Origin: Chitinophagaceae bacterium | GTDB lineage: Bacteria; Bacteroidota; Bacteroidia; Chitinophagales; Chitinophagaceae | Length of the DNA: 64,000 bases | Reading direction: 5' to 3' | Assembly (NCBI GenBank): GCA_017307735.1 | Contig: JAFKGR010000019.1 | Location: 2,622-66,621 of the forward strand | In this document: piece by piece, positions 1 to 64,000 of the stretch | Layout: the number at the start of each line of letters is the position of its first letter | Position numbering within the stretch: position 1 is the stretch's first letter | Notes under the pieces: model-generated | Told to the model about the DNA's origin: nothing | Databases searched by the model: none | Seen by the model: only the letters and a program-made list of their open reading frames with translations | Translations under genes and position numbers: made by a program

Positions 1-1
1 G

Positions 2-118
2 GTGGAAGTATTGAAACCCATCAAACCTGATATTACCGTCAACGACCTGGTGTATCCGATTCCACGCAGTGCAATGCGTACCAATCCTGCACTCACACAA
101 AATGAAGGTTATAATTAA
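2..118 (+). CDS. RagB/SusD family outer-membrane lipoprotein, C-terminal end only (gene begins before the window)
   Basis: Manual translation of frame 2 gives VEVLKPIKPDITVNDLVYPIPRSAMRTNPALTQNEGYN*, matching the SusD C-terminal YPIP...NP.LTQN.GY motif also seen in the SusD at 15611. Confidence 0.9.
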   Translation: MEVLKPIKPDITVNDLVYPIPRSAMRTNPALTQNEGYN

Positions 119-163
119 TCCGCCGGGAATCCGGTTGATTACTAACAATGGTTTCCTAAAGGA

Positions 164-2089
164 ATGACCATTCAAAAATTTAATTTCAATATGATAAGAT
201 ACTTTGTTTTCCTGTTCTTCTTTGTCCTGATCATTCAACCTGTAGCAGGTCAAAAATCAGTAACGATAAGTCCTGAATATCCAATGCCCGGCGACTGGGT
301 GTCCATTGTTTATACACCGCAGGTTGAATTGAGCGATGGTACTATTCCAGTGGTCAGGTTCACCTATTCCAACTTTTATGAACTGCCGCAAAAAATAGAA
401 ATGGGAAAAAAGGGTGTGCTATGGGAAACATCATTCAAATTACCACCATATGCGGTATTGGCCACATTCGTGATAGATGCAGGAGACCAGGCGATTCAAC
501 CGGCGGGGGACAGGCACTATGCCATCCGTGTGTACAACAAGGATCATCAACTTGTCAGAAAAAGCTATTTGTATAAAGGTTATAGCCTGAGCGCGCAGGA
601 AGGAAAATCACCGGGACTGAAGGGAAGACAGGCTAAACTTTTTGAAGAAGAACTCAAACATTACCCGGATAATTATGAGGCTAAACTACGCCTGCTCAGT
701 TATAAAATTTCCATTGGCGATGAAGCGGCAAAGAAGCATTTGTATAAGGAAGCCAATGAGGTGATTGCAAAAAAGTTTTATGAAAATCCCGGCAATATGG
801 GGCATACCAATTCTACTACGATGGGCTACCTGATCATGGGCGAAAAATCACGATTGGATTCACTGCGGGAAGTGATTAAGCAAAAATATCCCAATACGGA
901 AGCGGGTTATGAACTCAGGATCGGGGACATCACAGAGATGAAGGATTCCGTAAGGATGATCAGTGCACTGGAAGAGATATTGAAAGAAGAAAATGACAAA
1001 AACAAACAATTTTTGACCAGCGCACATGAAGCCTTATTCGAATATTATGCAAGGGCCGGTAGTAAAGAAAAAACATTGTATCATCTATCGTTTCTTGATA
1101 GCGGATTTACACCCTATACACCGAAGGTGTTGAAGGACCGGGCCACGCTTCTTTACAAATATGGCATCCTTCCGGATACCGCGCTGGCATTTGCTCAAAG
1201 ATCACTTGCCCTTGCAGACACCTTTCCCATCAGCCTCATCCGTTATTTTCCTGAAACAGGTTACCTGCCTTCATTCGTTTCCCGGCAACAAAGGGAGGCA
1301 TCTGTAAAAGAAGTTACAGGCCGGTTGAAATCGCTTATGGCATTAATTCAATTGCAAAAGGGAAATGATGCAAAAGCGAAAGGCCTTATTAAAGAAGCCA
1401 TTGCTATTTCTGCTGACGATGAAACGCTGAAAAATGCAGGAAGTTATTATACAAAAACAGGCGATTATGCATCCGCATTTCAACAATTCCGGAAGGTGGC
1501 CTATCAGCAACCGGAAGACACAGCAGCTTACCAGTTGATGGAACGGAATTATAAAAAATGGAAAGGCAGCATGGATGGTTTTGAAACTTTTGACAAGGAG
1601 ATCAAAGGTCACTGGATGGAAGTTATGACTGCTGCCCTCAAAAATGAGATCATCAATAAACCCATGCCAGACGTGCTTTCGCAATATGTTGACCTGGCGG
1701 GCAATCCATTGCCAAAAGACTTTATCAAAAACAAAATAGTGGTGATGGATTTCTGGGCAACGTGGTGTGTGCCCTGCATGAAGGCCATGCCTTTTATGGA
1801 AAGTGTGTACCAGCAGTATAAGAATGATCCTTCTGTTGTTTTTATGATTGTGAATTCCGGCTCGCAAAATGAATTGTCCGATGCGCAAAACTGGTGGGGC
1901 AATAAAGCCTATTCCTTTCCGGTGTATTACAATAAAGACCGTACCATAGGGGATAAGCTGGGATTCAATTTAATTCCAGCCACCTATATCATTGACAAAG
2001 ACGGCAACATCCGTTTCAAGACCCTTGGTTTTGAAGGGTCATCCATGACCCGGAAAATTGCGGCGCAGATAGAGATGTTAAAGAATTGA
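164..2089 (+). CDS. TlpA-family disulfide reductase with long TPR-like N-terminal region, secreted
   Basis: Signal-peptide-like N-terminus, helical middle region, C-terminal VVMDFWATWCVPC thioredoxin motif and IPATYIIDKDG cis-Pro loop. Confidence 0.88.
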   Translation: MTIQKFNFNMIRYFVFLFFFVLIIQPVAGQKSVTISPEYPMPGDWVSIVYTPQVELSDGTIPVVRFTYSNFYELPQKIEMGKKGVLWETSFKLPPYAVLATFVIDAGDQAIQPAGDRHYAIRVYNKDHQLVRKSYLYKGYSLSAQEGKSPGLKGRQAKLFEEELKHYPDNYEAKLRLLSYKISIGDEAAKKHLYKEANEVIAKKFYENPGNMGHTNSTTMGYLIMGEKSRLDSLREVIKQKYPNTEAGYELRIGDITEMKDSVRMISALEEILKEENDKNKQFLTSAHEALFEYYARAGSKEKTLYHLSFLDSGFTPYTPKVLKDRATLLYKYGILPDTALAFAQRSLALADTFPISLIRYFPETGYLPSFVSRQQREASVKEVTGRLKSLMALIQLQKGNDAKAKGLIKEAIAISADDETLKNAGSYYTKTGDYASAFQQFRKVAYQQPEDTAAYQLMERNYKKWKGSMDGFETFDKEIKGHWMEVMTAALKNEIINKPMPDVLSQYVDLAGNPLPKDFIKNKIVVMDFWATWCVPCMKAMPFMESVYQQYKNDPSVVFMIVNSGSQNELSDAQNWWGNKAYSFPVYYNKDRTIGDKLGFNLIPATYIIDKDGNIRFKTLGFEGSSMTRKIAAQIEMLKN

Positions 2090-2145
2090 TTGAATATTTT
2101 TCTCTGTTACACTTTGATAGTTTTGTTTTTTTTCTCATGTGCAAT

Positions 2146-2169
2146 CCCGGCGTAAGCCGGGTTTTTTTT
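2146..2169 (+). terminator. Rho-independent terminator
   Basis: CCCGGC-GTAA-GCCGGG hairpin followed by 8 T, about 55 nt after the TlpA stop. Confidence 0.85.
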
Positions 2170-2365
2170 GTGAAAATTTATTCCTTCAAATCTTTGAGGT
2201 TTTCAGACACTTTACAGGTTTGTAGTAGTACTTTATGAGATCACATTTTGTTCCTTCAAAAAAGTTAAAACGAATCAATCAGTGCGGTAAAGAATCCAGC
2301 CGGGAGTTCTTTTTAATTTCCACCACTCCAGGCAAGGAAAGAACAGGAAGTATTTTTAGTTCAGG

Positions 2366-2926
2366 TTAGACCGTTTGTGAAACCACTTTGGATTCTCCGA
2401 CAATATCTTTCAATGGCTTTATCTCTGCGTTATACATTCTTTTAATGTAATTGAGTCCGTCCTGGTATTCTTCTTCGGAGAATGCGTTGGTTGTTTCCCT
2501 GGGAACCACAATTTTATATCCGAGATGATAGGCGTCGGCTGAAGTGTGGCGGCAGCACATATTTGCATGCAGTCCGGTAATCATCAAAGTATCCACCTTC
2601 AATCCTCTTAATAAACTGTTCAGGCCGGTTTCAAAGAAGCCGCTGTAGGTACGTTTTTCCAGGACATAATCTCCTTCTTTTACCTGCAATTCTTCAATAA
2701 TTTCTGCGCCTTCGGTTCCTTTCATACTGTGGGGTCCCCAGATTTCCAGTTCACGGTCGATGGGAAGGTGAGCGTCGGACACATAAATAACCGGAATGTT
2801 ATTTTTATGTGCATACGCGGTCAGCTTTTGGAGCGGTTCAATTACTTCCAAGGCTCCTGGAGTTTTAAGATGGCCATGTACGAAGTCGTAGGTCATATCG
2901 ATGATAATGACAGCGGAATTTTTCAT
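2366..2926 (-). CDS. Cysteine hydrolase, isochorismatase/nicotinamidase family
   Basis: IIIDMTYDF (catalytic Asp), DAH, WGPHSMKGTEGA, LEKRTYSGF (Lys), GLHANMCCRHT (catalytic Cys). Confidence 0.9.
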   Translation of the reverse strand: MKNSAVIIIDMTYDFVHGHLKTPGALEVIEPLQKLTAYAHKNNIPVIYVSDAHLPIDRELEIWGPHSMKGTEGAEIIEELQVKEGDYVLEKRTYSGFFETGLNSLLRGLKVDTLMITGLHANMCCRHTSADAYHLGYKIVVPRETTNAFSEEEYQDGLNYIKRMYNAEIKPLKDIVGESKVVSQTV

Positions 2927-3126
2927 GATTACTGATTTTTTAATTTATGGATTAGAGCAATATTCGAGAAAATAATTTGAAATGCAATGGAATTATTCAT
3001 CCACATTTTGCCGGAGTTCATGAAAGCCCCTCTGCTTCATAACTTAAAGTCTCAATTCTAAATATAATAATTGTGATTTTCTTTTATTGGGTTTACTAAG
3101 GGGGGCGAACAAAGTAATTTTCTATT

Positions 3127-5214
3127 TTAATTTGTATGCGCGCTATTTGTATTATTGGATATTGCAGCATCCAATGGAATCACAATCATAATTTCGCATC
3201 CGTTACCCGGGGATGATTGAATTTCCATTTTACCTGAAAAGTATTCCGACCTTCGGCGCATGTTTGCCAGCCCGATCCCGGATGTTGTTTTGCCTGTGTC
3301 GAATCCGATACCATTGTCGCCTATCCGTAAATAAAGGCTTTTTTTATAGAGCAGGAGTTCTATTTTAATTTCAGAAGCCTTCGCATATTTTATGATGTTT
3401 CGCAATTGCTCCTGGACAATCCGGTAAATATTCAGACGTAATTCCTGTGAGATAATATTTTCTGACAGGGATTCATCAAAGTAAAATGAAATTTGATAAT
3501 CCTGATGGAAATTGGTGGAGCTGAGCAGGCTCCCCAACGAATCTTTTAGTGATACGTTTTTATAGATGACGGGAGCCAGCCGGTGAGACAGGTTACGGAT
3601 TTCATCTGAGGCCATATTGATGGAACCGACGGAATTATTAAAAGCCACCTTTAACTGATCGGGTATAAATTGTTTAACCCTGGCCAGACCCATGGTAGCT
3701 GCCGCCAGAAGCTGGCAAACATTGTCGTGAAGTTCGCCCCCGATTTCATAACGTTCTTCTTCCTGGGTCTTGAGAATGGCCTCAGTAATCCGGTTTGCAT
3801 TGAGTTTTTTTTCTGTCACATCAAGGATACTTGCCAACACCACAGGTTTATCATTCAGCACAATCCTGGAAGCATATACCTCCACATCAATAGGGGTCCC
3901 ATCTTTTTTCAGGTGTTTATAATTCTGTGTATAAATCGCATTTTCCCTGATGATCAGGCTTACTGCTTTTTTCGTCCGTTCCTTTTCTTCATCAGGTCTG
4001 AGGTTTAATAAATTTTCCCTGAGAAATTCATGGTTTGTAAATCCGTATAAATTTTCAGCGGCTTCATTTACCTGGAGGAACCGATAGGATTCCGGATCGA
4101 ATACATACATGGGGATGGGAGCATGATTGAAGAGCTGCCTGAATTTTAATTCTGATTCTTTTAATGATTTTTTCAGCAGGAATTCTTCCGTTATGTTTTT
4201 AAAAAATCCGGTGCCTCCGGCAAAACAGCCACCTTTATATTCCCATATTAAATTCCCGAACAAATAGTTTTTCCGGCCATCTTTACTTTTTAGCACCACT
4301 ACTATATTGGTTAGGTCACTTTTTTCCCCAACACCTGAAAGAATACTATGAAGTTTCTCTGCCATGTATCCGGGCATCAGATCCGTTATTTTTAATTCAC
4401 TCAATTCCGGGTCTGAATAACCCAGCATTTCTTTCAGGTTGTCACTTGCATACAAAATTTTTCCATCTGCATCAAAATGATCCACGATGTCGTGTGATTG
4501 CTCCAGAAATACCCTGTATCTTTTTTCAATTTCTATAGTTTCATTTTTCCTTCCGATGATAAATTTTGAAATGATGTAAATGACAATTCCAAAAAGAAAC
4601 AGCAAAACCATTATTGCCACAGTCATTCCATAGCTGAATCTTTCTGCACGTTGAAGATCGTTCTGAAGTGCTTTTTCTTTTTCAATATTTGAAAGATTAA
4701 TCTGATCTGAAAGCCGGAGTTCCAGTCGTTGCAGTTCAATAAAAAGAGATTGAAGCTGTTGAATGTCCAGGCTTCTCGCTTCATTTATCTTTTGTTCTCT
4801 TGCAAGCCGGATCACATGGTCCCTGTTTTGACTGGATTTCAGGTTTAAATCTGAAAGGCTGTCCAAAAGAATTCTTTCTCCAGGGTCAGTTATAAGAGGT
4901 GATAACATTTTCATGTATTGAAGAATGTTATTTGATTCTGAACCGATCTTTGAAATCAGTTCCGTCTGTGAATCGGGTTCAGATTGATAAATCAGTGTTA
5001 GTACAAGAACCCTCCGGCTGACTATGCTATTGAGAAAACCGGCATGCAGAACCTGCCTTTTTTTTGACACATCCATCAACGTGGTCAGGCTGGCATTGGT
5101 TTTTCGGATGGTACGGGATTCTGAAATCCGCGTAATACCCAGAATAACGACCAAAGAGATATAAGAAACAAGCAGGATAATGGTAACCGGTACTTTTTTC
5201 AAAATATCTTTCAT
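3127..5214 (-). CDS. Membrane PAS-domain sensor histidine kinase (HisKA_3/NarX type)
   Basis: Two TM segments flanking a helical sensor domain, two PAS/PAC domains, EERYEIGGELHDNVCQ H-box, DNGIGF and GIGLANM ATPase motifs. Confidence 0.92.
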   Translation of the reverse strand: MKDILKKVPVTIILLVSYISLVVILGITRISESRTIRKTNASLTTLMDVSKKRQVLHAGFLNSIVSRRVLVLTLIYQSEPDSQTELISKIGSESNNILQYMKMLSPLITDPGERILLDSLSDLNLKSSQNRDHVIRLAREQKINEARSLDIQQLQSLFIELQRLELRLSDQINLSNIEKEKALQNDLQRAERFSYGMTVAIMVLLFLFGIVIYIISKFIIGRKNETIEIEKRYRVFLEQSHDIVDHFDADGKILYASDNLKEMLGYSDPELSELKITDLMPGYMAEKLHSILSGVGEKSDLTNIVVVLKSKDGRKNYLFGNLIWEYKGGCFAGGTGFFKNITEEFLLKKSLKESELKFRQLFNHAPIPMYVFDPESYRFLQVNEAAENLYGFTNHEFLRENLLNLRPDEEKERTKKAVSLIIRENAIYTQNYKHLKKDGTPIDVEVYASRIVLNDKPVVLASILDVTEKKLNANRITEAILKTQEEERYEIGGELHDNVCQLLAAATMGLARVKQFIPDQLKVAFNNSVGSINMASDEIRNLSHRLAPVIYKNVSLKDSLGSLLSSTNFHQDYQISFYFDESLSENIISQELRLNIYRIVQEQLRNIIKYAKASEIKIELLLYKKSLYLRIGDNGIGFDTGKTTSGIGLANMRRRSEYFSGKMEIQSSPGNGCEIMIVIPLDAAISNNTNSAHTN

Positions 5215-5531
5215 GCCGACAGAATAAATTTGGGTTTTTAATTTGAAACGTAGATCCGGTTTAAACTATTATAAATCCATTTATAATTTATTCAAAAATG
5301 TTGCCGGATTAAATTATTCTTTTCAACATATAAAAAAGACATGCGAGGTGGGTTACGGACCTGGCCTGTTTATCCTTAGTTGTAATAGTTGTGATCAGGG
5401 TTTTGTGCAAAATAAATTACACTTTGGTTAAGCCCGGGATGGTTTTTTCAACTGCTGACTAAAATGCTGCTTTCAATTTATTTTTTATTTCAACCACCCG
5501 CTGTACAATTTCAGGAAAGTCCGGACTATCG

Positions 5532-7637
5532 TTAAAATGACTTATGAAGACTGTTTTTTTCCGTGTGTGGGTTTACTGTTTCTCTGGTTAACTTCTTTAA
5601 TGGAATTTTTACCAATATTTCACATCCATCTCCGGGAGATGAATTGATCATCAGATGTCCCTGAAAAAAATCTACCCTTCGGTGCATATTTGCAATTCCA
5701 ATTCCTTTGGAAGGTATCTCGGGATCATAGCCGATACCATTATCTGCAATCAGGAGATTCAGATTCTCTTTGTATAAAATAGCCTCCAGTCTGATCCTTG
5801 TGGCCTGGGCATATTTTACAATATTTCGCAAAGCCTCCTGGGCTACCCGGTAGAGGTTTAATTGCAGTTCTTTATTGAGTGCAATTTTTTCAAGTGATTC
5901 ATCATAATAAAAGGAAATATCGTAGTTGGAAACAGCTTTCATAGAATTTAATAATTGTTCAAAGGCCCCTTTCAGTGAACTGCCTTCAAAAAACACCGGA
6001 GCCAGCCTGTGAGATAAATTCCTGATTTCTTCGTTGGCCAATATGATTGAATCGAGTATTATATTGAAAGTGGGTTGCAGGGAAGGACTGAGATTATTTT
6101 TCATCATGCTCATATTCATCTTGGCGGCCGCAAGTATCTGGCAAACGTTGTCGTGAAGCTCACCGCCGATTTCATAACGTTCGTCTTCCTGGGTTTTGAT
6201 AATGGCCTGGGTAATCCTGCTTTCCATGGCAATCTGCTCAGAAACATCAACAATTGCCGCCGAAATAGAGGGCCTTTCATTCAGGGTTATGTAGGTGCTA
6301 TAAACTTCTACAGTCATGATTTTACCCATCTTGCTTTTATGTTGAAACCTGCCTCTGTATAAATTTGCAGCGGTATGAATTTTCTCAAGGCTTTCAATAG
6401 TCCTTCCTCTTTCTGATGAGGGTCGAATGTCGAGGATGGTTTTCGTCAAAACCTCTTCTTCGGTATATCCATATTTTTCAAGGAAGGCTTTGTTGACAAT
6501 TATAAATCTGTATGACCCGGCATCGGCAATAAATTTTGGCAGCGGAGAATTATGGAAAATACTTTTAAATTGATTTTCGGATTCCCTGAGTTGAGATTTT
6601 AGTTTGTATTTTTCTGTTACTTCATTAAAAAAGCCTGTGGCGCCGTCAAACTCGCCATGCTGGTATTCCCAAACCAGGCTCCCCTGAACCAATATTTCCT
6701 TTCCATCCTGCCCGTTGAGACTGGTTTTGATATCTTCCAAACCTATTTCTCTGGGAGTTTGTTCAAAAGCTTTTTTAATACTTAGTCCGAAGTTTTCATT
6801 GACAAAGTCGTAAATGGTGCTGTCGTTTACTGTCTTCTCATTTAACCCGAGTAGTCTGATCAGTTTTTTACTGGCAAATTGTATTTTCCCGTGTACATCT
6901 ATTCTGATCAGTAATTCATGGGTTTGTTCAATGAATAGCCTGTATTTTCTCTCACTTTCAATCAGCATATTCTTTTTGTGGATATAAATCCTTCCGGCAA
7001 AAATCAGTATGGCACCAAAGATGATCAACAGGGTGGTCAATGCATACCCGAGAAACTTTGACCACCGCAGAATCTGCAAAAGATTTGCTTTTAGCTGATT
7101 TGTCCGGTCTTTGGTGACCTGGCTGATATAATTTCCCAGGCGAAGTTCTATTTGTTGAAAATTTGCAAAGATGGGATTGATGATATTCAAATCAATTACT
7201 TTGGCATCCGCTATTTTTTCCTCGGTCAGCAGTTGCTCCATCAGTTTTCTGCTGTGGTTGATGTTTTCTTCAAAGTTCAGAAGGCTGTCGAACATCCTTC
7301 TTTCATTCGGATCTTTCAGCAGGATGCGAATCCTTGTAAGATCTTCTCCGATTTTTTCCGTTTCGTGCGCGATCTCTTTTCGCATTTCAGCATATTCAGA
7401 TGGAGGCGATTGGTACACCATTTTCATGACACCAACCCGCCGGTAAACGGTACTTTTTAAAATTGAATTCAGCAGTTGCTCCTTCGCTCCCATCGAGGTG
7501 GCCAGTTCGTTCAATTCCTTATTAATATTGCGCATCCGGTCGTATTCGACCATCCTTACTGAACCGATGAGAAAGAAGATCACAAGATAAAAACCAAGCA
7601 GGGTGTGGGTGATAGGGGGTTTTGAAAAGAAATGCAT
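5532..7637 (-). CDS. Membrane PAS-domain sensor histidine kinase (HisKA_3 type), paralog of 3127..5214
   Basis: Same architecture; EDERYEIGGELHDNVCQ H-box, DNGIGY, GIGIANM. Confidence 0.92.
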   Translation of the reverse strand: MHFFSKPPITHTLLGFYLVIFFLIGSVRMVEYDRMRNINKELNELATSMGAKEQLLNSILKSTVYRRVGVMKMVYQSPPSEYAEMRKEIAHETEKIGEDLTRIRILLKDPNERRMFDSLLNFEENINHSRKLMEQLLTEEKIADAKVIDLNIINPIFANFQQIELRLGNYISQVTKDRTNQLKANLLQILRWSKFLGYALTTLLIIFGAILIFAGRIYIHKKNMLIESERKYRLFIEQTHELLIRIDVHGKIQFASKKLIRLLGLNEKTVNDSTIYDFVNENFGLSIKKAFEQTPREIGLEDIKTSLNGQDGKEILVQGSLVWEYQHGEFDGATGFFNEVTEKYKLKSQLRESENQFKSIFHNSPLPKFIADAGSYRFIIVNKAFLEKYGYTEEEVLTKTILDIRPSSERGRTIESLEKIHTAANLYRGRFQHKSKMGKIMTVEVYSTYITLNERPSISAAIVDVSEQIAMESRITQAIIKTQEDERYEIGGELHDNVCQILAAAKMNMSMMKNNLSPSLQPTFNIILDSIILANEEIRNLSHRLAPVFFEGSSLKGAFEQLLNSMKAVSNYDISFYYDESLEKIALNKELQLNLYRVAQEALRNIVKYAQATRIRLEAILYKENLNLLIADNGIGYDPEIPSKGIGIANMHRRVDFFQGHLMINSSPGDGCEILVKIPLKKLTRETVNPHTEKNSLHKSF

Positions 7638-8002
7638 TATTCAACTGAAAATTTAGGTGCGCGAAATTAGGAAAGGGAAAAAATGAAAACACAGAATATG
7701 ATGGAGATCATTTATTTATTCTTTTGGTTTTTAAAAATATCTGCTATCAGATTTGTACGGGGGATTTTGGGAATAGTTTTTTGAAATGAGGAAGAAAAAT
7801 GCTTTCCGGAATTGGGAAGCAAAGGGATGTTTCAGTTTTATAGAATCATAGGAGTTACAAAACAAAAGACCGCAGGGAGTTTTTATTGATTCTTTCTGTT
7901 CCATTTTATTACATGCAGTCTTTTTTCATGTCTTACCAATTGTTTATGACCTTCTTTAAAGACTTAGTTTTACTTCTTTCAAAAGAAAAATTATTTTGAC
8001 GT

Positions 8003-9682
8003 CTATTGCCTGATGAAAAATCCTGTTGATTTATTCCCCCGCTCATCCGTTGTAGTCAATTGATAGGTGCCAGCCGATAAATGTTTTATATCAATCTGAA
8101 TAGGGTTTGCAGGGTGCAAATAGGTTTTGCTCCAGTACAGTTTGCCACTGACGTCATAAATGTTTACAAGGAGTTTTTGATGCGTTGCATCACATGTTAC
8201 ATTGAGGAAATCTGAAGCCGGGTTGGGGAAGGCGTTGATTTTATGAAGCCCGGCTTCAAAATGCAGAGGTATTATTCTGGATAGGTTAGAACGGCCATTA
8301 AAATCGATTTGGTTTAATCGGTAATAATTGATGGCATTTTGTATAGGTGCCTTATCTGTAAAGGAATAGGTATTTGTTGCCGTAGTGTTTTCATTGCCGT
8401 TTACGTAGCCAATGATTTTGAATACAGCGCCGTCGGTTGAACGTTGTATTTCGTACTTTTCGCCTTTTTGTTCTGAAACGGTACTCCAGGAAAGCATGGC
8501 TGTGTTTGCTACTGCTCTGACGCTGAATTCTGCGAGATTGACCGCCAATGCCGAAAGCGGGAATTTCATGACGCTGGTATAATTATTATTATCAGTTTCC
8601 TGATAGGCAAGGAAAACAGTACCTGAGGTAGTGTCTATTGCAAGAGAAATATTTTCAACATTGACCGGAGTAAATCCGGCGCCTCCTACAAATGCCCAAC
8701 TGGCGCCATTAAATCTGCTAACGGAGGCTTTGCCATAATCTGCATTCCAGTCTTTATAAGCAAGCAAGGGAGTTCCGTTTTGATCAATGACCAATGACTC
8801 ATAACTTACGCCCATTGTGAAATCAGGATCGCCGACCCAGATCCAGTTGGTTCCATCATATTTTCTGACATTTGCTTTTCCTGAGTTGCCATCTTCATAA
8901 GCAAGAAAGGGATTGCCGTTTTTGTCAATTGCCAGGCAGGTATAATCGGCGCTGCCTGAAGTGAATCCCGTTGGCCCCACGGATACCCACGAAGTGCCAT
9001 TGAATTTTTTGACGGTAGCTTTGTATGAATAATATCTGTCAGAATAGGCTACATAAGGAAAACCATCTTTTTCATTAATGGCAAGAGATATAAATTCCGC
9101 TGAACTTGGCGATACAACTCCTCCGACAGCCACCCACTTGGTTCCGTTGAATTTTTTTACAAGGGCTGCGGAATAGTTATATGAATCCTGGAAAGCGACA
9201 TAAACGGTTCCATCCTTTTTAATAGCGAGAGAAGTGGTTTCAACCCCCACACCGATATCAAAAGGAGAACCGACAGTTACCCATTGGGTTCCATTAAATT
9301 TTTTTACAGTTATGAGGTAAGAATACTCTCCGTTTTCACCGCTTGTATATGACAGGTAGGGCGTATTGTTTTGGTCAAATACCAGAGACAGGCCGGTAGC
9401 CTTGCCATCTGAAACGTCTGGTGTACCTACATTTACCCAATTGTTTCCGTCAAATTTTTTTACTGTGGCTTTATAGTTGTCAAGATTCTGGTAAGCAAGA
9501 TAAGGCACTCCGTTTTTATCGATAGCCAGAGAAGGGTAGCGTGTTTCGGATTGGGAGAATCCGGTATTGCCTACCTGTTCCCAGGATTGTGCGGACGCAG
9601 ATTTTACAAACAGAAGAAGCATTGTGGCAACAATGATTGTAATGAAAGGTGTGCGAAAATTACAGCCTGTTTTGGTTTTCAT
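8003..9682 (-). CDS. T9SS-secreted protein with seven ~48 aa repeats (putative 7-bladed beta-propeller) and type A C-terminal sorting domain
   Basis: Signal peptide; repeats W.xVG...SLAID.NG.PY.AY....KA.VKKF.G; LAVNLAEFSV/WSTVSEQ/YYRLNQIDFNG Ig-like module; INAFPNPASD...IDIKHLSAGTYQL CTD. Confidence 0.88.
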   Translation of the reverse strand: MKTKTGCNFRTPFITIIVATMLLLFVKSASAQSWEQVGNTGFSQSETRYPSLAIDKNGVPYLAYQNLDNYKATVKKFDGNNWVNVGTPDVSDGKATGLSLVFDQNNTPYLSYTSGENGEYSYLITVKKFNGTQWVTVGSPFDIGVGVETTSLAIKKDGTVYVAFQDSYNYSAALVKKFNGTKWVAVGGVVSPSSAEFISLAINEKDGFPYVAYSDRYYSYKATVKKFNGTSWVSVGPTGFTSGSADYTCLAIDKNGNPFLAYEDGNSGKANVRKYDGTNWIWVGDPDFTMGVSYESLVIDQNGTPLLAYKDWNADYGKASVSRFNGASWAFVGGAGFTPVNVENISLAIDTTSGTVFLAYQETDNNNYTSVMKFPLSALAVNLAEFSVRAVANTAMLSWSTVSEQKGEKYEIQRSTDGAVFKIIGYVNGNENTTATNTYSFTDKAPIQNAINYYRLNQIDFNGRSNLSRIIPLHFEAGLHKINAFPNPASDFLNVTCDATHQKLLVNIYDVSGKLYWSKTYLHPANPIQIDIKHLSAGTYQLTTTDERGNKSTGFFIRQ

Positions 9683-10203
9683 ATTCTGAAATTTAAAAGG
9701 TTAAATTGTGGTTTGCATTAAAAAAAAATTGCAAAGCAATAAAAACGGATATTATTGTCTTTTATTTTTGGATGGGTGGTTTTAAAATCTTTTTAACGGT
9801 CATAACCAATCAATTGGTGTTGCAAGATTGTGAGTCATCCTTTGCCCAAAAATTATTCAAACAAAACCGCTGAGGTAAAACATTATAAGGCTTGAATTAG
9901 ATTCGTACCCAATTATCCGAAAATGGTATCTCATAGATTGCTGCAATGGCATTAGTGCCAAAGCTCTTTAAAATACATGGCGAGCACTTGTGCGCCTGAT
10001 AGATTTGGCAGGAGATGGATTTACAAAATCAGGAAAGTACTGTCTCATATCTTTTGCAAAATAATTTGGAGGTTGAGTTATTAAACACACCCTAAGTAGC
10101 AAATATTCTTTTGTTCCGGCTTCATGCACGAATATGTTATGGGTAATTACAGAAGCGCGATCATTCAAAAAAATGCACCTGTGATGTTAGCATTTCTTTC
10201 GTG

Positions 10204-10211
10204 TAGTTTTG
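10204..10211 (+). promoter_or_regulatory. Bacteroidota housekeeping promoter -7 box
   Basis: TAGTTTTG matches TAnnTTTG, 15 nt upstream of the sigma-factor ATG. Confidence 0.6.
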
Positions 10212-10226
10212 CGGTAATTTGTATTT

Positions 10227-10826
10227 ATGTCACAGACCCGGGATGAAACTATTTTATGGGAATCATTTCTGAATGGAGATAATCACAGTCTTGAGGTGAT
10301 CTACAGGATTTATTTTGATGAATTGTACCGGTATGGAATGAAGTGGCTCAAAGATGGGCACCTTGTTGAAGATGTGATCCAGGATCTGTTTGTCAGGTTG
10401 ATCCAAAGCAGGGGAAACCTTGCAGTGGCACAATCTGTAAAGTTTTATTTATTCCGCGCCTTTAAGAATATGGCTCTTGATAAAATACGGTTGGAAAAAA
10501 GATTGGTTGGCGGAAATGAACCATCATCAGATACTTTTCAGCTTGACCTGTCTCCCGAAAGTTCAATGATTGATAAGGAAGAATATCTTATCATTAAAAG
10601 TAAAATTGAAAATGCGCTCGTTCAGCTAACCCCGCGGCAGAGAGAAGCGCTTTACCTCCGGTATATAGAAGAATTTTCCTACAGTGAAGTTTCCGAAATG
10701 ATGGGACTTACGGCCAAAGGTACCTATAAACTGATGTCAAGAGCGATCGAAGCCATACGGGGCCAGTTGCCAGCCGGTATATTTATTTTCCTGAGCAACC
10801 ATTTTCTCAGGCTGCACCCATACTGA
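10227..10826 (+). CDS. ECF RNA polymerase sigma-70 factor
   Basis: Region 2 (EDVIQDLFVRL...FYLFRAFKNMALD) and region 4 (LTPRQREALYLRYIEEFSYSEVSEMM); adjacent to fecR-like gene. Confidence 0.93.
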   Translation: MSQTRDETILWESFLNGDNHSLEVIYRIYFDELYRYGMKWLKDGHLVEDVIQDLFVRLIQSRGNLAVAQSVKFYLFRAFKNMALDKIRLEKRLVGGNEPSSDTFQLDLSPESSMIDKEEYLIIKSKIENALVQLTPRQREALYLRYIEEFSYSEVSEMMGLTAKGTYKLMSRAIEAIRGQLPAGIFIFLSNHFLRLHPY

Positions 10827-10924
10827 TATATTTTTCAGGAAAAAAAGTTTAAGGCGCGTGGGGTAAAAAAGAATGTTTTATCGTATTTCATATAGGATGC
10901 CGTTTATTTAAAGAGGCGGTAGTC

Positions 10925-12142
10925 GTGTTTATGGATAAGGAATTGAAGAAATATAGAAAATTTACATCGGCCGACTTTGCCCTGGATGATCGTTTTATTT
11001 CGTCGGTGTTGAAACCTGATGAACAGGCTAATGGTTTTTTTAAGCAGCTAAAAGATTTGTACCCTCACCTGGAAAAGTCCATGAACGATGCGCGGAAAAT
11101 TATCAGTTCATTTGAAGCGCCATCTGAAATCATAAACAATGAAATAAAAGATCGCATCTGGAAAAAGGTTATGGAAGAAACTGAAGGCACTCCAGTTATC
11201 CATATACGCAGCCGCAGAAAGTACAGGTGGGCTGCTGCTGCAATCCTCTTTTCTGTTATTGCTTCATTCAGCGCATATTATATTCTCAATAGACAGGATA
11301 GTACAATTAACGAAGTCAGCCAGGTGAAAAACAAGCCTGCTAATGATATTGCCCCCGGTGGAAATAAAGCCATATTGACTCTGGCCGACGGAAGTATCAT
11401 CGTTTTAGATTCGGCCAATAACGGAACGCTGTCGCACCAGGGGAATGTGACGGTCATCAAAATGAATGATGGCAAACTGGCTTATGACAAGGGTGGTGCA
11501 GCAGGAAAGATAATGTACAACACCATTACCACGCCACGCGGCGGTCAATATCAATTGGTACTCGCCGACGGCAGCAAGGTATGGCTCAATGCTGAATCCT
11601 CTTTGAAATTTCCTGTTGCATTTACAGGCAGGGAAAGAAAAGTTGAATTAACGGGTGAAGGATATTTTGAAGTAGCGCATGATGCAAGCAAACCATTTCG
11701 TGTAAGCGTAAACGATATGACGGTGGAAGTATTGGGAACGCATTTTAATGTAAATGCGTACGGAGATGAGAACAATGTAAAAGCGACTTTATTAGAAGGT
11801 TCGGTGAAAGTGGCAGAAGGAGGGCAATCTGTTATGTTGCAACCGGGACAACAGGCTAAAGTTTCAACAGAAAAAATTTCTGTTGTCAACAATGTGAATT
11901 TGGAATCAGTGGTGGCATGGAAAGAGGGGTTGTTTTATTTTGACAACGATAATATTCAAAAAGTTATGCGCCAGCTTGAGCGGTGGTATGATATAGATGT
12001 GTCTTACGAAGGAAGTATTCCGGCTGCGCTGTTTTCAGGGCAGATGAAACGAAACCTTACGCTGTCGCAGGTAATGCAAATATTAGAATATAACAATATT
12101 AAATACTCAATTGTGGGAAGAAGAATGATAATATCAGATTAA
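10925..12142 (+). CDS. FecR-family anti-sigma factor
   Basis: Single TM; LADGSKVWLNAESSLKFP, RKVELTGEGYFEVAHD, VEVLGTHFNV, AWKEGLFYF motifs. Confidence 0.95.
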   Translation: MFMDKELKKYRKFTSADFALDDRFISSVLKPDEQANGFFKQLKDLYPHLEKSMNDARKIISSFEAPSEIINNEIKDRIWKKVMEETEGTPVIHIRSRRKYRWAAAAILFSVIASFSAYYILNRQDSTINEVSQVKNKPANDIAPGGNKAILTLADGSIIVLDSANNGTLSHQGNVTVIKMNDGKLAYDKGGAAGKIMYNTITTPRGGQYQLVLADGSKVWLNAESSLKFPVAFTGRERKVELTGEGYFEVAHDASKPFRVSVNDMTVEVLGTHFNVNAYGDENNVKATLLEGSVKVAEGGQSVMLQPGQQAKVSTEKISVVNNVNLESVVAWKEGLFYFDNDNIQKVMRQLERWYDIDVSYEGSIPAALFSGQMKRNLTLSQVMQILEYNNIKYSIVGRRMIISD

Positions 12143-12149
12143 AAAGAAA

Positions 12150-12176
12150 GCCGGAAATGGTACCAGCATTTCCGGC
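12150..12176 (+). promoter_or_regulatory. Stem-loop in the fecR-susC leader
   Basis: GCCGGAAATG-gtaccag-CATTTCCGGC, perfect 10 bp stem preceded by an A-run; similar element at 40717. Confidence 0.7.
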
Positions 12177-12239
12177 AGGTCTAAAAACTAATTGACAACG
12201 AAATGATTCATCAAATTTTTTAAACCAATACTCAAAACT

Positions 12240-15200
12240 ATGCCATTTTGTACAAACCGAAAAAGCCCGGCGATTCACCAAATTTTCATTGCTATGAAAC
12301 TTGTGATGGTTTTTATGATTTTAGGTTTTTTGCAAGCTTCTGCGAAATCAACAGCTCAAACTGTATCGATTTCAGGCAAAAATATGACCCTTGAGAAAGT
12401 GTTTAAGAGCATCCAGCAACAGACCGCCTATGTATTTTTTTATAATGAGAGTTTGTTGAAAGAGGCACATCCGGTGACAGTTTCACTTCGAAAAGTATCT
12501 GTAATAGACGCTCTTAATTTCGTATTTAATGATCAACCCTTAGGTTATAAAATAGTTGGAACGACCATTACGGTGGTAAATCGTCCGGCGGTGCAGAAAG
12601 AGGAATTAAATGTAACGGAAGAATTGCCTCAGTTTACAGTATATGGTAAGGTAACGGATCAGGCTGGCGGACCTCTTGAAGCTGTTTCTGTTGTAGTGGT
12701 GGGTTCAGGGAGAGGAACTGCTACGGATGTAAAAGGTGAGTACAAATTAAGTGGTATAGATGAAAATGCAATTCTGGTTTTTTCATATATAGGTTATGAG
12801 AGCCAACGTATATCGGTAAAAAGCAGGACTGTAATCAATGTAATTCTAAAAGTGGAAGTAAATAAATTGAATGAAACTGTTATAATCGGTTATGGTAAAA
12901 CAACAAAACGTTTAAACACCGGTTCCGTAACAACAATAACCGCGGATGTTATAGAGAAGCAACCCGTTCAAAATGTGATGCAGGCATTGGTTGGCCGTGT
13001 TCCGGGAATGCAGATCACTCAAAATAATGGACTTGCCGGCAGCAATACAATCATACAAATTCACGGTCAGAGTTCTATTAACTCAGGTACAATCCCGTTG
13101 TACGTGATAGACGGGGTTCCTTACACTAATTTCAATGGTGGTTTTCCTCCTCAGGATAATCTCGATGCATGGGGAATCAGTGGCGCCAATGGGGGCACAA
13201 GTCCGTTCAGCTCTATTAACCCATCCGATATAGAAAGCATTTCTGTGTTGAAGGATGCTGATGCAACAGCCATTTATGGGGCAAGAGGCGCAAACGGTGT
13301 TGTGCTAATCACTACCAAGAAAGGGAAATCAGGTGAAGGTAAAGTAGATATGAATGTGTATTCGGGAATTGGTAAGGTAGGGCATTGGATACCAATGATG
13401 AATACCCAGCAGTACCTTGCACTCAGAAATCAGGCGTACGAAAATGATGGAGTTGATCCAAATAGTGCAAGGACAAGGCCGGTCGATTTGCTAGACTGGG
13501 ATCAGAATGCTTATACCGACTGGCAGAAATTTTTGCTGGGCGGTACTGCCCATTTCACTAATGCAGACATTGCTTATTCGGGTGGTACTGTCACTACTTT
13601 CTACAGATTAAGCGGTAGCTTCAGGCATGATGGTACGGTATATCCCGGTGATTGGCGGGACAATCGTGCCACTTCGAGGCTCAGCCTGAACCACCGCTCT
13701 CTTAATAACAAATTCGGTTTCTCTTTTTCAGCGAGCTACGGTTATGAGAATAACAAATTGCCGCCTTCTGATATCAGTAGTTCTTATACATTGCCACCAA
13801 ATTATCCTTCAAAATTAGAAGACGGCAGTACAGGTAAGTTGATCTGGTATGCTGGTTTTACCAATCCGTTGTCCTATCTCATGCAACTTTATTCTGCCAT
13901 AACCACTAATGTAATGGGTAATTTTAGCATCCACTATACTATTTTGCCAGGCTTGGATTTGAAGTTGAACAGCGGTTATACGAATGTTATTCTCGACACC
14001 AGGAAAGCAGCTCCTGCTTCGTCATTAAACCCTTCTACAAATCCGGTTAGCTCGGCTTATTTCTCAACCAACAAAGCTCAGAACTGGATTATAGAGCCTA
14101 CGGTTACTTACGACCTTAAAACCCGAAGTGGTAAGCTTAGTGCCTTAATAGGAGGCACATTTCAGCAAAACATATCACAGACAAGCTCTATAAAAGGAAC
14201 CAATTACAGCAACGAATTGTTATTAGGTTCACTGAACGGAGCTGGTCTGATAACGAATTATTTTCCTAATTATGCACAGTATAACTTTGCATCTCTTTAC
14301 GGTCGAGTCAATTACAACCTGCTAAATAGATACGTACTTGATGCGACTTTCCGCCGTGATGGCTCCTCTCGTTTTGGGGCGAATAACAGGTTTGGAAATT
14401 TCTGGGCCGTAGGCGGCGCGTGGATCTTTTCTGATGAAACCTTCATAAAAGACAATTTTTCCTTTTTAAGTTTTGGGAAATTGCGGGTGAGCTATGGGCT
14501 GACTGGGAATGACCAGATCTCAAATTATCAATATCTTCCTTTGTATTCAACAATTAGCTCCCCATATCAGAACCAGATCGGCCTGTACCAAGGGACCAGT
14601 TATAACCAGGATATTCAATGGGAAACAGACAAAAAGATGGAATTTGCTTTAGAGTTGGGCTTTTTGAAGGATAGGATCATGTTTACTGGTGATTATTACA
14701 GAAGCCGTTCCGGCAACCTGCTCGACTATATGATCCTCCCAACACAGACTGGCTTTAATTCGGTAACAGGAAATATGCCGGCAGTAATCCAAAATACAGG
14801 CTTAGAGCTGACATTGAATACAAAAAACATTACTACCAAAAATTTTGAATGGAGAACCTCACTTAATATTACAATTCCCCAAAATAAACTATTAAGATAT
14901 GAAGACCTGGAAAAATCCTTTTATGGAAGCACTTATGCCATTGGTCAACCGATCAACCTGACCAGGTTGTATGATTTTATAGGGATTGACCCTCAGACGG
15001 GAGCACCAGAGTTTGCGACTAAAAATGGCAGCGTCATTCCCAATTATAATACAGACAGGATCATAGCGCCGATTGGCACTCCATATTATGGTGGTCTAAG
15101 CAACGATTTTACTTATAAGCAATGGTCTTTTAGTTTCTTTCTGCAGTTCTCGCATCAGTATGGATATATTAATAGTATCAGCACACCTCTTGGAGCCAGT

Positions 15201-15599
15201 ATGACCAATGCTAATATTTCTGTCCTAAACAGGTGGCAACAACCTGGTGATACACATACGCTGTTCCCGGCAGCATCTGCTGTTCCGGGTTCCCTTGTTT
15301 ACAATGCTTACGGATTTTATTATAGCAACTCTGATGCACTTTGGGGCGACGCTTCCTGGCTAAAGATTCGTAACGCTTCCTTGTCTTATGCTTTCAATAG
15401 TAAAATCCTAAAACATTTGGGCTTTAGTGCATTGCGTCTATATGTCGAGGCGCAGAATATTGTTACGTTTGATAAGGATAAATACCGGTTTGATCCTGAA
15501 ACCTCTGCCCCAGGTACGGGTGGAGGACTTGGTACAGGCCGGTTCCCGGCAGTACCACCTTTGCGCACCTTTGTTTTCGGTATCAATGTCTCATTTTAA
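12240..15599 (+). CDS. SusC/RagA TonB-dependent outer-membrane transporter with N-terminal signalling (STN-like) extension
   Basis: Extended N-terminus, carboxypeptidase-like domain, plug motif DIESISVLKDADATAIYGARGANGVVLITTKKG, RRDGSSRFG, C-terminal FGINVSF. Confidence 0.97.
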   Translation: MPFCTNRKSPAIHQIFIAMKLVMVFMILGFLQASAKSTAQTVSISGKNMTLEKVFKSIQQQTAYVFFYNESLLKEAHPVTVSLRKVSVIDALNFVFNDQPLGYKIVGTTITVVNRPAVQKEELNVTEELPQFTVYGKVTDQAGGPLEAVSVVVVGSGRGTATDVKGEYKLSGIDENAILVFSYIGYESQRISVKSRTVINVILKVEVNKLNETVIIGYGKTTKRLNTGSVTTITADVIEKQPVQNVMQALVGRVPGMQITQNNGLAGSNTIIQIHGQSSINSGTIPLYVIDGVPYTNFNGGFPPQDNLDAWGISGANGGTSPFSSINPSDIESISVLKDADATAIYGARGANGVVLITTKKGKSGEGKVDMNVYSGIGKVGHWIPMMNTQQYLALRNQAYENDGVDPNSARTRPVDLLDWDQNAYTDWQKFLLGGTAHFTNADIAYSGGTVTTFYRLSGSFRHDGTVYPGDWRDNRATSRLSLNHRSLNNKFGFSFSASYGYENNKLPPSDISSSYTLPPNYPSKLEDGSTGKLIWYAGFTNPLSYLMQLYSAITTNVMGNFSIHYTILPGLDLKLNSGYTNVILDTRKAAPASSLNPSTNPVSSAYFSTNKAQNWIIEPTVTYDLKTRSGKLSALIGGTFQQNISQTSSIKGTNYSNELLLGSLNGAGLITNYFPNYAQYNFASLYGRVNYNLLNRYVLDATFRRDGSSRFGANNRFGNFWAVGGAWIFSDETFIKDNFSFLSFGKLRVSYGLTGNDQISNYQYLPLYSTISSPYQNQIGLYQGTSYNQDIQWETDKKMEFALELGFLKDRIMFTGDYYRSRSGNLLDYMILPTQTGFNSVTGNMPAVIQNTGLELTLNTKNITTKNFEWRTSLNITIPQNKLLRYEDLEKSFYGSTYAIGQPINLTRLYDFIGIDPQTGAPEFATKNGSVIPNYNTDRIIAPIGTPYYGGLSNDFTYKQWSFSFFLQFSHQYGYINSISTPLGASMTNANISVLNRWQQPGDTHTLFPAASAVPGSLVYNAYGFYYSNSDALWGDASWLKIRNASLSYAFNSKILKHLGFSALRLYVEAQNIVTFDKDKYRFDPETSAPGTGGGLGTGRFPAVPPLRTFVFGINVSF

Positions 15600-15610
15600 A
15601 ATTAACTATC

Positions 15611-17008
15611 ATGTACCAAGATAATTCCTTCTTCCATAAAATTGGTTTTGATTGCATCATCTTAACTATTTTTCTGCTCGCTTCTTGTGCAAAATTTGTT
15701 GATGTCGGGGCGCCTACCACAAAAATCGGCGTAAAGGAGGCATACCAGTCGGATGCCACCGCCACAAGTGCAATTGTTGGTTTGTATAATAACAGTTACA
15801 TTGGCTATTTGACCATATATTTTACGGGACTGCTCGGCTGTTCGGCAGATGACATCAAGTATGCTACGGCATCTACTAGCTATCTCGAGTTTACTAATAA
15901 TGCAATAACATCCGGTAATCCCAATAATGCCAATTATCTTTGGGCTGATACCTACTCGGAAATACTTCAGAGCAATCTGGCAATAACGAACCTGAATGCC
16001 AGTAATGCGTTAACACCCGCAGTAAAAAACCAATTACTGGGTGAAGCCAAAACATGGCGGGCATTCATGTACTTCTATCTTGTCAATATGTATGGCAATG
16101 TGCCGCTGGAGCTTACAACGGATAATGACATAAATGGGCACATGTCGCGCACAAGCTCTGATAGTGTGTGGGCGCAGATTATTACCGATCTTAAGGATGC
16201 TGTAAACCTTTTGAGTCCCGATTATCCAACCGCTCAAAGAGCTCGCATCAATAAATATACTGCAATGGCTCTGTTGGCAAAAGCCTATCTATATACCAAA
16301 GACTGGAAAGATGCGGCACAAACTGCAGGAGATATCATTAATTCCGGTATTTATTCATTGTCTGCCGACCTCAATACATCGTTTAACAATACCAGCAACG
16401 AGATCATCTGGCAAATAGCTACTACAACCGGCATCTCTGTCTTTGGTAGCAATTTCCTGGCACCCAAAGGTTCTTTGCCTGCTTATATCATGTATGATAC
16501 ATTGTATCATTCCTTCGAAGCCAATGATCTGCGCAAACAAGACTGGACGATGAGCGATACCATAGGTAGCACTCCTTATTATTATGTATATAAATATAAA
16601 GATCGTGCAGGAACAGGCAATGAATACAATGTAGTTTTCCGTCTGGCAGAGCAATACTTTATACGTGCGGAGGCCCGCGCTGAACAAAATGAGATTGCAG
16701 ATGCGGTAAGCGACATTAATGTCATCCGGAACAGGGCCGGTTTGTCTTCTATTAGCGATAATATATCCCGGGATAGCGCATTGATGGCTGTTGAACAGCA
16801 AAGAAAATTTGAGCTTTTTGGCGAATGGGGCAACCGATGGTTCGACCTGAAGCGAACCCCATCAGTTTCAGGAACGTCAGGGCTTACACGGGCTGATGAC
16901 ATATTGAGTATTATGAAATCCACATGGAAGCACACCTCTGTATTTTACCCAATCCCGGCAAGCCAGATTACTATTAATACTCAGCTTACTCAAAATGATG
17001 GATACTAA
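15611..17008 (+). CDS. RagB/SusD family lipoprotein
   Basis: Lipobox LLASC, LLGEAKTWRAFMYFYLVNMYGNVP, FRLAEQYFIRAEA, ELFGEWGNRWFDLKR, YPIP...LTQNDGY. Confidence 0.96.
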   Translation: MYQDNSFFHKIGFDCIILTIFLLASCAKFVDVGAPTTKIGVKEAYQSDATATSAIVGLYNNSYIGYLTIYFTGLLGCSADDIKYATASTSYLEFTNNAITSGNPNNANYLWADTYSEILQSNLAITNLNASNALTPAVKNQLLGEAKTWRAFMYFYLVNMYGNVPLELTTDNDINGHMSRTSSDSVWAQIITDLKDAVNLLSPDYPTAQRARINKYTAMALLAKAYLYTKDWKDAAQTAGDIINSGIYSLSADLNTSFNNTSNEIIWQIATTTGISVFGSNFLAPKGSLPAYIMYDTLYHSFEANDLRKQDWTMSDTIGSTPYYYVYKYKDRAGTGNEYNVVFRLAEQYFIRAEARAEQNEIADAVSDINVIRNRAGLSSISDNISRDSALMAVEQQRKFELFGEWGNRWFDLKRTPSVSGTSGLTRADDILSIMKSTWKHTSVFYPIPASQITINTQLTQNDGY

Positions 17009-17038
17009 TTATAACTGTAAAAAGTAAAAGATATTAAA

Positions 17039-18523
17039 ATGAAAAAGTACAGTCTTACAAAGAAATTTTATGCAACACTTGCATTAGTTCTTTTAATGGG
17101 CACTAATCTACAAGCACAAGAAACAGAAGATACTACTGTCCGGTACCTGAACAGGCTGATCCAATCCAATAATGTAAATGACAAATCACTCCTTGAATAC
17201 AAACTTAAAATACTTGCCGCAAGTGATAAAGAAACGGATATGATGCTAGCGGCAAACATTTATTCCAGGATAAAGAAAACTCGTATATCAGATTCCCTGC
17301 AAAAAGCTGAATTGATCAAATTCCCTTTGGGCATTGCCGCTCGCAACAAGGCAGAGCGGGCCGTTTATGATGCCAAAGATCCTGCAACTGCCGAAAAGCT
17401 GTATAATGAATGGGTGGCCAAATTCCCACCTTCTAGATTCCCCGATGTTAATCACGATCATATCGTATATGACTATGCAAGATCGCACGTTGCACAATTA
17501 TTTGCTGAGCAGAAGAATGCACCTAAAGCAGAACAATATATCAATATGCTGAAAGAAGAATTCTGGAAAGGAAATGGCTACGCCGGCCTGTCTGCTGCAT
17601 TCTACAAAAACGGCGACCTGCGCCATGCAGAAATCTATGCAAAAAAAGCAATGGAAAATGCCAAGAGTTTTTTAAATGCGACCGACGGCCCAGGTAGGTT
17701 TTCAGCATCAGGATATTCCGGCCTTTGCGCTACTTATATCAATATTCTGTATGAAGAAAAAAAGTATGATGAAGCATTGAAATATGTTGAAGTCTTGTAT
17801 AAGTTTAATAAGACAACTGATGTGAGAACCAATTATATGTATGCAAAGCTACTGATGCACACTGGTCACGCCCGAGAAGCTTATGATAAGCTGGACGAAG
17901 CAATGAAAACAGGCAGGGCTTCTACCGAAATGGATTCTACTTTTAAGGCGCTCTATCCAAAGGTAAAGGGTAGCTATGCAGGCTATGACGAATATATGAC
18001 TGTAGTCAAGAAAACAGCCCGGGATAATATGCAAAAGGAATTACAAAAAGCAATGTTGAAGGCGCCTGCTCCATTGTTTACATTAACCGATGTGAAAGGC
18101 AAAAAGGTGTCTCTCGAACAGTTCAAAGGTAAGGTTGTAATCCTTGATTTTTGGGCTACATGGTGCGGCCCCTGCAAGCGGTCTTTTCCTGCTATGCAAA
18201 TGGCACAGAATAAATATAAGAACGATCCTAATGTAAAATTTCTTTTTATACACACTTGGGAAAGAGACAGTAACGCTACTGACGAGGCAAAGACATATAT
18301 TCAAAATAATCATTACAACTTTGAAGTATTGATGGATTTAAAAGACTCTTTAACAAAAGAAAACAAGGTAGTAAGCAGCTATGGCGTTTCAGGTATTCCT
18401 GCAAAGTTCATCATAGACCCGCAAGGCGTTATCCGGTTTCATTTAACCGGCTTTGACGGCAACAATGAAGAAGCAGTAAATGAAATTTCTATGATGATTG
18501 AAATGGCGAAGAAAGCGGGGTAA
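17039..18523 (+). CDS. TlpA-family disulfide reductase with TPR-like N-terminal region
   Basis: Signal peptide, helical repeats, VILDFWATWCGPC, GIPAKFIIDPQG. Confidence 0.9.
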   Translation: MKKYSLTKKFYATLALVLLMGTNLQAQETEDTTVRYLNRLIQSNNVNDKSLLEYKLKILAASDKETDMMLAANIYSRIKKTRISDSLQKAELIKFPLGIAARNKAERAVYDAKDPATAEKLYNEWVAKFPPSRFPDVNHDHIVYDYARSHVAQLFAEQKNAPKAEQYINMLKEEFWKGNGYAGLSAAFYKNGDLRHAEIYAKKAMENAKSFLNATDGPGRFSASGYSGLCATYINILYEEKKYDEALKYVEVLYKFNKTTDVRTNYMYAKLLMHTGHAREAYDKLDEAMKTGRASTEMDSTFKALYPKVKGSYAGYDEYMTVVKKTARDNMQKELQKAMLKAPAPLFTLTDVKGKKVSLEQFKGKVVILDFWATWCGPCKRSFPAMQMAQNKYKNDPNVKFLFIHTWERDSNATDEAKTYIQNNHYNFEVLMDLKDSLTKENKVVSSYGVSGIPAKFIIDPQGVIRFHLTGFDGNNEEAVNEISMMIEMAKKAG

Positions 18524-18757
18524 GATTATCCGGATGAATTATTATGAAACATTTATTACTATCGCTTTTGTTGCATTATGGTTCGTATAGTTTCAAAAAT
18601 GATTGCAAAAAAATTTAATGCTTATAAAAGGCGGTTTAATACTCAAAAATGGTTAGTAAAATCTTGCAGAATGCTGTGCAGGCATGGTCTTGCGTAAGTT
18701 TAGTGAAAGTGGTTTTACCAAACTTTTTTTTGTATATGAAAAAGTTTAAAAAAAGCG

Positions 18758-19105
18758 GTGCCTGGCCTGCGGTTTTACAGATACAATCCGCATCTGAAAG
18801 AACTGTATGCAATATACAAGGATAAAGGAATTGAGTTCATTGGCGTTTCAGATGATGATTCCAAACCGGAAGCATGGCATAAGGCAGTGGAAAAAGATGG
18901 TCCTCCATGGAGACAAGTTCTTCGTGGTTTTGATATGGAAAATTTAATGAAAAATGAACCTAACCCCAACGACATTAGCAAAAAATATGGGATCAGTTCG
19001 TTGCCTACTAAAATACTTATCGACCGGACTGGTAAAATCATTGGCCGTTATTCAGAAGAATCCAGTGCTCTGGACGCAGAATTAAAACAAATATTTGGAA
19101 GTTAA
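18758..19105 (+). pseudogene. Truncated TlpA-family thioredoxin (C-terminal half only, no CxxC)
   Basis: NPHLKELY...EFIGVSDDD...W..A...D..W.QVL...YGISSLPTKILIDRTGKIIGR is the post-CxxC half of a TlpA domain; there is no WCxxC and no intact upstream frame. Confidence 0.75.
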
Positions 19106-19172
19106 TTTAGACTCTGCTGAATAACCTATCACCCTTGTTATTTTTGAAATTGTCATTCATCAAATACTAAGT

Positions 19173-19346
19173 TTACAAATAAAAAGTTGCCCTCTTCAGA
19201 GGGCAACTTTGCAATGCATTCGCCAGGTCTCCTTTGCTGACCAGCGCTAACGAATAGTCGATCTGGAAAGAAGGATAAGTACCGGTGATTGCACTTCCCA
19301 CTTTTCCAGAGAATCCGCCAAGGATTCCCTTTTTAATGATACCCAT
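19173..19346 (-). pseudogene. Internally deleted DUF6266-family gene remnant (57 codons; below the ORF-track cutoff)
   Basis: Manual translation: MGIIKKGILGGFSGKVG-SAITGTYPSFQIDYSLALVSKGDLANALQSCPLKRATFYL*. The GILGGFSGKVG N-terminus and AITGTYP..IDYS..LVS.G.L block are normally well separated in this family. Confidence 0.72.
19183..19210. terminator. Bidirectional terminator-like hairpin
   Basis: AAAGTTGCCCTC-TTCA-GAGGGCAACTTT, perfect 12 bp stem between converging reading frames. Confidence 0.75.
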
Positions 19347-19356
19347 AATAATTTGT

Positions 19357-19416
19357 TTTTGGGGTTAAAAAAAATTGTTTGTCACACTTCGTTTTCTTGC
19401 AAGTAGCGTTGTGTAC
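19357..19416 (+). repeat. ~60 bp direct repeat, copy 1
   Basis: ttttggggttaa...ttgtttgtcacacttcgttttcttgcaagtagcgttgtgtac; the 29 bp core 19388-19416 is identical to 34957-34985. Confidence 0.93.
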
Positions 19417-20037
19417 CTATAGAACGACAATTGATTTGTACAGATATAAAATGAGAGGAGATAGCGTAGCAATACATCACATTTGGGCAGGGCTACGCAC
19501 GGACAAGCGTAAAGGTACGCAGAAAGAAGGAAATCTTTTTGATGGTTATCCCGGATTTTAATACACCCGGTAATACATGTTATCAGCACATCTCATCAGC
19601 CCGATTCGCTGTAGCGAAGGCGGAGCCGCATGGGAAAATTCATTTTGCAGATCCTCTGATGTATCCAAACTATTAAGTTAGTTGGAAAGATATAAAAAGG
19701 AGAATTTTACCCAACGTGATAAACCGGAATATCAGTACTCTGTGGACCGCATATGCCATCCTGAATAGCAACGGGCTTTGTTATCCCGAATATGCGAGGC
19801 GCTATGAGTATCTATTTTTACATCGCTTTGATAAACCAGAAACATTAATTCGAAACAATGGTATTCTCCAAATCAAATCTCCCAACAAGGCAGAATATTT
19901 TCAGTTCTCAGATTTACTCTTTACTCAACAATCAAGTTTAGCAGAACTGTATGAATAATACTCTCTAAATGGTGCTTTGGATTCTAAAAGTCTCAGGATT
20001 CGTCCTTTATTCTAAAAAAATAGTTTGAATTATGTAA

Positions 20038-23000
20038 TTATTTTTTTTCCAGTTGGGTTAAAAATTTTGTTGGGCTGATACCAAATTGCCGTTGGAAATC
20101 CCTGGAGAAATTGGAAGGATGCGAATACCCGATCATGTAAGCAACTTCGTTTATTTTGTAGTCGCCGGAAGATAATAATTCAGCAGCCTTTTTTAAACGT
20201 GATAGGTTGATTAACTCATTCGGAGTGAGATCCGATAGGCCTTTTATTTTGCGATAAAGTGTCGCCTTGCTCATATTCATTGTTTCTGAAAGTTTTTCAA
20301 CACTTAATGATTCGTCATTTATGTTTTGATAAATCACATCATTTAGTCCTTCAAGAAATTCCTGATCGGTTTTGGAGCACGCAATTCCTTTGATATGTGT
20401 AAGTGGCGAACGTGCGAAGTACTCTTTAATCTTATTTCTGTTTGCAAGTAAATTGGTGATTTGTGCCTGCAAGTGTTCCAGGGAAAAGGGTTTTTCTATA
20501 TAGGCATCTGCACCCACTTCAAGTCCTTCTATTTTAGATTGAATAGAATTCTTTGCCGTGATGAGTATAATGGGAATATGGGAGTGCTGAAAGTCATTCT
20601 TAATTTTTTTACACAGTTCTATTCCGTCCATAACAGGCATCATTATATCACTTACCACCACATTGATATTTTCATTTTCAAGGATATGCATTGCATCCTG
20701 ACCGTTTTCTGCCGGAATAACATTATACTTTTCACTTAATTCTTTTCTGATGTAGTCTAATATGTCTGTATTATCCTCAACTAATAAGATGATGGGTCTT
20801 GTTGAATCGAATGAATTAAATTGGGTTGGTTCGTTTGATATATTCTTGTTTTCCTGGTCAGGAGTGTCAATTAAATTGATTGTTGTATCCTGATGGATTG
20901 GGAGTGAAAGCAAAAAAATATTTTGACCGTCGTCTGAGGTTTTCAGGCAAAGGGTTCCATGGTGGAGTTGTGCAAGAGACCTTGCCAGTGGAAGTCCGAT
21001 GCCCGTGCCGGATTCTTTTTCAGTTTCTTTCATACGAAAAAACGGTTCAAATATTTTTTCTTTGAATTGCAGAGGTATTGTATAACCGTCGTTTCTTACT
21101 TCAATATGAAAAAGAGAATCTTCGCTGCTGAAAGGCAGTAATTGCACCCGTACGGATTGATCTGCATATTTAATTGCATTATTCAACAGGTTGCTCAATA
21201 TTTTCTTTACAGCTTCCGTATCTACAAAAGCCTGAAGTGTGATTCTTGGAGTTTCGATCCGATAGGTCAAGCCTTTTTGTTCTGCTGCAGGTTTGAATGT
21301 TGAGAACACTTCTGACGCCAATTCATTGATATCGGTCTTTGCAAAACTGAGAATGAAATTATTGGCCTCCGCCTTACGAAAGTCGAGTAGTTGATTGGTC
21401 AGGTCAATGAGGCGGTTGGTATTTTTTTTCATGATTTCAAGACTTTCGTTCATGTTTATATCGGTAACGCTGCTGTTGAGCAATTTGTCCAGAGGCAGTT
21501 TTATAAGGGTGAGTGGGGTCCTTATTTCATGCGCTACATTAGTGAAAAAATTGATTTTTGCATTATAGATTTCTCTTTCAGTATTTATTTTTATTGATTC
21601 TATTCTTCTTTTATTTTTTTCTGTTAATGCCAGATGATAATATCTCAGAATCGTTATTATGATCGCCAGCACAATCAGCAGATATAATGAATAAGCCCAT
21701 CTGGTGGCCCAAAATGGCGGAAGGATTTTTATTTGAAGTATCGTTTCCCGGTTGTTCCATACCCCTTCGCTATTAGAGCCTTTCACTCTGAAAGTATAAT
21801 TCCCCGGAGGCAATTTAGTATAAAATATTTTTCGGTTCTTTTTAATAGTAGTCCATCCTTTGTCAATCCCTTCCATTTGATAAGAATATTCATTCATTTC
21901 AGGAATAATATAACTAAGTGCGGCTACATCAAGGCTTATATTTGAATTGTAATAGGGTAATGTAATTTCCCTTGTATAGGTGATAGATTCAGTAAGCCCG
22001 GTCTTTTTATTCCCAATAACTGCTTCTTTGTTATTCACCTGAAATCCGGTTATATAAACAGGTGGAACAAAAGTATTTTTTACAAAATCTCCCGGATTAA
22101 AACTTACCATTCCTTTGACGGTTCCAAAAAAGAGAGTGCCATCGTCGTTTTTAAAAGAAGAATTATAATTGAATTGGTCTGTTGGTAATCCGTTTGCAAT
22201 TTGGTAATTATTAAACTTTTGGGTTTGGGGATCAAATCTGCTGAGCCCCTTTGCGGTTGATATCCAGAATTTCCCTGAGTTATCTTCAAGGATGCGGTAA
22301 ATCTGATTATCTGGCAATCCGTCTTCCACTGTATAATTTCTGATTTTCTTCGTCCTGGTATTATAATATGATAATCCTCTCTCTGTACAAAACCAGAAAT
22401 TTTTTTTTCTGTCTTCTATCAGATTATTTACATAATTATCTATGATCCCATTTTCGCTGTCCCTGCTGGTTTGTATTCTGCCCTTTATTTTTTGTTTCTC
22501 GTTTTGGTAAAATATACCATCTCCATAGGTACCCACCCACAGTGTGCCGTTTTCATCTTCATAAATGCATTGAATGTGGCTGTTGAAAAATGGGACAGCG
22601 GTAAAATTATTTTTCTCTCTGTTGTACCTGAAAAGGCCGTTCCATGTACCAACCAATATTTCACCTGAATGAGTTCTGTAGAGAGATATGATAAAATTAC
22701 TGGCAAGTGAGTTGGGTTTTGTTGATGCATTGTAATGCCTAATAACCTTTTTGGTAGTCAGATCCATCACGTCTAAACCATGTTCATAGGTTCCAATCCA
22801 TAATTCGTTTCCATCAGCCACTATTCCATGGATGTTGGAATAGGAGATACTTCCTTTTTTATTGTCAGGTTTAAAATTCGTTATATGCCCATTTTTAAGA
22901 TTAATACAGTTAAGTCCCGCATCCTCTGTCCCTACCCACAGTTCCCCGTATTTGTCTTTGCATATTTCGTGAACAATATTTCCGCTAAGGCTGTTCTTGT

Positions 23001-24018
23001 CTGGCTCCGGAAAGTATTTCTTAAACGCATTGTATTGTTTTGAATAATAATTGACACCTCCGAAAAAAGTTCCGATCCAGATTCCGCCTTCCTTGTCCCC
23101 GGTAATAGAAAACACTACATTGTCTGTAATAGAATAGGGGTTGGTGTAGTCTTTGGAAACTATTTGAGTAGTTAATGTCTTTATGTTGACAATGTATATC
23201 CCGTTTTCTGTTCCAAGCCAGTATTCATCTCCCGATCTGTGAAATATTTTGTGAACCTGTACATCATGAATGGCGGGATTGCCTTTAAAAATATTTTTTA
23301 TAGTTGAATTTTTGTAATTAAGAAGAAGCACTTCATTCATACATCCAATCAATATCGAGGAATCTCCTATCGGAAATATATCCTCAATGGGAGACAGCTT
23401 GTTTTCTTTATAAAGTTTTTTTATGTCGTAATCGATGAAGTTTCCGGAATGTTGATCCAGGTGTTTAATAAGTCCATTAGAAGTAGCAGTCCAGACGTCT
23501 CCCTCTTTTGACACATGCAGGGCAATCGTCTGATCGTTTTTTAATTTGAATGGAGTAACGTGGTTGCCTGTTGGATTGATCTTATACAAAGTGAAATTTG
23601 AAATAATCCAGATATTATTCTGACGATCGCCGGATATAAAGCGTACTTCACCCGGATCAATTAATTTAAATTGTCTGAAGTGTTCCTGCAATGGATTATA
23701 AATGTAAATCCCGTTATAGGTTCCAATCCATAGCTGTTCTTTTTGATCTTCAAACAAACTAAAAATGGAATTACTGCCCAGGCTCAGTGAATCAGATAAA
23801 ATGTTTTGAAATACTTTGAATGTATTGCCATCAAAACGGTTAAGTCCGTTCCGGGTCCCTATCCAGATAAATCCTTTTTTATCCTGTAAAATACTTGTAA
23901 TTGTATTGCTTGAAAGCCCGTTCTGTACCTGATAGTTTTTAAAATAGTAAGTAGAATTCTGAGCAAGGCAAATCCCCGTGAAAAGCAAAAAAATGGTTGA
24001 AAAAAATAATCTTTTCAA
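20038..24018 (-). CDS. Hybrid two-component system sensor kinase/response regulator (Reg_prop propellers, Y_Y_Y, HisKA, HATPase, REC, AraC HTH)
   Basis: GLSSNTITSILQDKKGFIWIGT repeats, FFTNVAHEIRTPLTLI, GTGIGL, VVSDIMMPVMDG, C-terminal AraC helix-turn-helix. Confidence 0.97.
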   Translation of the reverse strand: MKRLFFSTIFLLFTGICLAQNSTYYFKNYQVQNGLSSNTITSILQDKKGFIWIGTRNGLNRFDGNTFKVFQNILSDSLSLGSNSIFSLFEDQKEQLWIGTYNGIYIYNPLQEHFRQFKLIDPGEVRFISGDRQNNIWIISNFTLYKINPTGNHVTPFKLKNDQTIALHVSKEGDVWTATSNGLIKHLDQHSGNFIDYDIKKLYKENKLSPIEDIFPIGDSSILIGCMNEVLLLNYKNSTIKNIFKGNPAIHDVQVHKIFHRSGDEYWLGTENGIYIVNIKTLTTQIVSKDYTNPYSITDNVVFSITGDKEGGIWIGTFFGGVNYYSKQYNAFKKYFPEPDKNSLSGNIVHEICKDKYGELWVGTEDAGLNCINLKNGHITNFKPDNKKGSISYSNIHGIVADGNELWIGTYEHGLDVMDLTTKKVIRHYNASTKPNSLASNFIISLYRTHSGEILVGTWNGLFRYNREKNNFTAVPFFNSHIQCIYEDENGTLWVGTYGDGIFYQNEKQKIKGRIQTSRDSENGIIDNYVNNLIEDRKKNFWFCTERGLSYYNTRTKKIRNYTVEDGLPDNQIYRILEDNSGKFWISTAKGLSRFDPQTQKFNNYQIANGLPTDQFNYNSSFKNDDGTLFFGTVKGMVSFNPGDFVKNTFVPPVYITGFQVNNKEAVIGNKKTGLTESITYTREITLPYYNSNISLDVAALSYIIPEMNEYSYQMEGIDKGWTTIKKNRKIFYTKLPPGNYTFRVKGSNSEGVWNNRETILQIKILPPFWATRWAYSLYLLIVLAIIITILRYYHLALTEKNKRRIESIKINTEREIYNAKINFFTNVAHEIRTPLTLIKLPLDKLLNSSVTDINMNESLEIMKKNTNRLIDLTNQLLDFRKAEANNFILSFAKTDINELASEVFSTFKPAAEQKGLTYRIETPRITLQAFVDTEAVKKILSNLLNNAIKYADQSVRVQLLPFSSEDSLFHIEVRNDGYTIPLQFKEKIFEPFFRMKETEKESGTGIGLPLARSLAQLHHGTLCLKTSDDGQNIFLLSLPIHQDTTINLIDTPDQENKNISNEPTQFNSFDSTRPIILLVEDNTDILDYIRKELSEKYNVIPAENGQDAMHILENENINVVVSDIMMPVMDGIELCKKIKNDFQHSHIPIILITAKNSIQSKIEGLEVGADAYIEKPFSLEHLQAQITNLLANRNKIKEYFARSPLTHIKGIACSKTDQEFLEGLNDVIYQNINDESLSVEKLSETMNMSKATLYRKIKGLSDLTPNELINLSRLKKAAELLSSGDYKINEVAYMIGYSHPSNFSRDFQRQFGISPTKFLTQLEKK

Positions 24019-24109
24019 AACGTTTGGCTTGATTTAATATCAGGTTTAATAAACACTTCTTTACAGTAACTAAAGTTATTTTATAGAGAAAGGCCTGCCA
24101 AATAAATTC

Positions 24110-24142
24110 TCAAAAATGAAACGATTTGAATCAAAAATGAAA
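24110..24142 (+). promoter_or_regulatory. Putative HTCS (AraC) binding site: tandem direct repeat with 21 bp period
   Basis: TCAAAAATGAAA at 24110-24121 and 24131-24142, between the divergent HTCS and susC genes. Confidence 0.7.
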
Positions 24143-24236
24143 AGAATTGAATTATGAGAAAAAGATGATGAAGGTACATTTGGAAAGTCTTTCAAAAGTC
24201 CGTTTATATTTATTTCAGTTTTTTAAATTAATCGCT

Positions 24237-27200
24237 ATGAGTAATTTTTGCCGCGTAAAAATTTTTCAGCAGAACAGATCAAAGGCTATTATAATGGTAG
24301 TATTCCTGTATCTGATATTTCCATTAAGCGGCTTTTCATCTCCAGAGCCGGAATTCAGAAACCCTGATTTTTCCGCCTCACCCTTTGGTGTATCTATAAA
24401 CATTTCAGGGAAAGTAACAGATGAAAACGGAATCCCGCTCCAGGGAGTAACGATAAATGAGAAAGGTACCGGCAATACAACAATGACAGATATAAATGGA
24501 AATTTTGAACTGCCGGTTGGTTCCCCCCGTTCTGTATTAGAAATAAGTTTTGTCGGATTTGCTTCAACGGAAATAGAGGTAGGTAGCCAAACAGAATTCA
24601 ATATTGTATTAAAGAGAAGTATCAGTGCCATGGATTCTGTTGTGGTTATCGGTTACGGTACACAGAGGAGAGGGGATTTGACAGGTTCTATTTCTTCCAT
24701 CAAGAGTAGTGATGTGGCCTCACTCCCTGTCCCGGATGTCGGGCAGGCAATAGAAGGAAAAGCCTCCGGGGTACAGATCGTTGCATCAGGTGCTCCCGGA
24801 AGTAATGTTACCATCAGGGTTCGTGGCGTAGGCACCGTTAATAATAGCGATCCTCTTCTTGTGATTGACGGCATCCCAACCGATGTACCCTTAAATACAA
24901 TCAATCCCAATGATATTTCTTCTATAGACATTTTAAAAGATGCATCCGCGTCCGCTATTTATGGATCGCGGGGAGCAAATGGTGTGGTGATTATTACCAC
25001 CAAAAAGGGAGTAAGCGGTCAAAATCATTTGTCATTTAATTCATTTGTTGGTTCACAAAAAGCCACTGGTATGGTTAAGATGCTCAATGCCTCTCAGTTT
25101 GCTTTACTGAATAATGAGATGATGAAAAATAATAATCAGGCTACTTATTCAGGGTATGCCAATCCGGAATCCCTAGGAAAAGGAACGGGTTGGATGGATC
25201 AAATGTTTAGGACTGCTTCAATACAAAGCTATTCAATAGCTTATTCGGGAGGAAATGATAAAGCCAATTATTATGTTTCCGGAGGATATTTAGATCAGCA
25301 GGGTATAGTAATTAATACAGGTTATAAGAGATATAATATTCAGTTCAACAGTAATGAAAAAGTATTTAAATGGTTAAAGTTCGGGAATGCACTTACTTTA
25401 AATCATGATGAAAAACCAAGCGGCTCCTATAATATTCGCAATACTATGGCCGCCAATCCCACCTTGCCGGTTTTTAATAACGATGGTACTTATGCCGGAC
25501 CTGTGGGCCAACCGCAATGGGTCGGAGATGTAACGAATCCTGTTGCATTGGCAACATTGGTAAAAAACAATACCAGCGGTTATAATATTCTGGGGTCCAT
25601 TTTTGCAGAGATCACACTTGCCAAGGGGCTTACCTTTAAAAGTGTTGGCGGCATTCAGGCACAGTTCTGGGACAGCAGAACGTGGTCACCTGCGTATGAT
25701 TATGATCCTATCCCGCAACCAAGTTCTTATTTGTCTCAGCAATACAACAAGAGTATTACATTGAATTGGGACAATTATTTTACCTATGACGGTCATTTTG
25801 GATTGCATCATGTCACAGGTATGCTGGGTACCAATGCTCAGCAAAATAAGATCAATTGGATATCCGGAAATGTTCAGGGTTTCGCAAGCGACGTTACCCA
25901 GCAACTCAATAACGGGACCTTAAATCCAAATGTAAACGGAACCGGATACGAGTGGGCATTGGCTTCTTATTTTGGAAGAATAAATTATGAATACGACAAT
26001 AAATATTTATTTACCGGTACTCTCAGAAGAGACGGATCATCGCGGTTTGGAGAAAATAATAAATGGGGAACTTTTCCGTCTGCATCAGTGGCATGGAAAA
26101 TTTCAAATGAAAAATTCTTCCAGGATATTCCGTTTATCAATGAATTGAAAATCCGTGCAGGGTATGGCGTAACGGGAAATCAAAATATCGGAAATTATTC
26201 ATTCGCTTCCACCCTTACTTCCGCAGTATATGTTTTCAATGGGAATGTGGTACCCGCAGAAATTGCCATGGTGATGGCCAATCCAAATGTACAATGGGAA
26301 TCAGTAAAACAATCCAATATAGGATTAGATGCTGCATTGTTTGGTCAGCGTATTTTATTTACCATAGATGCGTATTTGAAAAATACTTCTAAAATGCTGG
26401 TACCCATGCCAGTGCCTATATCCACAGGATACTCTGATATAATTGTACCTTTTATCAATACAGGTAAGGTGCAAAACAAAGGAGTGGAAATTGCATTGAC
26501 TTCAAAAAATTTTGTTGGAAAATTTTCCTGGAACACAAGCCTGAATGTTTCGTTTAATAAAAACAAAGTGGTTTCACTTTATCAGAATACGCCAATGTAC
26601 ATAGGAAGCGGAATTGGGCTGAATGGTACGCTAGCTACAAATACGGTTGGATATCCTATCAATTCGTTTTATGGATACGTGATGCAAGGTATTTTTCAGA
26701 CACAAAAGGAGGTGGACAATGCTGCAGTCCAGGTTCCGGGAGCAGACCCTTACAACCGAACTTCCGCAGGTGATGTCCGGTTCAGAGACCTGAATAATGA
26801 TGGTGTCATTAATGATGGCGACCGAACTATTCTTGGTGATCCCAATCCTCAGTTTATTTATGCCATTACAAATAATTTTAGCTATGCCGGTTTTGATCTG
26901 AGTATATTTTTACAGGGGGTACAGGGCAATGATATTTTTAATGCCAACAATGTTTTTCAGGAAAGCATGGCAGTAGCTCAAAATCAGACCGAGCGGGTTT
27001 TGGGGAGATGGGAAGGTGAAGGAACAAGCAATACTATGCCGCGGGCTATTTTTAATGACCCGAATAATAACTCAAGGATTTCATCGCGATTTATAGAAGA
27101 TGGATCCTATATGCGGATAAAAAATATCACATTGGGATATACATTACCCGGGACTTTAATTCATCGTTATAAAGTTCAGCAAATCAGAATATATGCTTCT

Positions 27201-27326
27201 GCTCAAAACCTTGCGACGTTTACCAAGTATTCCGGTTTTGATCCGGAGGTTCCTTCCAATGGTGTAGATTTCAATGTATATCCGGTAACACGGGTTCTCA
27301 GCCTTGGACTAAATATCACTTTTTAA
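24237..27326 (+). CDS. SusC/RagA TonB-dependent transporter (ORF track starts at 24147; ATG 24237 more likely)
   Basis: Plug motif DISSIDILKDASASAIYGSRGANGVVIITTKKG, RRDGSSRFG, FRDLNNDGVIND, C-terminal LGLNITF; no STN extension. Confidence 0.97.
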   Translation: MSNFCRVKIFQQNRSKAIIMVVFLYLIFPLSGFSSPEPEFRNPDFSASPFGVSINISGKVTDENGIPLQGVTINEKGTGNTTMTDINGNFELPVGSPRSVLEISFVGFASTEIEVGSQTEFNIVLKRSISAMDSVVVIGYGTQRRGDLTGSISSIKSSDVASLPVPDVGQAIEGKASGVQIVASGAPGSNVTIRVRGVGTVNNSDPLLVIDGIPTDVPLNTINPNDISSIDILKDASASAIYGSRGANGVVIITTKKGVSGQNHLSFNSFVGSQKATGMVKMLNASQFALLNNEMMKNNNQATYSGYANPESLGKGTGWMDQMFRTASIQSYSIAYSGGNDKANYYVSGGYLDQQGIVINTGYKRYNIQFNSNEKVFKWLKFGNALTLNHDEKPSGSYNIRNTMAANPTLPVFNNDGTYAGPVGQPQWVGDVTNPVALATLVKNNTSGYNILGSIFAEITLAKGLTFKSVGGIQAQFWDSRTWSPAYDYDPIPQPSSYLSQQYNKSITLNWDNYFTYDGHFGLHHVTGMLGTNAQQNKINWISGNVQGFASDVTQQLNNGTLNPNVNGTGYEWALASYFGRINYEYDNKYLFTGTLRRDGSSRFGENNKWGTFPSASVAWKISNEKFFQDIPFINELKIRAGYGVTGNQNIGNYSFASTLTSAVYVFNGNVVPAEIAMVMANPNVQWESVKQSNIGLDAALFGQRILFTIDAYLKNTSKMLVPMPVPISTGYSDIIVPFINTGKVQNKGVEIALTSKNFVGKFSWNTSLNVSFNKNKVVSLYQNTPMYIGSGIGLNGTLATNTVGYPINSFYGYVMQGIFQTQKEVDNAAVQVPGADPYNRTSAGDVRFRDLNNDGVINDGDRTILGDPNPQFIYAITNNFSYAGFDLSIFLQGVQGNDIFNANNVFQESMAVAQNQTERVLGRWEGEGTSNTMPRAIFNDPNNNSRISSRFIEDGSYMRIKNITLGYTLPGTLIHRYKVQQIRIYASAQNLATFTKYSGFDPEVPSNGVDFNVYPVTRVLSLGLNITF

Positions 27327-27337
27327 AACTGACAGCC

Positions 27338-28819
27338 ATGAAACTAAATAAATCGTTTGTTGTTATTTCTTGTATGGTAATATTTGCTACGGGATGTTCC
27401 AAGACATTCCTGGAAAAGTCCCCTCTTGATTCGGTTAATACATCCAACTTTTATAAAACTGCCGGTGATGCCGTGGCCGCTATCAATGCGGCTTACCAGC
27501 CCCTTCAGCGTCCGAAGCTTTATAATATGCGTATGTGGACTACGGATATAATGGCCGGGAATAGTGAGGTAGGGGCAGGTGGCGGAACCGACGGAATAGA
27601 AACCAAGGACGAAGCCAATTTTGTAACGACGACAGACAACGCCGGAGTATTAGACCTGTACAGAGGCCCGGCTCCTGGCATACTGGCCTGTAATATCGTT
27701 TTGGAAAGAGTACCCGCCATTAATATGGATCAGGATTTAAAGGACAGAATTTTAGGGGAAGCTCATTTTTTAAGAGGGTTATATTATTTTATTTTGGTTC
27801 GCTTTTTTGGAGACGTTCCCTTAATTACCAAACCCCAGAATGCAGGAGACGATTTGAAACCCGCCCGTACGCCCAAAGACAAAGTATATGAACAAATCGT
27901 CAGCGATCTTAATGATGCAATAACGATGCTACCACCGCGCGAAGATTATTCAGGCTCAGAAGTGGGCCGCGCGTCAAAAGGGTCGGCGGTAGGGCTCCTG
28001 GCAAAGGTGTATCTGACTTTAGGTGACTATCAGAAGACGGTAGATCTCTGCCGCCAGGTAACTAACCTGGGCTATCAATTAAATCCGGATTATTCAGATA
28101 ATTTTTCGGCAACGAAAAAGAATACAATAGAATCACTTTTTGAAGTGCAATATAGCGGAGCAACAACCTATGGTTTTTTTGATGATTTTAATCAGGCATC
28201 GTGGTTAAGCACATTTACCGGCCCCCGCAATTCCGATTTCGTAGGAGGCGCTTATGGCTGGAACCAGCCAACACAGGAATTTGTTGATTCTTATGAACCC
28301 GGCGATTTGCGAAAAGATAAAACAGTTTTATATGAAGGGTGCCCTCCTTTCGATGGTAAGGATTACAAAGCATCTTATTCCGGGACAGGATATAATCTGA
28401 GAAAATTTTTAGTTCCGAAATCGATATCACCTGATTATAATACCAATCCTGAAGATTTTGTGGTATTGCGATATGCAGATGTTTTGCTGATGGAAGCAGA
28501 GGCATTAAACGAGCTCGGGCAGATGGATGCAGCTATCGTCCCTTTAAATGAAGTGCGTGAAAGAGCAGGCCTGCCGGATAAACAGGCGAATGTTTCCAAA
28601 GATGAAATGAGAACCGTTATACTTCACGAAAGACGGATGGAACTTGCCTTTGAGGGGCAAAGATGGTTTGACCTTATTCGTGTACAGAATGGCCAGTACG
28701 GATTGGATTTTTTACATTCCATCGGAAAAGTAAATGCCACCCAGAAGTTTTTGTTGCTGCCCATTCCACAGGTGGAGAGAGATGCCAACGAGAACCTTAC
28801 TCAAAACCCGGGATATTAA
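27338..28819 (+). CDS. RagB/SusD family lipoprotein
   Basis: Lipobox ATGC, GEAHFLRGLYYFILVRFFGDVPL, LRYADVLLMEAEA, ERRMELAFEGQRWFDLIR, LTQNPGY. Confidence 0.97.
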   Translation: MKLNKSFVVISCMVIFATGCSKTFLEKSPLDSVNTSNFYKTAGDAVAAINAAYQPLQRPKLYNMRMWTTDIMAGNSEVGAGGGTDGIETKDEANFVTTTDNAGVLDLYRGPAPGILACNIVLERVPAINMDQDLKDRILGEAHFLRGLYYFILVRFFGDVPLITKPQNAGDDLKPARTPKDKVYEQIVSDLNDAITMLPPREDYSGSEVGRASKGSAVGLLAKVYLTLGDYQKTVDLCRQVTNLGYQLNPDYSDNFSATKKNTIESLFEVQYSGATTYGFFDDFNQASWLSTFTGPRNSDFVGGAYGWNQPTQEFVDSYEPGDLRKDKTVLYEGCPPFDGKDYKASYSGTGYNLRKFLVPKSISPDYNTNPEDFVVLRYADVLLMEAEALNELGQMDAAIVPLNEVRERAGLPDKQANVSKDEMRTVILHERRMELAFEGQRWFDLIRVQNGQYGLDFLHSIGKVNATQKFLLLPIPQVERDANENLTQNPGY

Positions 28820-28847
28820 TTTTTGACAACCAGTAAACGAATTTTAT

Positions 28848-30347
28848 ATGCAATTTTCATTTTTATTTTTAAAACAAAAGAAGGCGACAACTTTTCTGCA
28901 GGTTTGTATTGCTATAATATTTTCAGGCATGCTGTTTCTATCCTGTAAAAAGACGGGAATTGTTATCCCCGGTGCGACAAATGGCCCCCTGGCAATAACA
29001 ACTTCTGATTCTTCGCTTATTCTGAATCAGCTAAATCAAAATAATACTGCAATCACATTCACCTGGACAACCGGTACCAATGAAGGCACCAATTCCGCTA
29101 TTACTTATTCTTTTCAATTGGATAAGAAGGGGAATAATTTTGCTAATCCCATTGCTCTTGATTTAGGGAAACAGGTGTATTCTCTGGATTATACAACAGG
29201 GCAATTGAATGATAGTCTTTTGCATCATTGGAATATTGCACCCGGAACATCAGCAGTCTTTGAAGCCCGGGTTATTGCTACAGTTTTGGGATCATCTCTG
29301 CCACCTCAGATATCCAATAGTACAGAATTTTCTGCCACACCGTACCAACCGGTATCATCTACTTTATATATTATTGGCGGGGCCACATCCACCGGCTGGG
29401 ATAATAATCTGGCGCAGGCGCTGACTACCGATCCTGAAACCCCGGGTGGTTTTATTTATAAGGGTACACTTTCACCGGGCACTTTCAAATTTATAACCAC
29501 ACATGGAAGTTTTTTACCATCTTATAATCAAGGTGCAGACAGTTCAAAATTATTTTACAGGACTTCTGATTCTCAGCCGGATGACCAATTTACTATTTCA
29601 GAAACCAGCGTTTATAAAATAACGGTGAATCTCATCACGCTTAGTATCAAGGTTGAGAAACTGGCACAGGCTCCGTATTCAAAATTGTGGATTATAGGAG
29701 ATGCTGTTCCAAAGGGATGGAATATAAGCACCCCTGATTCAATGTTCAGAAATCCCAATAATGAATTTGTTTTTAAATACAACCAGATTCTCAATTCCGG
29801 GGAGTTTAAAATTCCTACGGCTGCCACCGGAAACTTTAGTGTTCCATTTTATATGCCTCTTTCCAATCATCCTGATGTATCAGAAACAGGCGTCCAGTTA
29901 GTGCAAAGCGGGGGAGATGATTTCAAATGGTTAATAACTAATCCCGGAGCCTATAAGATTACACTCAATCTTTTAGACATGTCAATTCACATAGTCCCGT
30001 TTCAGCCTTATGCTAAATTATGGATTGTGGGAGATGCTACTCCGAACGGATGGAACATAGACAATCCTACTGAGATGACAGCCACGGCTGATCCCAATGT
30101 GTTTACCTATTCCGGCCACCTGAATGTGGGAGAATTTAAAATGCCTGTTGCTACCGGTGATTGGGGTACCGATTTCTTCAGGCCTTACAAAAACCACCCG
30201 GACATAAGTGACACCGATGCTCCCTTTGTGAAGCATGGTACGGCGCCTGAAGATACAGATGATTATAAATGGTATATTCCGGTTGCCGGTAATTATACAA
30301 TCACGCTAAATCAATTGTACGAGACTATCTCCATAGTAAAACAATAA
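28848..30347 (+). CDS. SusE/SusF-like surface glycan-binding lipoprotein
   Basis: Lipobox FLSC, SusE-type N-terminal Ig domain (AITFTWT...YSFQLDKKGNNF), three LYII/LWIIGDA..GW...GEFK modules. Confidence 0.88.
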   Translation: MQFSFLFLKQKKATTFLQVCIAIIFSGMLFLSCKKTGIVIPGATNGPLAITTSDSSLILNQLNQNNTAITFTWTTGTNEGTNSAITYSFQLDKKGNNFANPIALDLGKQVYSLDYTTGQLNDSLLHHWNIAPGTSAVFEARVIATVLGSSLPPQISNSTEFSATPYQPVSSTLYIIGGATSTGWDNNLAQALTTDPETPGGFIYKGTLSPGTFKFITTHGSFLPSYNQGADSSKLFYRTSDSQPDDQFTISETSVYKITVNLITLSIKVEKLAQAPYSKLWIIGDAVPKGWNISTPDSMFRNPNNEFVFKYNQILNSGEFKIPTAATGNFSVPFYMPLSNHPDVSETGVQLVQSGGDDFKWLITNPGAYKITLNLLDMSIHIVPFQPYAKLWIVGDATPNGWNIDNPTEMTATADPNVFTYSGHLNVGEFKMPVATGDWGTDFFRPYKNHPDISDTDAPFVKHGTAPEDTDDYKWYIPVAGNYTITLNQLYETISIVKQ

Positions 30348-30463
30348 ACGAACAAAAGACTTGTTTGATAAACTTTCTTTTAAAATTAAATCCTTAGTTA
30401 TCAGATCAGGGATATCGCGACCTGGATTACAAATATTTTTTTAACGCTAAAGGAAAACTAAAA

Positions 30464-32224
30464 ATGAAAAATATTCTTTTAATGTGTCTGCTTAGCACGT
30501 TGGTTTCTACATCGAGCTGCCGGAAGGCTCCGGTAAAAGATAACACGGGGATAATTAATCAGGAAAATCAATATCCGGTTAATATTAATACTGATAAAGC
30601 GATGTATTCTCCAGGCGATAATATTAATTTTTCCATTGATAAGGCATTGCCTTCAGGCACAGTTGTAACCTATAAATATTTGAACAGCGTGGTGGCAAAG
30701 CAAGAGCTGAACGGTACTTCATGGACATGGAAAGCACCCTCGCAGGATTTTTCAGGTTATATGGTAGAAATTTCCCGTGAAGAAGGTGGGAAAAACAAAA
30801 TATATGGTTGTATTGGAATTGATGTATCCTCTGATGCAGCAAAGTTTCCAAGAAATGGATTCCTTTCCAAATATGGCCAGATGAGTGAAGTGCAAATCCA
30901 CAATGTTATGTCAAATTTGAACAGGCTTCATATCAATTGGGTTCAGTTTCAGGATTGGGAATTTAAGCATCATGAGCCTCTGGCTGGCACCCCCTCTGAT
31001 CCGGCTGAATCATGGAAAGATATTGCAAACCGTACCAATTACAAGTCGACTGTACAGGGATACATAGCCGCTGCCAAATCTTATAATATGAAAACCCTCT
31101 CTTACAATGCAATTTACGGAGCGCTGGATGATGCAGCATCAGATGGAGTAAGCGATCAATGGTATATGTATGAAGATCAGCACCATCAAACCAGGCCGGT
31201 TCTTCAATTGCCGCCTCCTTTCAAAAGCAGTATTTATTATATGGATCCTTCTAATACTGGATGGCAGAATTACATTGCCGGCAAAACAAAAGAGGCTTTT
31301 GAGGTGTATGATTTCGACGGCAATCAGGTTGATCAGTATGGGAATCTGAATAAAAAAGTTTATACCTATTCAGGAGAACCGATTGATGTGGAGACCAGTT
31401 TCAAGTCTTTCCTCGAAGCTATGAAAACCGACATGCCGGATAAGAAGTTGGTGATGAATGCTGTAAACCAATATGGCCAGCAAGTAAGTATATCCAAATC
31501 ACCGGTTGATTTTCTTTATACTGAAGTGTGGGCGCCTAATGAAGGATACAAAGATCTGGCAACCATCATTCAGGAAAATGATGAATGGAGCAACTATTCA
31601 AAAAAGAGTGTGCTCTGCGCTTATATGGATTATAATCTTGCGGCAAATCCGGGATACTTCAATACGCCGGGAGTCTTGCTGACCGATGCCGTTATTTTTG
31701 CCTTTGGCGGTTCACATCTCGAAATGGGAGAGCACATGTTGGGAAAGGAATATTTTCCCAATGATAATTTACAGATGCATGCCGACCTGAAAAACGATAT
31801 TGTTAGTTATTATGATTTCCTCACGGCTTATCAGAATCTATTACGGGATGGCGGTAATTTCAATAATCCGTCATTTACTTCTGCAGATGGGAAAATCAAA
31901 TTTAATAACTGGCCTCCCGCCATTGGTTCGGTTTCCGTTATCGGGAAGGATATGGGACAAAAACAAATTATCCATCTTATCAACTTTTCAAATGCATCAT
32001 CTTTGAGTTGGAGGGATGCAGATGGTACCCAGACTGTACCTGATTCTTTGACTGATTTTGAGGTAAAATTTTCGACGGCGAAAGTGATCAAGAAAATATG
32101 GATAGCCTCACCGGATATAGATTATGGCTCATCTCGGGGAATTGAATTTAAACAATCAGGGGATGCTGTTTCTTTTAGTGTGCCCTCATTATTGTACTGG
32201 GATATGATTGTAATCGAATATTAA
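30464..32224 (+). CDS. Glycoside hydrolase family 66 (dextranase / cycloisomaltooligosaccharide glucanotransferase-like), lipoprotein
   Basis: Lipobox TSSC; FPRNGFLSKY, HINWVQFQDWEFKHHEPL, DGNQVDQYG, LVMNAVNQYG, FLYTEVW, GGSHLEMGEHML resemble Bacteroidota GH66 dextranases. Confidence 0.88.
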   Translation: MKNILLMCLLSTLVSTSSCRKAPVKDNTGIINQENQYPVNINTDKAMYSPGDNINFSIDKALPSGTVVTYKYLNSVVAKQELNGTSWTWKAPSQDFSGYMVEISREEGGKNKIYGCIGIDVSSDAAKFPRNGFLSKYGQMSEVQIHNVMSNLNRLHINWVQFQDWEFKHHEPLAGTPSDPAESWKDIANRTNYKSTVQGYIAAAKSYNMKTLSYNAIYGALDDAASDGVSDQWYMYEDQHHQTRPVLQLPPPFKSSIYYMDPSNTGWQNYIAGKTKEAFEVYDFDGNQVDQYGNLNKKVYTYSGEPIDVETSFKSFLEAMKTDMPDKKLVMNAVNQYGQQVSISKSPVDFLYTEVWAPNEGYKDLATIIQENDEWSNYSKKSVLCAYMDYNLAANPGYFNTPGVLLTDAVIFAFGGSHLEMGEHMLGKEYFPNDNLQMHADLKNDIVSYYDFLTAYQNLLRDGGNFNNPSFTSADGKIKFNNWPPAIGSVSVIGKDMGQKQIIHLINFSNASSLSWRDADGTQTVPDSLTDFEVKFSTAKVIKKIWIASPDIDYGSSRGIEFKQSGDAVSFSVPSLLYWDMIVIEY

Positions 32225-32239
32225 TCCTCCTCCCTCCAA

Positions 32240-34921
32240 ATGAAAAAATATATCCTGATTATAATGGTTCTGTGCTATATCCTTAATAGTTGCAGTGTCA
32301 CAAACAAAACTGTTCTTTATCAATCGAAAGAATTTACAGTTTATCGCGATAGCGTGAATGCAGGGCCATATACTGCAAAAGCCATTTCAAGAAATGAAAT
32401 AGTTTCTGATTATGTCAGCGCTGCCAATGAATATGTTAGCCCTAAAGTGATTTTTAAGTTCAGTATTAATGGGGCAGACAACTCAGCGCCTTCCGGGAAA
32501 GATAATTCTATTGTTTGTACTGGAAGTGTCAGCATTTACGAAACCCCGGTGATAAAATTTGGGTCTCAATATGTAGATTCTTCAAAAATTCTATCCGGAG
32601 AATATCTGAAAAAGGATGTGAGGCTTACTCTGCGTGTGGATATGAATGAAGTGTTGAATTCTTTTAAGACCAAAGGGTATTATGTTTCTTATGACGGGAA
32701 GAAAATTTACCGGAGTGATTTCAAGGGTGTTTTTGTAGCGGGTAATATAGCGCCTCTCACCTGGGATTTCAATAATCTTTATTCTCATAAGGAATTACAG
32801 ATGACCGACGTGAATCATAACGGAATTTATGAAATTACACTTACCCTGAATCAAAATCCGGATGCAGAAAAAACGGCCCATTCGTGGAAGCGGACAAAAA
32901 ATTTAAGTCCATTTCCCCAATACCATTCTTCTGATGTTTTGCCGGATGCATTGTACAATCTTGCACTTGAAGAAATGGAAAATGCAATTGAACCGGACAG
33001 TACTTTTCGCACTGGTAAAGAATGGGCGGGGGTATGGACAAGAGACATTAGCTACAGTATCATATTGTCTATGGCTATATTGCAGCCGAAAGTTGCCATG
33101 ATCAGCCTGAAGAAGAAAGTAAAAAATGGGAAGATTATTCAGGATACAGGTACCGGTGGAGCTTATCCTGTTTCTACCGACAGAGAAATATGGGCCGCGG
33201 CAGCCTGGGAGGTGTATAAAGTTACCGGAGATAAAGAATGGCTTCAGTATGCTTATGAAGTAATTAAAAACTCTGTCAATGATGATCTTGAAAATATCCG
33301 GGATAATGCAACGGGTTTGATGAAAGGAGAATCTTCCTTCCTGGATTGGAGGGAGCAAACATATCCGGAATGGATGCAGCCGGCAGATATTTATGAATCG
33401 GAATGTCTGGGAACCAATGTGGTGCATTTTGTTGCTAATACAGTACTGTCTGAAATGGCATCTATATTGGGGTTTGAGTCTGAAGAAGAAAAGCATAAGG
33501 AAGTAGCGGCACAAATTAAAGCAGGAATAAACAAATACCTGTGGCAGGAAGATAAGGGATATTTTGGCCAGTATCTTTATGGAAGAACATTTAAGATCCT
33601 TTCCCCGAAATCAGAGGCGCTTGGCGAAGCATTGGCTGTTTTATTTGATGCTGCGGATAAAAACCGTCAGGAAAAGGTGATATCCAATACGCCTGTGACA
33701 CCTTACGGAATTTCTTGTATTTATCCACAGATACCGGGTATCCCGCCTTATCACAATAATGCCGTATGGCCGTTTGTTGAGTCTTATTGGGCACTGGCTT
33801 CGGCAAAAGTCGGAAATGAAAACTCTGTGGTGAGGGCCATCGGATCGATATACCGGGCTGCAGCATTATTCCTCACCAACAAAGAAAACTTTGTGGCTGA
33901 TAATGGAGATTATGCGGGTACTCAGATCAATTCAAGTAATATGCTTTGGAGCCTTTCCGGCAATATCAGCCTGATTTATAAATTGTTTTTCGGAATGCAT
34001 TACGGAGTGGATTACCTTTCTTTTGCCCCGTTTGTGCCAAAAGTATTCAAGGGGAAAAGAACTTTATCCAATTTCAAATACAGAAATGCCATTTTAAATA
34101 TAGAGATGATTGGTTTTGGCAATAAGGTAAAATCATTTACCGTTGATGGGAAAGAATCCGCCGATCATCGGGTATCTTCTTCACTTAATGGAATACATGA
34201 AATCAAAATTATTTTAGACAGCAAAAATATTTCGTCTAAAAATATAAACGCATCAGAGAATCTTTTCAGTCCCCAAACGCCTTCTGTAAAATATGTAAAT
34301 GGACTTTTATTATGGACGAATGTCGGGAAAAATATTTCCTATAAGGTTATACGAAATGGTAAACAGGTTAGTGACCAAAATGATTTATCATTCAAAATTG
34401 ATTCAACTCTTTTCGGCGACTATCAGGTAATTGCCGTTGAAAAGAAAGGATTACAATCCTTTGCCAGCGAACCTTTGAACATATACCCGCGCACTAATGA
34501 ACAAATGGTGCAATTAGAAGATTTTGCTCTTCGGTCTGACAAGCCTTATCAGGGATCCACAGGTAATGGATTCGTAGAAGTTAGTAAAAACGGTAACCGG
34601 AAAATTGTTTTTGATATTGATGTGAAAGAGGAGGGAGCGTATATTCTTGATGTGCGTTATTCAAATGGAAACGGCCCGATAAATACAGAAAATAAATGTG
34701 CATTCAGGACATTATATGTCGATAAAAATAAAACCGGTACATGGGTATTCCCGCAAAGAGGAAAAGAAGAATGGAGTAACTGGGGGTGGAGCAACCCGCT
34801 AAGAATACATTTGACAAAGGGTCTTCATCATTTGGTAATCAGTTACCATAATTCAGATGAGAATATGAATGGAACTATCAATCAGGCAATGCTGGATGTG
34901 GTAAGGATAATAAGAAATTGA
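32240..34921 (+). CDS. (alpha/alpha)6-barrel glycosidase (MGH1-like / amylo-alpha-1,6-glucosidase-like) with internal and C-terminal CBM-like modules, lipoprotein
   Basis: Lipobox LNSC; GVFVAGNIAPLTWDF starch-CBM-like module; WAGVWTRDISYS, GESSFLDWREQTYP, PPYHNNAVWPFV; C-terminal EGAYILDVRYSNG...LTKGLHHL jelly-roll. Confidence 0.75.
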   Translation: MKKYILIIMVLCYILNSCSVTNKTVLYQSKEFTVYRDSVNAGPYTAKAISRNEIVSDYVSAANEYVSPKVIFKFSINGADNSAPSGKDNSIVCTGSVSIYETPVIKFGSQYVDSSKILSGEYLKKDVRLTLRVDMNEVLNSFKTKGYYVSYDGKKIYRSDFKGVFVAGNIAPLTWDFNNLYSHKELQMTDVNHNGIYEITLTLNQNPDAEKTAHSWKRTKNLSPFPQYHSSDVLPDALYNLALEEMENAIEPDSTFRTGKEWAGVWTRDISYSIILSMAILQPKVAMISLKKKVKNGKIIQDTGTGGAYPVSTDREIWAAAAWEVYKVTGDKEWLQYAYEVIKNSVNDDLENIRDNATGLMKGESSFLDWREQTYPEWMQPADIYESECLGTNVVHFVANTVLSEMASILGFESEEEKHKEVAAQIKAGINKYLWQEDKGYFGQYLYGRTFKILSPKSEALGEALAVLFDAADKNRQEKVISNTPVTPYGISCIYPQIPGIPPYHNNAVWPFVESYWALASAKVGNENSVVRAIGSIYRAAALFLTNKENFVADNGDYAGTQINSSNMLWSLSGNISLIYKLFFGMHYGVDYLSFAPFVPKVFKGKRTLSNFKYRNAILNIEMIGFGNKVKSFTVDGKESADHRVSSSLNGIHEIKIILDSKNISSKNINASENLFSPQTPSVKYVNGLLLWTNVGKNISYKVIRNGKQVSDQNDLSFKIDSTLFGDYQVIAVEKKGLQSFASEPLNIYPRTNEQMVQLEDFALRSDKPYQGSTGNGFVEVSKNGNRKIVFDIDVKEEGAYILDVRYSNGNGPINTENKCAFRTLYVDKNKTGTWVFPQRGKEEWSNWGWSNPLRIHLTKGLHHLVISYHNSDENMNGTINQAMLDVVRIIRN

Positions 34922-34926
34922 GTGTA

Positions 34927-34985
34927 TTTTGGGGTTAAGAATGTTGTTTGTTACAATTCGTTTTCTTGCAAGTAGCGTTGTGTAC
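34927..34985 (+). repeat. ~60 bp direct repeat, copy 2
   Basis: ttttggggttaagaatgttgtttgttacaattcgttttcttgcaagtagcgttgtgtac, starting 6 nt after the glycosidase stop codon. Confidence 0.93.
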
Positions 34986-35147
34986 TCATTATTGTTACCT
35001 GATTAAAACCATGACAGAATCCTGATACTAATCATTATGATTATTCGTTTAAGCTAATTACTTTTGCATTCTGGTTTTAGGAATAATTTCTGACCGGATT
35101 ATGATTAAACCAGGATTCTCTATCCATAAAACCACCGAATACCTATA

Positions 35148-35936
35148 ATGAAAGACCACATCCTGCGTATTGAGTCGAGTATTAACAGCGGCATATCAGG
35201 CCACGGCTCGGGGCTTATTGAAATCATCTATTCCTTTTTATTGCCGGAATACAAAATCAATTTTTTTGACACCATTCATGTAAATGAAATCGGGAATGAT
35301 TTGAAAGAATCCGTTTTGAAAGTCGGCCGGAATGTTTATATCAATCTGTGGTGGCCGCTGTCGGTGAATTTTGAATCCGTAAAAGAAGAAGAGAAAAAAT
35401 TTATCAGGCTGCGCCTCGTGCATCACGCATTGATGATGCTTGCAGATGAGGACGAAAGAATCAATAAGGATGCCCTTGAACAAATCAGAATGAGAATATT
35501 GAAAAATAATTTTAATTTTGAATTTGATATGGAAGAACTTCCCAATGAAGTGCTTCCGGATATCGAAGCAAAGCTTGTGGTAGTTCCTGAAAATTCCCTT
35601 TTTAATATTTTCCTCGATGTTTATAAAATGAAAGAAAGAACCTGCAGGTTGCTGATTTACCAGGGCATTCCTGTTCCCATTTATCTGAACGATTTGTTTT
35701 CGTCTGCAGGCTGGAAAGATGCCCATCATTTAACTATATCCGGCAGCAATTCTGAAGTAACTATAAAAGTAGATTTTGAGAACTGTAAAATTGAATACCA
35801 GGTACAGGGGAGCCCAATGCTGAAAGCACCCTATTTCGAGTTGTTCAAATCTTATCAGTACAGCGGAGAGCCACTGGAGGTTTTTGTTCATTCGCTGAAT
35901 CCCGGCAGGAAGGTGGTTGTGAACCACGAGGTTTGA
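35148..35936 (+). CDS. Hypothetical protein, 262 aa, no signal peptide
   Basis: Long ORF with ATG start and protein-like composition; no family motif recognised. Confidence 0.7.
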   Translation: MKDHILRIESSINSGISGHGSGLIEIIYSFLLPEYKINFFDTIHVNEIGNDLKESVLKVGRNVYINLWWPLSVNFESVKEEEKKFIRLRLVHHALMMLADEDERINKDALEQIRMRILKNNFNFEFDMEELPNEVLPDIEAKLVVVPENSLFNIFLDVYKMKERTCRLLIYQGIPVPIYLNDLFSSAGWKDAHHLTISGSNSEVTIKVDFENCKIEYQVQGSPMLKAPYFELFKSYQYSGEPLEVFVHSLNPGRKVVVNHEV

Positions 35937-35949
35937 TGTTTTGCTGAAC

Positions 35950-36080
35950 AGTATATATAATTTTAATATTTTTAATTCTACCGTTTTCCTTTCATCAATG
36001 TCCTGGGAACTACCATAAATTTTTTTACACTTGCCATTTACTATTTCAGCTCCACCAATTGTTCTCGGCCATTTCGGGTT
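35950..36080 (-). pseudogene. PAS/PAC domain gene remnant
   Basis: Manual translation: NPKWPRTIGGAEIVNGKCKKIYGSSQDIDERKTVELKILKLY, a PAC-type motif (W.R..G.......G....GS.QDIDERK..E) with no start codon and an upstream in-frame stop. Confidence 0.72.
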
Positions 36081-36279
36081 TTAAATGCTTTTTAAATCGA
36101 TAAATAAATTACAAATTGGGTTTCTATGGCACACTTGAGAAGCGGGTGAGCCGCAAACATCCTCATTATATTTTGACCAACAGGACAGACTGAAAGATAG
36201 AATTTCAAAAAGATTTTTCCTCTTTAATTCAATATCCTTAATTTCGTTAATAACTTAACTTCGGGTTAACAAACTAACA

Positions 36280-36882
36280 TTGGTCTTCGATAATTCATAT
36301 AACGAACAGGAATTAATTCAACACATAATAGGGGGTAATGAACGAGCTTTTGCTAAATTGTTTGATCATTACCGGGATAAAATCTATAGTGCTGCATTGA
36401 AACTGACACATTCTACTGTTATAGCGGAAGAAATTACTGAAGATGTTTTTTTAACGATATGGTTAAGAAGGAACTCTTTAAATGAAATAAAAAGTTTCAG
36501 CGCCTATCTCTTTACTATTGCAACAAATAAAACTTATAAAATATTAAAACAGATAGCTAAGAACTACAAAATAGTTTTACTTGCTGAAAATAATGAACCC
36601 ATTACTATGGAAAATTCAGAAGATTATCTTATTACAAAAGAATACGGTTCGTTGTTACAGAAAGCTATCCAAAGACTTCCGAAGCAGCAAAAGCAAGTTT
36701 ATCAATTAATGAAGGAAGAACAGTTAAAACGGCAGGAAGTGGCTGAGATACTCCACATACAACCCGAAACTGTAAAGTTCCATCTTGCCCAGGCTATGAA
36801 AAATATCCGCACCTACTGCATGATGCACCTGAGTTCTTCAGTTGGCTTCCTCCTTTTTTTATCTTCCCTTTTAATACCATAA
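36280..36882 (+). CDS. ECF RNA polymerase sigma-70 factor
   Basis: AFAKLFDHY, AEEITEDVFLTIW, FSAYLFTIATNK, LPKQQKQVYQLMKEEQL...VKFHLAQAMKNIR; TTG start. Confidence 0.93.
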   Translation: MVFDNSYNEQELIQHIIGGNERAFAKLFDHYRDKIYSAALKLTHSTVIAEEITEDVFLTIWLRRNSLNEIKSFSAYLFTIATNKTYKILKQIAKNYKIVLLAENNEPITMENSEDYLITKEYGSLLQKAIQRLPKQQKQVYQLMKEEQLKRQEVAEILHIQPETVKFHLAQAMKNIRTYCMMHLSSSVGFLLFLSSLLIP

Positions 36883-37123
36883 AAATAAAATTTTTATATT
36901 TTCCGGTAAAAGTCAAACCGAAAAAGATAGTTGAGGAATCGTGACAATGTTGATTGCCTTTTGGGAAAAGATGATGACTTGCTTTCTATATCTGGTCAGA
37001 TTATACTTGTAGCTCTTACCAATCTTTTAATATCATTCACCCTGCTTCTTTTCAGTAGCCTGCCTGGTTGCCCTCTGGGCATATTCAGATGCTTCTGTAA
37101 GTGATTTACTAAGTAAAGGAAAA

Positions 37124-37217
37124 GATTTGGCCGCGGATAAGTATTATTAAAGACGGCCAAATATACCTTTTTTATGTACATTTGGCCGTCTTTAAATCTG
37201 ATAATACCGGCCAAATC
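37124..37217. repeat. Four-copy ATTTGGCCG/CGGCCAAAT inverted-repeat cluster, putative operator
   Basis: Copies at 37125, 37154, 37180 and 37208 in alternating orientation; 37147-37162 and 37180-37195 are a perfect 16 bp inverted repeat. Confidence 0.85.
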
Positions 37218-37225
37218 CAGGTTTT

Positions 37226-37233
37226 TAGATTTG
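37226..37233 (+). promoter_or_regulatory. Bacteroidota -7 promoter box
   Basis: TAGATTTG matches TAnnTTTG, 14 nt upstream of ATG 37248. Confidence 0.6.
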
Positions 37234-37247
37234 ACAAAATGATCATT

Positions 37248-38681
37248 ATGGAAAAAGTAATTGGACGACAAGAGGAAAAAAAATTGTTGCGGGAGGCATT
37301 GAAATCAAAAGTCCCGGAATTAATAGCTGTTTACGGCAGGAGAAGGGTTGGCAAGACTTTTTTAATAAGACAAGCCTTACAAAAGGACATCGTTTTTGAA
37401 TTTACCGGAACGAAGGAGGCCAACTTGAAGCAACAATTAGCGAATTTTACCAAGATACTTGGAAAAGTTGCCGGTAATGAAAAACTATACCGTGTTCCTG
37501 ATAACTGGTCAGATGCGTTTGATTTACTAATACATTATGTAACTCCCAAATTAAAGACTGGTAAGGCAGTTATTTTCCTTGATGAATTTCCATGGATGAA
37601 TACTCATAAATCAGGATTTCTGTCTGCCTTTGATTATTGGTGGAATAGCTGGGGAACGAAGCAAGATAACCTTTTAGTAATTATCTGCGGATCAGCCGCT
37701 GCCTGGATGATCCAACATGTAGTAAATAATAAAGGAGGATTGCATAACCGGATTACCCGAAAAATAAGATTACTGCCATTCACTTTACAGGAAACAGAGG
37801 CGTATTTGAAGGAACAAAAAGTAAATCTGGATCGTTACCAAATATTACAGTTGTATATGGTAATGGGAGGAGTGCCTCATTATCTTAAAGAAATTCGAAA
37901 GGGTGAAAGTTCAGCCCAGACCATTGACCGTTTGTGTTTCAGTAAGGATGGCCTATTGCAAAATGAATTTAAGAATTTGTATCATTCCCTGTTTGATGAT
38001 GCCACAAGGCATCTGGCGGTGATTAAAGCCCTGGCCAAAAATAATTCCGGGTTAACCCGAAATGAAATTATTGATGCTGCCGATCTTTCTTCAGGAGGAC
38101 GGATAACAGAATTACTGGATGAACTAATAGAGTCCGGCTTTATTACAAGCTGGTTGCCCTATGATAAAAAGTCTAAGGATGCTATCTATAAGCTCGCAGA
38201 CGAGTATTCACATTTCTATATCAAGTTTATGGAACAAAGCCGTTCGAGTGGGAGCGGTACATGGCTTAAACTTTCTAATGGCCAATCATGGAAAAGCTGG
38301 AGTGGCATCGCTTTCGAAAGAGTCTGTTTAAAACACATCCCACAATTAAAAAAAGCGCTGGGAATCCTGGTAGTACATACGGAAGAATCAGCCTGGCGCT
38401 ACGTTCCCAAAAAAGGAACCGGAGCCCAAATTGATCTGCTACTTGACCGTCGGGACTTTGTTATTCATATTTGTGAAATGAAATACTCTGAATCTACATT
38501 TACTATTGATAAAAAATATGCGGTTGAGTTGGAAAATAAAGTAGATGTTTTCCGGCACCAAACAAACACGAAAAAATCAATTTTTATTACAATGATCACA
38601 ACATTCGGTGTTAAGAATAACGAATATGAATCCCGGCTGGTTCAGAAATCCATTACCATGGATGCATTGTTTGAGGAGTGA
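37248..38681 (+). CDS. AAA+ ATPase of the archaeal-ATPase (COG1672-like) type with winged helix and C-terminal PD-(D/E)xK-like domain (ORF track starts at 37182)
   Basis: VIGRQEEKKLL, Walker A YGRRRVGKT, Walker B IFLDEFPW, ICGSAAAWM, MGGVPHYL, C-terminal QIDLLLDR...ICEMK. Confidence 0.9.
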   Translation: MEKVIGRQEEKKLLREALKSKVPELIAVYGRRRVGKTFLIRQALQKDIVFEFTGTKEANLKQQLANFTKILGKVAGNEKLYRVPDNWSDAFDLLIHYVTPKLKTGKAVIFLDEFPWMNTHKSGFLSAFDYWWNSWGTKQDNLLVIICGSAAAWMIQHVVNNKGGLHNRITRKIRLLPFTLQETEAYLKEQKVNLDRYQILQLYMVMGGVPHYLKEIRKGESSAQTIDRLCFSKDGLLQNEFKNLYHSLFDDATRHLAVIKALAKNNSGLTRNEIIDAADLSSGGRITELLDELIESGFITSWLPYDKKSKDAIYKLADEYSHFYIKFMEQSRSSGSGTWLKLSNGQSWKSWSGIAFERVCLKHIPQLKKALGILVVHTEESAWRYVPKKGTGAQIDLLLDRRDFVIHICEMKYSESTFTIDKKYAVELENKVDVFRHQTNTKKSIFITMITTFGVKNNEYESRLVQKSITMDALFEE

Positions 38682-38975
38682 AAAGGCATGTACCTTTTGG
38701 TGCCTGATTCAACTATTCCTTATCTATGACTTGAAACGGGTGAAAGAGTTGTGGGATCCACTCAAACTTTTTCGCTGTGGTACTCCTCCTTCCGCATCAC
38801 TGCCGATCCGGGTTGAGCGTAGGGTATTGTAGCTATAACCATGCGAACGGCTAAACCTGATGGGATCTCTGTTCACTTAATTCATCGTATAATATTTTCT
38901 TTTGAACAGAGTTCTATCTTTAACCTTAATTATCTCCTATAATTATAGTTTTGTGGATATTTTTATTTCTTCATA

Positions 38976-39188
38976 ATGTCACATTCTTTCAATGAAAAAA
39001 TAAAGGTTTTCCTCTCTCTTTTCAAAGGCAGAGAAGATGTGTTTGCCACTCGATAGGAAAAGGATGGCAAAAGTGGATATATGCCTGCTTATGATTTGAA
39101 TTGGAATGAATTTTCAAAACATAAAGCAAGAGGCGGTACTTTGAAAGATTTTCCAGATAAAAAAGCATTTATAAAGAGTGATTCATAA
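38976..39188 (+). pseudogene. N-terminal remnant of a TOTE-conflict-system primase/DEAD helicase-type gene with an in-frame stop
   Basis: Manual translation: MSHSFNEKIKVFLSLFKGREDVFATR*EKDGKSGYMPAYDLNWNEFSKHKARGGTLKDFPDKK; the TAG at 39054 sits where the LFKGREDVFA.RWE...SGY.P motif has Trp. Confidence 0.72.
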
Positions 39189-39419
39189 ATGCTTTATTTC
39201 CAAGTGGGCCACCAGAACCTGAACCTGGGAACACCTGATTATGAGTTATTAGTTCCACAATTATGGAAATTTGCTAAGCTTACCTTTATGTTTCTGGCTC
39301 AGCCAGGTTAGGTGATTTAAAATAAATTTCTAATATAACCCACCCAAAACATTTCTTTTTGTACTCTTATTAGTTGAGTGGGGTATAACTTTTAGTGCCC
39401 TTCCATTTAAAAATAATAG

Positions 39420-40604
39420 ATGCAATCCAGGTTAGAATATTTATTTGAATGTTATGTGCAGCGAAATTGTTCTTCAGTCGAAGAGGAAGAATTGATGGGA
39501 TTACTGGCACAATCTGAAAACAGGGAAGAGGTACAAAAATTATTAGTTTCCATTATAGAAAATACAGATTCGGAAACGAAGATGCCGGAGGAAACGGCGG
39601 CATCCATGCTGAAAAATATATTGCAAAAAGATAAAGTTCCTGTGGTTGATTTAAAAGGTGAAAAGACCGTTTTTATGTCGTGGAAAAGGGTAGCTGCTGC
39701 AGTGGTGATTTTATTTATTTCGGGAGCAGCTTATTTGGTTGTTTCCAGGCAGAATAAAGGGAAGGTAATGGCTTCAACCGAAGTACCAGGCAAACAAACT
39801 ACAAAAATTTTGCCGGGAGGAAATCATGCAACACTTACTTTGGCTGATGGAAGCACAATCGAATTGGATAGTGTTCAGAACGGAAATATACAACGGGGAA
39901 ATGCTACAATAACCAAGCAGGGCGGTTTATTGGTTTATGATGAATCCTCACAACAGGCAAAAGCAGGAACAGCTGTTGTTTATAACACTCTTACCACACC
40001 ACGCGGAGGACAATATAAACTGATATTAGCAGATGGCAGTAAGGTATGGCTTAATGCTTCATCATCTTTACGCTTTCCTACGGCTTTCACTGGTAAAGAA
40101 CGAAATGTAGAATTAAAAGGGGAAGCGTATTTTGAAGTAGCCAAAAATAAGGGAAAGCCCTTTCATGTAAATGTAAATGGTATGCAGGTTGAAGTTTTAG
40201 GTACACATTTTAATGTTAATGGTTATTCAGATGAAAACTCCATAAAGACAAGTTTACTTGAAGGAAGTGTCAGAATAAAAAGAGGCAGAGTATCCGCCTT
40301 ATTGAAACCAGGGCAGCAGGGAATATTAGAAAATAATAATGATTTGAATATTAAGAAGGTGAACATGGATGATGTAATTGCCTGGAAAAATGGATTGTTC
40401 CAGTTTGATGGGGCAGGTATTAAAACAATTATGCAGGAGATTGGCAGGTGGTATAATGTAGAAATTGTTTATTCAGGAAAGGTTCCGGAAAGAAGTTTTG
40501 TGGGAAAGATTAGTAGAGATGCTGCATTACCCGACGTATTGAAAATCCTTGAGCTGAGTAATGTAAAATTTAATGTTGTAGGAAGAAAAATAATTGTACA
40601 GTAG
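39420..40604 (+). CDS. FecR-family anti-sigma factor
   Basis: Single TM; LADGSKVWLNASSSLRFP, VELKGEAYFEVAKN, VEVLGTHFNV, AWKNGLFQF. Confidence 0.95.
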   Translation: MQSRLEYLFECYVQRNCSSVEEEELMGLLAQSENREEVQKLLVSIIENTDSETKMPEETAASMLKNILQKDKVPVVDLKGEKTVFMSWKRVAAAVVILFISGAAYLVVSRQNKGKVMASTEVPGKQTTKILPGGNHATLTLADGSTIELDSVQNGNIQRGNATITKQGGLLVYDESSQQAKAGTAVVYNTLTTPRGGQYKLILADGSKVWLNASSSLRFPTAFTGKERNVELKGEAYFEVAKNKGKPFHVNVNGMQVEVLGTHFNVNGYSDENSIKTSLLEGSVRIKRGRVSALLKPGQQGILENNNDLNIKKVNMDDVIAWKNGLFQFDGAGIKTIMQEIGRWYNVEIVYSGKVPERSFVGKISRDAALPDVLKILELSNVKFNVVGRKIIVQ

Positions 40605-40716
40605 GAAGCAGGAACTCGTTGTTTTGTCATCTTACTGTTTAAAGAGGAAATTAAAAAAACAACTGGAAAACGAATTGTTATATATATCCTGATTACAAAT
40701 TAAGTAAAACAAAAAA

Positions 40717-40743
40717 GTCAGCAATGTTCGCAGCATCGCTGAC
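40717..40743 (+). promoter_or_regulatory. Stem-loop in the fecR-susC leader
   Basis: GTCAGCAATG-ttcgcag-CATCGCTGAC (9/10 paired) preceded by AAAAAA; same layout as 12150. Confidence 0.65.
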
Positions 40744-40796
40744 CTAAGGCTAAAACTTGTCGTTGAAACAAAATTTTATAACCAAAAATCAAAGCT

Positions 40797-43700
40797 ATGA
40801 TTTTAAAACCAGGCAACCAAAACGATAACGTTGCCACATCCTTAAAAGCCAAAACATGGATGATTATGAAATTAACAATTGCCTTATTGTTATTTTTTAC
40901 CTTCCAGGTTAGCGCTAAAACCCTTGCGCAGAGAATCACTATAGTTAAAAATAATATTCATCTTTCAGAGGTATTTAAAGATATTGAACAACAAACAGAG
41001 TATCATTTTTTCTATGATAAGGACCTGATAAAAAACACGTACCCAATTGACATTGGTATTAAAAATGCAACTTTAGATCAGGCGTTATCAGTGTGCTTAA
41101 AAGGGCAGAATCTGACTTATTCGGTTGTGAAAAATACAGTGGTGATAAGGCCGGAAATAAAAACAAATTACCATCAGGTTCAGCCTACTTTCCCACTTAA
41201 GAATCCTACTGTACAACTGTCTATTGAGATTCATGGACGGGTAGTGAACGAGCAGGGAGATCCCCTGCAAGATGCCAGTGTAACGATTAAAGGCACTAAT
41301 AAAGGTGTTGTCACAAATAGCAACGGAGATTTTACGATTGATGTTCCAGATACTAAGGCAGTGATTATATTTAGTTTTACCGGTTATAAATCGCAAGAAA
41401 TCAGGGTTGACAACAAATCCACAATAAATGTAATACTGGTAAGAGAGGACAATGCTTTAAATGAAGTTGTTGTTACAGCGTTAGGAATCAAACAGGAGAA
41501 AAAGACTCTTACTTATGCTACCCAAAGCGTAAACCCCGAACAGATGACAAAAGCGCGGGAGCTGAATGTAATAAATTCATTAGAGGGGAAAGTCGCCGGT
41601 TTAAACATTAGTCAGACCGGAAGTGGAGTTGGCGCACCTTCAAGGGTGACATTGCGTGGAAACCGTTCTATCAATGGGGACAGCCAGCCTTTATATATTA
41701 TTGATGGTGTACCTGTGCTTGGAGTACCAGAGTTTTTGAACTCTGATGAAATAGCTTCCATTGAAGTATTAAAGGGGTCAAATGCTGCAGCCCTGTATGG
41801 AAGTGATGCACAAAACGGAGCAATTATTATTACCACTAAGAAAGGGCGAGAAGGTGTAACAAAGGTGTCACTCAACAACACATTTATGGCGAGCCAGGCC
41901 GATCTTAGTATCCCGTTTCAGAACGTTTATGGTCAGGGAATCAACGGAACATATCAGAAAGGTTCAGGTTATTCATGGGGTCCGAAGATGGAAGGACAAT
42001 CTGTTAGTAACTGGACACTCGATCCTTCCAGGGCAGGCGAGACGTATTCAATGACTCCGCAACCTGATAATGTAAAAGATATTTTTCAAACCGGCTATAC
42101 CATATCGAACAATTTACAGGCAAGTCTTGGGGGAAAGAATACACAGGCTTTTTTTTCTCTCACTTCTACTGAAGGTAGAGGAATTTTATCCAGTAATAAA
42201 TTACAACGAAATAATTTAATGGCTCGGGTAACCAGTAGTCTTTCAAAGAAATTTTCACTTGATGTCAAACTAAGTTACACAAGGCAGAAAATTGATAATC
42301 CTTTGAGACAGAGTACGGATAATTTTAACCCAATGCAGCAGATATATGATATTCCAAGAAATATCAGAACGCAGGATGCAAAAAAATTTGAATTTCCCGA
42401 TGCAAATGGGGTTATGCAGCAGGATTTCTGGGCACCCGGATTTTCATCAACAGCTGAAAATCCTTATTGGGTTTTAAATCGTAATCTTTTTGAAGAGGAA
42501 GTTGGTAGAATAACTGGCATGGCTTCGCTAACTTATCACATTCTGGACAATTTAGACCTGATGGTTCGCAGCTCATATGACAGAGTTGATGAAACTGATG
42601 AGCAAAAGGATTATAACGGAACGTTAGTTAGAGCTTTACATGGACGATACTATGTAACCAAAAGAAATAATTATGAATTTAATAGTGATTTTCTTTTATC
42701 CTACAATAAAGACCTTTCCGAAAATTGGGATTTAGATTTACATGCGGGAGGAAATGTCAAGAATCGGCTGTTGAATGAATCCTTAAGTTCCAATACGGGA
42801 GATGCACTTTCGATACCAAACTTCTTCTCATTATCTAATACCACGCTGCCTGTAACCAGCTATAATCCCGGAGCTCCGATTAATATACAATCCTTGTATG
42901 CATTTGGTAAAATTAGTTGGAAAGATGCCATCTTTTTGGATTTGACGGGTCGTAATGATTGGAGTTCTACGTTACCTGCGAGCAGCCGTTCATATTTTTA
43001 TCCGTCGGCCGGATTGTCCGTGATTCTTTCAGATTTGATTCCTTCTTTTCCTAAAGTATTCGATTTTGCAAAAATCAGGGCTTCATATGCAAAGGTCGGA
43101 AGCAGTGCGCCCCCGTTTATGTTACAACGTACGGCAACATTTTCTGCCGGAGGATCAAACGGCTTTATTGCTTTAGGTAATACTTTGCCCAACAAAAATC
43201 TTAAGCCTGAAGAGACGAAGTCTTTTGAAAGTGGGGTTGATGTACGTTTCCTTAAAGGAAGGTTGGGATTAAATTTTACATACTTTAAGACCAATACAGT
43301 AAATCAATTGTTCACGATTGCATTACCAGTCGGTTCTGGCGCAGCTTCTTTCTATACCAATGGAGGGAATATTCAAAATAAAGGAGTGGAGGTTGTTTTA
43401 AACACCGTGCCTGTACAAACAAAGAATTTCAGATGGACGCTTGATGTCAATTTTTCTCATTTGAAGAATACTGTTGTGAGTATATCTGACGAACGGCCAA
43501 AAGTTGTTATTGCATCAAACTTTGCTTCCGATTACGTAATACAGCAGGGACTTCCTTTTGGAGATATTTTTACCATTGGGTTTAAGCGGGATAGTATCGG
43601 TAGAGTAATAGTAGGAAGTAATGGTGTCCCACAAGTGGTAAATAGTAAAAATCATGACATTGGCCATTACACTCCTGATTGGACGTCAGGCATCTCAAGT

Positions 43701-44225
43701 TCTTTTTCATATAAAAGGTTTAATTTATCATTTGTTATTGATCACAGGCAGGGCGGCATCGTTGAATCTTTTACAAGAGCCTCTCTTGATTTTCTCGGAG
43801 TATCCAAAGAAACACTTCAGGGAAGAGAAGGCGGGCTAATTTTTGGACAGAATATTTTTAAGAATTATACAGCGGTTACGGAGGATGGCAAGGTAAATAC
43901 CATCCCGGTTGATGCCCAAACCCTTTGGAGTACCATTGGGAATATAAGTTTGCCCGTTGGTGAAGTATATGCTTTGGATGCAACCAATACGCGTCTGCGG
44001 GAACTAATTATTGGTTATACTCTGCCAGAATCTTTCACGAGGAAGTTACATCTATCCGGCGTAGATGTTTCTCTGGTAGGCAGAAATCTATTTTTTATTT
44101 CCAGAGCCACTCCGGGCCTTGATCCGGACATTCTAACCGGAACAGGCACTTCTTCTGAAGGCTATTCAACTTATCCACCACCTTCCACCCGTTCTTATGG
44201 CATTAACGTGAAAATTAATTTTTAA
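40797..44225 (+). CDS. SusC/RagA TonB-dependent transporter with N-terminal signalling extension
   Basis: MKLTIALLLFFTFQVSA then STN-like domain; EIASIEVLKGSNAAALYGSDAQNGAIIITTKKG; GRNDWSSTLP; C-terminal YGINVKINF. Confidence 0.97.
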   Translation: MILKPGNQNDNVATSLKAKTWMIMKLTIALLLFFTFQVSAKTLAQRITIVKNNIHLSEVFKDIEQQTEYHFFYDKDLIKNTYPIDIGIKNATLDQALSVCLKGQNLTYSVVKNTVVIRPEIKTNYHQVQPTFPLKNPTVQLSIEIHGRVVNEQGDPLQDASVTIKGTNKGVVTNSNGDFTIDVPDTKAVIIFSFTGYKSQEIRVDNKSTINVILVREDNALNEVVVTALGIKQEKKTLTYATQSVNPEQMTKARELNVINSLEGKVAGLNISQTGSGVGAPSRVTLRGNRSINGDSQPLYIIDGVPVLGVPEFLNSDEIASIEVLKGSNAAALYGSDAQNGAIIITTKKGREGVTKVSLNNTFMASQADLSIPFQNVYGQGINGTYQKGSGYSWGPKMEGQSVSNWTLDPSRAGETYSMTPQPDNVKDIFQTGYTISNNLQASLGGKNTQAFFSLTSTEGRGILSSNKLQRNNLMARVTSSLSKKFSLDVKLSYTRQKIDNPLRQSTDNFNPMQQIYDIPRNIRTQDAKKFEFPDANGVMQQDFWAPGFSSTAENPYWVLNRNLFEEEVGRITGMASLTYHILDNLDLMVRSSYDRVDETDEQKDYNGTLVRALHGRYYVTKRNNYEFNSDFLLSYNKDLSENWDLDLHAGGNVKNRLLNESLSSNTGDALSIPNFFSLSNTTLPVTSYNPGAPINIQSLYAFGKISWKDAIFLDLTGRNDWSSTLPASSRSYFYPSAGLSVILSDLIPSFPKVFDFAKIRASYAKVGSSAPPFMLQRTATFSAGGSNGFIALGNTLPNKNLKPEETKSFESGVDVRFLKGRLGLNFTYFKTNTVNQLFTIALPVGSGAASFYTNGGNIQNKGVEVVLNTVPVQTKNFRWTLDVNFSHLKNTVVSISDERPKVVIASNFASDYVIQQGLPFGDIFTIGFKRDSIGRVIVGSNGVPQVVNSKNHDIGHYTPDWTSGISSSFSYKRFNLSFVIDHRQGGIVESFTRASLDFLGVSKETLQGREGGLIFGQNIFKNYTAVTEDGKVNTIPVDAQTLWSTIGNISLPVGEVYALDATNTRLRELIIGYTLPESFTRKLHLSGVDVSLVGRNLFFISRATPGLDPDILTGTGTSSEGYSTYPPPSTRSYGINVKINF

Positions 44226-44246
44226 AAAATTATAAAAGATACTGTT

Positions 44247-45887
44247 ATGAATACCATTAAAATAAAACAAGGGTTATCTAATATATTCCTGCTGATTTTC
44301 CTTCTGGCTCTTGGCGGATGTACCAAAAATTTTGATACGATTAATACCCCTAAAAACACTTTGACTGCCGGTCAGATTAATTCCGCAACTATAGGGCAGG
44401 CTTTCGCAGATGCCCAGTATTGGGGACTTGTGGGAGATGGCAGTGGATGGGAACTGATGCATGAGTTGCATGCAAATCTATATTCCCAGATTTTTGCTAC
44501 CACATCTTCAGGTTTTAATACAGATCAATTCCAGGAGACTGCATCATGGGTTGACGCAGGCTGGAGAGCTTTTTATTCAGGCCCAGCAGTCATGATCAAG
44601 TTTGTAGAGGATTTTACTCAGGAGAATAATATGCCGGCTGCTAATGCGATCGCAAAAATATATAGTGTTCCAATGTATGAACGAATGACTGACTTTTTCG
44701 GCCCGATTCCTTTTTCTCAATTCGGGAATGGTAAAACAACTGTACCATATGATTCCCAGCAGTCTATTTATGAGGCTTTCTTTAAAATACTTGATTCTGC
44801 AGTACTCGTTTTGAAACAAAATACCAGTGCGACTTCGTTTGGAACAAACGACATTATTTACCAGGGTAAAATAGATAAGTGGATAACATTTGCTAATTCG
44901 TTGAGGTTGAGACTTGCAATGCGAATTGTATATGCCGATCCTTCATTGGCACAACAGGAAGCAGAAAAAGCCGTTGCAGCCGGTGTAATGATGTCTAACA
45001 GTGATAATGCTCTTATCCTGACTACCCCTAATAACCTAAATTATTTAACCCGCTGGAGTTATATTAATCCATTTACAATGAGTGCTACCCAGGAGAGCAT
45101 ATTAGTAGGTTTTAATGACCCAAGACTTTTTGCTTTTTGGAATCAGGGGGGCGGCAGGCTTGGAGGTAATATGGGATACAATGGGTTAAGAAATGGATTA
45201 CCCAGAGTTTTAAAAACCACGTCTGTAAGAAACGGGATGGCCGGCAATTCATTTGTCTCAAATCAATTTTTACCCTTAGCTGATGGAGGCACAAATCCCC
45301 GTTGTATTGTTATGACTGCTTCTGAAGTATATTTCCTGAGGGCAGAAGGTGCGTTAAGAGGTTGGAATATGGGAGGAACAGCAGAAGATTTGTATAACAA
45401 TGGCATTACACAATCATTAAAATATTGGACAAACTCTACAGATCTGGATATCCAGAATTATATAAATAGCACTAATACACCATCGGCTGTTCCTGATGGA
45501 ATAGTTAATGCTACATTTAACACTCCTCCTGAATCTGATATCACTGTTAAATACCAGGGTACCGCAGGTTTTGAAACTCAGCTAGAGCAAATAATTACTC
45601 AAAAATGGATAGATTCCTACTTAACTCCGTGGGAGGCATGGGCAGAGCGCAGGAGGACCGGATATCCCAGGGGATATGCCATAATTGCATCCTTAGATCC
45701 GTCTATACCTGTAACTGCCATAATCAGAAGAATGGTTTTTGCTCCAAGTGAGTTTAGTAATAATCAAGTTGAAGCAAATAAAGCAGTTACATTATTGGGA
45801 GGACCCGATATAACGATGACCAGGGTTTGGTGGGATAAAAAGCCATTGGCCGACTATCCTGATTTGTCCAGTTCGATTGTTCATTGA
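44247..45887 (+). CDS. SusD/RagB-like nutrient-binding lipoprotein (SusD-like_2 type)
   Basis: Lipobox LGGC, TDFFGPIPFSQ, WITFANSLRLRLAMR, SEVYFLRAEGALRGW, LEQIITQKW, EAWAERRRTGYP. Confidence 0.93.
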   Translation: MNTIKIKQGLSNIFLLIFLLALGGCTKNFDTINTPKNTLTAGQINSATIGQAFADAQYWGLVGDGSGWELMHELHANLYSQIFATTSSGFNTDQFQETASWVDAGWRAFYSGPAVMIKFVEDFTQENNMPAANAIAKIYSVPMYERMTDFFGPIPFSQFGNGKTTVPYDSQQSIYEAFFKILDSAVLVLKQNTSATSFGTNDIIYQGKIDKWITFANSLRLRLAMRIVYADPSLAQQEAEKAVAAGVMMSNSDNALILTTPNNLNYLTRWSYINPFTMSATQESILVGFNDPRLFAFWNQGGGRLGGNMGYNGLRNGLPRVLKTTSVRNGMAGNSFVSNQFLPLADGGTNPRCIVMTASEVYFLRAEGALRGWNMGGTAEDLYNNGITQSLKYWTNSTDLDIQNYINSTNTPSAVPDGIVNATFNTPPESDITVKYQGTAGFETQLEQIITQKWIDSYLTPWEAWAERRRTGYPRGYAIIASLDPSIPVTAIIRRMVFAPSEFSNNQVEANKAVTLLGGPDITMTRVWWDKKPLADYPDLSSSIVH

Positions 45888-46075
45888 ATTTAATTTTCTG
45901 ACTCCAACAGCAATCAATCCCTATTTATTAATTATTGTTTTAAGAAACTGAGAATTCTAATTATTTGTTCATTCACTTTAGTCCTATTATAAAAGCTTTT
46001 AAAGTCTAAGTTATTTCTGGGCCGCCAAAGATCAGGTAATACATGGACTAAAGTCGTCAAAGTAAATTCTTTAAA

Positions 46076-48715
46076 ATGATGAAATCAAGGTTCATAATAA
46101 CCATTATTTTTTTCTTTTTTGGGATACCGGATTTTTGTCTTGCGCAAAAAGTCCAATCAGAAAATAACATTGTCTCTTTGAAGATCAGGCAGGACTTTTT
46201 TGATAGAGGTAATCTTATCAAAAATAATTCTTTTGAACTGGCAACCGTTAAAGGGAATGACAGTGTTATTCACAATTTTAGTCTTTTAAACTGGACTGTT
46301 ATTGGTAAAAATGTGCAATTAACTGATATTACCCGAAGGAGCAGTAACGACTCAGAGGCATATTCCGGAATTCATGCGATAAAAATTGTCAGGTCAAAAG
46401 AGGATGTAAAAGAAATAGACAATGAATCTGAAGGTGTATTAACTGATTTTATTGAGGTGATACCTGGTAATTTTGATTTCTATTTTGATATTCGGCTGGA
46501 AAATATCATTCCATCACCCTATCCTGAAAGATATCATTCCAGAATCGACAAAGGAATCGATATTCACCTGCAATTTTACGATAAGAATAAAAAACCGATC
46601 AATCCGGGATATTATTTTGAATACGTGAATAAAAAAGTAGATAATAGTTTCAAAGGTTTTGCATTCTCTAATTTTTTCTATATTGACAAGTTTGGTTGGG
46701 CGAGGGTAAAGGCGAGAACGTGGAATTATCCTTATTCCGAAGGAGATCTGCCGGGTAATTGTAAGTATGTAAAAATCTTTGCAGGTTTGAAAAGTAGTGG
46801 TACAATGTGGATCGATAACCTTGATTTTCGTCTCTCGAAGTGGAGTTTCACTCCGATGGAAAGAATGGATTCTTTTTTCCAAAAGAAATATACACTTTCT
46901 CAGTTACTGATACCAGCACCCCGCCTTATGGCGAATCAACAAACTGTTGATTTGAAAAATAAGAAAGTTAGCCTGGTTTACGATGGAAAACAATTTCCTG
47001 AAATGAATGCGGCCATTACACTGTTACGGGAAAGGTTCTTTAATATCTATCACGATTCAGTGCGGGTAGAAAAAACTGAAAAAGGTGCTGCAAATTCAAA
47101 AAAGCTTCAAATTATATTTTTAGATCAGGCAAACAAGGCCAGTACTGAATTCGCTCAATCTTATCATTCCATAGCCGGCAAGGACCAGGGTTATTTCATG
47201 CTTAAGAAAGCAAATAAGATTTATATCGGGGCCAATAAACCCACCGGTTATTTTTACGCTGCCAGCAGTTTATGTCAGCTGATCAATTATGAAAATAAAA
47301 CACTCGATTATGTGGATATTACCGATTATCCGGATTTTACCGGTCGTTCAACGGTACTAATGGGGTTTCAGAATAAGTGGGAAATGCAGCAAAATAAAAA
47401 GCTTTCAGATTCGGCATTGAACCAGAGAATACTGGAGCGGAACAAAAACCTTGACAGGCAGTTAAAGGATATTGATTTTTATGTCTTCTATAAGATTAAT
47501 TTACTTTATGATAATTATTTTTTGAATAGTAAAAGATGGTGGATGCCGGGAGAATTTTATAACACCTATTACTCAAAGATTGGCGACAAGTGTGCACAAT
47601 ATGGTGAGATCATGAATACGGCAGTACAGGTTAATCCTTATTACCACATTGAAATGGAGCAACGGGTGGATACTCTTACTGATTCTTTAAAAAATATTTT
47701 TTCGCACGGAACAGATGATGGATTTCAGAAAGTCTTAAACGTATTAAAGCCTGCTTTGGAAGCCGGTGCAAAAACGGTTATGGTATGTGCGGATGATTAT
47801 ATTCCTCATTTAGGATCTCAGCGTGGAGAATACATCTTATTTTCTAAATCGGATATATCGGAATTCACCAATCTTGCATCCGCTCAATATTATTTGCTCA
47901 ATAAGTTGAACAGATGGCTAAAGGAACACTATGGCGATATTCGTTTGGAATTTGTTCCGCCTCAATACAATAATTTATTTGTTGATTATACCCGCGGGAC
48001 TGCAGAATCCTATTTTCATGATCTGATGGAACATTTGGATCCGGATATTGTGATTGTCTGGACAGGGAACACGATACGTTCATTATCTTATGATGCTGCG
48101 GATATTTTTAGATTTACGGAATTAATACAAAAGAAGCCGATGGTGTGGGACAACTCTCCTTATGCCAGAATGGTGGAATCAAAAAATGGCGGGTACCCGA
48201 TAAATTACCCTGAAAAATCAGTTTTATGTAATTTGTTTGAGCCATTTGATATTCAATATCCGGAAAATTTCCCGTCCTATATTGATGATCATTATTATTC
48301 GAATCTGGGTGGATTTGGGGAAATAAATAAAATCAAGTATCTGACTTTTGCTGATTTTTCATGGAATACGAATGACTACAACCCCGATTTTTCTCTTTAT
48401 AAAGCACTTGTACATTACGTTGGAAAAACCAACGCCGGGCTTTTACTGAAGTTCAACGATGCTTATTATCAATTTGTATCACGATGGGGCAAATTACGTA
48501 TGGAACGGGAGCATAACCCATTATATCAATTAGAGGCCGATGAATTAAAATCAGCACAGCAGGATATGTCTGAGATGAAAGCCGCATTTAATGCCCTGCG
48601 TGTTATGGATAATAAAGCGCTGTATAACGAGCTGAGAAATGTTATGAACGTAAAAATAGAAGCGTGGAATAAATTAATTCAAACAGCCATTCCTCAGACT
48701 TCTTTGAAAAAATAA
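46076..48715 (+). CDS. Beta-N-acetylhexosaminidase-like protein (GH20b-like domain plus GH84/NAGidase-like barrel), secreted
   Basis: Signal peptide; QGYFMLKK...IYIGANKPTGYFYAASSLCQL and ITDYPDFTGR (GH20b-like); ADDY acid pair, VWTGNTI and WDNSPY resemble GH84 motifs. Confidence 0.68.
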   Translation: MMKSRFIITIIFFFFGIPDFCLAQKVQSENNIVSLKIRQDFFDRGNLIKNNSFELATVKGNDSVIHNFSLLNWTVIGKNVQLTDITRRSSNDSEAYSGIHAIKIVRSKEDVKEIDNESEGVLTDFIEVIPGNFDFYFDIRLENIIPSPYPERYHSRIDKGIDIHLQFYDKNKKPINPGYYFEYVNKKVDNSFKGFAFSNFFYIDKFGWARVKARTWNYPYSEGDLPGNCKYVKIFAGLKSSGTMWIDNLDFRLSKWSFTPMERMDSFFQKKYTLSQLLIPAPRLMANQQTVDLKNKKVSLVYDGKQFPEMNAAITLLRERFFNIYHDSVRVEKTEKGAANSKKLQIIFLDQANKASTEFAQSYHSIAGKDQGYFMLKKANKIYIGANKPTGYFYAASSLCQLINYENKTLDYVDITDYPDFTGRSTVLMGFQNKWEMQQNKKLSDSALNQRILERNKNLDRQLKDIDFYVFYKINLLYDNYFLNSKRWWMPGEFYNTYYSKIGDKCAQYGEIMNTAVQVNPYYHIEMEQRVDTLTDSLKNIFSHGTDDGFQKVLNVLKPALEAGAKTVMVCADDYIPHLGSQRGEYILFSKSDISEFTNLASAQYYLLNKLNRWLKEHYGDIRLEFVPPQYNNLFVDYTRGTAESYFHDLMEHLDPDIVIVWTGNTIRSLSYDAADIFRFTELIQKKPMVWDNSPYARMVESKNGGYPINYPEKSVLCNLFEPFDIQYPENFPSYIDDHYYSNLGGFGEINKIKYLTFADFSWNTNDYNPDFSLYKALVHYVGKTNAGLLLKFNDAYYQFVSRWGKLRMEREHNPLYQLEADELKSAQQDMSEMKAAFNALRVMDNKALYNELRNVMNVKIEAWNKLIQTAIPQTSLKK

Positions 48716-48726
48716 TAAAATATATC

Positions 48727-49914
48727 TTGATGGAAAAGAAACTAAAAATAACTAACGGCCGGATTCTGACTCCTTTCCGGATTATTTCAAATGGAACCGT
48801 AGTTGTAACTGATAATAGGATCACTGACGTAGTGGAAGGAAATGTACACGTTGCCAGAGCAATCGAAATAGATGCACAGGGTCAATATATTTCTCCGGGA
48901 TTTATCGATATACATGTACACGGTGGTGGGGGAAGCGATTTTATGGATGGGACAGTGGAAGCATTTTTAAAAGTAGCAGAGACTCATGCTCGTTATGGGA
49001 CTTCCTCCATGTTACCGACCACGCTCACCAGTGAGACCGAAGAGCTTTTTCATACTTTGGAAATTTATAAGGAGGCTAACAAATCAAATCTTCTCGGTGC
49101 TCAATTCCTTGGAATCCATCTTGAGGGGCCCTATTTTGCTTTGAATCAGAAGGGAGCACAGGACCCGCGATATATCCGTAATCCAGATCCGAAGGAATAT
49201 AAGGAGATATTATCCCGTTCATCGGACATCAGACGATGGAGCGCTGCTCCTGAGCTGGAAGGCGCCATTGAATTTGCACGTTACCTTAAGTCTAAGGGAA
49301 TACTGGTAGCACTTGCTCATACCGATGCTGTCTATGAAGAAGCTTTACTTGGTTTTGAAAATGGATTTACTCTCGCCACTCATTTCTATTCGTGCATGAA
49401 TGGAGTTACACGCAAAAATGCACTACGCTATGCCGGTGCTATAGAATGTGCTTACTTAGTTGATGAAATGGATGTGGAGGTCATTGCCGATGGAATACAC
49501 TGTCCGCCGCCCCTATTAAAATTAATATATAAAATAAAAGGAGTCGACCGGACAGCATTGATCACCGATTCTATGAGAGCAGCCGGCATGCCAGAGGGAG
49601 AAAGTATTTTAGGCAGTCTGAATAATGGGCTGAGGGTTATTGTTGAAGACGGAGTTGCAAAATTGCCGGACCGGACTTCTTTTGCAGGAAGCGTAGCTAC
49701 AACGGATCGGCTGGTACGTACTATGGTAAAGATGGCGGATGTCCCTTTACTTGACGCTGTAAAGATGGCTGCAAAAACTCCTGCTTCTATTCTGGGGATT
49801 TCTGATCGGAAAGGTTCTTTATTACCTGGGAAAGATGCGGATATTTTGATTTTTAATGATGATATTGAAATACAAACTACCATCATTAATGGAAAGGTTA
49901 TTTATAGTAAGTAA
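48727..49914 (+). CDS. nagA: N-acetylglucosamine-6-phosphate deacetylase
   Basis: PGFIDIHVHGGGG, GIHLEGPY, AHTDA, ATHFYSCM, IADGIHC, LITDSM, FAGSVAT. Confidence 0.93.
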   Translation: MMEKKLKITNGRILTPFRIISNGTVVVTDNRITDVVEGNVHVARAIEIDAQGQYISPGFIDIHVHGGGGSDFMDGTVEAFLKVAETHARYGTSSMLPTTLTSETEELFHTLEIYKEANKSNLLGAQFLGIHLEGPYFALNQKGAQDPRYIRNPDPKEYKEILSRSSDIRRWSAAPELEGAIEFARYLKSKGILVALAHTDAVYEEALLGFENGFTLATHFYSCMNGVTRKNALRYAGAIECAYLVDEMDVEVIADGIHCPPPLLKLIYKIKGVDRTALITDSMRAAGMPEGESILGSLNNGLRVIVEDGVAKLPDRTSFAGSVATTDRLVRTMVKMADVPLLDAVKMAAKTPASILGISDRKGSLLPGKDADILIFNDDIEIQTTIINGKVIYSK

Positions 49915-50116
49915 GCCTGCCTGATTTGTTGAATAAGGTTCATATTTCTGCAGGCATGGGCCGGATCTGTTATCCTAATTCTTCAAAAGGCAAAACAATT
50001 AAAATCGAATGCTGAAGCCGGGAAAAGTTATACGAAGTAAAGACAATGAAAAAACATAAAAGATTTTATGATGTACGCTATAAAGTTCAAATAAGTTATT
50101 AAACAAAAATTCAATT

Positions 50117-50881
50117 ATGAAAGAACTAAAAGTAGATGATTTGGAAGTCAGAATATATGATACCAGAGTTCAAATGGGGATTGCCGCTGCTCAGGCTGTG
50201 GGTGAAAAAATATCTGAAATATTAAAGCATCAGGATTCTATTAATATTGTTTTCGCCGCTGCCCCTTCCCAAAATGAATTTCTGGATTCCCTGAGCAGCA
50301 GAGATATTGCGTGGGATCGGATAAATGCTTTCCATATGGATGAATATGTAGGGCTGGATGAGAAAGCGCCGCAGCTATTTGGGAATTATCTTAAAAATAA
50401 ATTATTTGGTAAGGTCAATTTTAGAGAAGTTTATTATATCAAAGGTGATACAAACGATACGGAGCAGGAATGTAAACGGTATTCTGAACTATTGGAACGT
50501 TATCCTACTGACATTGTAATCCTTGGTATAGGAGAAAACACCCATCTGGCATTTAATGATCCTCATGTGGCGGATTTTAATGACCAACAGGTAGTAAAAG
50601 TGGTAAGGTTAGATGAAAAAAACAGACAGCAGCAGGTTGACCCTGCAGACAATGTTTGTTTCAAGACGATTAAGGAAGTTCCCACTCATGCGATTACAAT
50701 AACCATTCCTGCATTATTCAAATCAAGGTATGCATACGCAATAGTGCCTGGAAAAAATAAAGCCGACGCTATCTATCATACATTAACCAGTTCCATTCAG
50801 GAGAGATATCCCTCAACAATCCTTAGAAAACATCCCCATGCTATTTTATATATAGATCAGGATAGTGGAAGCTTAATATAA
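50117..50881 (+). CDS. nagB: Glucosamine-6-phosphate deaminase / 6-phosphogluconolactonase family protein
   Basis: FAAAPSQ, AFHMDEYVGL, ILGIGENTHLAFNDP, AITITIPALF, PSTILRKH. Confidence 0.82.
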   Translation: MKELKVDDLEVRIYDTRVQMGIAAAQAVGEKISEILKHQDSINIVFAAAPSQNEFLDSLSSRDIAWDRINAFHMDEYVGLDEKAPQLFGNYLKNKLFGKVNFREVYYIKGDTNDTEQECKRYSELLERYPTDIVILGIGENTHLAFNDPHVADFNDQQVVKVVRLDEKNRQQQVDPADNVCFKTIKEVPTHAITITIPALFKSRYAYAIVPGKNKADAIYHTLTSSIQERYPSTILRKHPHAILYIDQDSGSLI

Positions 50882-51041
50882 GAATATCAGTGTCATTTAT
50901 CAGCTATGTTTAAATATTTGCCATTGAAATCATTACCGGTTATTAAGCCATTTTGTTCTGAAAGAAAGTAAGTACTGATTTAGTAATGGCCATTATTTCA
51001 AATTAAATGATTATAAAAAGGAAATAAAATCAATTTACCGG

Positions 51042-52388
51042 ATGAAAAAGAGTTTAAAAACAATACGGGGAAGCTCCTTGAGCACGCGGGATACCATTAT
51101 TCCTATCGCAATCATAGGATTCTTATTTTTTATATTTGGGTTTATATCCTGGTTAAATTCAATTTTGATTCCCTATTTCAGGATAGCCTGTGAGCTCAAT
51201 AATTTCGAATCGTATCTTGTAACATTTGCTTTTTATATAAGTTATTTGGTGTTTTCCATACCCTCTTCTTATTTATTGAATCGTGCAGGGTATCGTAAGG
51301 GCATAATGATTGGCTTTTGGGTTATGGCAGCGGGGGCACTAATTTTTGTTCCTGCCGCCTTCACAAGAGCGTATCAGTTTTTTCTGCTAGGCCTATTTAC
51401 TATGGGCGCAGGCACGGCACTCTTACAAACGGCAGCAAATCCTTACATTACCATATTGGGGCCAAAGGAAAGGGCTTTACAGCGAATCAGCATCATGGGT
51501 ATTATGAACAAACTGGCTGGTGTTTTTGCCCCGTTACTTTTTGCTGCTGTGGTATTGAGAGCTACCGATGCTGAGTTATTCAAACAAATACCGTTGATGA
51601 GTGAAGTAGCAAGAAATGCTGCATTAGATGAATTAATCAGGCGGGTGATTGTCCCGTATATAATTATGGGAGCGGTGCTTTTTGTTTTAGGTTTATTGAT
51701 CCGCTATTCCCCCTTGCCCGAAATAACCAACGAGGATGATCATACTGATGTAGTGTTAGTAGCATCAGAGAAAAAGCGGATATTTAAATACCCTCATCTT
51801 ATTTTGGGTGTAGTTGCCATATTCCTGCACATAGGAGCCCAGGTATTGTCCATTGATACGATTATTAGCTACGCCAACTCAATGAATATAGATTTACTCG
51901 AGGCGAAAGTTTTTCCTTCCTACACATTATTTACTATGGTAATTGGTTACGTTATCGGGATTGTATGTATTCCAAGATTTATCAGCCAGCTACGAGGGTT
52001 ACAAATTTCTGTTGTATTGGGTCTCTTACTAACATTTCTGATTATATATGCACAAAAACAGGTTACTTTTTTAGGGCATACCGCAGACATGTCAATATGG
52101 TTTATAGTACTTCTTGGTTTGCCAAACTCTTTAATATGGGGCGGAATATGGCCGCTTGCATTAGATGGATTGGGGCGCTTTACTAAACTTGGAGCTGCCC
52201 TTCTGATCATGGGATTAACAGCAAATGCGCTGATGCCACTACTGTATGGATACCTTGCCGATATATATAATCCTCATGATGCTTATTGGGTATTATTCCC
52301 TTGTTTTTTGTTTCTGGTGTATTATGCATTCTATGGATATCGTGTAAAAAGATGGTCCTTTTCAAAGAGTCAAAGTACAGTGCATTAA
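51042..52388 (+). CDS. Sugar MFS transporter (GluP/FucP/NagP family)
   Basis: About 12 hydrophobic segments; LFFIFGFISWLNSILIP, LLQTAANPYITILG, GGIWPLALDGLG. Confidence 0.93.
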   Translation: MKKSLKTIRGSSLSTRDTIIPIAIIGFLFFIFGFISWLNSILIPYFRIACELNNFESYLVTFAFYISYLVFSIPSSYLLNRAGYRKGIMIGFWVMAAGALIFVPAAFTRAYQFFLLGLFTMGAGTALLQTAANPYITILGPKERALQRISIMGIMNKLAGVFAPLLFAAVVLRATDAELFKQIPLMSEVARNAALDELIRRVIVPYIIMGAVLFVLGLLIRYSPLPEITNEDDHTDVVLVASEKKRIFKYPHLILGVVAIFLHIGAQVLSIDTIISYANSMNIDLLEAKVFPSYTLFTMVIGYVIGIVCIPRFISQLRGLQISVVLGLLLTFLIIYAQKQVTFLGHTADMSIWFIVLLGLPNSLIWGGIWPLALDGLGRFTKLGAALLIMGLTANALMPLLYGYLADIYNPHDAYWVLFPCFLFLVYYAFYGYRVKRWSFSKSQSTVH

Positions 52389-52409
52389 AATTAAATTGGG
52401 AATGTAATC

Positions 52410-55400
52410 ATGATGAAGAAATTAATCTTTGTTGTATTGACTATCTGCATCACCATTCTTGAGGTCAGGGGTGATAAAATTAATTCTGAAATTAATTCAG
52501 AGAACAGGGCTTCGGTTTTGGATTCTGTGAATACCGCCATTGTACTTGAGCCATTTACCTATTCTCAAAATTTTGAAAGCCGGGATCTTGGTGCATGGGC
52601 ATCATATCCGCTCTGGCAGGATAACGCCTATGATCAGAACTTTCAGGTAGGCCAGATTATACCGGATAATCCTAACCTGTCTATAGTTGCTAAAGTAACT
52701 CCATACTCAAATGTGGACAATTATGCGGGTGCCCAAAAATTGCTTGATATGTACCTTGTACCCGGAGCAAAAGTCAGGTTCAGATATTATTTAAAAACCA
52801 ACCTGAACGGTGAATTCCTAAAAGTTCGGTTTGCCGCCGGGGAATATGGCAAGATTGATTTCACCATATCAGCACCAGAAACTAATAAGTGGGTGTGGGT
52901 GACATTGGGATTTGATGATTTTGTCAGGGAGAACCCCCGCATAGCTGGTAACAATAAATTAAAGATATATGCTTTGGCATTCCTTGCCAAAATTCCAAAT
53001 GCTGATCCGGCTATGCCGATTTATCTTGGCCTGGACGATATTAACTTTAAGGGCGCACAACCTGTGGCTTTTCAATTTATAACGCCATCGATGGATAAGC
53101 TACCGGAATTTAAACCATATATTCCTAAAAAACCTTATTACCAGGGAGATGTATTTAATTTGAGCGGGCGCTGGCCTCTGAAAGCAAATAAAGTAAAAGT
53201 TGAAATTTCCAAATATACAGAGCCGGGAACCCTCATTTATAAGGGGAACTTAATCCGGAAGGATAATGAATGGATGTTGAAACCATTGAAACTTTCCTAC
53301 CCCGAGGGACTTTACATCGGAAAGTTGATTTCCTATAATGGTTCTGTCAGGTTATCTGAAACTGAATTTACTATACATATTGCTCCAAAAGTAATTTCTG
53401 GTGAACATCCGCGTCTGCTCTTTAATAATGATAAGAAAAAATGGATGGAGGACAGATTCAAAGAAAAACGTTTTCAGTCCTTATATAATGACATAATAAA
53501 TAATGCCAAAAGTGAACGTGAAAAAATCCCACTTGGAAGCCTCCAATACGATCTTGATCAATTTCCTGATAAGGATTGGCTTCCCTCCTGGGATGCGTTT
53601 GGATTGCATATTTATAATACGGGATCCGCCCTCGAGTTGAATGCACTCGCCTATACTTTTCATAATGATAGTGTGGCAGGAGAATATGCTAAAAACGTGT
53701 TGGTTAAACTTTCCGGATGGCCAACCTGGGTATCTCCCTGGCTCATGAGACGGGGGCGCTTCAGCGAACATCGATTGGGCACGTGGTCTCATCAGGTAGC
53801 ATTGGCCTATGATCTCACTTATAATCTAATGACTCCTGATGAGCGGTCTAAGATTCGTAAAGCGATTATAGAAAAAATAATAAAGGGAGCTTGCCGGACT
53901 TATGTTTATGATAATATGGTCACTTCTAATACCTCTAACTGGATTGGTCATATCGTTGGGGGAGCACTGATGAACATGGCTGCTATTTACGGAGATGGCC
54001 CTGACACGAAAGACATGGAGCCTTATTTTACAGGTTCTTTGATGAAACTTTATGCCTTTATTACTCATGTTACATGCTCTGAGGGAGGTGCATACGGAGA
54101 AGGGTACGGTTATAATAACTATACATTCTCTAATTTTTCTTACAGCCTGCCTTCTCTCTATAATGTTTTCAATATAGATGTTACAACCCCTTTGGTTGGG
54201 ACGTATAATGAATATATCTGGGGTGGGTTAATTAAAGACAGAAAGTGGTTTGGCTATGGTGATTCGGGTGATAGCATTCTTCCTGCAACCAATTGGGCAT
54301 TTCTTTTAGGGATGCAAAAAGATCCACGTTTAAGTTGGTATTATAATTATCTTAAGGATGGAGAAACGTTTAAAGATTTGTTATTTGACACCAAAGACAT
54401 CCCACAAAATAGTCCATTTAACAAAAGCCCGGACAAAGTATTTCCTGAGATTGGAACGACGGTCTTTAAGAGTGGTTGGGAAAAGAATGACTTTTCTTTT
54501 GTAATGAGGACTGGTTCTTTTTATAATCACCAGCATCTTGACCAGGGTAGTTTTTATCTGGCAGATAAAGGGGTGACCTTTATTGAAGATCACTCTATGG
54601 AGCAATCTACCTATTATGATGATCCGATATATCAGTCCGATTTTATTCAACCTGTATCTCACTCTACAATTCTCATCAATCATAATCCCCAAAGCCAGCG
54701 TGTTGGGGATCCTCTGAACTTTGCACCAGGTTTTAATGATCATGCCTTTGTCAGGCAATTTCTGGATGGCAGGGATGCAGCATTCTTCAGCGGTGACATA
54801 GGCAGGCTTTACTGGGGTAAGGTAGAATCTCTGACTCGTAATGTTCTTTATATTAAACCAGGAATAGTTCTCATGCTTGATATAGCAAAGCCGGGGAAAA
54901 AGGATGTGGATGTTACACTGCTATATCAAACGTCACATTTAAAAGATATTGATCCCGGACATCAGGTTTCTAAAATTACGAAAGGTGGATTTTCTCTAAA
55001 CATCATGCATCTTGCTCCCCGATTTGTAGAATCAAAAGCTGTGGAAACACCGCACTACCTTAAGACGCTTCTTAGGGAGAAGCCGCTTGTAAAAGAGGGT
55101 ATGCTTACAGTTACAGCACATACACATGGTACCCCACTCGTGATGGCGAACCTTCTAACAACTACTGCTGACGGTGTTGCTCCTGATGTGTCGGTTAAAA
55201 ATGGCAATGGATTTGAATCAGGTGAGATATCAGGAAAGAAATTTGTTTTTACCACAATACCAGGAAGTCTTTACCAAACCGAAAATATGGAAACAGATGC
55301 TTTGGCTGTTACATGGAGTTCAGAAAGGACATTTGTTGCTATGACCACTATTTTCAAAAAGAATAATAACCTTATTCTAAAATCTGATTTTCCGGTAACT

Positions 55401-55589
55401 TTTGAATTATCAGGCAATAGCCTGAAATACTATTGTGACAAAGCAGGTGAACTTAAGATTGGAGCGGCATCAAAGCCTTCTTCAATTATGCTTAATGGCG
55501 AAATAGTCAAGACTTATTTATATGATAAAGAAAATAGGGTTGTAATTATTAAAGTCCCAAAAGGAGAGGGAGCTATAGTTGTTAAATGA
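52410..55589 (+). CDS. Heparinase II/III-like (DUF4962-type) polysaccharide lyase candidate, secreted
   Basis: Signal peptide; HPRLLF, SNTSNWIGH, GAYGEGYGY, YNHQHLDQGSFYL, SHSTILIN, all typical of the Hepar_II_III fold. Confidence 0.8.
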   Translation: MMKKLIFVVLTICITILEVRGDKINSEINSENRASVLDSVNTAIVLEPFTYSQNFESRDLGAWASYPLWQDNAYDQNFQVGQIIPDNPNLSIVAKVTPYSNVDNYAGAQKLLDMYLVPGAKVRFRYYLKTNLNGEFLKVRFAAGEYGKIDFTISAPETNKWVWVTLGFDDFVRENPRIAGNNKLKIYALAFLAKIPNADPAMPIYLGLDDINFKGAQPVAFQFITPSMDKLPEFKPYIPKKPYYQGDVFNLSGRWPLKANKVKVEISKYTEPGTLIYKGNLIRKDNEWMLKPLKLSYPEGLYIGKLISYNGSVRLSETEFTIHIAPKVISGEHPRLLFNNDKKKWMEDRFKEKRFQSLYNDIINNAKSEREKIPLGSLQYDLDQFPDKDWLPSWDAFGLHIYNTGSALELNALAYTFHNDSVAGEYAKNVLVKLSGWPTWVSPWLMRRGRFSEHRLGTWSHQVALAYDLTYNLMTPDERSKIRKAIIEKIIKGACRTYVYDNMVTSNTSNWIGHIVGGALMNMAAIYGDGPDTKDMEPYFTGSLMKLYAFITHVTCSEGGAYGEGYGYNNYTFSNFSYSLPSLYNVFNIDVTTPLVGTYNEYIWGGLIKDRKWFGYGDSGDSILPATNWAFLLGMQKDPRLSWYYNYLKDGETFKDLLFDTKDIPQNSPFNKSPDKVFPEIGTTVFKSGWEKNDFSFVMRTGSFYNHQHLDQGSFYLADKGVTFIEDHSMEQSTYYDDPIYQSDFIQPVSHSTILINHNPQSQRVGDPLNFAPGFNDHAFVRQFLDGRDAAFFSGDIGRLYWGKVESLTRNVLYIKPGIVLMLDIAKPGKKDVDVTLLYQTSHLKDIDPGHQVSKITKGGFSLNIMHLAPRFVESKAVETPHYLKTLLREKPLVKEGMLTVTAHTHGTPLVMANLLTTTADGVAPDVSVKNGNGFESGEISGKKFVFTTIPGSLYQTENMETDALAVTWSSERTFVAMTTIFKKNNNLILKSDFPVTFELSGNSLKYYCDKAGELKIGAASKPSSIMLNGEIVKTYLYDKENRVVIIKVPKGEGAIVVK

Positions 55590-55976
55590 TATCAATGATT
55601 TGTTTATAAGCAATAGATAATAATTGGTATCCAATGTGTCAGTTTTGTAAGTGGGAATTTCTGAACTCTGAGATGATTTAAGACAAATGAAAAGCAGGGA
55701 ATCGTTTTTTTTTCGGCAGGTTATTGAATCAGGAAATTAGGCGGCATAAATTAAGCCAACCGTTTAAATCCTGTGTGCAGCCATCCAAAATGGGATGATG
55801 AATTCTTCATATCACTAATGTTTAAAGTGGTTCTTAAATGTACCACTGATAAAATAATATTGTGAGATGCAGGAATATGTGGAATGAAAGGAACAAGATG
55901 CAACCGCCAAACAAGCAAGCTGGAGAATGAATTTTGAAAGAAATCAAAATTAAAACAAGTAATTAAACAAAAATAA

Positions 55977-56801
55977 ATGGAACAGGAAAATCAAGAATCA
56001 TTAAAAGGGAAAGTGATAGTAGTGACCGGGGGCACAGGAATTCTGGGTAATTCATTCATAAATGGAATTGCTGAGGCCGGAGGCATAGTAGGTATTTTAG
56101 GAAGAAACGAATCCGTTGCCAGAGACCGGGCAGCCCTCCTTATTGATAAAGGAGGTGAGGCAATTGCTTTAATAGCGGATGTACTCAATGAGAAGGAGCT
56201 TCATGCGGCAAAAAACCGGGTTCTGGATCAATTTGGTAAGATTGATGGATTAGTTAATGGTGCGGGTGGAATATTACCTGAAGGTGTTTTGATGCCAGAT
56301 CAAGACCTTTTTAAAATGAACCTGGAAGGGATGAAAAAAGTTATGGATCTGAATACGTGGGGCACCATTATTCCAAGTCAGATATTTGGTGAAGCCATTG
56401 CTCAAACAGCAGGGGAAGGAAGCATCGTTAATATTTCATCTATGAATTCAAAGCGAGCGATTACACGGGTTTTGGGATATAATATGGGAAAGGCGGCTGT
56501 AGATTGTTATAACCAGTGGTTTGCTGTGGAATTGGCAAACCGTTATGGAGATAAAATCCGGATGAACGCATTGGCCCCCGGATTTTTTCTGACCGAGCAG
56601 AATAAAAAACTCTTAATTAATGAGGATGGCAGTTTTACCGATCGGGGAAACCTTATCATTAGGCAAACGCCCTTTAAACGATTTGGAAATCCCGATGAAT
56701 TAAAAGGAGCCTTAGTTTGGTTGTTAAGCGACCAATCCAGGTTTGTTACAGGTGCGATGATTTGTGTCGATGGTGGATTTTCCATTTATGGAGGTGTTTA
56801 A
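55977..56801 (+). CDS. SDR oxidoreductase, D-mannonate/fructuronate reductase (UxuB)-like
   Basis: TGGTGILG, NGAGG, YNMGK (YxxxK), MNALAPGFFLTEQN. Confidence 0.88.
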   Translation: MEQENQESLKGKVIVVTGGTGILGNSFINGIAEAGGIVGILGRNESVARDRAALLIDKGGEAIALIADVLNEKELHAAKNRVLDQFGKIDGLVNGAGGILPEGVLMPDQDLFKMNLEGMKKVMDLNTWGTIIPSQIFGEAIAQTAGEGSIVNISSMNSKRAITRVLGYNMGKAAVDCYNQWFAVELANRYGDKIRMNALAPGFFLTEQNKKLLINEDGSFTDRGNLIIRQTPFKRFGNPDELKGALVWLLSDQSRFVTGAMICVDGGFSIYGGV

Positions 56802-56840
56802 GGTATAATTAATCCATATTTAAGAAAACCAAATATTATC

Positions 56841-57866
56841 ATGGCAAAAAAAGTTGTTACACTCGGAGAAATAATGCTTCGTTTATCCACACCTGACTAT
56901 AAGAGATTTGTTCAGGCAGATAGTTTTGATGTTACTTATGGCGGCGGTGAAGCCAATGTGGCCGTAGCTCTTTGTAATTATGGACTGCAGGGTGTTTTTG
57001 TTTCAATAGTTCCTGAGAATGCTATCGGCCAGTCAGCGATCAATCATTTGCGCCGCTTTGGCGTGGACACACAATTTATGGTTCGCGGAGGAAAAAGATT
57101 AGGCATTTATTTTCTGGAAACCGGTGCTTCCATGCGTCCTTCACAAGTCATATACGATCGTGCTGATGCAGCGATTGTCGAAGCTGATGTAATCGATTTC
57201 GATTTTGATAAAATATTTGAAAATACATCCTGGTTTCATACGACCGGCATTACACCCGCTTTAGGCGACAAAGCAACTGTACTTACGGAAGCCGCACTGA
57301 AAGCCGCACGGGCAAAGGGAATTACTACAAGCATTGATTTGAATTATCGTAAGAAATTATGGAGTAGGGAAAAAGCAAAAGAAGTGATGACGCGGCTTTG
57401 CCGGTACGTAGATGTATGCATCGGCAATGAAGACGATGCAGAAACTACGCTCGGTTTTAAAGGCAAAGGAACTGATGTTACCAAAGGACAATTGAACCTT
57501 GATAGTTATAAAGATGTTTTTCAGCAGATGAAGGAAAAATTTGGTTTCAAATATATCGCTTCAACGCTGAGAGAGAGTTATAGTGCTTCAGATAACGGAT
57601 GGAGCGCGCTGGTATATGATGGCAATGAATTTTATCATACCAAAAAATATGAAGTGCGAATCATAGATCGCGTGGGCAGCGGTGATTCATTTGCCAGCGG
57701 ATTCATTTACGGATTGGTTTCGGGAATGGAAATGAAAGATGCAGCCGAATTTGGCGTAGCCGCATCTGCATTAAAACACACAATCCCCGGCGACATCAAT
57801 CATGCTACACTCAATGATGTAAAAAATCTGGCCAAAGGCGATGCAAGTGGTAGGGTGCAGAGATGA
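56841..57866 (+). CDS. kdgK: 2-dehydro-3-deoxygluconokinase (PfkB family)
   Basis: GEIMLRLS, YGGGEANVA, IDLNYRKKLW, DRVGSGDSFASG. Confidence 0.9.
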   Translation: MAKKVVTLGEIMLRLSTPDYKRFVQADSFDVTYGGGEANVAVALCNYGLQGVFVSIVPENAIGQSAINHLRRFGVDTQFMVRGGKRLGIYFLETGASMRPSQVIYDRADAAIVEADVIDFDFDKIFENTSWFHTTGITPALGDKATVLTEAALKAARAKGITTSIDLNYRKKLWSREKAKEVMTRLCRYVDVCIGNEDDAETTLGFKGKGTDVTKGQLNLDSYKDVFQQMKEKFGFKYIASTLRESYSASDNGWSALVYDGNEFYHTKKYEVRIIDRVGSGDSFASGFIYGLVSGMEMKDAAEFGVAASALKHTIPGDINHATLNDVKNLAKGDASGRVQR

Positions 57867-57970
57867 GGGTAATGAATAGTGAATTTAAAAAAAATCGTAA
57901 AAAAGCAAGTTTCATAAACGATGTCTAAAATTGGCAAATCTGATCGTATTTGCCTCAACAAAAAAATAGA

Positions 57971-58423
57971 ATGATAATAGACCACTTGTCGAACGCAGAA
58001 AAATACTTTTGTTTACATCCCCTGTTCAAACAGGCATTCGAATACATACAGTCAACGGATCTCAAAGCAATTGAGCCAGGGAAATTTGAGATTAATGAAG
58101 ACAAGCTTAGGGCAGCCATTTCCAATAAACAAGGCAGGACTGCAGAAGAGGCTTTGACGAAGTTTGAATGCCATGACAGGCATATTGATATACAACTCTG
58201 CATTAGCGGTAAAGAAACAATAGCATGGAAAGCCCGAAGTGCCTGCAAACAATTAGAAGGAGGGTATGATACAGAAAAGGATGTTTCTTTTTTTAAAGAT
58301 AAGCCGGATATGTATTTTCAATTAGAAGACGGACAGTTTGCTGTTTTTTTCCCGGGAGATGTGCATGCCCCTATGATTGGTGAGGAAGAGATTAAGAAAT
58401 TAGTAGTAAAAGTAAAAATGTAA
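57971..58423 (+). CDS. YhcH/YjgK/YiaL family protein (ORF track starts at 57950)
   Basis: FECHDRHIDIQ, FAVFFPGDVHAP, KKLVVKV. Confidence 0.92.
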   Translation: MIIDHLSNAEKYFCLHPLFKQAFEYIQSTDLKAIEPGKFEINEDKLRAAISNKQGRTAEEALTKFECHDRHIDIQLCISGKETIAWKARSACKQLEGGYDTEKDVSFFKDKPDMYFQLEDGQFAVFFPGDVHAPMIGEEEIKKLVVKVKM

Positions 58424-58447
58424 TTTTTCAAATTTAATAATGAATAA

Positions 58448-59110
58448 ATGATGGAAAAGAAATCTGAATTATTAAAGCTGATACCAAAACAAGGTGTGTT
58501 ACCACTTTATTTTTATAAAGATGAAGAAGTAAGTGTAGAAGTATTAAGAAGTTTATACAATGCCGGCATGAGAGCAGTTGAATATACCAACAGGGGAGAG
58601 GCGGCATTGCAGAATTTTAAGAAAATGAGGCGTGTATGTGATCAGGAATTAACCGGAATGTATCTGGGTGTTGGTACGATAAAGAGTGCTGAAATGGCTG
58701 AAATTTTCATCAGTGAAGGGGCAGATTTTATTGTTTCTCCAGGATTCGTCGTGGAGGTTGCCGATGTTGCCGATAAAAGCAATATGTTATGGATTCCCGG
58801 TTGTATGACTCCGTCAGAAATTATTCAAGCGGAAAATTTAGGTGCTTCAATGATTAAACTTTTTCCCGGGAATCTTCTGGGTCCTGAATTTATGAGTTCA
58901 ATAAAAGCTCTGTTTCCGGATCTTTTATTTATGCCAACAGGTGGTGTGAATCTGGATAAAGAGAATATTTCTGCATGGTTTAAGGCGGGTGTTTGTGCAG
59001 TGGGAATGGGTAGCAAACTCATCAGCAAAAAATTATTGGAACAAAAAGATTATGCAAAGATTGAGGCGTTGGCAAAAGAGGCTCTGAGTATTGTGCAGTC
59101 ATTAAAATAA
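58448..59110 (+). CDS. eda: KDPG/KHG aldolase
   Basis: VEYTNRG, LGVGTI, GADFIVSP, PGCMTPSEI, IKLFPG, MPTGGV, AVGMGSKL. Confidence 0.93.
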   Translation: MMEKKSELLKLIPKQGVLPLYFYKDEEVSVEVLRSLYNAGMRAVEYTNRGEAALQNFKKMRRVCDQELTGMYLGVGTIKSAEMAEIFISEGADFIVSPGFVVEVADVADKSNMLWIPGCMTPSEIIQAENLGASMIKLFPGNLLGPEFMSSIKALFPDLLFMPTGGVNLDKENISAWFKAGVCAVGMGSKLISKKLLEQKDYAKIEALAKEALSIVQSLK

Positions 59111-59463
59111 TTTGGTTGAAAGGATGCAGCTTTCATAATTATGCAGGGTTATATATATGACTAAAATCGGACCTGCTCCCAAAAAGCCACCAGAAAGATG
59201 AATTTTTACATAGCCTGACAAAAAATAACGGACTGGCATTAGGGGAACACATACCGAACCGATTGTTTCAAAAATTTTCATATTGTACATTTTAAAAAAT
59301 AGTTTTAGCCAGGTCACATTGGGGCATTTGTGATATTGTACAAGCCCGCTCGCAACCATTGCTTTGTAGAATAGCTAATACTCCTATCCCTAATTTGGAT
59401 TTTACATTCTTGATAATCAACGCAATACCAGATATATTAAAAAAAGCATAAGAAATCTTTCTT

Positions 59464-59489
59464 ATAGTTAGGAATCCTTACTATGTTTG
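59464..59489 (+). promoter_or_regulatory. Palindromic operator plus adjacent -7 box
   Basis: ATAGTTAGGAATCCTTACTAT near-perfect palindrome (59464-59484) overlapping TATGTTTG (59482-59489). Confidence 0.72.
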
Positions 59490-59531
59490 TAACGGCAATA
59501 ATGCCAAACAACAATTTAATTTATTAAGCAA

Positions 59532-59765
59532 ATGGCAAAATCAATTTTCTATCACGCAGGCTGTCCTGTTTGTATCAGCGCAGAGCACGACATTATTAAC
59601 CTTATTGGCGAGACCAACGTTGAAATTGTTCACATTGGCGAAAACCGTGACCGGATTGCAGAAGCGGAGAAAGCGGGGGTAAAATCTGTCCCCGCTTTGC
59701 TTACTCCAAACGGGAATGTGCTTCACCTCAACTTTGGTGCGTCTATGGCCGACGTTAAAGACTAA
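59532..59765 (+). CDS. Small thioredoxin/glutaredoxin-like protein (CPVC)
   Basis: FYHAGCPVC and GVKSVPALL motifs in 77 aa. Confidence 0.85.
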   Translation: MAKSIFYHAGCPVCISAEHDIINLIGETNVEIVHIGENRDRIAEAEKAGVKSVPALLTPNGNVLHLNFGASMADVKD

Positions 59766-59812
59766 AGAAATTTCACAACTTGTTATTAGATTAACCATCA
59801 AAATTTAAAAAA

Positions 59813-60550
59813 ATGAAACATTTATTTCTCTTTCTCGGAGTTTCCTTGTTCACTGCCAAAGGTTATGCTTGTGAAAAATGCGGAAACTACAACAATGATG
59901 ATTTCCAAATCAAAAAGGTAACCGTAAAACATTCCTCTGAAATTGCGGCTACCATTTGGGAAATTACCGTAAAAGGAACAGCAGGGAAAACAACACCCAC
60001 ACCGGCAGGCCAGCTCAACGGAGCACCCGTTTTGGGCTATGTATTTCCCACTACATTAAAACCGGCAGACGTTGGATTTGGTAACACTGAAGGTATAGTT
60101 GCACTTGCCTTGACATCACACCCGGACTTTGACGACACACCACTTTGGGATGAAAACGCCGACCGCAATTATGGCAATGACGGTATTATCTGGCACCCGC
60201 ATTGGGTGGTTTTGACTGAAGACAAACGTGTGGAAGGCGGTTTGGCTGTAAAAGAGTTTGATCCTAAAGACACAACAGTTGTAATGCCTCCGACTAATCC
60301 CGGAATGCCCATGTATATGGATTCACCTGGCTTTCAGGTTATCACAATGGGAAATACCATTAGGGTGGTTGTTCCCGATTATAGAATGAACAACAAGACT
60401 GATTTTTCTTATGATGGTGTTGCAGCCTATATGCAGGTAAATACCGGTGGTGACGGAGGACATGGTAGTGGAGATAAACCTAGGCTTGGCGTTTACAAAG
60501 TGTATTCTGTTGCCAGTGGAAATCTGTCTTTACCGTACCAGGTGAAGTAA
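59813..60550 (+). CDS. Secreted hypothetical protein with N-terminal CxxC and His/Asp-rich motifs
   Basis: Signal peptide ending KGYA, then CEKC; TSHPDFDDTPLWDEN and WHPHWVVL segments; no known domain recognised. Confidence 0.8.
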   Translation: MKHLFLFLGVSLFTAKGYACEKCGNYNNDDFQIKKVTVKHSSEIAATIWEITVKGTAGKTTPTPAGQLNGAPVLGYVFPTTLKPADVGFGNTEGIVALALTSHPDFDDTPLWDENADRNYGNDGIIWHPHWVVLTEDKRVEGGLAVKEFDPKDTTVVMPPTNPGMPMYMDSPGFQVITMGNTIRVVVPDYRMNNKTDFSYDGVAAYMQVNTGGDGGHGSGDKPRLGVYKVYSVASGNLSLPYQVK

Positions 60551-60558
60551 TTTTGTTT

Positions 60559-60593
60559 GCCTTGCAAAGTTAGGACTCCTATCTTTGCAAGGC
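60559..60593. promoter_or_regulatory. 35 bp palindrome containing operator core and -7 box; may also act as terminator
   Basis: GCCTTGCAAAG-t-TAGGA-c-TCCTA-t-CTTTGCAAGGC; includes TATCTTTG (60580-60587). Confidence 0.75.
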
Positions 60594-60731
60594 TTTTATT
60601 TTTATTGTTGGGAAATATTTTGATGATGTGGCAAAGTTTAATTTGGAAACTTTTCAAAGGTGAAAGGTGAATGAAGCAAAATGAGGGACAGGCAACTTAG
60701 GAGGATTAATGATACATAATATTCAGTGCGC

Positions 60732-61337
60732 ATGAAATATTCATCATTTAATTTAAGTGAGCAAAACCAAAAAATTGAGAGCCGTATAGTAGTGGCTTTG
60801 GAACGAATTGCGGAAGCGTTCCGGGTATTGCTTTGGAATGAAAGCAAAGAAAATTCATTAAGCCCAATCCAAATTCAGATTCTGATTTTTGTCAATTTTC
60901 ATTCGTCAGAAAAATGCAAAGTAGGCTATCTGGCAAATGAGTTCAATATGACCAAGGCCACCATTAGCGATAGTGTAAAGGTGTTACTTGCCAAAGATCT
61001 GGTCAACAAGGAAACCGACCCGGCAGACACAAGAAGTTATTCGCTTTCCCTGACAACCAAAGGAAAAAAAATTGCCAAAAAAGCATCCTTTTTTGCTTCT
61101 TCCATTGAGCAACCGCTTGAAAAGCTCACGGAAGACCAAAAAACGATAATGCTCAACGGCTTGCTAAAATTGATTTATGACCTGAATAAATCAGGTGTTA
61201 TAACCGTTCAGCGAATGTGTTTTAATTGTTCAAATTATCAGTTTGACAAGGGTGTTCATTACTGCAAACTTCTGAAGACCCCGCTCGCAGAAAATGAACT
61301 GAGGGTGGATTGCCCGGATCACGAATTACAACTATGA
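60732..61337 (+). CDS. MarR-family transcriptional regulator with C-terminal Cys/His motif (ORF track starts at 60726)
   Basis: LSPIQIQILIF, LANEFNMTKATISDSVKVL, DTRSYSLSLTTKG; C-terminal CFNC...HYCKLL...CPDH. Confidence 0.9.
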   Translation: MKYSSFNLSEQNQKIESRIVVALERIAEAFRVLLWNESKENSLSPIQIQILIFVNFHSSEKCKVGYLANEFNMTKATISDSVKVLLAKDLVNKETDPADTRSYSLSLTTKGKKIAKKASFFASSIEQPLEKLTEDQKTIMLNGLLKLIYDLNKSGVITVQRMCFNCSNYQFDKGVHYCKLLKTPLAENELRVDCPDHELQL

Positions 61338-61860
61338 GATTAATCATTGAGAAAATAGCGAATCCTGAAAGCAGAAAAAAATGCAATCCGGCATTTCAAG
61401 GACCCCAATGAAATAAAACTTCTTTCAGCAACAAAACAGTTTCAGAATCGAATCTTGAAACGTGAGAAACTTTGCCTGGCGAAAAACAAGGTGCCGAACT
61501 TAATTGAAAAGGTTGAAATAGGGTTTACAAATTTGCAGAAGAATATACTGTGGTGACGGATGGTGATGTGATGAATAGAGAAACTCTGCCTCTAATCTGG
61601 AATATGGCTTTACATTTTGAACCCATATTTTGAAATGACTTGAAAGTTAAACAGACAGTATTTCTTTTTATTTTCAGTAAGAACTTCTTTTCCTTCCACT
61701 ATATTCCACATCATCTTAAATTGGTAATCTTTGAGTTTTTTGTTTTTTTGCAGCCGGTTATTTTAGAAATGAATACCGATTGACAGATATGAAATATTGA
61801 AAACAGTAATCCAGAAAAAATCCGGTAGAATTTGGGTGCATGGATCACAACTGCCTTGTT

Positions 61861-61883
61861 ATTGAGGAAACTTCCTCCTCAAT
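61861..61883 (-). terminator. Possible terminator hairpin after the Res-like gene
   Basis: ATTGAGGA-n7-TCCTCAAT, 10 nt downstream of the stop; weak U-tract. Confidence 0.4.
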
Positions 61884-61893
61884 GAGAACCTTA

Positions 61894-64000
61894 CTACATA
61901 ATCCTATTAATTTTTTCCTTCCATTCATCTTCAAATACCACCTGAAACTTAAAACTTTTGTCAGGAAATTCGTCAAATAACTCTTTCCATGTCTTTTTTG
62001 CTCCTAATTCATTGCAAAGGTCAAATACACTTTTCTTATAGCGTGTGTCATCATTTTCTTTCAGGTGGACACCCTTTGTTTCCAATACATAGACGGTATC
62101 ATAATCATCTTTTTTTTCTTTGCTGATTTTAGCAGCAACAAAATCAGGGTAGATCTTATTTCGTTGCCAGCCCTGGATATGAAAGTCTTTTCTTGCCCGG
62201 TTGCGGTACCACCAAAGCAATTGTTCTTGTTCGTCCAAATAAATTGCAACGGCTTTTTCCGTTTCGTTTAAATCTTCATCGGGGACATAATCAAACAAAG
62301 ATTTTTGAACAGGTGAATTGTCTGAACGCACCAACTGCCTGTTGCTTTTTACTTTGATATGGGTTGGTATCAAATGATGCCCTTTATCCTGGAGCAGGAA
62401 GAAAAATAACTTTTTCTGATCAAGCAGATTTCTGAAAGCTTCTTCTGCCAAACGGTTTTTCTCTTTATCCAAAATCCTTTTCAACTCTTCAATGATAAAA
62501 ACAAAGTTGGCTGCAATGATTTCCTTATCATATTTCTTTGCAAGTAATCGCAGCGCTTGCCTTCCCAGGTCAAAAGCAATCCAGGGATTAGGTACTATAT
62601 CGCTTAACTGTCTTGCCAAAAAGGCTTCGTCAATTTCAAGTGTGCCCCGGGTTTCCAGCCTTCCGGTTTCCAGTAATAATTCTTTTTCTTCTTTGCTTAA
62701 CCCTAAAGTAAGTTCCTGTTCTTTCGTTTGTGTGCCGCTTAATGTTTTATTGGCTATTTCTTTTAAGTCAATTTTATTCCAGTCAATTCCATTCAATATA
62801 TCTGCTTCGAAAATAACATCCCGCCAGCTTTCTTTTTCCTGTACCACAAATTTGGGCAGGTATATTTTTCCTTCAAATTTTTTAAACCCCGGACGATAAG
62901 TTAAGTCCCGTTCCTTTAAATTCGGTACGCCACCGATAGCTTCATCACTTACCAAACGGCCCGCAATATCCCCTAACCCTTCGTTTTCCAATCCATTTTT
63001 TATTTCGCCTACCAGGGCTGCCGCATTGGGTTTGTATGTATAAATATAGCATTCGTCCAATTCTTTTACCTGGGTTTTTCGTGCATTGGGTTGCCTCAAA
63101 ATCCTGCCGACTAATTGCGTTATGCCGGTTGCGGATTGAGGATTGGTAAGAATGGTTAGGATGTATGCAAAAGAGCAATCCCACCCCTCCTGTAAGGCCT
63201 GTTTGGTAATGATGTAACGTATTTCACAATCTTTGGCAAAAAGATCAATTCCTTCAATGTCGTCCTTTTCACTGCTTTTTATAGCGATTTGTTTTTCCGG
63301 GACGCCACACTTTTTTATCAAAAATTCCTTCGCATCTTCTGCGTGGATAAAATCAGTTCCACGTTGGTCTCTACCAGTGCGTTCCACCTGTATTAAACAA
63401 ATCGGACGAATGTATTCGCCGGTATTTTGTTCATAATCTTTCGCGTTCTTCTCTAATTGATTTCGTTTTTCAAAAGCGGCAAGCATGGTATCTCTCCAAT
63501 CTAAACTTGCTTTATTGGTAAGATGAATATCTAACTTTATCATTTCTTCTTCGTGCAGCTCCCGCCCGGTAATTTTTACCAGCTCATTGCTGTTGGGTGG
63601 CGGTGTTGCCGATAGTTCAAGAATAAAAGAGGGATTGAAATTCCGGATTGTATTTCTTGCCAGTTGGCCATAGGCTCTGTGCCCTTCATCAATTATCACC
63701 AGGGGCCTCAACACTTTCAACGTATTGCCTAAGGAGGTTTTGATTTGGCGTTGAAATATTTCATTCGCTTCACCAAAGTAATCAAGGTTGGGTATATGTT
63801 TCAGCAACTCATTTTGTGCCGGGTAGTTATCTTCTGCTGGAAAAAATTCAGTAAAACCGCCCGCATCCCGAAATACTTTCAGTGTTTCTTTGTTTTGCCT
63901 GTTTGCAGAAGGGAGCATGAGTAACAAAATCACTAAGTTTTCTTCTACATCCAGACGGTTAAATAGTTCTGTTTTCTCTTTTATCAAAGTTCTGCCGCCG
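61894..64000 (-). CDS. Type III restriction enzyme Res subunit-like SF2 helicase/endonuclease, 5'-truncated by the window edge
   Basis: Frame open to 64000 (GGRTLIKEK...); VIIDEGH, LELSATP, KQALQEGWD, QLVGRILRQP; C-terminal YPDFVAA...VLETKG PD-(D/E)xK nuclease. Confidence 0.9.
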   Translation of the reverse strand, partial: GGRTLIKEKTELFNRLDVEENLVILLLMLPSANRQNKETLKVFRDAGGFTEFFPAEDNYPAQNELLKHIPNLDYFGEANEIFQRQIKTSLGNTLKVLRPLVIIDEGHRAYGQLARNTIRNFNPSFILELSATPPPNSNELVKITGRELHEEEMIKLDIHLTNKASLDWRDTMLAAFEKRNQLEKNAKDYEQNTGEYIRPICLIQVERTGRDQRGTDFIHAEDAKEFLIKKCGVPEKQIAIKSSEKDDIEGIDLFAKDCEIRYIITKQALQEGWDCSFAYILTILTNPQSATGITQLVGRILRQPNARKTQVKELDECYIYTYKPNAAALVGEIKNGLENEGLGDIAGRLVSDEAIGGVPNLKERDLTYRPGFKKFEGKIYLPKFVVQEKESWRDVIFEADILNGIDWNKIDLKEIANKTLSGTQTKEQELTLGLSKEEKELLLETGRLETRGTLEIDEAFLARQLSDIVPNPWIAFDLGRQALRLLAKKYDKEIIAANFVFIIEELKRILDKEKNRLAEEAFRNLLDQKKLFFFLLQDKGHHLIPTHIKVKSNRQLVRSDNSPVQKSLFDYVPDEDLNETEKAVAIYLDEQEQLLWWYRNRARKDFHIQGWQRNKIYPDFVAAKISKEKKDDYDTVYVLETKGVHLKENDDTRYKKSVFDLCNELGAKKTWKELFDEFPDKSFKFQVVFEDEWKEKINRIM

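Follow-up and report, generated by a model that had tools for sequence, protein, structure and literature searches.

Two copies of a direct repeat in the window (the whole 64,000-nucleotide stretch analyzed) enclose 15.5 kb that hold exactly six genes. On the minus strand lies a gene for a predicted hybrid two-component system regulator (HTCS; 20038-24018; Pfam Reg_prop, Y_Y_Y, HisKA, HATPase_c, Response_reg, and HTH_18). The remaining five, all on the plus strand, are predicted to encode a SusC-like TonB-dependent transporter (24147-27326; Plug, CarbopepD_reg_2), a SusD-like protein (27338-28819; SusD_RagB, SusD-like_3), a SusE/SusF-like surface glycan-binding protein (28848-30347; SusE, SusF_SusE), a GH66 dextranase-family enzyme (30464-32224; Glyco_hydro_66, E = 2.9e-199), and an (alpha/alpha)6-barrel glycosidase assigned by Pfam (32240-34921), which has a weak, sub-threshold match to CBM6 near its C terminus. 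The C terminus of this last protein is intact and matches those of relatives through the natural stop codon (comparison with 8 relatives). A preliminary description of the locus had listed these same six PUL genes and noted the absence of an integrase or transposase between the repeats; our analysis of open reading frames (ORFs) and Pfam domains agrees on both points, with all ORFs of at least 60 amino acids in the interval accounted for by the six genes.

The adjacent SusC and SusD, the GH66 enzyme and the dedicated regulator mark the locus as a probable dextran-type Bacteroidota PUL, named for its predicted substrate. A core of SusC, SusD, SusE/F, and GH66 with an adjacent dedicated regulator is likewise found in FjDexUL, the dextran locus of Flavobacterium johnsoniae, and in Bacteroides GH66/GH31 dextran PULs (PMC10316084). 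In FjDexUL the regulator is of the SusR type and GH31, GH97, and GH65 are also present, whereas the locus here combines an HTCS with one (alpha/alpha)6 glycosidase that carries the weak CBM6-like match; flanking repeats are not described for FjDexUL (PMC10316084). Homologous GH66 PUL loci have a patchy distribution, occurring in 22 of the 126 other species of the genus (Ginsengibacter, according to one named match). A comparison of composition, which had been proposed as a check, showed no contrast: the GC content of the PUL matches that of its flanks. The flanks contain a TlpA-like gene, a DUF6266 remnant, a gene for a 262-amino-acid protein, a sigma factor gene, and an ATPase gene, with no recombinase.

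The direct repeat pair

A repeat search of the window placed the two copies at 19354-19416 (copy 1) and 34923-34985 (copy 2). They are 63 nt long and 86% identical without gaps, and in a gapped alignment 57 of 64 columns are identical (89%), bearing out the direct repeat of about 60 bp in the preliminary description. Its division of the repeat into a 29-bp core and a conserved block fared less well. The 29-mer is indeed identical at both copies; the window contains it at 19388-19416 and at 34957-34985, on the plus strand in each case, and nowhere else, and none of 100 shuffles contained any match to it. The split between core and block is statistically meaningless, in that an identical run of 29 in 64 columns with 7 differences was reached in 8.7% of shuffles (p = 0.087, not significant), and we saw no identical core clearly set off from divergent arms in the aligned copies. 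The contrast between the identical 29 nt and an adjoining arm of 74% identity could suggest gene conversion or a crossover point, a reading that was dropped after the gapped alignment and shuffle test. Similarly, copy 2 had been said to begin 6 nt past the last stop codon; the alignment begins 1-2 nt past the stop codon of the glycosidase gene, and the figure of 6 nt applies to the TTTTGGGG block.

The genome-wide search for the 29-mer suggested at the outset returned two copies only, and pattern matching with up to 3 mismatches, blastn-short, and a profile search all recovered just these two repeat copies in the 4.1 Mb genome. Two other candidate identities were set aside: an invertible promoter, there being no inverted copy of the core nearby, and an RNA element, for which folding z scores ranged from -1.2 to +1.0 and no Rfam match was obtained at E ≤ 1.

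A DUF6266 5' region, complete at copy 1 and truncated at copy 2

Family alignments and profile searches place the repeat within a 5' region that is conserved in one DUF6266 subfamily (subfamily A, defined here). The second of two alternatives in the preliminary description, DUF6266 upstream elements, was therefore right about identity, since the repeat matches the upstream DNA of intact subfamily members at an equal distance from the ATG. Positions 19296-19416 of the window align at 84% over 124 nt to the beginning of an intact DUF6266 gene, together with its upstream DNA, in another genome (G082), and a shared architecture is found upstream of at least 25 subfamily genes in related Chitinophagaceae. 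This module comprises a GTAYAC..TTGCAA box near -60 and a T-run followed by AACCCCAAAA near -25. A profile built solely from 7 orthologous DUF6266 upstream regions detected both copies in the window (E = 6e-23 for copy 1 and 2.5e-5 for copy 2), with no further significant match in the genome. The DUF6266 coding sequence that should follow is present at copy 1, as a remnant matching PF19781, and absent at copy 2.

Copy 1 (minus strand) corresponds in family alignments to an internal part of the 5' region, about -8 to -70 from the ATG, with the gene remnant still attached. The full native 5' region spans 19344-19500 on the minus strand (profile positions 24-184, nhmmer, 76.5 bits), and family homology thus runs about 85 nt past the distal edge of copy 1, to about 19500, on the side of the PUL. 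When the repeat was masked, 19418-19499 was still the top profile match in the window, at a score that is modest by itself (E = 0.003, 12 bits). Because of this continuation, the DNA that adjoins copy 1 on the PUL side is native DUF6266 upstream sequence and not element DNA. Directly downstream of copy 1 on the minus strand lies a DUF6266 pseudogene remnant of 57 amino acids (19173-19346; PF19781, E = 1.5e-7), in which, judging from translations aligned to intact homologs, the N-terminal 18 residues are fused to profile positions 75-108 and the C-terminal half is absent. A terminator-like hairpin of 12 pairs followed by a T-run (19183-19210, minus strand) is kept after the remnant; the surrounding positions 19121-19213 match another contig of this genome (C18) at 82%, beside a DUF6266 C-terminal fragment. 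Together, these alignments show that copy 1 lies in a native 5' region, preserved in full, whose DUF6266 gene has decayed. Beyond it, a non-coding spacer (19501-20037) extends to the HTCS stop codon; tblastx against the genome and all loci retrieved from relatives detected no homology in it, and a remnant of the usual upstream response regulator was not found in 19417-20037.

Copy 2 (minus strand) is an orphan fragment of such a 5' region, cut on both sides. The profile match there is limited to 34922-34985 and covers profile positions 108-176 only (nhmmer, 19 bits), and DUF6266 family homology extends to neither side: the start codon and coding sequence are absent from one, and the distal upstream part from the other. 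Where the coding sequence would be expected, there is instead the 3' end of the glycosidase gene in antisense orientation. Past its other end, after 2 nt, begins a duplicated unit of 966 bp (34988-35953, plus strand), consisting of an ORF of 262 amino acids (35148-35936) and its upstream region, and 91% identical to positions 52895-51927 of contig C14 of this genome. The 262-amino-acid protein has no match in Pfam, NCBIfam, PHROGs, or PADLOC. Both copies of the unit sit upstream of genes for an ECF sigma factor, FecR, SusC, and SusD; at the locus studied here, the sigma factor gene of this neighboring PUL lies at 36280-36882 (plus strand; Pfam), and in two other genomes (G043 and G065) its ortholog is directly preceded by a DUF6266 gene or pseudogene.

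In this genus, the DUF6266 family is patchy in distribution, multi-copy, and often decayed, and its genes typically lie beside regulatory modules and PULs. It is present in 51 of 127 genomes of the genus in up to 10 copies, many of them truncated. Close homologs lie directly downstream of a gene pair for a HisKA_3 kinase and a GerE-type response regulator, an arrangement that suggests the 5' module may be a regulated promoter. The family bears only its Pfam name, PF19781 (DUF6266); NCBIfam, PHROGs, and PADLOC gave no match to it, and we found no paper that mentions DUF6266. Possible edges of a DUF6266 cassette were sought by comparing G082 with contig C16 of this genome; synteny is lost there and the contig ends.

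The locus in relatives and in sampled populations

The repeat is rare. The 29-mer, with up to 3 mismatches, has no match in the 126 other species of the genus; neither the exact 29-mer nor a relaxed pattern matches JGI metagenome contigs; and among 185,579 GTDB species genomes the sole match is G082. This rarity rules out a dispersed element. Homologous dextran PULs in seven relatives lack a DUF6266 gene in their flanks of about 8 kb. A search of 127 genomes with DNA of both flanks found no empty site and only relatives too divergent for comparison; in G043 and G065, the sigma-FecR-SusC side of the locus alone is shared, and their left neighbors have no ortholog in this genome. Acquisition of the PUL at its present place is neither shown nor excluded, because no close relative with an empty site was found.

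Four metagenomes from four studies contain both junctions, and the depth of the PUL equals that of its flanks. A joint that would connect 19416 to 34986 after deletion of the PUL was not seen in their contigs (Logan contigs drop rare variants). Contigs from JGI, ENA, and Logan have the same filled arrangement with both junctions. In one assembly, an insertion sequence (IS) with a 6-bp duplication lies 47 nt away from copy 2. Copy 2 itself has the same sequence in all other assemblies examined, an invariance that says little among strains that are about 99%-100% identical. In two runs (X12 and X16), contigs around 19330-19420 have bases resembling copy 2 at copy 1, which may reflect either strains in which ongoing gene conversion has made the copies alike or cross-mapping. 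These data show fixed junctions, and we regard the PUL as a stable part of the chromosome in the population sampled.

Origin of the repeats

We favor the interpretation, which we regard as reasonably probable, that the repeats are scars left by local decay and rearrangement of genes in an intergenic zone prone to insertions, and not attachment sites. The two copies would be paralogous versions of the promoter/5'-leader region of a DUF6266 gene, with copy 2 as a 63-nt internal piece stranded at the rearrangement seam between the 3' end of the dextran PUL and the separately duplicated 966-bp unit. Copy 2 could be the last remnant of a second DUF6266 gene that was eroded from both sides, or it could be a short ectopic copy laid down in the rearrangement that brought the 966-bp unit. 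The two duplications have diverged to a similar degree, the repeat copies being 89% identical and the unit copies 91%. Traces of a second DUF6266 coding sequence, which would prove the version with an eroded paralog, were not found. It is a tidy coincidence for a deletion to end precisely at the stop codon and for an insertion to end precisely at the fragment's opposite edge, and the conserved module may still work as a promoter or operator instead of being inert. We infer the order and mechanism of these events; no genome near enough to show the ancestral arrangement was found. As in other pseudogene-erosion relics of multi-copy accessory genes, one copy sits on an internally deleted pseudogene and the other is an orphan fragment. 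The difference from ordinary relics is that the two here happen to bracket exactly one PUL, which gives the locus the look of a cassette.

The preliminary description had read the repeats as attL/attR-like scars by which a complete PUL was gained as an excisable cassette. In a concrete form of this proposal, a circular 15.5-kb PUL cassette with one copy of the DUF6266 promoter integrated into a resident DUF6266 promoter, by a trans-acting site-specific recombinase or by homologous recombination, and can re-excise via the repeats. It has some appeal: the two direct repeats occur nowhere else in the genome and frame precisely one whole PUL plus its regulator; the patchiness of GH66 PULs indicates that PUL gain and loss do occur; and 29 nt of identity should roughly suffice for RecA-dependent recombination, near the lower limit for efficient recombination. 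Nevertheless, we consider it quite improbable. The cassette should leave element DNA from 19417 and native continuation past copy 2, and the opposite is seen: homology passes straight through copy 1, which is no junction, and is absent on both sides of copy 2, whose distal edge is accounted for by the 966-bp unit. The recombinase that an att pair requires, within or beside the element, is absent among the ORFs of the interval and flanks, and GC contrast is lacking. The claim of an excisable cassette is likewise unsupported by the fixed junctions, alike in other assemblies, the even depth, and the missing deletion joint in four metagenomes. Further points against it are the related PULs without a DUF6266 gene in their flanks, the scarcity of the 29-mer beyond G082, and an identical run that is not significant. 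A variant in which DUF6266 5' modules act as portable homology patches for the exchange or loop-out of PUL-sized blocks by homologous recombination, the dextran PUL having entered and being able to leave via the 29 nt and the asymmetry arising from later overwriting of the distal side of copy 2 by the 966-bp unit, strikes us as very improbable. Rare RecA-dependent loss of the PUL across the 29-nt identical stretch is possible, and excision at low frequency could escape notice in contigs. The locus does resemble known short repeats that support RecA-dependent deletion, in that two direct repeats with a 29-nt identical run 15.5 kb apart could delete the PUL; it differs from them in that no deletion product was detected and in an identity at the lower limit for efficient recombination.

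Copy 2 might instead be a duplicated DUF6266 promoter or operator that has stayed functional and is bound by the same regulator as copy 1 (perhaps the NarL-type response regulator commonly encoded ahead of DUF6266 genes). It would then either drive antisense transcription into the 3' end of the PUL operon or shield the PUL from the adjacent locus. Copy 2 keeps the conserved box region of the module in full and is also unchanged in other assemblies examined, and close DUF6266 homologs directly follow the HisKA_3 kinase/GerE-type regulator pair. However, selection on the regulon is doubtful in this genome, given that copy 1 itself precedes a decayed pseudogene; no equivalent element was found after the glycosidase gene in relatives; no RNA structure or Rfam family was found; and the near-identity of the strains compared leaves little weight to the invariance. 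We therefore think a functional duplicate unlikely. Barely conceivable, in our judgment, is that the repeats are the target-site duplication or terminal repeats of a PUL-carrying transposon. Direct repeats do lie at both ends of the gene block and the region attracts insertions, as the IS near copy 2 attests. Known target duplications are 2-14 bp long, far shorter than 63 nt, whereas the copies here are merely 89% identical, copy 1 continues natively past the repeat, and the interval contains no transposase or terminal inverted repeats.

PUL-bearing integrative (and conjugative or mobilizable) elements are known in Bacteroidota; a porphyran PUL, for instance, is reportedly carried on an integrative element in gut Bacteroides. 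The locus studied here is like such elements in having direct repeats of tens of bases around a complete accessory PUL. In contrast to them, it lacks integrase, excisionase, and transfer genes; its repeat belongs to a gene's promoter region, which is whole at one copy and truncated at the second; on the supposed element side of copy 1 the native sequence runs on; and no empty site or excised form was found in the data sets searched.

Had the repeats been attachment sites, the locus would have represented a minimal, integrase-free mobile PUL cassette, with implications for the spread of glycan-use traits among Bacteroidota. Our results point instead to ordinary relics, left by the decay of a multi-copy gene family, that flank a PUL by chance. 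This outcome counsels caution: before direct repeats that bracket an operon are named att sites, each copy should be checked for whether it really is a junction. For the DUF6266 family, our analysis provides a first description of its 5' module and its neighborhood, with a two-component system upstream and PUL/TonB-receptor genes downstream.

The repeat pair around the dextran PUL

The window contains exactly two occurrences of the 29-mer on which the preliminary description centered, 19388-19416 and 34957-34985, each on the plus strand; shuffled window sequence gave no match. A repeat search stretches the pair to 63 nt (copy 1, 19354-19416; copy 2, 34923-34985), with 57 of 64 columns identical (89%) in a gapped alignment. 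As had been described, the copies bracket six genes of a dextran-utilization gene cluster (PUL): HTCS (20038-24018, minus strand), SusC, SusD, SusE/F, GH66 and an (alpha/alpha)6 glycosidase (GH gene; 32240-34921, plus strand) with a weak, sub-threshold CBM6 match. No further ORFs of note lie between them, and the ORF and Pfam scan of the PUL found no recombinase, integrase or transposase, as originally stated. Copy 2 does directly follow the GH stop codon, at 1-2 nt and not the 6 nt first given; the GH protein is not shortened at its C-terminus, which agrees with that of eight relatives to their stop codons. The proposed genome-wide search returned only these two copies, and pattern, blastn-short and profile searches detected no others in the 4.1-Mb, 99.6%-complete subject genome, of which the window is C10:2622-66621. 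The identical core had been set apart from an adjoining conserved block; this distinction fails because, given 7 differing columns among 64, 8.7% of shuffles reach an identical run of 29 or more, and the core is nothing special within the repeat.

Two nucleotides past copy 2 begins a 966-bp unit (34988-35953) that is 91% identical to a segment on another contig of the same genome (C14:52895-51927). The abrupt distal end of the repeat is thus a seam with an unrelated duplication and not the edge of an att core. The 89% identity of the repeat pair is close to the 91% between the two units, compatible with duplications of similar age. Each unit carries a 262-aa ORF of unknown family (94% amino acid identity between the two copies) and sits just upstream of an ECF sigma, FecR, SusC and SusD set. 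The 262-aa protein has no match in Pfam, NCBIfam, PHROGs or PADLOC, and elsewhere in the genus it is found in one other species only, at 37% identity.

Several observations concern this right flank. Three of the four metagenomes each yield a contig, at the depth of the organism, in which 34988 (precisely where the unit starts on the left) is linked to opposite-strand positions 36080-36116 and then to unrelated sequence. The flank of the C14 paralogue in this assembly does not account for the joint, which may be a graph artefact or reflect a third setting of the unit. An ENA contig (L097, ERZ778017) carries, at the equivalent of 35032-35037, an IS encoding a 424-aa DDE_Tnp_1_4 transposase and flanked by a 6-bp target duplication. 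This strain polymorphism lies 47 nt from copy 2, in the region upstream of the 262-aa gene, indicating that the zone attracts insertions; it has no bearing on PUL excision. Farther right, an AAA-ATPase gene (37182-38681) splits the ECF sigma (36280-36882, plus strand) from FecR (39420-40604). Its full length matches PDC-S27, a candidate defence system in PADLOC (E=1.7e-205), and its DNA identity to copies in genomes G058 and G071 (87-89%) is far above the ~70% of neighboring genes, which suggests recent lateral spread.

A DUF6266 upstream region, complete at one copy and truncated at the other

Read on the minus strand, copy 1 stops 7 nt short of the ATG of a 57-aa ORF matching Pfam DUF6266 (PF19781). 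This ORF is a decayed gene: its initial 18 residues match the family N-terminus, after which it skips to profile positions 75-108, and it has lost the C-terminal half but retains a terminator hairpin. Searching the genus with the flanks turned up an intact DUF6266 gene in a Chitinophagaceae MAG (G082), whose start and upstream region match window positions 19296-19416 at 84%. At least 25 subfamily genes, drawn from ~20 species and metagenome contigs, share an upstream layout in which a GTAYAC...TTGCAA box ~60 nt before the ATG is followed by a T-run and then AACCCCAAAA ~25 nt before the ATG. Both copies conform to this layout, which places the repeat within the conserved 5' region of a DUF6266 subfamily, presumably its promoter and leader; folding of the repeat gave no significant RNA structure, and Rfam no match. 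The earlier phrase "DUF6266 upstream elements" is borne out by the G082 match and the shared layout. The same intergenic zone contains further gene debris, a 115-aa thioredoxin-fold ORF (18758-19105) that is a fragment from the C-terminal end of a TlpA-like gene; it is most similar (78% amino acid identity) to full-length genes in G082 and a second genome, G102, and not to the adjacent 494-aa TlpA-like gene.

The two copies differ in how much of this region they retain. In a profile built from the seven closest orthologous upstream regions, window sequence excluded, positions 24-184 align at copy 1 (19344-19500, 76.5 bits), and family homology runs ~85 nt past the distal edge of the repeat on the PUL side. 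At copy 2, positions 108-176 alone align (34922-34985, 19 bits), covering only the repeat. With both copies masked, 19418-19499 remained the top match of the whole window (E=0.003), collinear and on the expected strand. Profile coverage with and without masking identifies copy 1 as a complete, native 5' region and copy 2 as an internal fragment truncated at both edges; the PUL-side DNA adjoining copy 1 is DUF6266 upstream sequence, not the end of an inserted element.

Origin of the repeats and mobility of the PUL

We consider it probable that the repeats are paralogous copies of a DUF6266 5' region, complete in copy 1 and truncated in copy 2, the latter a relic at the seam where the PUL 3' end meets the duplicated 262-aa unit. 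Copy 2 could be all that is left of another DUF6266 gene after erosion at both ends, or else a short ectopic copy from the rearrangement that brought the 966-bp unit. An att or Campbell-type origin is very unlikely: it predicts the reverse of the flank asymmetry seen and found no positive support. The attL/attR proposal is not supported, given that homology continues past copy 1, copy 2 is cut on both sides and the PUL contains no recombinase. A transposon origin is effectively excluded. Copy 2 might instead have retained a function, as a promoter, stray or regulated, that drives antisense transcription into the GH gene; we regard this as unlikely.

The broader proposal of an excisable cassette fared no better. 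GC content is equal inside and outside the PUL, so the composition check revealed no contrast. The left junction is present in many public runs (bioreactor, activated sludge, wastewater, soil). Among contigs of four runs from four different studies, mapped to 17001-37000, PUL depth equals flank depth, some contigs span copy 1 into the HTCS gene and others the GH gene through copy 2, and none joins 19416 to 34986, although Logan contigs drop rare variants. Contigs from exact protein look-up (JGI 3300009868, ENA ERZ778017, several SRR runs) all show the same arrangement, with identical repeat copies. Nor is the 29-mer a common dispersed element: allowing up to 3 mismatches, it is absent from the 126 other species of the genus; it is also absent from JGI metagenome contigs, and a relaxed pattern matched G082 alone among 185,579 species genomes.

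Of the 126 other species in the genus, 22 have GH66 PULs, making the dextran PUL accessory. The best match (74% amino acid identity) is in genome G125, which shows no match to the repeat, and no DUF6266 gene lies in the ~8 kb flank of homologous PULs in seven relatives. No relative close enough for ancestral-site reconstruction was found in the genus; the left neighbors in genomes G043 and G065 lack orthologues in the subject genome. Among homologous dextran PULs the closest is that of G125 (G125:C6; L084, L085), with amino acid identities of 82% for SusC, 88% for SusD, 74-78% for GH66 and 73% for GH; unlike the window locus, it is without an HTCS gene beside SusC.

Within 19355-19387, the sole contig on copy 1 in metagenome run X12 bears copy-2-like bases (19373, 19374 and 19383), and it ends at 19416; a minor contig in run X16 does likewise, reflecting either cross-mapping of copy 2 or strains with homogenised copies. 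Between 24300 and 31000, strains differ by 1-3% across SusC through GH66, in contrast to near identity in the HTCS gene, the last GH gene and both flanks, a pattern suggestive of recombination among strains within the PUL.

DUF6266 genes beside PUL regulators

DUF6266 is patchily distributed, occurring in 51 of 127 genomes of the genus, in up to 10 copies per genome and often truncated. (Genus-wide tallies take in two unpublished genomes, G023 and G059, neither of which underlies any specific claim.) The closest intact homologues directly follow a four-gene block ending in a HisKA_3 kinase and a GerE-type response regulator, and directly precede PUL or TonB-receptor genes. The block also holds two small unknown proteins of ~113 and 215 aa (metagenome contigs L107, L113-L115, L118, L121; genus loci L063-L082). 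The neighborhood of these subfamily-A genes is conserved; P0002, one and the same DUF6266 protein, has two distinct downstream contexts. The G043 orthologue of the window's sigma-FecR-SusC locus (SusC 92% amino acid identity) has a DUF6266 gene from a different subfamily divergently upstream, and in G065 a DUF6266 pseudogene precedes the sigma orthologue. From these arrangements and the homologue neighborhoods, DUF6266 genes or relics beside PUL regulators are usual in the genus.

The 29-nt identical direct repeat could permit rare RecA-dependent loss of the PUL, unobserved here, and this is the sole mobility-related consequence we defend. The repeats resemble a cassette boundary, yet they would be an ordinary genomic relic.

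Follow-up and report, generated by a model that had tools for sequence, protein, structure and literature searches.

A Chitinophagaceae Gene Cluster That May Degrade a Polymer of N-Acetyl-Amino-Uronic Acids through NagA-Like and NagB-Like Enzymes

The gene cluster at positions 40797-59110 of the DNA studied here is genuine and its arrangement is non-random. According to our best-supported reading, to which we give about an even chance, it breaks down an acidic bacterial-type polymer with 2-acetamido groups on its uronates (GlcNAcA or ManNAcA type), and a NagA/NagB-like route leads from these N-acetyl-amino-uronic acids to 2-keto-3-deoxygluconate (KDG). The polymer would probably be bacterial capsule, teichuronic-acid-like or exopolysaccharide material. 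From gene identities, kept catalytic residues, an altered phosphate site and genomic absences and associations, all of them read from sequence, we infer every substrate and reaction named below. In the literature we found no description of a route in which NagA/NagB copies act on an unphosphorylated acid sugar.

Organization of the Locus

The window is the whole stretch analyzed, 64,000 nt from a Chitinophagaceae bacterium (GCA_017307735.1, contig JAFKGR010000019.1, positions 2,622 to 66,621 of the forward strand), whose genome is 99.6% complete. Genes were assigned by Pfam and NCBIfam profile searches of the window ORFs (Table 1). The genes that an earlier sequence-only reading had listed, from SusC/D through Eda and co-directional, are each present where it placed them; the ORFs match its bounds exactly and every one lies on the + strand. 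It was also right that GH88/GH105, KduI, a hexosamine kinase and a sulfatase are absent from the cluster, and the same profile searches found no sugar kinase there besides KdgK.

Table 1. Genes of the cluster and its upstream region (window positions).
Feature	Position	Strand	Basis
ECF sigma factor, presumed regulator	36280..36882	+	Sigma70_r2/r4_2
AAA-ATPase gene, inserted between ECF sigma and anti-sigma	37182-38681		
FecR-type anti-sigma factor	39420..40604	+	FecR + FecR_C
SusC-type TonB-dependent transporter with STN signalling domain	40797..44225	+	STN, CarbopepD_reg_2, Plug, TonB barrel
SusD-like lipoprotein	44247..45887	+	SusD-like 415 bits
Secreted GH20b + distant GH84-type beta-N-acetylhexosaminidase	46076..48715	+	NAGidase 76 bits, GH20b 40 bits
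Cytoplasmic NagA-like amidohydrolase	48727..49914	+	TIGR00221 302 bits, cut-off 226
Cytoplasmic NagB-like deaminase/isomerase	50117..50881	+	TIGR00502 128 bits, below NagB cut-off 237
NagP/FucP-family MFS permease	51042..52388	+	NagP 382 bits, below cut-off 625
Secreted polysaccharide lyase, DSE-like_N/Hepar_II_III	52410..55589	+	Pfam, PDB sequence matches, signal peptide
SDR keto-uronate reductase, D-mannonate oxidoreductase type	55977..56801	+	PRK08277 315 bits, cut-off 281
2-keto-3-deoxygluconate kinase (PfkB), KdgK	56841..57866	+	PfkB 140 bits
YhcH/YjgK/YiaL (DUF386)	57950..58423	+	DUF386 165 bits; TIGR00022 above its cut-off
KDPG/KHG aldolase Eda	58448..59110	+	TIGR01182 158.7 bits, cut-off 156

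Chance does not explain this arrangement, because an orthologous locus on a metagenome contig (L099) keeps the order of eight genes (SusC, SusD, GH84-like, NagA-like, NagB-like, MFS, lyase, SDR) and the lyase occurs with the NagA-like/NagB-like pair or with the MFS in further loci. The first seven L099 proteins are 59-75% identical to those of the window, SusC being at 59%. Lyase and pair also occur together in L002, L003, L019 and L101. The contig of L103 begins at a lyase with MFS, and this lyase probably belongs with such a pair as well. Across most loci examined the lyase family accompanies the pair, usually together with the MFS.

Could the cluster be two unrelated neighbours, an amino-sugar PUL spanning 40797-55589 next to a general KDG operon (55977-59110) whose separate promoter lies in the 387 bp between lyase and SDR? 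Besides this gap, the idea draws on the L099 locus, where neither KdgK nor Eda was found, and on additional copies of KdgK (two) and Eda (one) in the genome. We nevertheless give it little credence: an SDR immediately follows the lyase in L002, L003, L019, L099 and L103, KdgK and Eda lie beside the pair in L024 and L088, all genes are co-directional, and a consensus scan of the gap found no intergenic terminator-like site, with counts not above those of shuffled sequence.

The Lyase and the Hexosaminidase

The protein first described as heparinase-like is, judged by its sequence and predicted structure, a true lyase far from PL35, PL39, PL15 and PL21, because it keeps the PL35 Asn/Tyr/His triad and Mn site. 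It has an N-terminal signal peptide, followed by beta-sandwiches, an (alpha/alpha) toroid and a beta-sheet domain. Its best sequence matches among solved structures are the PL35 enzymes GAGase II/VII (8KHW, E 3e-9; 8KHV, E 2e-7; PMC12088678), which share with it the triad and an H-x-H-x-D Mn site. However, the E values are only 1e-7 to 1e-9 at ~17% identity, and the window lyase is ~440 residues longer, with extra N-terminal beta-sandwich domains in a layout nearer PL15, PL21 and PL39. Its residues N510, Y568, H707, H709 and D711 align to Asn192, Tyr246, His401, His403 and Asp405 of GAGase II, and none of these five positions varies among 22 homologues. The best Foldseek matches of the AlphaFold model (pTM 0.83) were PL39 (6JP4), PL15 (3A0O and 6LJA), PL21, PL35 and human DSE1, at identities of <=17%; PL17 alginate lyases were also among the nearest structural neighbours. 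With the triad and Mn ligands invariant on a toroid-lyase fold, we take the lyase to be genuine, and the polymer should therefore contain 4-linked uronate.

The GH84-like protein carries a signal peptide and an additional N-terminal domain of ~270 residues. GH84 NagJ enzymes are its top PDB matches (E 5e-13), and the neighbouring Asp-Asp pair is retained, in 'CADDY'. There are 116 relatives in the database, several of them on contigs equal in length to contigs that bear the lyase, and the genes for this enzyme and the lyase are co-located in L099. We propose that it cleaves HexNAc(-uronate) glycosides. In L003 the pair occurs with two lyases, a ceramidase-like amidase and an SDR, and there is no glycosidase, as would be expected if carboxylate and N-acetyl group sit on one and the same residue.

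The NagA-Like and NagB-Like Pair

The pair shares folds and catalytic residues for deacetylation and deaminating isomerization with the enzymes of GlcNAc-6-phosphate catabolism (NagP/NagK/NagA/NagB), and the permease of the window is likewise NagP-like. The NagB-like protein, by its sequence, has lost a putative phosphate loop and the R172 equivalent while keeping the catalytic residues. Among 79 family members D72, H143 and K208 are retained, E148 is replaced by Asp, the loop GLPTGGTP has become IFAAAPSQ, Gln stands at the position aligned to E. coli R172, and an invariant R-x-Q-Q-V motif is new. We take T41-T44, R172 and K208 to be the residues that bind phosphate in E. coli NagB. The retained K208 and the invariant Arg suggest that the substrate is still anionic. 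The NagA-like protein retains HxH, E131, H195, H216, D273 and R227 (E. coli numbering). In contrast to NagA of the GlcNAc-6-phosphate pathway, its anion-binding R227 loop has a 4-residue insertion bearing a second invariant Arg, and N219 is Ser in 64 of 64 family members. It is 28% identical to the other NagA of this genome (contig C37). We propose that it is a HexNAc-uronate de-N-acetylase and that its partner converts amino-uronates to keto-uronates.

It counts against this reading that the NagA-like protein passes the NCBI NagA equivalog cut-off and keeps R227, and that the MFS resembles NagP/FucP carriers of neutral sugars and shows no acid-specific residues. The NagA-level score and the NagP resemblance of the MFS would suit a conventional copolymer of GlcNAc alternating with an ordinary uronate (heparosan-, hyaluronan- or alginate-like). 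Here the MFS would bring in GlcNAc, a ROK kinase encoded outside the locus would phosphorylate it, the pair would act on the 6-phosphates, and the SDR would directly reduce the unsaturated uronate as in alginate loci, followed by KdgK and Eda. The alginate pathway runs on SDR, KdgK and Eda and does not use GH88 or KduI; alginate and heparin exolyases are closest to the lyase fold; and in L088 the pair adjoins UxaC, KdgK, Eda and an ExuT-like MFS. This alternative is a serious one that we still consider somewhat unlikely. It does not account for the altered phosphate site of the NagB-like protein, the genome already has, on C37, a canonical NagA and, on C16, a long NagB, the locus has no uronate transporter, and L003 lacks a glycosidase to free GlcNAc. 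A ROK kinase near the pair was found in none of 82 loci from several phyla, the sole ROK protein there being regulator-like.

Genomic Absences and a Paralogous Locus

Profile searches and tblastn found no KduI, UxaC or UxuA in the genome, and GH88 gave a single weak match (41 bits) in an unrelated CoA-transferase/hydratase context. With KduI and UxaC missing there is no known route for glucuronate-, iduronate- or galacturonate-derived products, which also argues against the conventional copolymer. The sequence-only reading had offered, as one option, that the missing steps are encoded elsewhere, and had proposed a genome search for GH88/GH105, kduI and ROK kinases. That option fails for KduI, UxaC and UxuA and is weak for GH88; the kinase may still be encoded elsewhere, since four ROK genes lie outside the locus, in favour of the copolymer.

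A second locus, on contig C8, has the gene string NagB-like, NagA-like, MFS, tagaturonate reductase (532 bits, above cut-off), altronate dehydratase and KdgK; its MFS is 65% identical to that of the window, and a third copy on C13 is 50% identical. If this genome has no UxaC, then we can ask: where does its tagaturonate come from? Among 401 sampled Bacteroidota genomes, 71 have tagaturonate reductase, and UxaC is missing from one of these, the present genome; tagaturonate must then have another source here. In a UxaC-less genome, the association of NagB-like, NagA-like and MFS genes with tagaturonate reductase is a further point against the copolymer. Several observations count against our reading. 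The C8 sequence breaks off in a repeat 179 bp past KdgK, so that a gene might have been left unassembled; the arrangement with UxaB/UxaA was not found in 12 loci bearing orthologues of the C8 NagB-like gene; UxaC adjoins the pair in L088 and lies elsewhere in the genome in four of five other genomes checked. In favour of the reading, the two loci are consistent with each other: a sugar-acid dehydratase is present where there are hydrolases only (GH109, esterase) and absent where there is a lyase.

The option that N-acetyl-aminouronate is deacetylated, deaminated and reduced to KDG, one of several raised at first, has thus become the best-supported one, on the strength of the lost phosphate site, the C8 locus, the missing UxaC and the KduD-type reductase of L099.

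The Pair in Other Genomes

The NagA-like/NagB-like family is widespread (at least 598 species). Most of the 82 pair-bearing loci have no uronate genes, which counts against the amino-uronate reading, and the usual neighbours are Tat-exported enzymes of the GFO/IDH/MocA and GH109-like types, GH20-like enzymes and AP_endonuc_2 barrels. These neighbours and the lack of a kinase near the pair would fit some other amino sugar that is not phosphorylated, such as a 6-deoxy or modified HexNAc freed by NAD-dependent GH109-like enzymes, the uronate arm then serving another residue of what would be a mixed bacterial glycan. We think this unlikely. It leaves unexplained the source of tagaturonate and fructuronate in a UxaC-less genome, the KduD-type or UxuB-type reductase after the lyase in six loci and the loci with only lyases and the pair, and it sits poorly with the anionic substrate suggested by K208 and the invariant Arg. 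The amino-uronate reading is supported by gene strings of Clostridia-type genomes, namely NagB-like-NagA-like-UxuA-UxuB (L096, in whose genome UxaC was not found) and NagB-like-UxuA-UxuB (L075).

Proposed Route

Under the amino-uronate reading, oligomers would enter through SusC/SusD, the periplasmic lyase would act on 4-linked HexNAc-uronate by beta-elimination to give unsaturated HexNAc-uronate, and the GH84-like enzyme would take off HexNAc(-uronate) residues. The monomers would be imported by the NagP-like MFS. In the cytoplasm the 6-carboxylate would stand in for the phosphate group that GlcNAc-6-P has at C6, which would make a kinase unnecessary. The NagA-like enzyme would remove the acetyl group, and aldose-to-ketose deamination by the NagB-like enzyme would turn the unsaturated monomer into 2,5-diketo-3-deoxygluconate and the saturated one into D-fructuronate. 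The SDR would reduce the diketo compound to KDG, and KdgK and then Eda would finish the route, with YhcH perhaps aiding ring opening. GH88, KduI and a kinase would then be dispensable, the pair replacing GH88 and KduI (or UxaC). The saturated branch needs a mannonate dehydratase; none was found in the genome, which counts against the reading.

For the SDR, which has only 131 bits on the KduD model, we propose reduction of 2,5-diketo-3-deoxygluconate to KDG, of fructuronate to mannonate, or both. L099 has at the same position a KduD-type SDR (TIGR01832, 324 bits; 30% identical) with no KduI nearby, which fits diketo-deoxygluconate made by the NagB-like enzyme. KdgK matches KDG/KDGal kinase models and, at 538 bits, the kinase portion of aldolase/kinase fusions. 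YhcH scores 92 bits on the N-acetylneuraminate anomerase model, below the 160 required; it possibly opens the ring of, or anomerizes, an unsaturated or keto-deoxy sugar acid. A DUF386 gene adjoins the pair in L021 too.

Comparison with Known Pathways

The ong pathway of Pseudoalteromonas (PMC9537276) is a precedent for converting an acidic amino sugar to KDG without phosphorylation. There GlcNAc1A from oxidative chitin degradation is imported, deacetylated and deaminated to KDG, on which KdgK and then KDPG aldolase act, and uptake through the outer membrane relies on TonB-dependent receptors as in the route proposed here. However, its acid is at C1 (aldonic) and not at C6, and it uses a D-aminoacylase-like deacetylase, an SSS-type carrier and a PLP-dependent deaminase that gives KDG directly, whereas the window has NagA/NagB paralogues, a reductase and a lyase.

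With the glycosaminoglycan/pectin route (GH88/GH105, KduI, KduD, KdgK, Eda) the proposed one would share 4,5-unsaturated lyase ends and the steps from 2,5-diketo-3-deoxygluconate through KDG to KDPG, and KduD has its counterpart in L099. In contrast, the window locus has no GH88/GH105 and the genome no KduI, and isomerization would be NagB-like deamination after deacetylation. The hexuronate isomerase pathway (UxaC; UxuB/UxuA; UxaB/UxaA) resembles this genome in the fructuronate-type reductase of the window and in the tagaturonate-type reductase and altronate dehydratase of C8, but it starts with UxaC, which this genome lacks. Flavobacteriia alginate loci (PL6/7/17, KdgF, SDR DEH reductase, KdgK, Eda) have SusC/D, toroid-fold lyases, one MFS, SDR, KdgK and Eda, and like the window lack GH88 and KduI. 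They have no NagA/NagB-like or hexosaminidase genes, whereas the window has both; its lyase is <=17% identical to alginate lyases, and DUF386 takes the place of the cupin KdgF.

Uptake and Regulation

The N-terminus of the SusD-like protein is lipobox-like. The MFS is the sole inner-membrane transporter of the locus, and inspection of its residues for an acid-specific signature found none. The locus is presumably under ECF-sigma/anti-sigma control, and the order ECF-FecR-SusC(STN) also occurs in L099, L002 and L103. The ECF sigma and FecR genes fall outside the range covered by the sequence-only reading.

Gene content and layout of the locus

The sequence-only reading had described an amino-sugar/uronate PUL without the usual link enzymes, and all the genes it named were recovered at the coordinates given there, on the plus strand, by an ORF map with Pfam and NCBIfam scans. 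By Pfam, the locus has the composition of a PUL: SusC (with an STN domain) and SusD, a GH84-like enzyme, a lyase, and an ECF sigma/FecR pair whose genes are separated by an inserted AAA-ATPase gene. Signal peptides are present on the GH84-like protein and the lyase and absent from the remaining enzymes. The orthologous locus L099, on a metagenome contig, has the same order (SusC, SusD, GH84-like, NagA-like, NagB-like, MFS, lyase, SDR), and its first seven proteins are 59-75% identical to their window counterparts. Because this order is repeated, the cluster in the window is not a chance adjacency.

The lower KDG to KDPG arm (KdgK, Eda) is present according to profile scores. Eda exceeds the TIGR01182 cut-off, while the KDG-type PfkB kinase scores 538 bits against the kinase half of aldolase/kinase fusions and lies below the equivalog cut-offs. 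The largest non-coding gap in the locus, 387 bp between the lyase and SDR genes, may contain an internal promoter driving SDR-kdgK-yhcH-eda; a promoter/terminator consensus scan gave counts not above those in shuffled sequence. The occurrence of YhcH with NagA and NagB prompted a sialic-acid reading, which was rejected: the locus has a lyase, and Pfam scans of its genes detected neither a sialidase nor an aldolase of the NanA type.

Features of the window locus, of other contigs of the same genome (C numbers) and of related loci elsewhere (L numbers)
Feature	Location	Strand or position	Basis
Locus under study	40797-59110	+	ORF map
SusC with STN domain, then SusD	window locus	+	Pfam/NCBIfam
GH20b + NAGidase (GH84-like) protein, 879 residues	window locus	+	Pfam/NCBIfam
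NagA-like amidohydrolase	window locus	+	Pfam/NCBIfam
NagB-like Glucosamine_iso protein	window locus	+	Pfam/NCBIfam
NagP/FucP-type MFS	window locus	+	Pfam/NCBIfam
DSE-like_N/Hepar_II_III protein (lyase), 1059 residues	window locus	+	Pfam/NCBIfam
SDR, PfkB kinase of KDG type, YhcH/DUF386 protein, Eda	window locus	+	Pfam/NCBIfam
ECF sigma	36280-36882	just upstream of locus	Pfam
FecR	39420-40604	just upstream of locus	Pfam
Non-coding gap	55590-55976	lyase to SDR gene	
LacI, SusC, SusD, AXE1/S9-type esterase, Tat-exported GH109, NagB-like, NagA-like, MFS, tagaturonate reductase, altronate-type dehydratase, KdgK	C8:82000-101959 (L016)		
GH88-like gene; string of CoA-transferase III, enoyl-CoA hydratase, GH88-like, MFS, KdgK, Eda	C17:327408-333721 (L017:8408-14722)		
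Contig-end repeat, on C8 together with the kdgK 3' end	C8:101560-101959; C17:338211-338355	also ends of C11, C25, C37	
kdgK segment resembling C8 kdgK	C17:332794-333052		
Nramp (Mn/Fe transporter)	L002:1924-3180; L003:1404-2609; L019:7366-8631	directly upstream of pair	
Neutral-ceramidase-like amidase	L003:8511-9971; L102:8367-9821	between or beside lyase paralogues or pair	
DUF386/YhcH + RraA-like genes	L021:6330-8033	between SusD and pair	

Link enzymes in the genome and known systems

The genome of the window (4.1 Mb in 37 contigs, 99.58% complete) was searched for GH88/GH105, kduI and ROK kinases, which gave one GH88-like gene of 41 bits on contig C17, no KduI, and four ROK genes, all outside the locus. 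UxaC was detected neither by Pfam nor by tblastn with proteins from related loci, contig ends included; UxuA is likewise absent from the genome, and the same kind of tblastn search, again with contig ends, was empty. The earlier suggestion that the missing steps are encoded elsewhere therefore fails for the isomerases (KduI, UxaC, UxuA), is weak for GH88 with its one match, and is possible only for the kinase. Neither the canonical unsaturated-uronate pathway for glycosaminoglycans or pectin nor the UxaC hexuronate pathway has its full set of required enzymes in this genome. The gene string around the GH88-like gene on C17 is an unusual combination.

The amino-uronic-acid alternative offered by the sequence-only reading is the best-supported explanation of the locus, and we regard its chances of being right as evenly poised. 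It is favored by the altered phosphate site of the NagB-like protein, the C8 locus, the absence of UxaC and the KduD-type SDR of L099; against it, most loci bearing the NagA-like/NagB-like pair have no uronate genes. In its fuller form, which we hold tentatively, the locus would catabolize N-acetyl-amino-uronic acids (GlcNAcA, ManNAcA, GalNAcA) independently of phosphorylation, the divergent pair yielding keto-uronates and replacing GH88 plus KduI, or UxaC, along with a new lyase family and a new GH84 subfamily. We infer all substrates assigned here.

The locus is a variant on known PUL, KDG pathway and NagA/NagB chemistry. It resembles the GH88/KduI/KduD route, and alginate PULs in its lyase, SDR, KdgK and Eda, but lacks the defining enzymes of both. 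The nearest characterized logic is the ong pathway for C1-oxidized GlcNAc, in which deacetylation and deamination turn an acidic amino sugar into KDG with no phosphorylation step (PMC9537276), although its enzyme families are unrelated to those of the window. A C1-oxidized (glucosaminate) substrate was itself considered and rejected, since a NagB-type reaction depends on an aldehyde at C1 and the enzymes of the known pathway belong to other families. A full-text literature search returned no description of amino-uronate catabolism by microbes; a lyase active on Vi antigen is known (PMC6003464).

The NagA-like/NagB-like pair

The genome also encodes a NagA of canonical appearance on C37, with 28% identity to the NagA-like protein of the window, and a long NagB on C16. 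NagA-like/NagB-like/MFS trios occur twice, in the window and on C8. The NagB-like family is large, with its gene mostly adjoining a NagA-like gene, and its motifs were found in at least 598 species, among Bacteroidota, Clostridia, a spirochaete and a Bathyarchaeota genome; in the window's own order it is rare (4 of 121 genomes).

The window NagB-like protein scores 127.6 bits against TIGR00502, below the equivalog cut-off of 236.9, and the ESM Atlas names for it were all generic. When 79 family members were aligned to E. coli NagB, the motif G-x-G-x-x-G-H-x-A-F-N-[ED]-P was present, D72 and H143 were invariant, K208 was kept and E148 was replaced by Asp. The loop G-L-P-T-G-G-T-P is changed to I-F-A-A-A-P-S-Q, its T41-T44 part reading A-A-P-S, and a new invariant motif, R-x-Q-Q-V, appears. 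Gln occupies the R172 position in this alignment, and Val does so when the B. subtilis and S. mutans enzymes are aligned pairwise, so the Arg is lost either way. Among the 6-phosphate ligands of E. coli NagB, which we take to be the T41-T44 loop, R172 and K208, the family retains K208 only. Around the pair, 82 loci contained a single ROK protein, which looks like a regulator.

The NagA-like protein scores 301.9 bits against TIGR00221, above the cut-off of 225.65. In 64 family members HxH, E131, H195, H216 and D273 are invariant and R227 is kept, its loop having gained four residues that include a second invariant Arg; judged from the alignment, these loop features would be compatible with phosphate or carboxylate alike. 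The score above the NagA cut-off weakens the amino-uronate reading, as does the likeness of the MFS to neutral-sugar carriers. Both points favor the main rival, a conventional locus for a GlcNAc/uronate copolymer, which we consider unlikely beside the altered phosphate site and the missing isomerases. A search for acid-specific residues in 33 pair-linked permeases, set against E. coli FucP and two paralogues, revealed no gained basic residue, H263 alone being distinctive, and gives no support either way.

The secreted lyase and GH84-like enzyme

Among solved structures, the lyase has sequence matches only to the PL35 glycosaminoglycan lyases 8KHW (E 3e-9) and 8KHV (E 2e-7), at about 17% identity, and to heparinase II. 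In GAGase II the catalytic triad is Asn192, Tyr246 and His401, with His403 and Asp405 among the Mn ligands (PMC12088678). These align to N510, Y568, H707, H709 and D711 of the window lyase, which do not vary across 22 homologues, some of them paralogues with only 24-25% identity. In its AlphaFold model (pTM 0.83), an alpha/alpha toroid is accompanied by beta-sandwiches at the N-terminus and a beta-sheet domain at the C-terminus. Foldseek placed PL39, PL15 (exo-alginate, exo-heparin) and PL21 above PL35, with human dermatan-sulfate epimerase also among the top ranks, all at 17% identity or less. From alignment and model we conclude that the protein is a predicted functional uronate lyase, not placeable in a known family.

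The GH84-like enzyme matches NAGidase with 76 bits (cut-off 25) over profile positions 86-287 of 295, and its PDB matches are GH84 NagJ enzymes (E 5e-13). An adjacent Asp-Asp pair serves substrate-assisted catalysis in GH84, and this pair is retained in 'CADDY'. By these similarities the enzyme is a putative member of a distant, uncharacterized GH84 subfamily. Contigs that match lyase-bearing ones in length carry several of its relatives, and both genes occur together in L099.

The paralogous locus on C8

The tagaturonate reductase of the C8 locus scores 532 bits (cut-off 359). Tagaturonate usually arises from galacturonate via UxaC. A tagaturonate reductase was found in 71 of 401 sampled Bacteroidota genomes and UxaC in 70 of those 71, the window genome being the sole exception; in relatives from its family, no more than a few kilobases separate uxaB from uxaC. 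Deaminating isomerization would convert galactosaminuronate to tagaturonate, and glucosaminuronate or mannosaminuronate to fructuronate. The reductase types beside the two trios match tagaturonate and fructuronate as substrates. The LacI-regulated C8 locus appears suited to a polymer of alpha-linked GalNAcA bearing O-acetyl groups, for example a Vi-type capsule.

Orthologues of the NagB-like protein from C8 (50-63% identity) were examined in 12 loci, which contain no UxaB and no UxaA and instead carry Tat-GFO enzymes, GH109-like enzymes, esterases, NagA and MFS. As an operon, the C8 arrangement is thus not conserved, which weakens the amino-uronate reading, as does the termination of C8 in a multi-copy repeat 179 bp past KdgK.

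The final 145 bp or so of C8 are a repeat found at five contig ends, and the 3' end of C8 kdgK is 97% identical over 259 bp to kdgK of C17. This points to recent recombination, or to insertion of an element immediately downstream of kdgK. An enolase-superfamily gene of C8 was rejected as a stand-in mannonate dehydratase: ManD gave only 50 bits, and the best match, talarate/galactarate dehydratase, was below cut-off.

Reductases and neighbors of the pair

An SDR of the D-mannonate-oxidoreductase type is found in the window and in six related loci (L002, L003, L024, L030, L075, L096). The same slot in L099 holds a KduD-type SDR, with 324 bits on TIGR01832 and only 30% identity to the window SDR. 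KduD reduces 2,5-diketo-3-deoxygluconate to KDG. On chemical reasoning, an unsaturated HexNAc-uronate would be deacetylated, then deaminated and isomerized to 2,5-diketo-3-deoxygluconate. Either SDR type could plausibly serve, because both reductions yield the same D-configured hydroxyl beside CH2OH. The window locus has a lyase, in a genome without mannonate dehydratase, while the C8 locus has hydrolases only and a dehydratase; this fits an unsaturated route in the window and a saturated route at C8. UxuA lies downstream of the SDR in L002, L019 and L103, L003 contains only two lyases, the pair, a ceramidase-like amidase and the SDR, and L096, from Clostridia, reads NagB-like-NagA-like-UxuA-UxuB in a genome without UxaC.

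The amino-uronate reading is weakened by the lack of uronate genes in most pair-bearing loci, where the commonest neighbors are Tat-exported GFO/IDH/MocA or GH109-like proteins, GH20-like enzymes and AP_endonuc_2 barrels. It is also weakened by UxaC, which lies beside the pair in L088 and elsewhere in four of the five other genomes checked.

Amino-uronic acids are plentiful in the surface polymers of bacteria, among them Vi antigen, enterobacterial common antigen, the capsules of staphylococci, teichuronic acids and numerous O-antigens. If the amino-uronate reading is true, it would give a function to a NagA/NagB subfamily of at least 598 species across several phyla, now annotated as ordinary GlcNAc enzymes, and would account for PULs that seem incomplete. 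It would also provide candidate new lyase and glycosidase specificities for capsule analysis or degradation, and an extra route recycling the carbon and nitrogen of bacterial necromass.

Two or three Tat-exported GFO/IDH/MocA proteins lie near the pair in L135-L146 and in many of L018-L097; they are of GH109-like, ~450-residue and ~330-residue types and could be NAD-dependent glycosidases or periplasmic oxidoreductases. An Nramp gene is repeatedly found directly upstream of the pair (also in L028 and L043); PL35 lyases depend on Mn, and the HxH site of the NagA-like protein is of the binuclear type. The neutral-ceramidase-like amidase, which recurs in L034 and L037, may remove another sugar N-acyl group. 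In L021, the DUF386 and RraA-like genes (the latter of the class II pyruvate aldolase family) are a further tie of the pair to 2-keto-3-deoxy acid metabolism.

Follow-up and report, generated by a model that had tools for sequence, protein, structure and literature searches.

A mobile MarR-regulated cassette of Bacteroidota with a possible role in defence against nitric oxide

NsrR is an Rrf2-family [4Fe-4S] repressor that senses nitric oxide (NO) and controls hmp, ytfE/RIC, and related genes, and many MarR proteins are oxidant sensors. OhrR, MosR, and AdcR/ZitR are dimeric repressors built on a MarR core, with small local regulons and a cysteine or metal switch formed by cysteine or histidine residues inside that core. 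The closest precedent for the regulator described here is ArnR of Corynebacterium glutamicum, a wHTH protein with a cysteine-ligated [4Fe-4S] cluster that senses NO and represses hmp and narKGHJI (PMC12343034). ArnR is 269 aa long, is almost restricted to Actinobacteria, and carries three conserved cysteines (179, 193, and 223) in a C-terminal domain of ~100 residues. On the effector side, cytochrome P460 and cytochrome c'-beta bind NO and oxidize hydroxylamine; both are haem proteins of the periplasm and are built from beta-sheet (PMC11928373).

Within the window, the 64,000-nucleotide stretch of Chitinophagaceae DNA that we analysed, a mini-thioredoxin gene (trx77), a gene for a secreted protein (LIPO), and a MarR gene whose product ends in a four-cysteine tail (Cys4-MarR) form a conserved module. 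All three open reading frames were confirmed, and the features of the module are as follows.

59465 to 59481, no strand: operator 1, the near-perfect palindrome AGTTAGGAATCCTTACT ahead of trx77; its exact 13-mer has a genome-wide count of 2
59482 to 59489, plus strand: putative Bacteroidota -7 box TATGTTTG (TAnnTTTG type), adjoining operator 1, read from the sequence
59532 to 59765, plus strand: trx77, 77-aa cytoplasmic thioredoxin-fold protein with CPVC, with weak profile matches below cut-off
59813 to 60550, plus strand: LIPO, 245-aa secreted or lipid-anchored beta-sandwich with TSHPDFDD (101-108), WHPHW (127-131), and DSPG (170-173)
60559 to 60593, plus strand: terminator-like strong hairpin followed by a U-rich tract, for the trx77-LIPO transcript; operator 2 lies inside it
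60567 to 60583, no strand: operator 2, AGTTAGGACTCCTATCT, overlapping the -7-like box TATCTTTG (60580-60587) and preceding the MarR gene
60732 to 61337, plus strand: predicted MarR-family repressor, 201 aa from ATG 60732 (203 aa if read from GTG 60726)

The three genes co-occurred far more often than expected by chance across 80 fetched loci. In about 70 of these the gene order was TRX-LIPO-[DUF2024]-[trHb or GGACT-like]-MarR, set between unrelated flanks. The original prediction had read the three genes as one system, a view to be dropped if they did not co-occur elsewhere; since they co-occur widely, this objection falls away and the neighbourhoods support a single system. The trx77-LIPO-MarR set is thus genuine, a stress cassette that regulates itself and moves between Bacteroidota by horizontal transfer, and it has relatives in other phyla. 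Literature searches on DUF2024, on MarR with P460, and on MarR with protoglobin turned up no account of it. DUF2024 (PF09630), an 87-aa gene that lies between LIPO and MarR elsewhere, was present in 51 of the 80 loci, and we found none in the window or the whole genome and no remnant between LIPO and MarR in the window. Other genes found inside modules (DUF1304, a HAD hydrolase, a YceI-like protein, a Na/H exchanger, and a 203-aa unknown protein) gave no functional lead.

The distribution of the cassette is patchy. Of 101 genomes from the host's family only 2 had LIPO, and yet the window copy was 85-90% identical to copies in other families. The island that holds it also contains a type III restriction system, an IS, and the remnant of an integrase. 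A genome of the same genus shares the KDG-kinase and aldolase genes, but the DNA of that genome beyond them has no match in the host contig within 19 kb downstream. Metatranscriptome contigs that span exactly trx77-LIPO (59531-60548) and neither flank lend weak support to expression of these two genes, with the run flagged as possibly DNA and one contig coming from a variant strain.

Control of the cassette appears to be local. The palindrome TTAGGAnTCCTAA lies next to or over a Bacteroidota -7 box at two sites in the window; we take TAnnTTTG to be the -7 promoter consensus of Bacteroidota and applied it to TATGTTTG. The exact 13-mer core AGTTAGGANTCCT has just two copies in the 4.1-Mb genome, both within the module, and the operator motif was limited to the module in the host genome and in five other genomes checked, which bears out the earlier description of a self-contained unit with its own operator and promoters. 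Among the fetched loci, 75 of 80 carried the operator, 40-65 nt upstream of TRX, LIPO, and DUF2024, with an equivalent of operator 1 placed ~60 nt 5' of TRX in 54. An operator precedes LIPO in 71 other loci and is missing before the window LIPO, so that the window holds two operators and not three; the operator 2 site, which precedes DUF2024 in other genomes, here precedes the MarR gene. The window copy is thus reduced, and because it has lost the LIPO operator and has no DUF2024 gene, it may be partly degenerate. The hairpin around operator 2 had a folding energy of -24 kcal/mol (z = -4.84), equalled by none of 200 shuffled sequences.

The regulator belongs to the MarR family by its core, with matches to MarR_2 (PF12802, 37.7 bits against a cut-off of 27) and MarR (PF01047, 26.4 against 24.6) over residues 45-104 and alignments of MarR proteins from the PDB over residues 43-157. 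Its start is most likely ATG 60732 rather than GTG 60726, because the 100%-identical database cluster is 201 aa long. The unusual part is a 45-residue tail with the pattern C-x2-C-x11-C-x15-C-x2-H at positions 165, 168, 180, 196, and 199 (GTG numbering). All four tail cysteines (C165, C168, C180, and C196) are invariant or nearly so: they were kept in 98-100% of 63 MarR sequences, down to 41% identity, and were also present in two homologues from other phyla. Judged by sequence conservation, this is as expected for a metal or Fe-S site, the kind of site that the original prediction placed in the tail, and four cysteines within 32 residues could also form a purely structural zinc ribbon.

The equivalog models of redox- and metal-sensing MarR proteins all scored far below their cut-offs, including OhrR (22 bits against 200) and the Zn-dependent AdcR/ZitR (NF038251, 32.1 against 175), and there was no Pfam match to the Rrf2 family (NsrR, IscR) at E <= 1. 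The ArnR model (NF041016) gave 15.9 bits against a cut-off of 400 and matched the wHTH only. Cys4-MarR resembles ArnR in having an N-terminal MarR/ArsR-like winged helix, a dimerization helix, and a C-terminal cysteine-bearing sensor. The operator of ArnR is palindromic and one of its targets is a globin gene, and the same logic would be expected of Cys4-MarR, with the holo-form on DNA and NO releasing it. However, Cys4-MarR has 201 aa and four cysteines spaced 2, 11, and 15 residues apart in a 45-residue tail; it is an analogue of ArnR and not a member. It differs from NsrR in having a MarR fold instead of the Rrf2 fold and a regulon limited to one, horizontally mobile cassette, and from OhrR, MosR, and AdcR/ZitR in that its proposed sensor is an appended tail.

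LIPO matched no curated family (nothing above noise in Pfam, no NCBIfam match). A model built with AF2 from an alignment reached a pLDDT of 89.7, compared with 29.9 from the single sequence. With this model, the best PDB hit in Foldseek had an E-value of 0.12, the best VIA-align (wide) hit a Z of 6.7 against noise of ~8, and AFDB clusters, like the ESM Atlas when queried with the structure or with features, gave only LIPO's own family; anything else in the fold searches was a generic beta-sandwich. In line with the earlier view of the 245-aa protein as an unknown, it thus matches no characterized family or fold. Two haem-b subunits, EbdC (Z 6.5) and NxrC (Z 5.5), resembled LIPO weakly, at scores under the noise level of the tool, and were set aside. 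Thousands of LIPO homologues exist; one is fused to a T9SS sorting tail, and Pfam scans of the remaining longer homologues gave uninformative or chimeric-looking calls.

What defines the LIPO family is the signature TSHPDFDD, WHxHW, and DSPG, of which HPDFDD, WHxHW, and DSPG were conserved in all 75 orthologues examined and also in distant homologues. Every motif quoted in the original prediction is present in the window, namely CPVC in trx77, CEKC (residues 20-23), SHPDFDD, WHPHW, and GGDGGHG in LIPO, and CFNC...HYC...CPDH in the MarR. Its observation that every gene carries a CxxC does not amount to a unifying principle, because the LIPO CxxC is lineage-specific and dispensable: both cysteines are lost together in 4 of 75 close orthologues, and distant homologues have neither. 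The GGDGGHG loop varies in sequence and its model is poor, and from the alignments neither it nor the N-terminal CxxC is a family feature. The signal peptide ends in ...GYA-C, with A/S/P-C in 71 of 75 orthologues, and one source labels an orthologue 'Lipoprotein'. The other four orthologues and all distant homologues are without that cysteine and look like signal-peptidase-I substrates.

Orthologues of trx77 were found in 71 of the 80 loci, with CPVC kept in 65 of the 71 and a CxxC in 70. The protein resembles MTH895/ArsE-type mini-thioredoxins in its length of ~77 aa, one CxxC on the N-terminal side, a cis-Pro-type VP, and the lack of a signal peptide. It differs in scoring well below the cut-offs of their models (Thioredoxin_3, PF13192, 17.6 bits against 24.8; TIGR00412, 16.6 against 62), and it forms a separate small clade tied to Cys4-MarR.

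In an unbiased sample of 401 Bacteroidota genomes, 38 carry the Cys4-tailed MarR, in one copy each. Genes adjacent to the regulator in the 37 genomes other than the host were TRX (18), DUF2024 (17), cytochrome P460 (9, in many cases beside a c-type cytochrome), LIPO (7), truncated haemoglobin (6), and protoglobin (6). The TTAGGAnTCCTAA palindrome, our predicted operator, also stands at module promoters in most of the 37 loci, 5' of some neighbouring gene. Allowing at most one mismatch, it lay directly upstream of nine out of nine P460 operons and five out of six protoglobin genes. Because regulator and operator appear to control P460, protoglobin, and truncated haemoglobin across the phylum, the chemistry indicated is that of NO, hydroxylamine, or oxygen, and the regulon content speaks for a sensor of NO or hydroxylamine rather than for metal handling. 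Part of the data would also suit oxygen or general redox sensing, since O2, CO, and sulfide are further ligands of globins and P460. Consistent with a role like that of NsrR, proposed here as a local repressor of NO-detoxifying haem proteins that is relieved by cluster nitrosylation, RIC/ScdA and globin genes occur in or beside the modules. Genes beside other copies of LIPO encode RIC/ScdA, hemerythrin, a MOSC protein, AhpC/TSA, and the haem protein HTHP, and we count these for the NO reading.

We propose that the three genes are a compact, self-regulated mobile cassette in which a MarR responsive to NO or reactive nitrogen controls trx77 and LIPO, a reading that we put just short of an even chance. 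A MarR dimer would bind TTAGGAnTCCTAA over the -7 boxes before trx77 and before its own gene, and because of this overlap both transcription units are proposed to be repressed. The sensor would be the Cys4 tail, most likely holding a [4Fe-4S] cluster or, alternatively, a Zn-thiolate site. NO or a related species (hydroxylamine, nitrite-derived NO) would modify this site and release the repressor, allowing synthesis of trx77, a putative cytoplasmic CPVC thiol-disulfide or S-nitrosothiol reductase, and of LIPO. Repression, cofactor, inducing signal, and LIPO activity are what we infer in this scheme, the cofactor and the inducer by guilt by association.

LIPO would act outside the cytoplasm. His103, His128, His130, and Asp105/107/108/170 probably make up a mononuclear metal site, at which the protein may bind or convert NO, hydroxylamine, or nitrite. 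Because related regulators elsewhere switch on NO-binding haem proteins, we propose that LIPO probably defends the cell envelope against NO or related nitrogen oxides. It occupies the regulon slot that periplasmic cytochrome P460 fills elsewhere, and both are small, exported, beta-rich proteins encoded directly behind the same operator. Nevertheless, LIPO has no sequence or fold similarity to P460: it gave no Pfam match to PF16694, contains no CxxCH, and had no P460 chain among its fold matches. We also recognized no NO-handling motif in LIPO, and functional equivalence with P460 is our hypothesis. A stronger version of the proposal, in which Cys4-MarR is a new class of Fe-S sensor for NO or hydroxylamine (the Bacteroidota counterpart of NsrR and ArnR) and LIPO is a new-fold extracytoplasmic metalloenzyme that uses a 3-His/Asp site to consume NO, hydroxylamine, or nitrite, we regard as doubtful.

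The cassette could instead serve against general oxidant or thiol stress, which we think unlikely. The Cys4 tail would then be a Zn-thiolate or disulfide switch (RsrA, Hsp33, or OhrR-like) oxidized by peroxide, hypochlorite, or disulfide stress, with trx77 restoring thiols and LIPO acting as an extracytoplasmic antioxidant metalloprotein. Thiol oxidoreductases do recur more steadily than any other cargo, TRX being present in 18 of the 37 sampled loci, and the regulator has its weak match to the OhrR model. Some distant LIPO loci point to oxidants, with peroxiredoxin (AhpC/TSA) and DsbA-like genes adjoining and the peroxidase-like HTHP directly after one homologue. However, P460 (nine loci), truncated haemoglobin, and protoglobin under the same operator are untypical defences against peroxide or HOCl, no catalase, Ohr, methionine sulfoxide reductase, or RclA-type gene recurred, and the OhrR score is far under its cut-off.

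Metal sensing for acquisition or detoxification, which the original prediction had put forward, emerges as a weaker option and seems to us quite improbable. Here Zn or another metal would sit in the tail and act as co-repressor or inducer, as in AdcR/ZitR, and LIPO, together with DUF2024 where present, would scavenge or buffer metal. The conserved cluster of three histidines and several aspartates in LIPO fits this, as do the CxxC at the mature N-terminus in the window's clade, the weak AdcR-model match, and the naming of DUF2024 as a metal-binding protein (PMC6393860). Nonetheless, no transporter, TonB-dependent receptor, P-type ATPase, or efflux pump was conserved across the 80 and 37 loci, the regulon members in other genomes are haem proteins, the LIPO family can do without the CxxC, and the AdcR score is far too low. 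An oxygen or hypoxia switch, in which an O2-labile Fe-S cluster reports oxygen tension and globins, P460, LIPO, and thioredoxin adapt the cell to micro-oxic transitions, would suit O2 binding by globins and protoglobins, the hemerythrin and Crp/Fnr-type genes near some modules, and host habitats with steep O2 gradients (bioreactors, sludge), but it is slightly less probable still, given that P460 is linked to hydroxylamine and NO chemistry (PMC11928373), that O2 degrades ArnR only slowly whereas NO is the signal to which it responds (PMC12343034), and that in the many aerobic carriers an O2-labile repressor would be permanently off.

If the NO-responsive reading is true, one repressor-operator pair offers a handle on several protein families without a known physiological role, since LIPO, DUF2024, single-domain bacterial protoglobins, and the cytochrome P460 of non-nitrifiers would all act on NO or hydroxylamine. 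The known Fe-S NO sensors would also gain a third architecture, the Cys4 tail on a MarR core. On the stronger version of the proposal, the mobile regulon would define a toolbox for defence against N-oxides, and it would give DUF2024 and bacterial protoglobins a first physiological context. The carriers among which the cassette spreads are Bacteroidota of sludge, bioreactors, soil, and sea, and culturable ones include Allomuricauda ruestringensis DSM 13258, Algoriphagus boritolerans DSM 17298, Hanstruepera neustonica, and Parapedobacter soli. In these habitats, turnover of NO, hydroxylamine, and N2O bears on nitrogen removal and greenhouse-gas emission. DUF2024 is also universal in ammonia-oxidizing archaea. 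Among the 401 genomes, nirK was present in 7 of 38 regulator carriers and 43 of 363 non-carriers, a weak association uncorrected for phylogeny, which tells against the NO reading. In its favour, the host genome itself has two nirK genes and nosZ, and host DNA was detected in bioreactor, sludge, wastewater, and soil metagenomes.

All three open reading frames of the original prediction, and every motif quoted for them, were found in the sequence as described. The MarR regulator gene stood but its GTG start at 60726 did not: we favour ATG 60732, which gives the 201-aa length of the 100% identical cluster in the database. In family scans the regulator matched MarR_2 (37.7 bits, above the cut-off of 27), a match confined to residues 45–104. 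The 77-aa protein, trx77, gave sub-threshold thioredoxin-fold matches only (Thioredoxin_3, 17.6 bits, cut-off 24.8; TIGR00412, 16.6, cut-off 62), and the same scans returned no match for LIPO, the 245-aa secreted or lipid-anchored protein.

Features of the module and its flanks (window positions unless stated)
56841–59110: upstream flank; KDG-kinase-like sugar kinase, DUF386 (YhcH/YjgK) protein, KDPG/KHG aldolase
59465–59481: operator 1, first palindrome copy
59482–59489: TAnnTTTG-type box TATGTTTG, beside operator 1
59532–59765: trx77
59813–60550: LIPO
60559–60593: strong hairpin, then a U-tract (-24 kcal/mol, z = -4.8), enclosing operator 2
60567–60583: operator 2, second palindrome copy
60580–60587: TAnnTTTG-type box TATCTTTG, overlapped by operator 2
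60732–61337: MarR-type gene, from the favoured start
61894–63999 and onward (L109 616–10248, the host contig past the window): downstream flank; type III restriction enzyme (ResIII/DEAD), Bro-N protein, N6/N4 DNA methylase, 23S-rRNA-IVP-family protein, IS3-type transposase (rve), truncated tyrosine integrase (Arm-binding and SAM-like domains only)

The three genes form a conserved unit, not a chance neighbourhood. LIPO homologues, which lack Pfam annotation, numbered 3,843 in a word-indexed search, with 68–90% identity among members from Chitinophagaceae, Flavobacteriaceae, Saprospiraceae, Sphingobacteriaceae, Cyclobacteriaceae and further families; an exhaustive search yielded 264 clusters at 50% identity. 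Among 80 LIPO loci fetched, a trx77 orthologue (TRX) lay directly 5′ of LIPO in nearly all and a MarR orthologue lay 3′ in about 65–68; module genes shared one strand, and flanking genes were unrelated between loci. The consensus order was TRX – LIPO – (DUF2024) – (GGACT-like or truncated haemoglobin) – MarR – (YggS-like), the optional members in parentheses occurring in 51 (DUF2024), 11 (GGACT-like), eight (truncated haemoglobin) and 13 (YggS-like) loci. The original prediction had named a failure of the three genes to co-occur elsewhere as counting against it, and the recurrent TRX–LIPO–MarR order contradicts that. No published description of the module was found in the literature searched. 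Two metagenome-assembled genomes (L005/L008 and L001/L036) each held two cassette copies on separate short contigs, which fits a repeated or mobile element breaking assemblies, or bin contamination.

The module carries its own palindromic operator. The complete 4.1-Mb host genome contains exactly two copies of AGTTAGGANTCCT, at 59465 and 60567, and one-mismatch matches elsewhere in it were no more frequent than those of a control pattern. The palindrome lay 40–65 nt upstream of module genes in 75 of the 80 loci (TRX in 54, LIPO in 71, DUF2024 in 32), and in five other genomes searched it occurred at the module only, so the regulon is local. TAnnTTTG is the consensus of Bacteroidota promoters, and palindromes beside or over such boxes occupy the position expected of a repressor, a role we infer from this placement. 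We consider it very probable that the module is a real, autoregulated and mobile cassette. At two distant LIPO–MarR loci in other phyla (L094 5900–6010 and L097 5890–6010) the intergenic palindrome differs, with TCGA(n)TCGA/GAGTCGA cores versus TAGGAnTCCTA, which suggests co-evolution of the operator half-site with the regulator.

The copy in the window is a reduced variant. LIPO is probably co-transcribed with trx77 here, since their spacer is 47 nt versus about 85 nt elsewhere and lacks the LIPO operator; the hairpin at 60559–60593 would form a terminator-like end of that transcript. DUF2024 was absent from both the LIPO–MarR spacer and the whole host genome, and operator 2, which normally precedes DUF2024 elsewhere, precedes the MarR gene. 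Contigs from a metatranscriptomic library, which may contain DNA, span exactly trx77–LIPO (59531–60548) and neither flank, a faint hint of expression.

Together with the downstream genes, the cassette looks like a decayed integrative island. A search of 101 genomes from the host's family found LIPO in just two, and not in a same-genus genome; the cassette is nevertheless 85–90% identical to copies in other families, a pattern that points to horizontal transfer. Synteny with the same-genus genome covers the upstream kinase and aldolase genes and breaks off immediately past the KDPG aldolase.

The cysteine-rich tail of the regulator is strongly conserved. An alignment of 63 orthologues, the most distant 41% identical, showed C168, C180 and C196 (numbered from the GTG) to be invariant; C165 was conserved in 98%, H178 in 92% and H199 in 75%. 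Distant LIPO homologues (36–47% identical), in genomes of 45–63% G+C, also adjoin MarR genes with a CxxC...C...C tail, and one such locus has a perfect TTAGGAGTCCTAA ahead of the MarR gene. Among known regulators ArnR comes nearest: this wHTH protein senses NO through a Cys-ligated [4Fe-4S] cluster and acts as a repressor of hmp (PMC12343034). The regulator in the window is not an ArnR, since the equivalog model gave 15.9 bits (cut-off 400) and the two tails differ in length, cysteine number and cysteine spacing; the OhrR and AdcR models both failed as well.

Among 401 Bacteroidota genomes sampled evenly, a profile built from the tail alone matched 38, once in each, in 29 of 180 genera. Within 14 kb around each of the other 37 matches, the regulator adjoined TRX (18 loci), DUF2024 (17), cytochrome P460 (9), LIPO (7), truncated haemoglobin (6) or protoglobin (6), and a single locus lacked them all. 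The palindrome, allowing up to one mismatch, lay directly 5′ of all nine P460 operons and five of six protoglobin genes. At the P460 loci (L166–L175, e.g. L170 7686–9308), it is followed by a cytochrome c–cytochrome P460 operon beside a longer Cys4-tailed MarR; P460 is often accompanied by a c-type cytochrome and sometimes by a ferric-reductase-like membrane protein (two of nine loci). Cytochrome P460 under a dedicated regulator in non-nitrifying Bacteroidota seems to be undescribed. The protoglobins (L147, L154, L161, L163, L164, L119) are single-domain bacterial ones, with two tandem copies in L164 and a 508-aa fusion in L147, and the Cys4-MarR neighbourhood with its operator offers them a candidate physiological context.

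Genes for RIC/ScdA, hemerythrin, ferredoxin and Crp/Fnr lie near some LIPO modules, and neighbours in other phyla include a MOSC protein, a DsbA-like protein, AhpC/TSA and the haem protein HTHP. What P460, truncated haemoglobin, protoglobin, RIC and MOSC share is nitric oxide and hydroxylamine chemistry, with oxygen a secondary possibility. Our tentative reading, put at just under an even chance, is that the module is a switch for defence against nitric oxide or reactive nitrogen, its signal sensed by an Fe-S or thiolate site on the MarR tail. With two copper nitrite reductases (NirK; C16:88166–89137 and C30:34262–35152, each scoring above the curated cut-off) and one clade II NosZ (C1:19013–20827), the host is a denitrifier, at least in part, and can make NO itself. 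Its DNA occurs in bioreactor, sludge, wastewater, bioanode and soil metagenomes, habitats where exposure to NO and hydroxylamine is plausible. Across the 401 sampled genomes, however, the regulator was only weakly associated with nirK (7 of 38 genomes with it versus 43 of 363 without).

General oxidant stress is an unlikely alternative. Metal handling, which the original prediction favoured, is more doubtful still: no recurrent metal transporter or efflux system was found among module or regulator neighbours. Oxygen sensing is the least probable reading.

The AF2 model of LIPO (41-sequence alignment) is a confident beta-sandwich (pLDDT 89.7, pTM 0.86) with no convincing match outside its own family among solved and predicted structures. 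Nearly invariant residues are T101, H103, P104, D105, F106, D107, D108, H128, H130, W131, D170, S171 and P172. H103 ends strand 95–102 and H128/H130 start strand 128–136; a hairpin pairing of these strands would place the three histidines side by side, in the manner of classical 3-His metal sites.

The N-terminal A-C-x-x-C of LIPO was present in 71 of 75 close orthologues, with both cysteines lost together in four, and distant homologues lack the pair. One source annotates an orthologue as a lipoprotein; if so, the first cysteine would be acylated and unable to take part in a redox pair. Some homologues (P0121–P0125, P0127) are tandem duplications of 450–556 aa, and a C-terminal T9SS sorting domain on one homologue confirms that the protein is located outside the cytoplasm.
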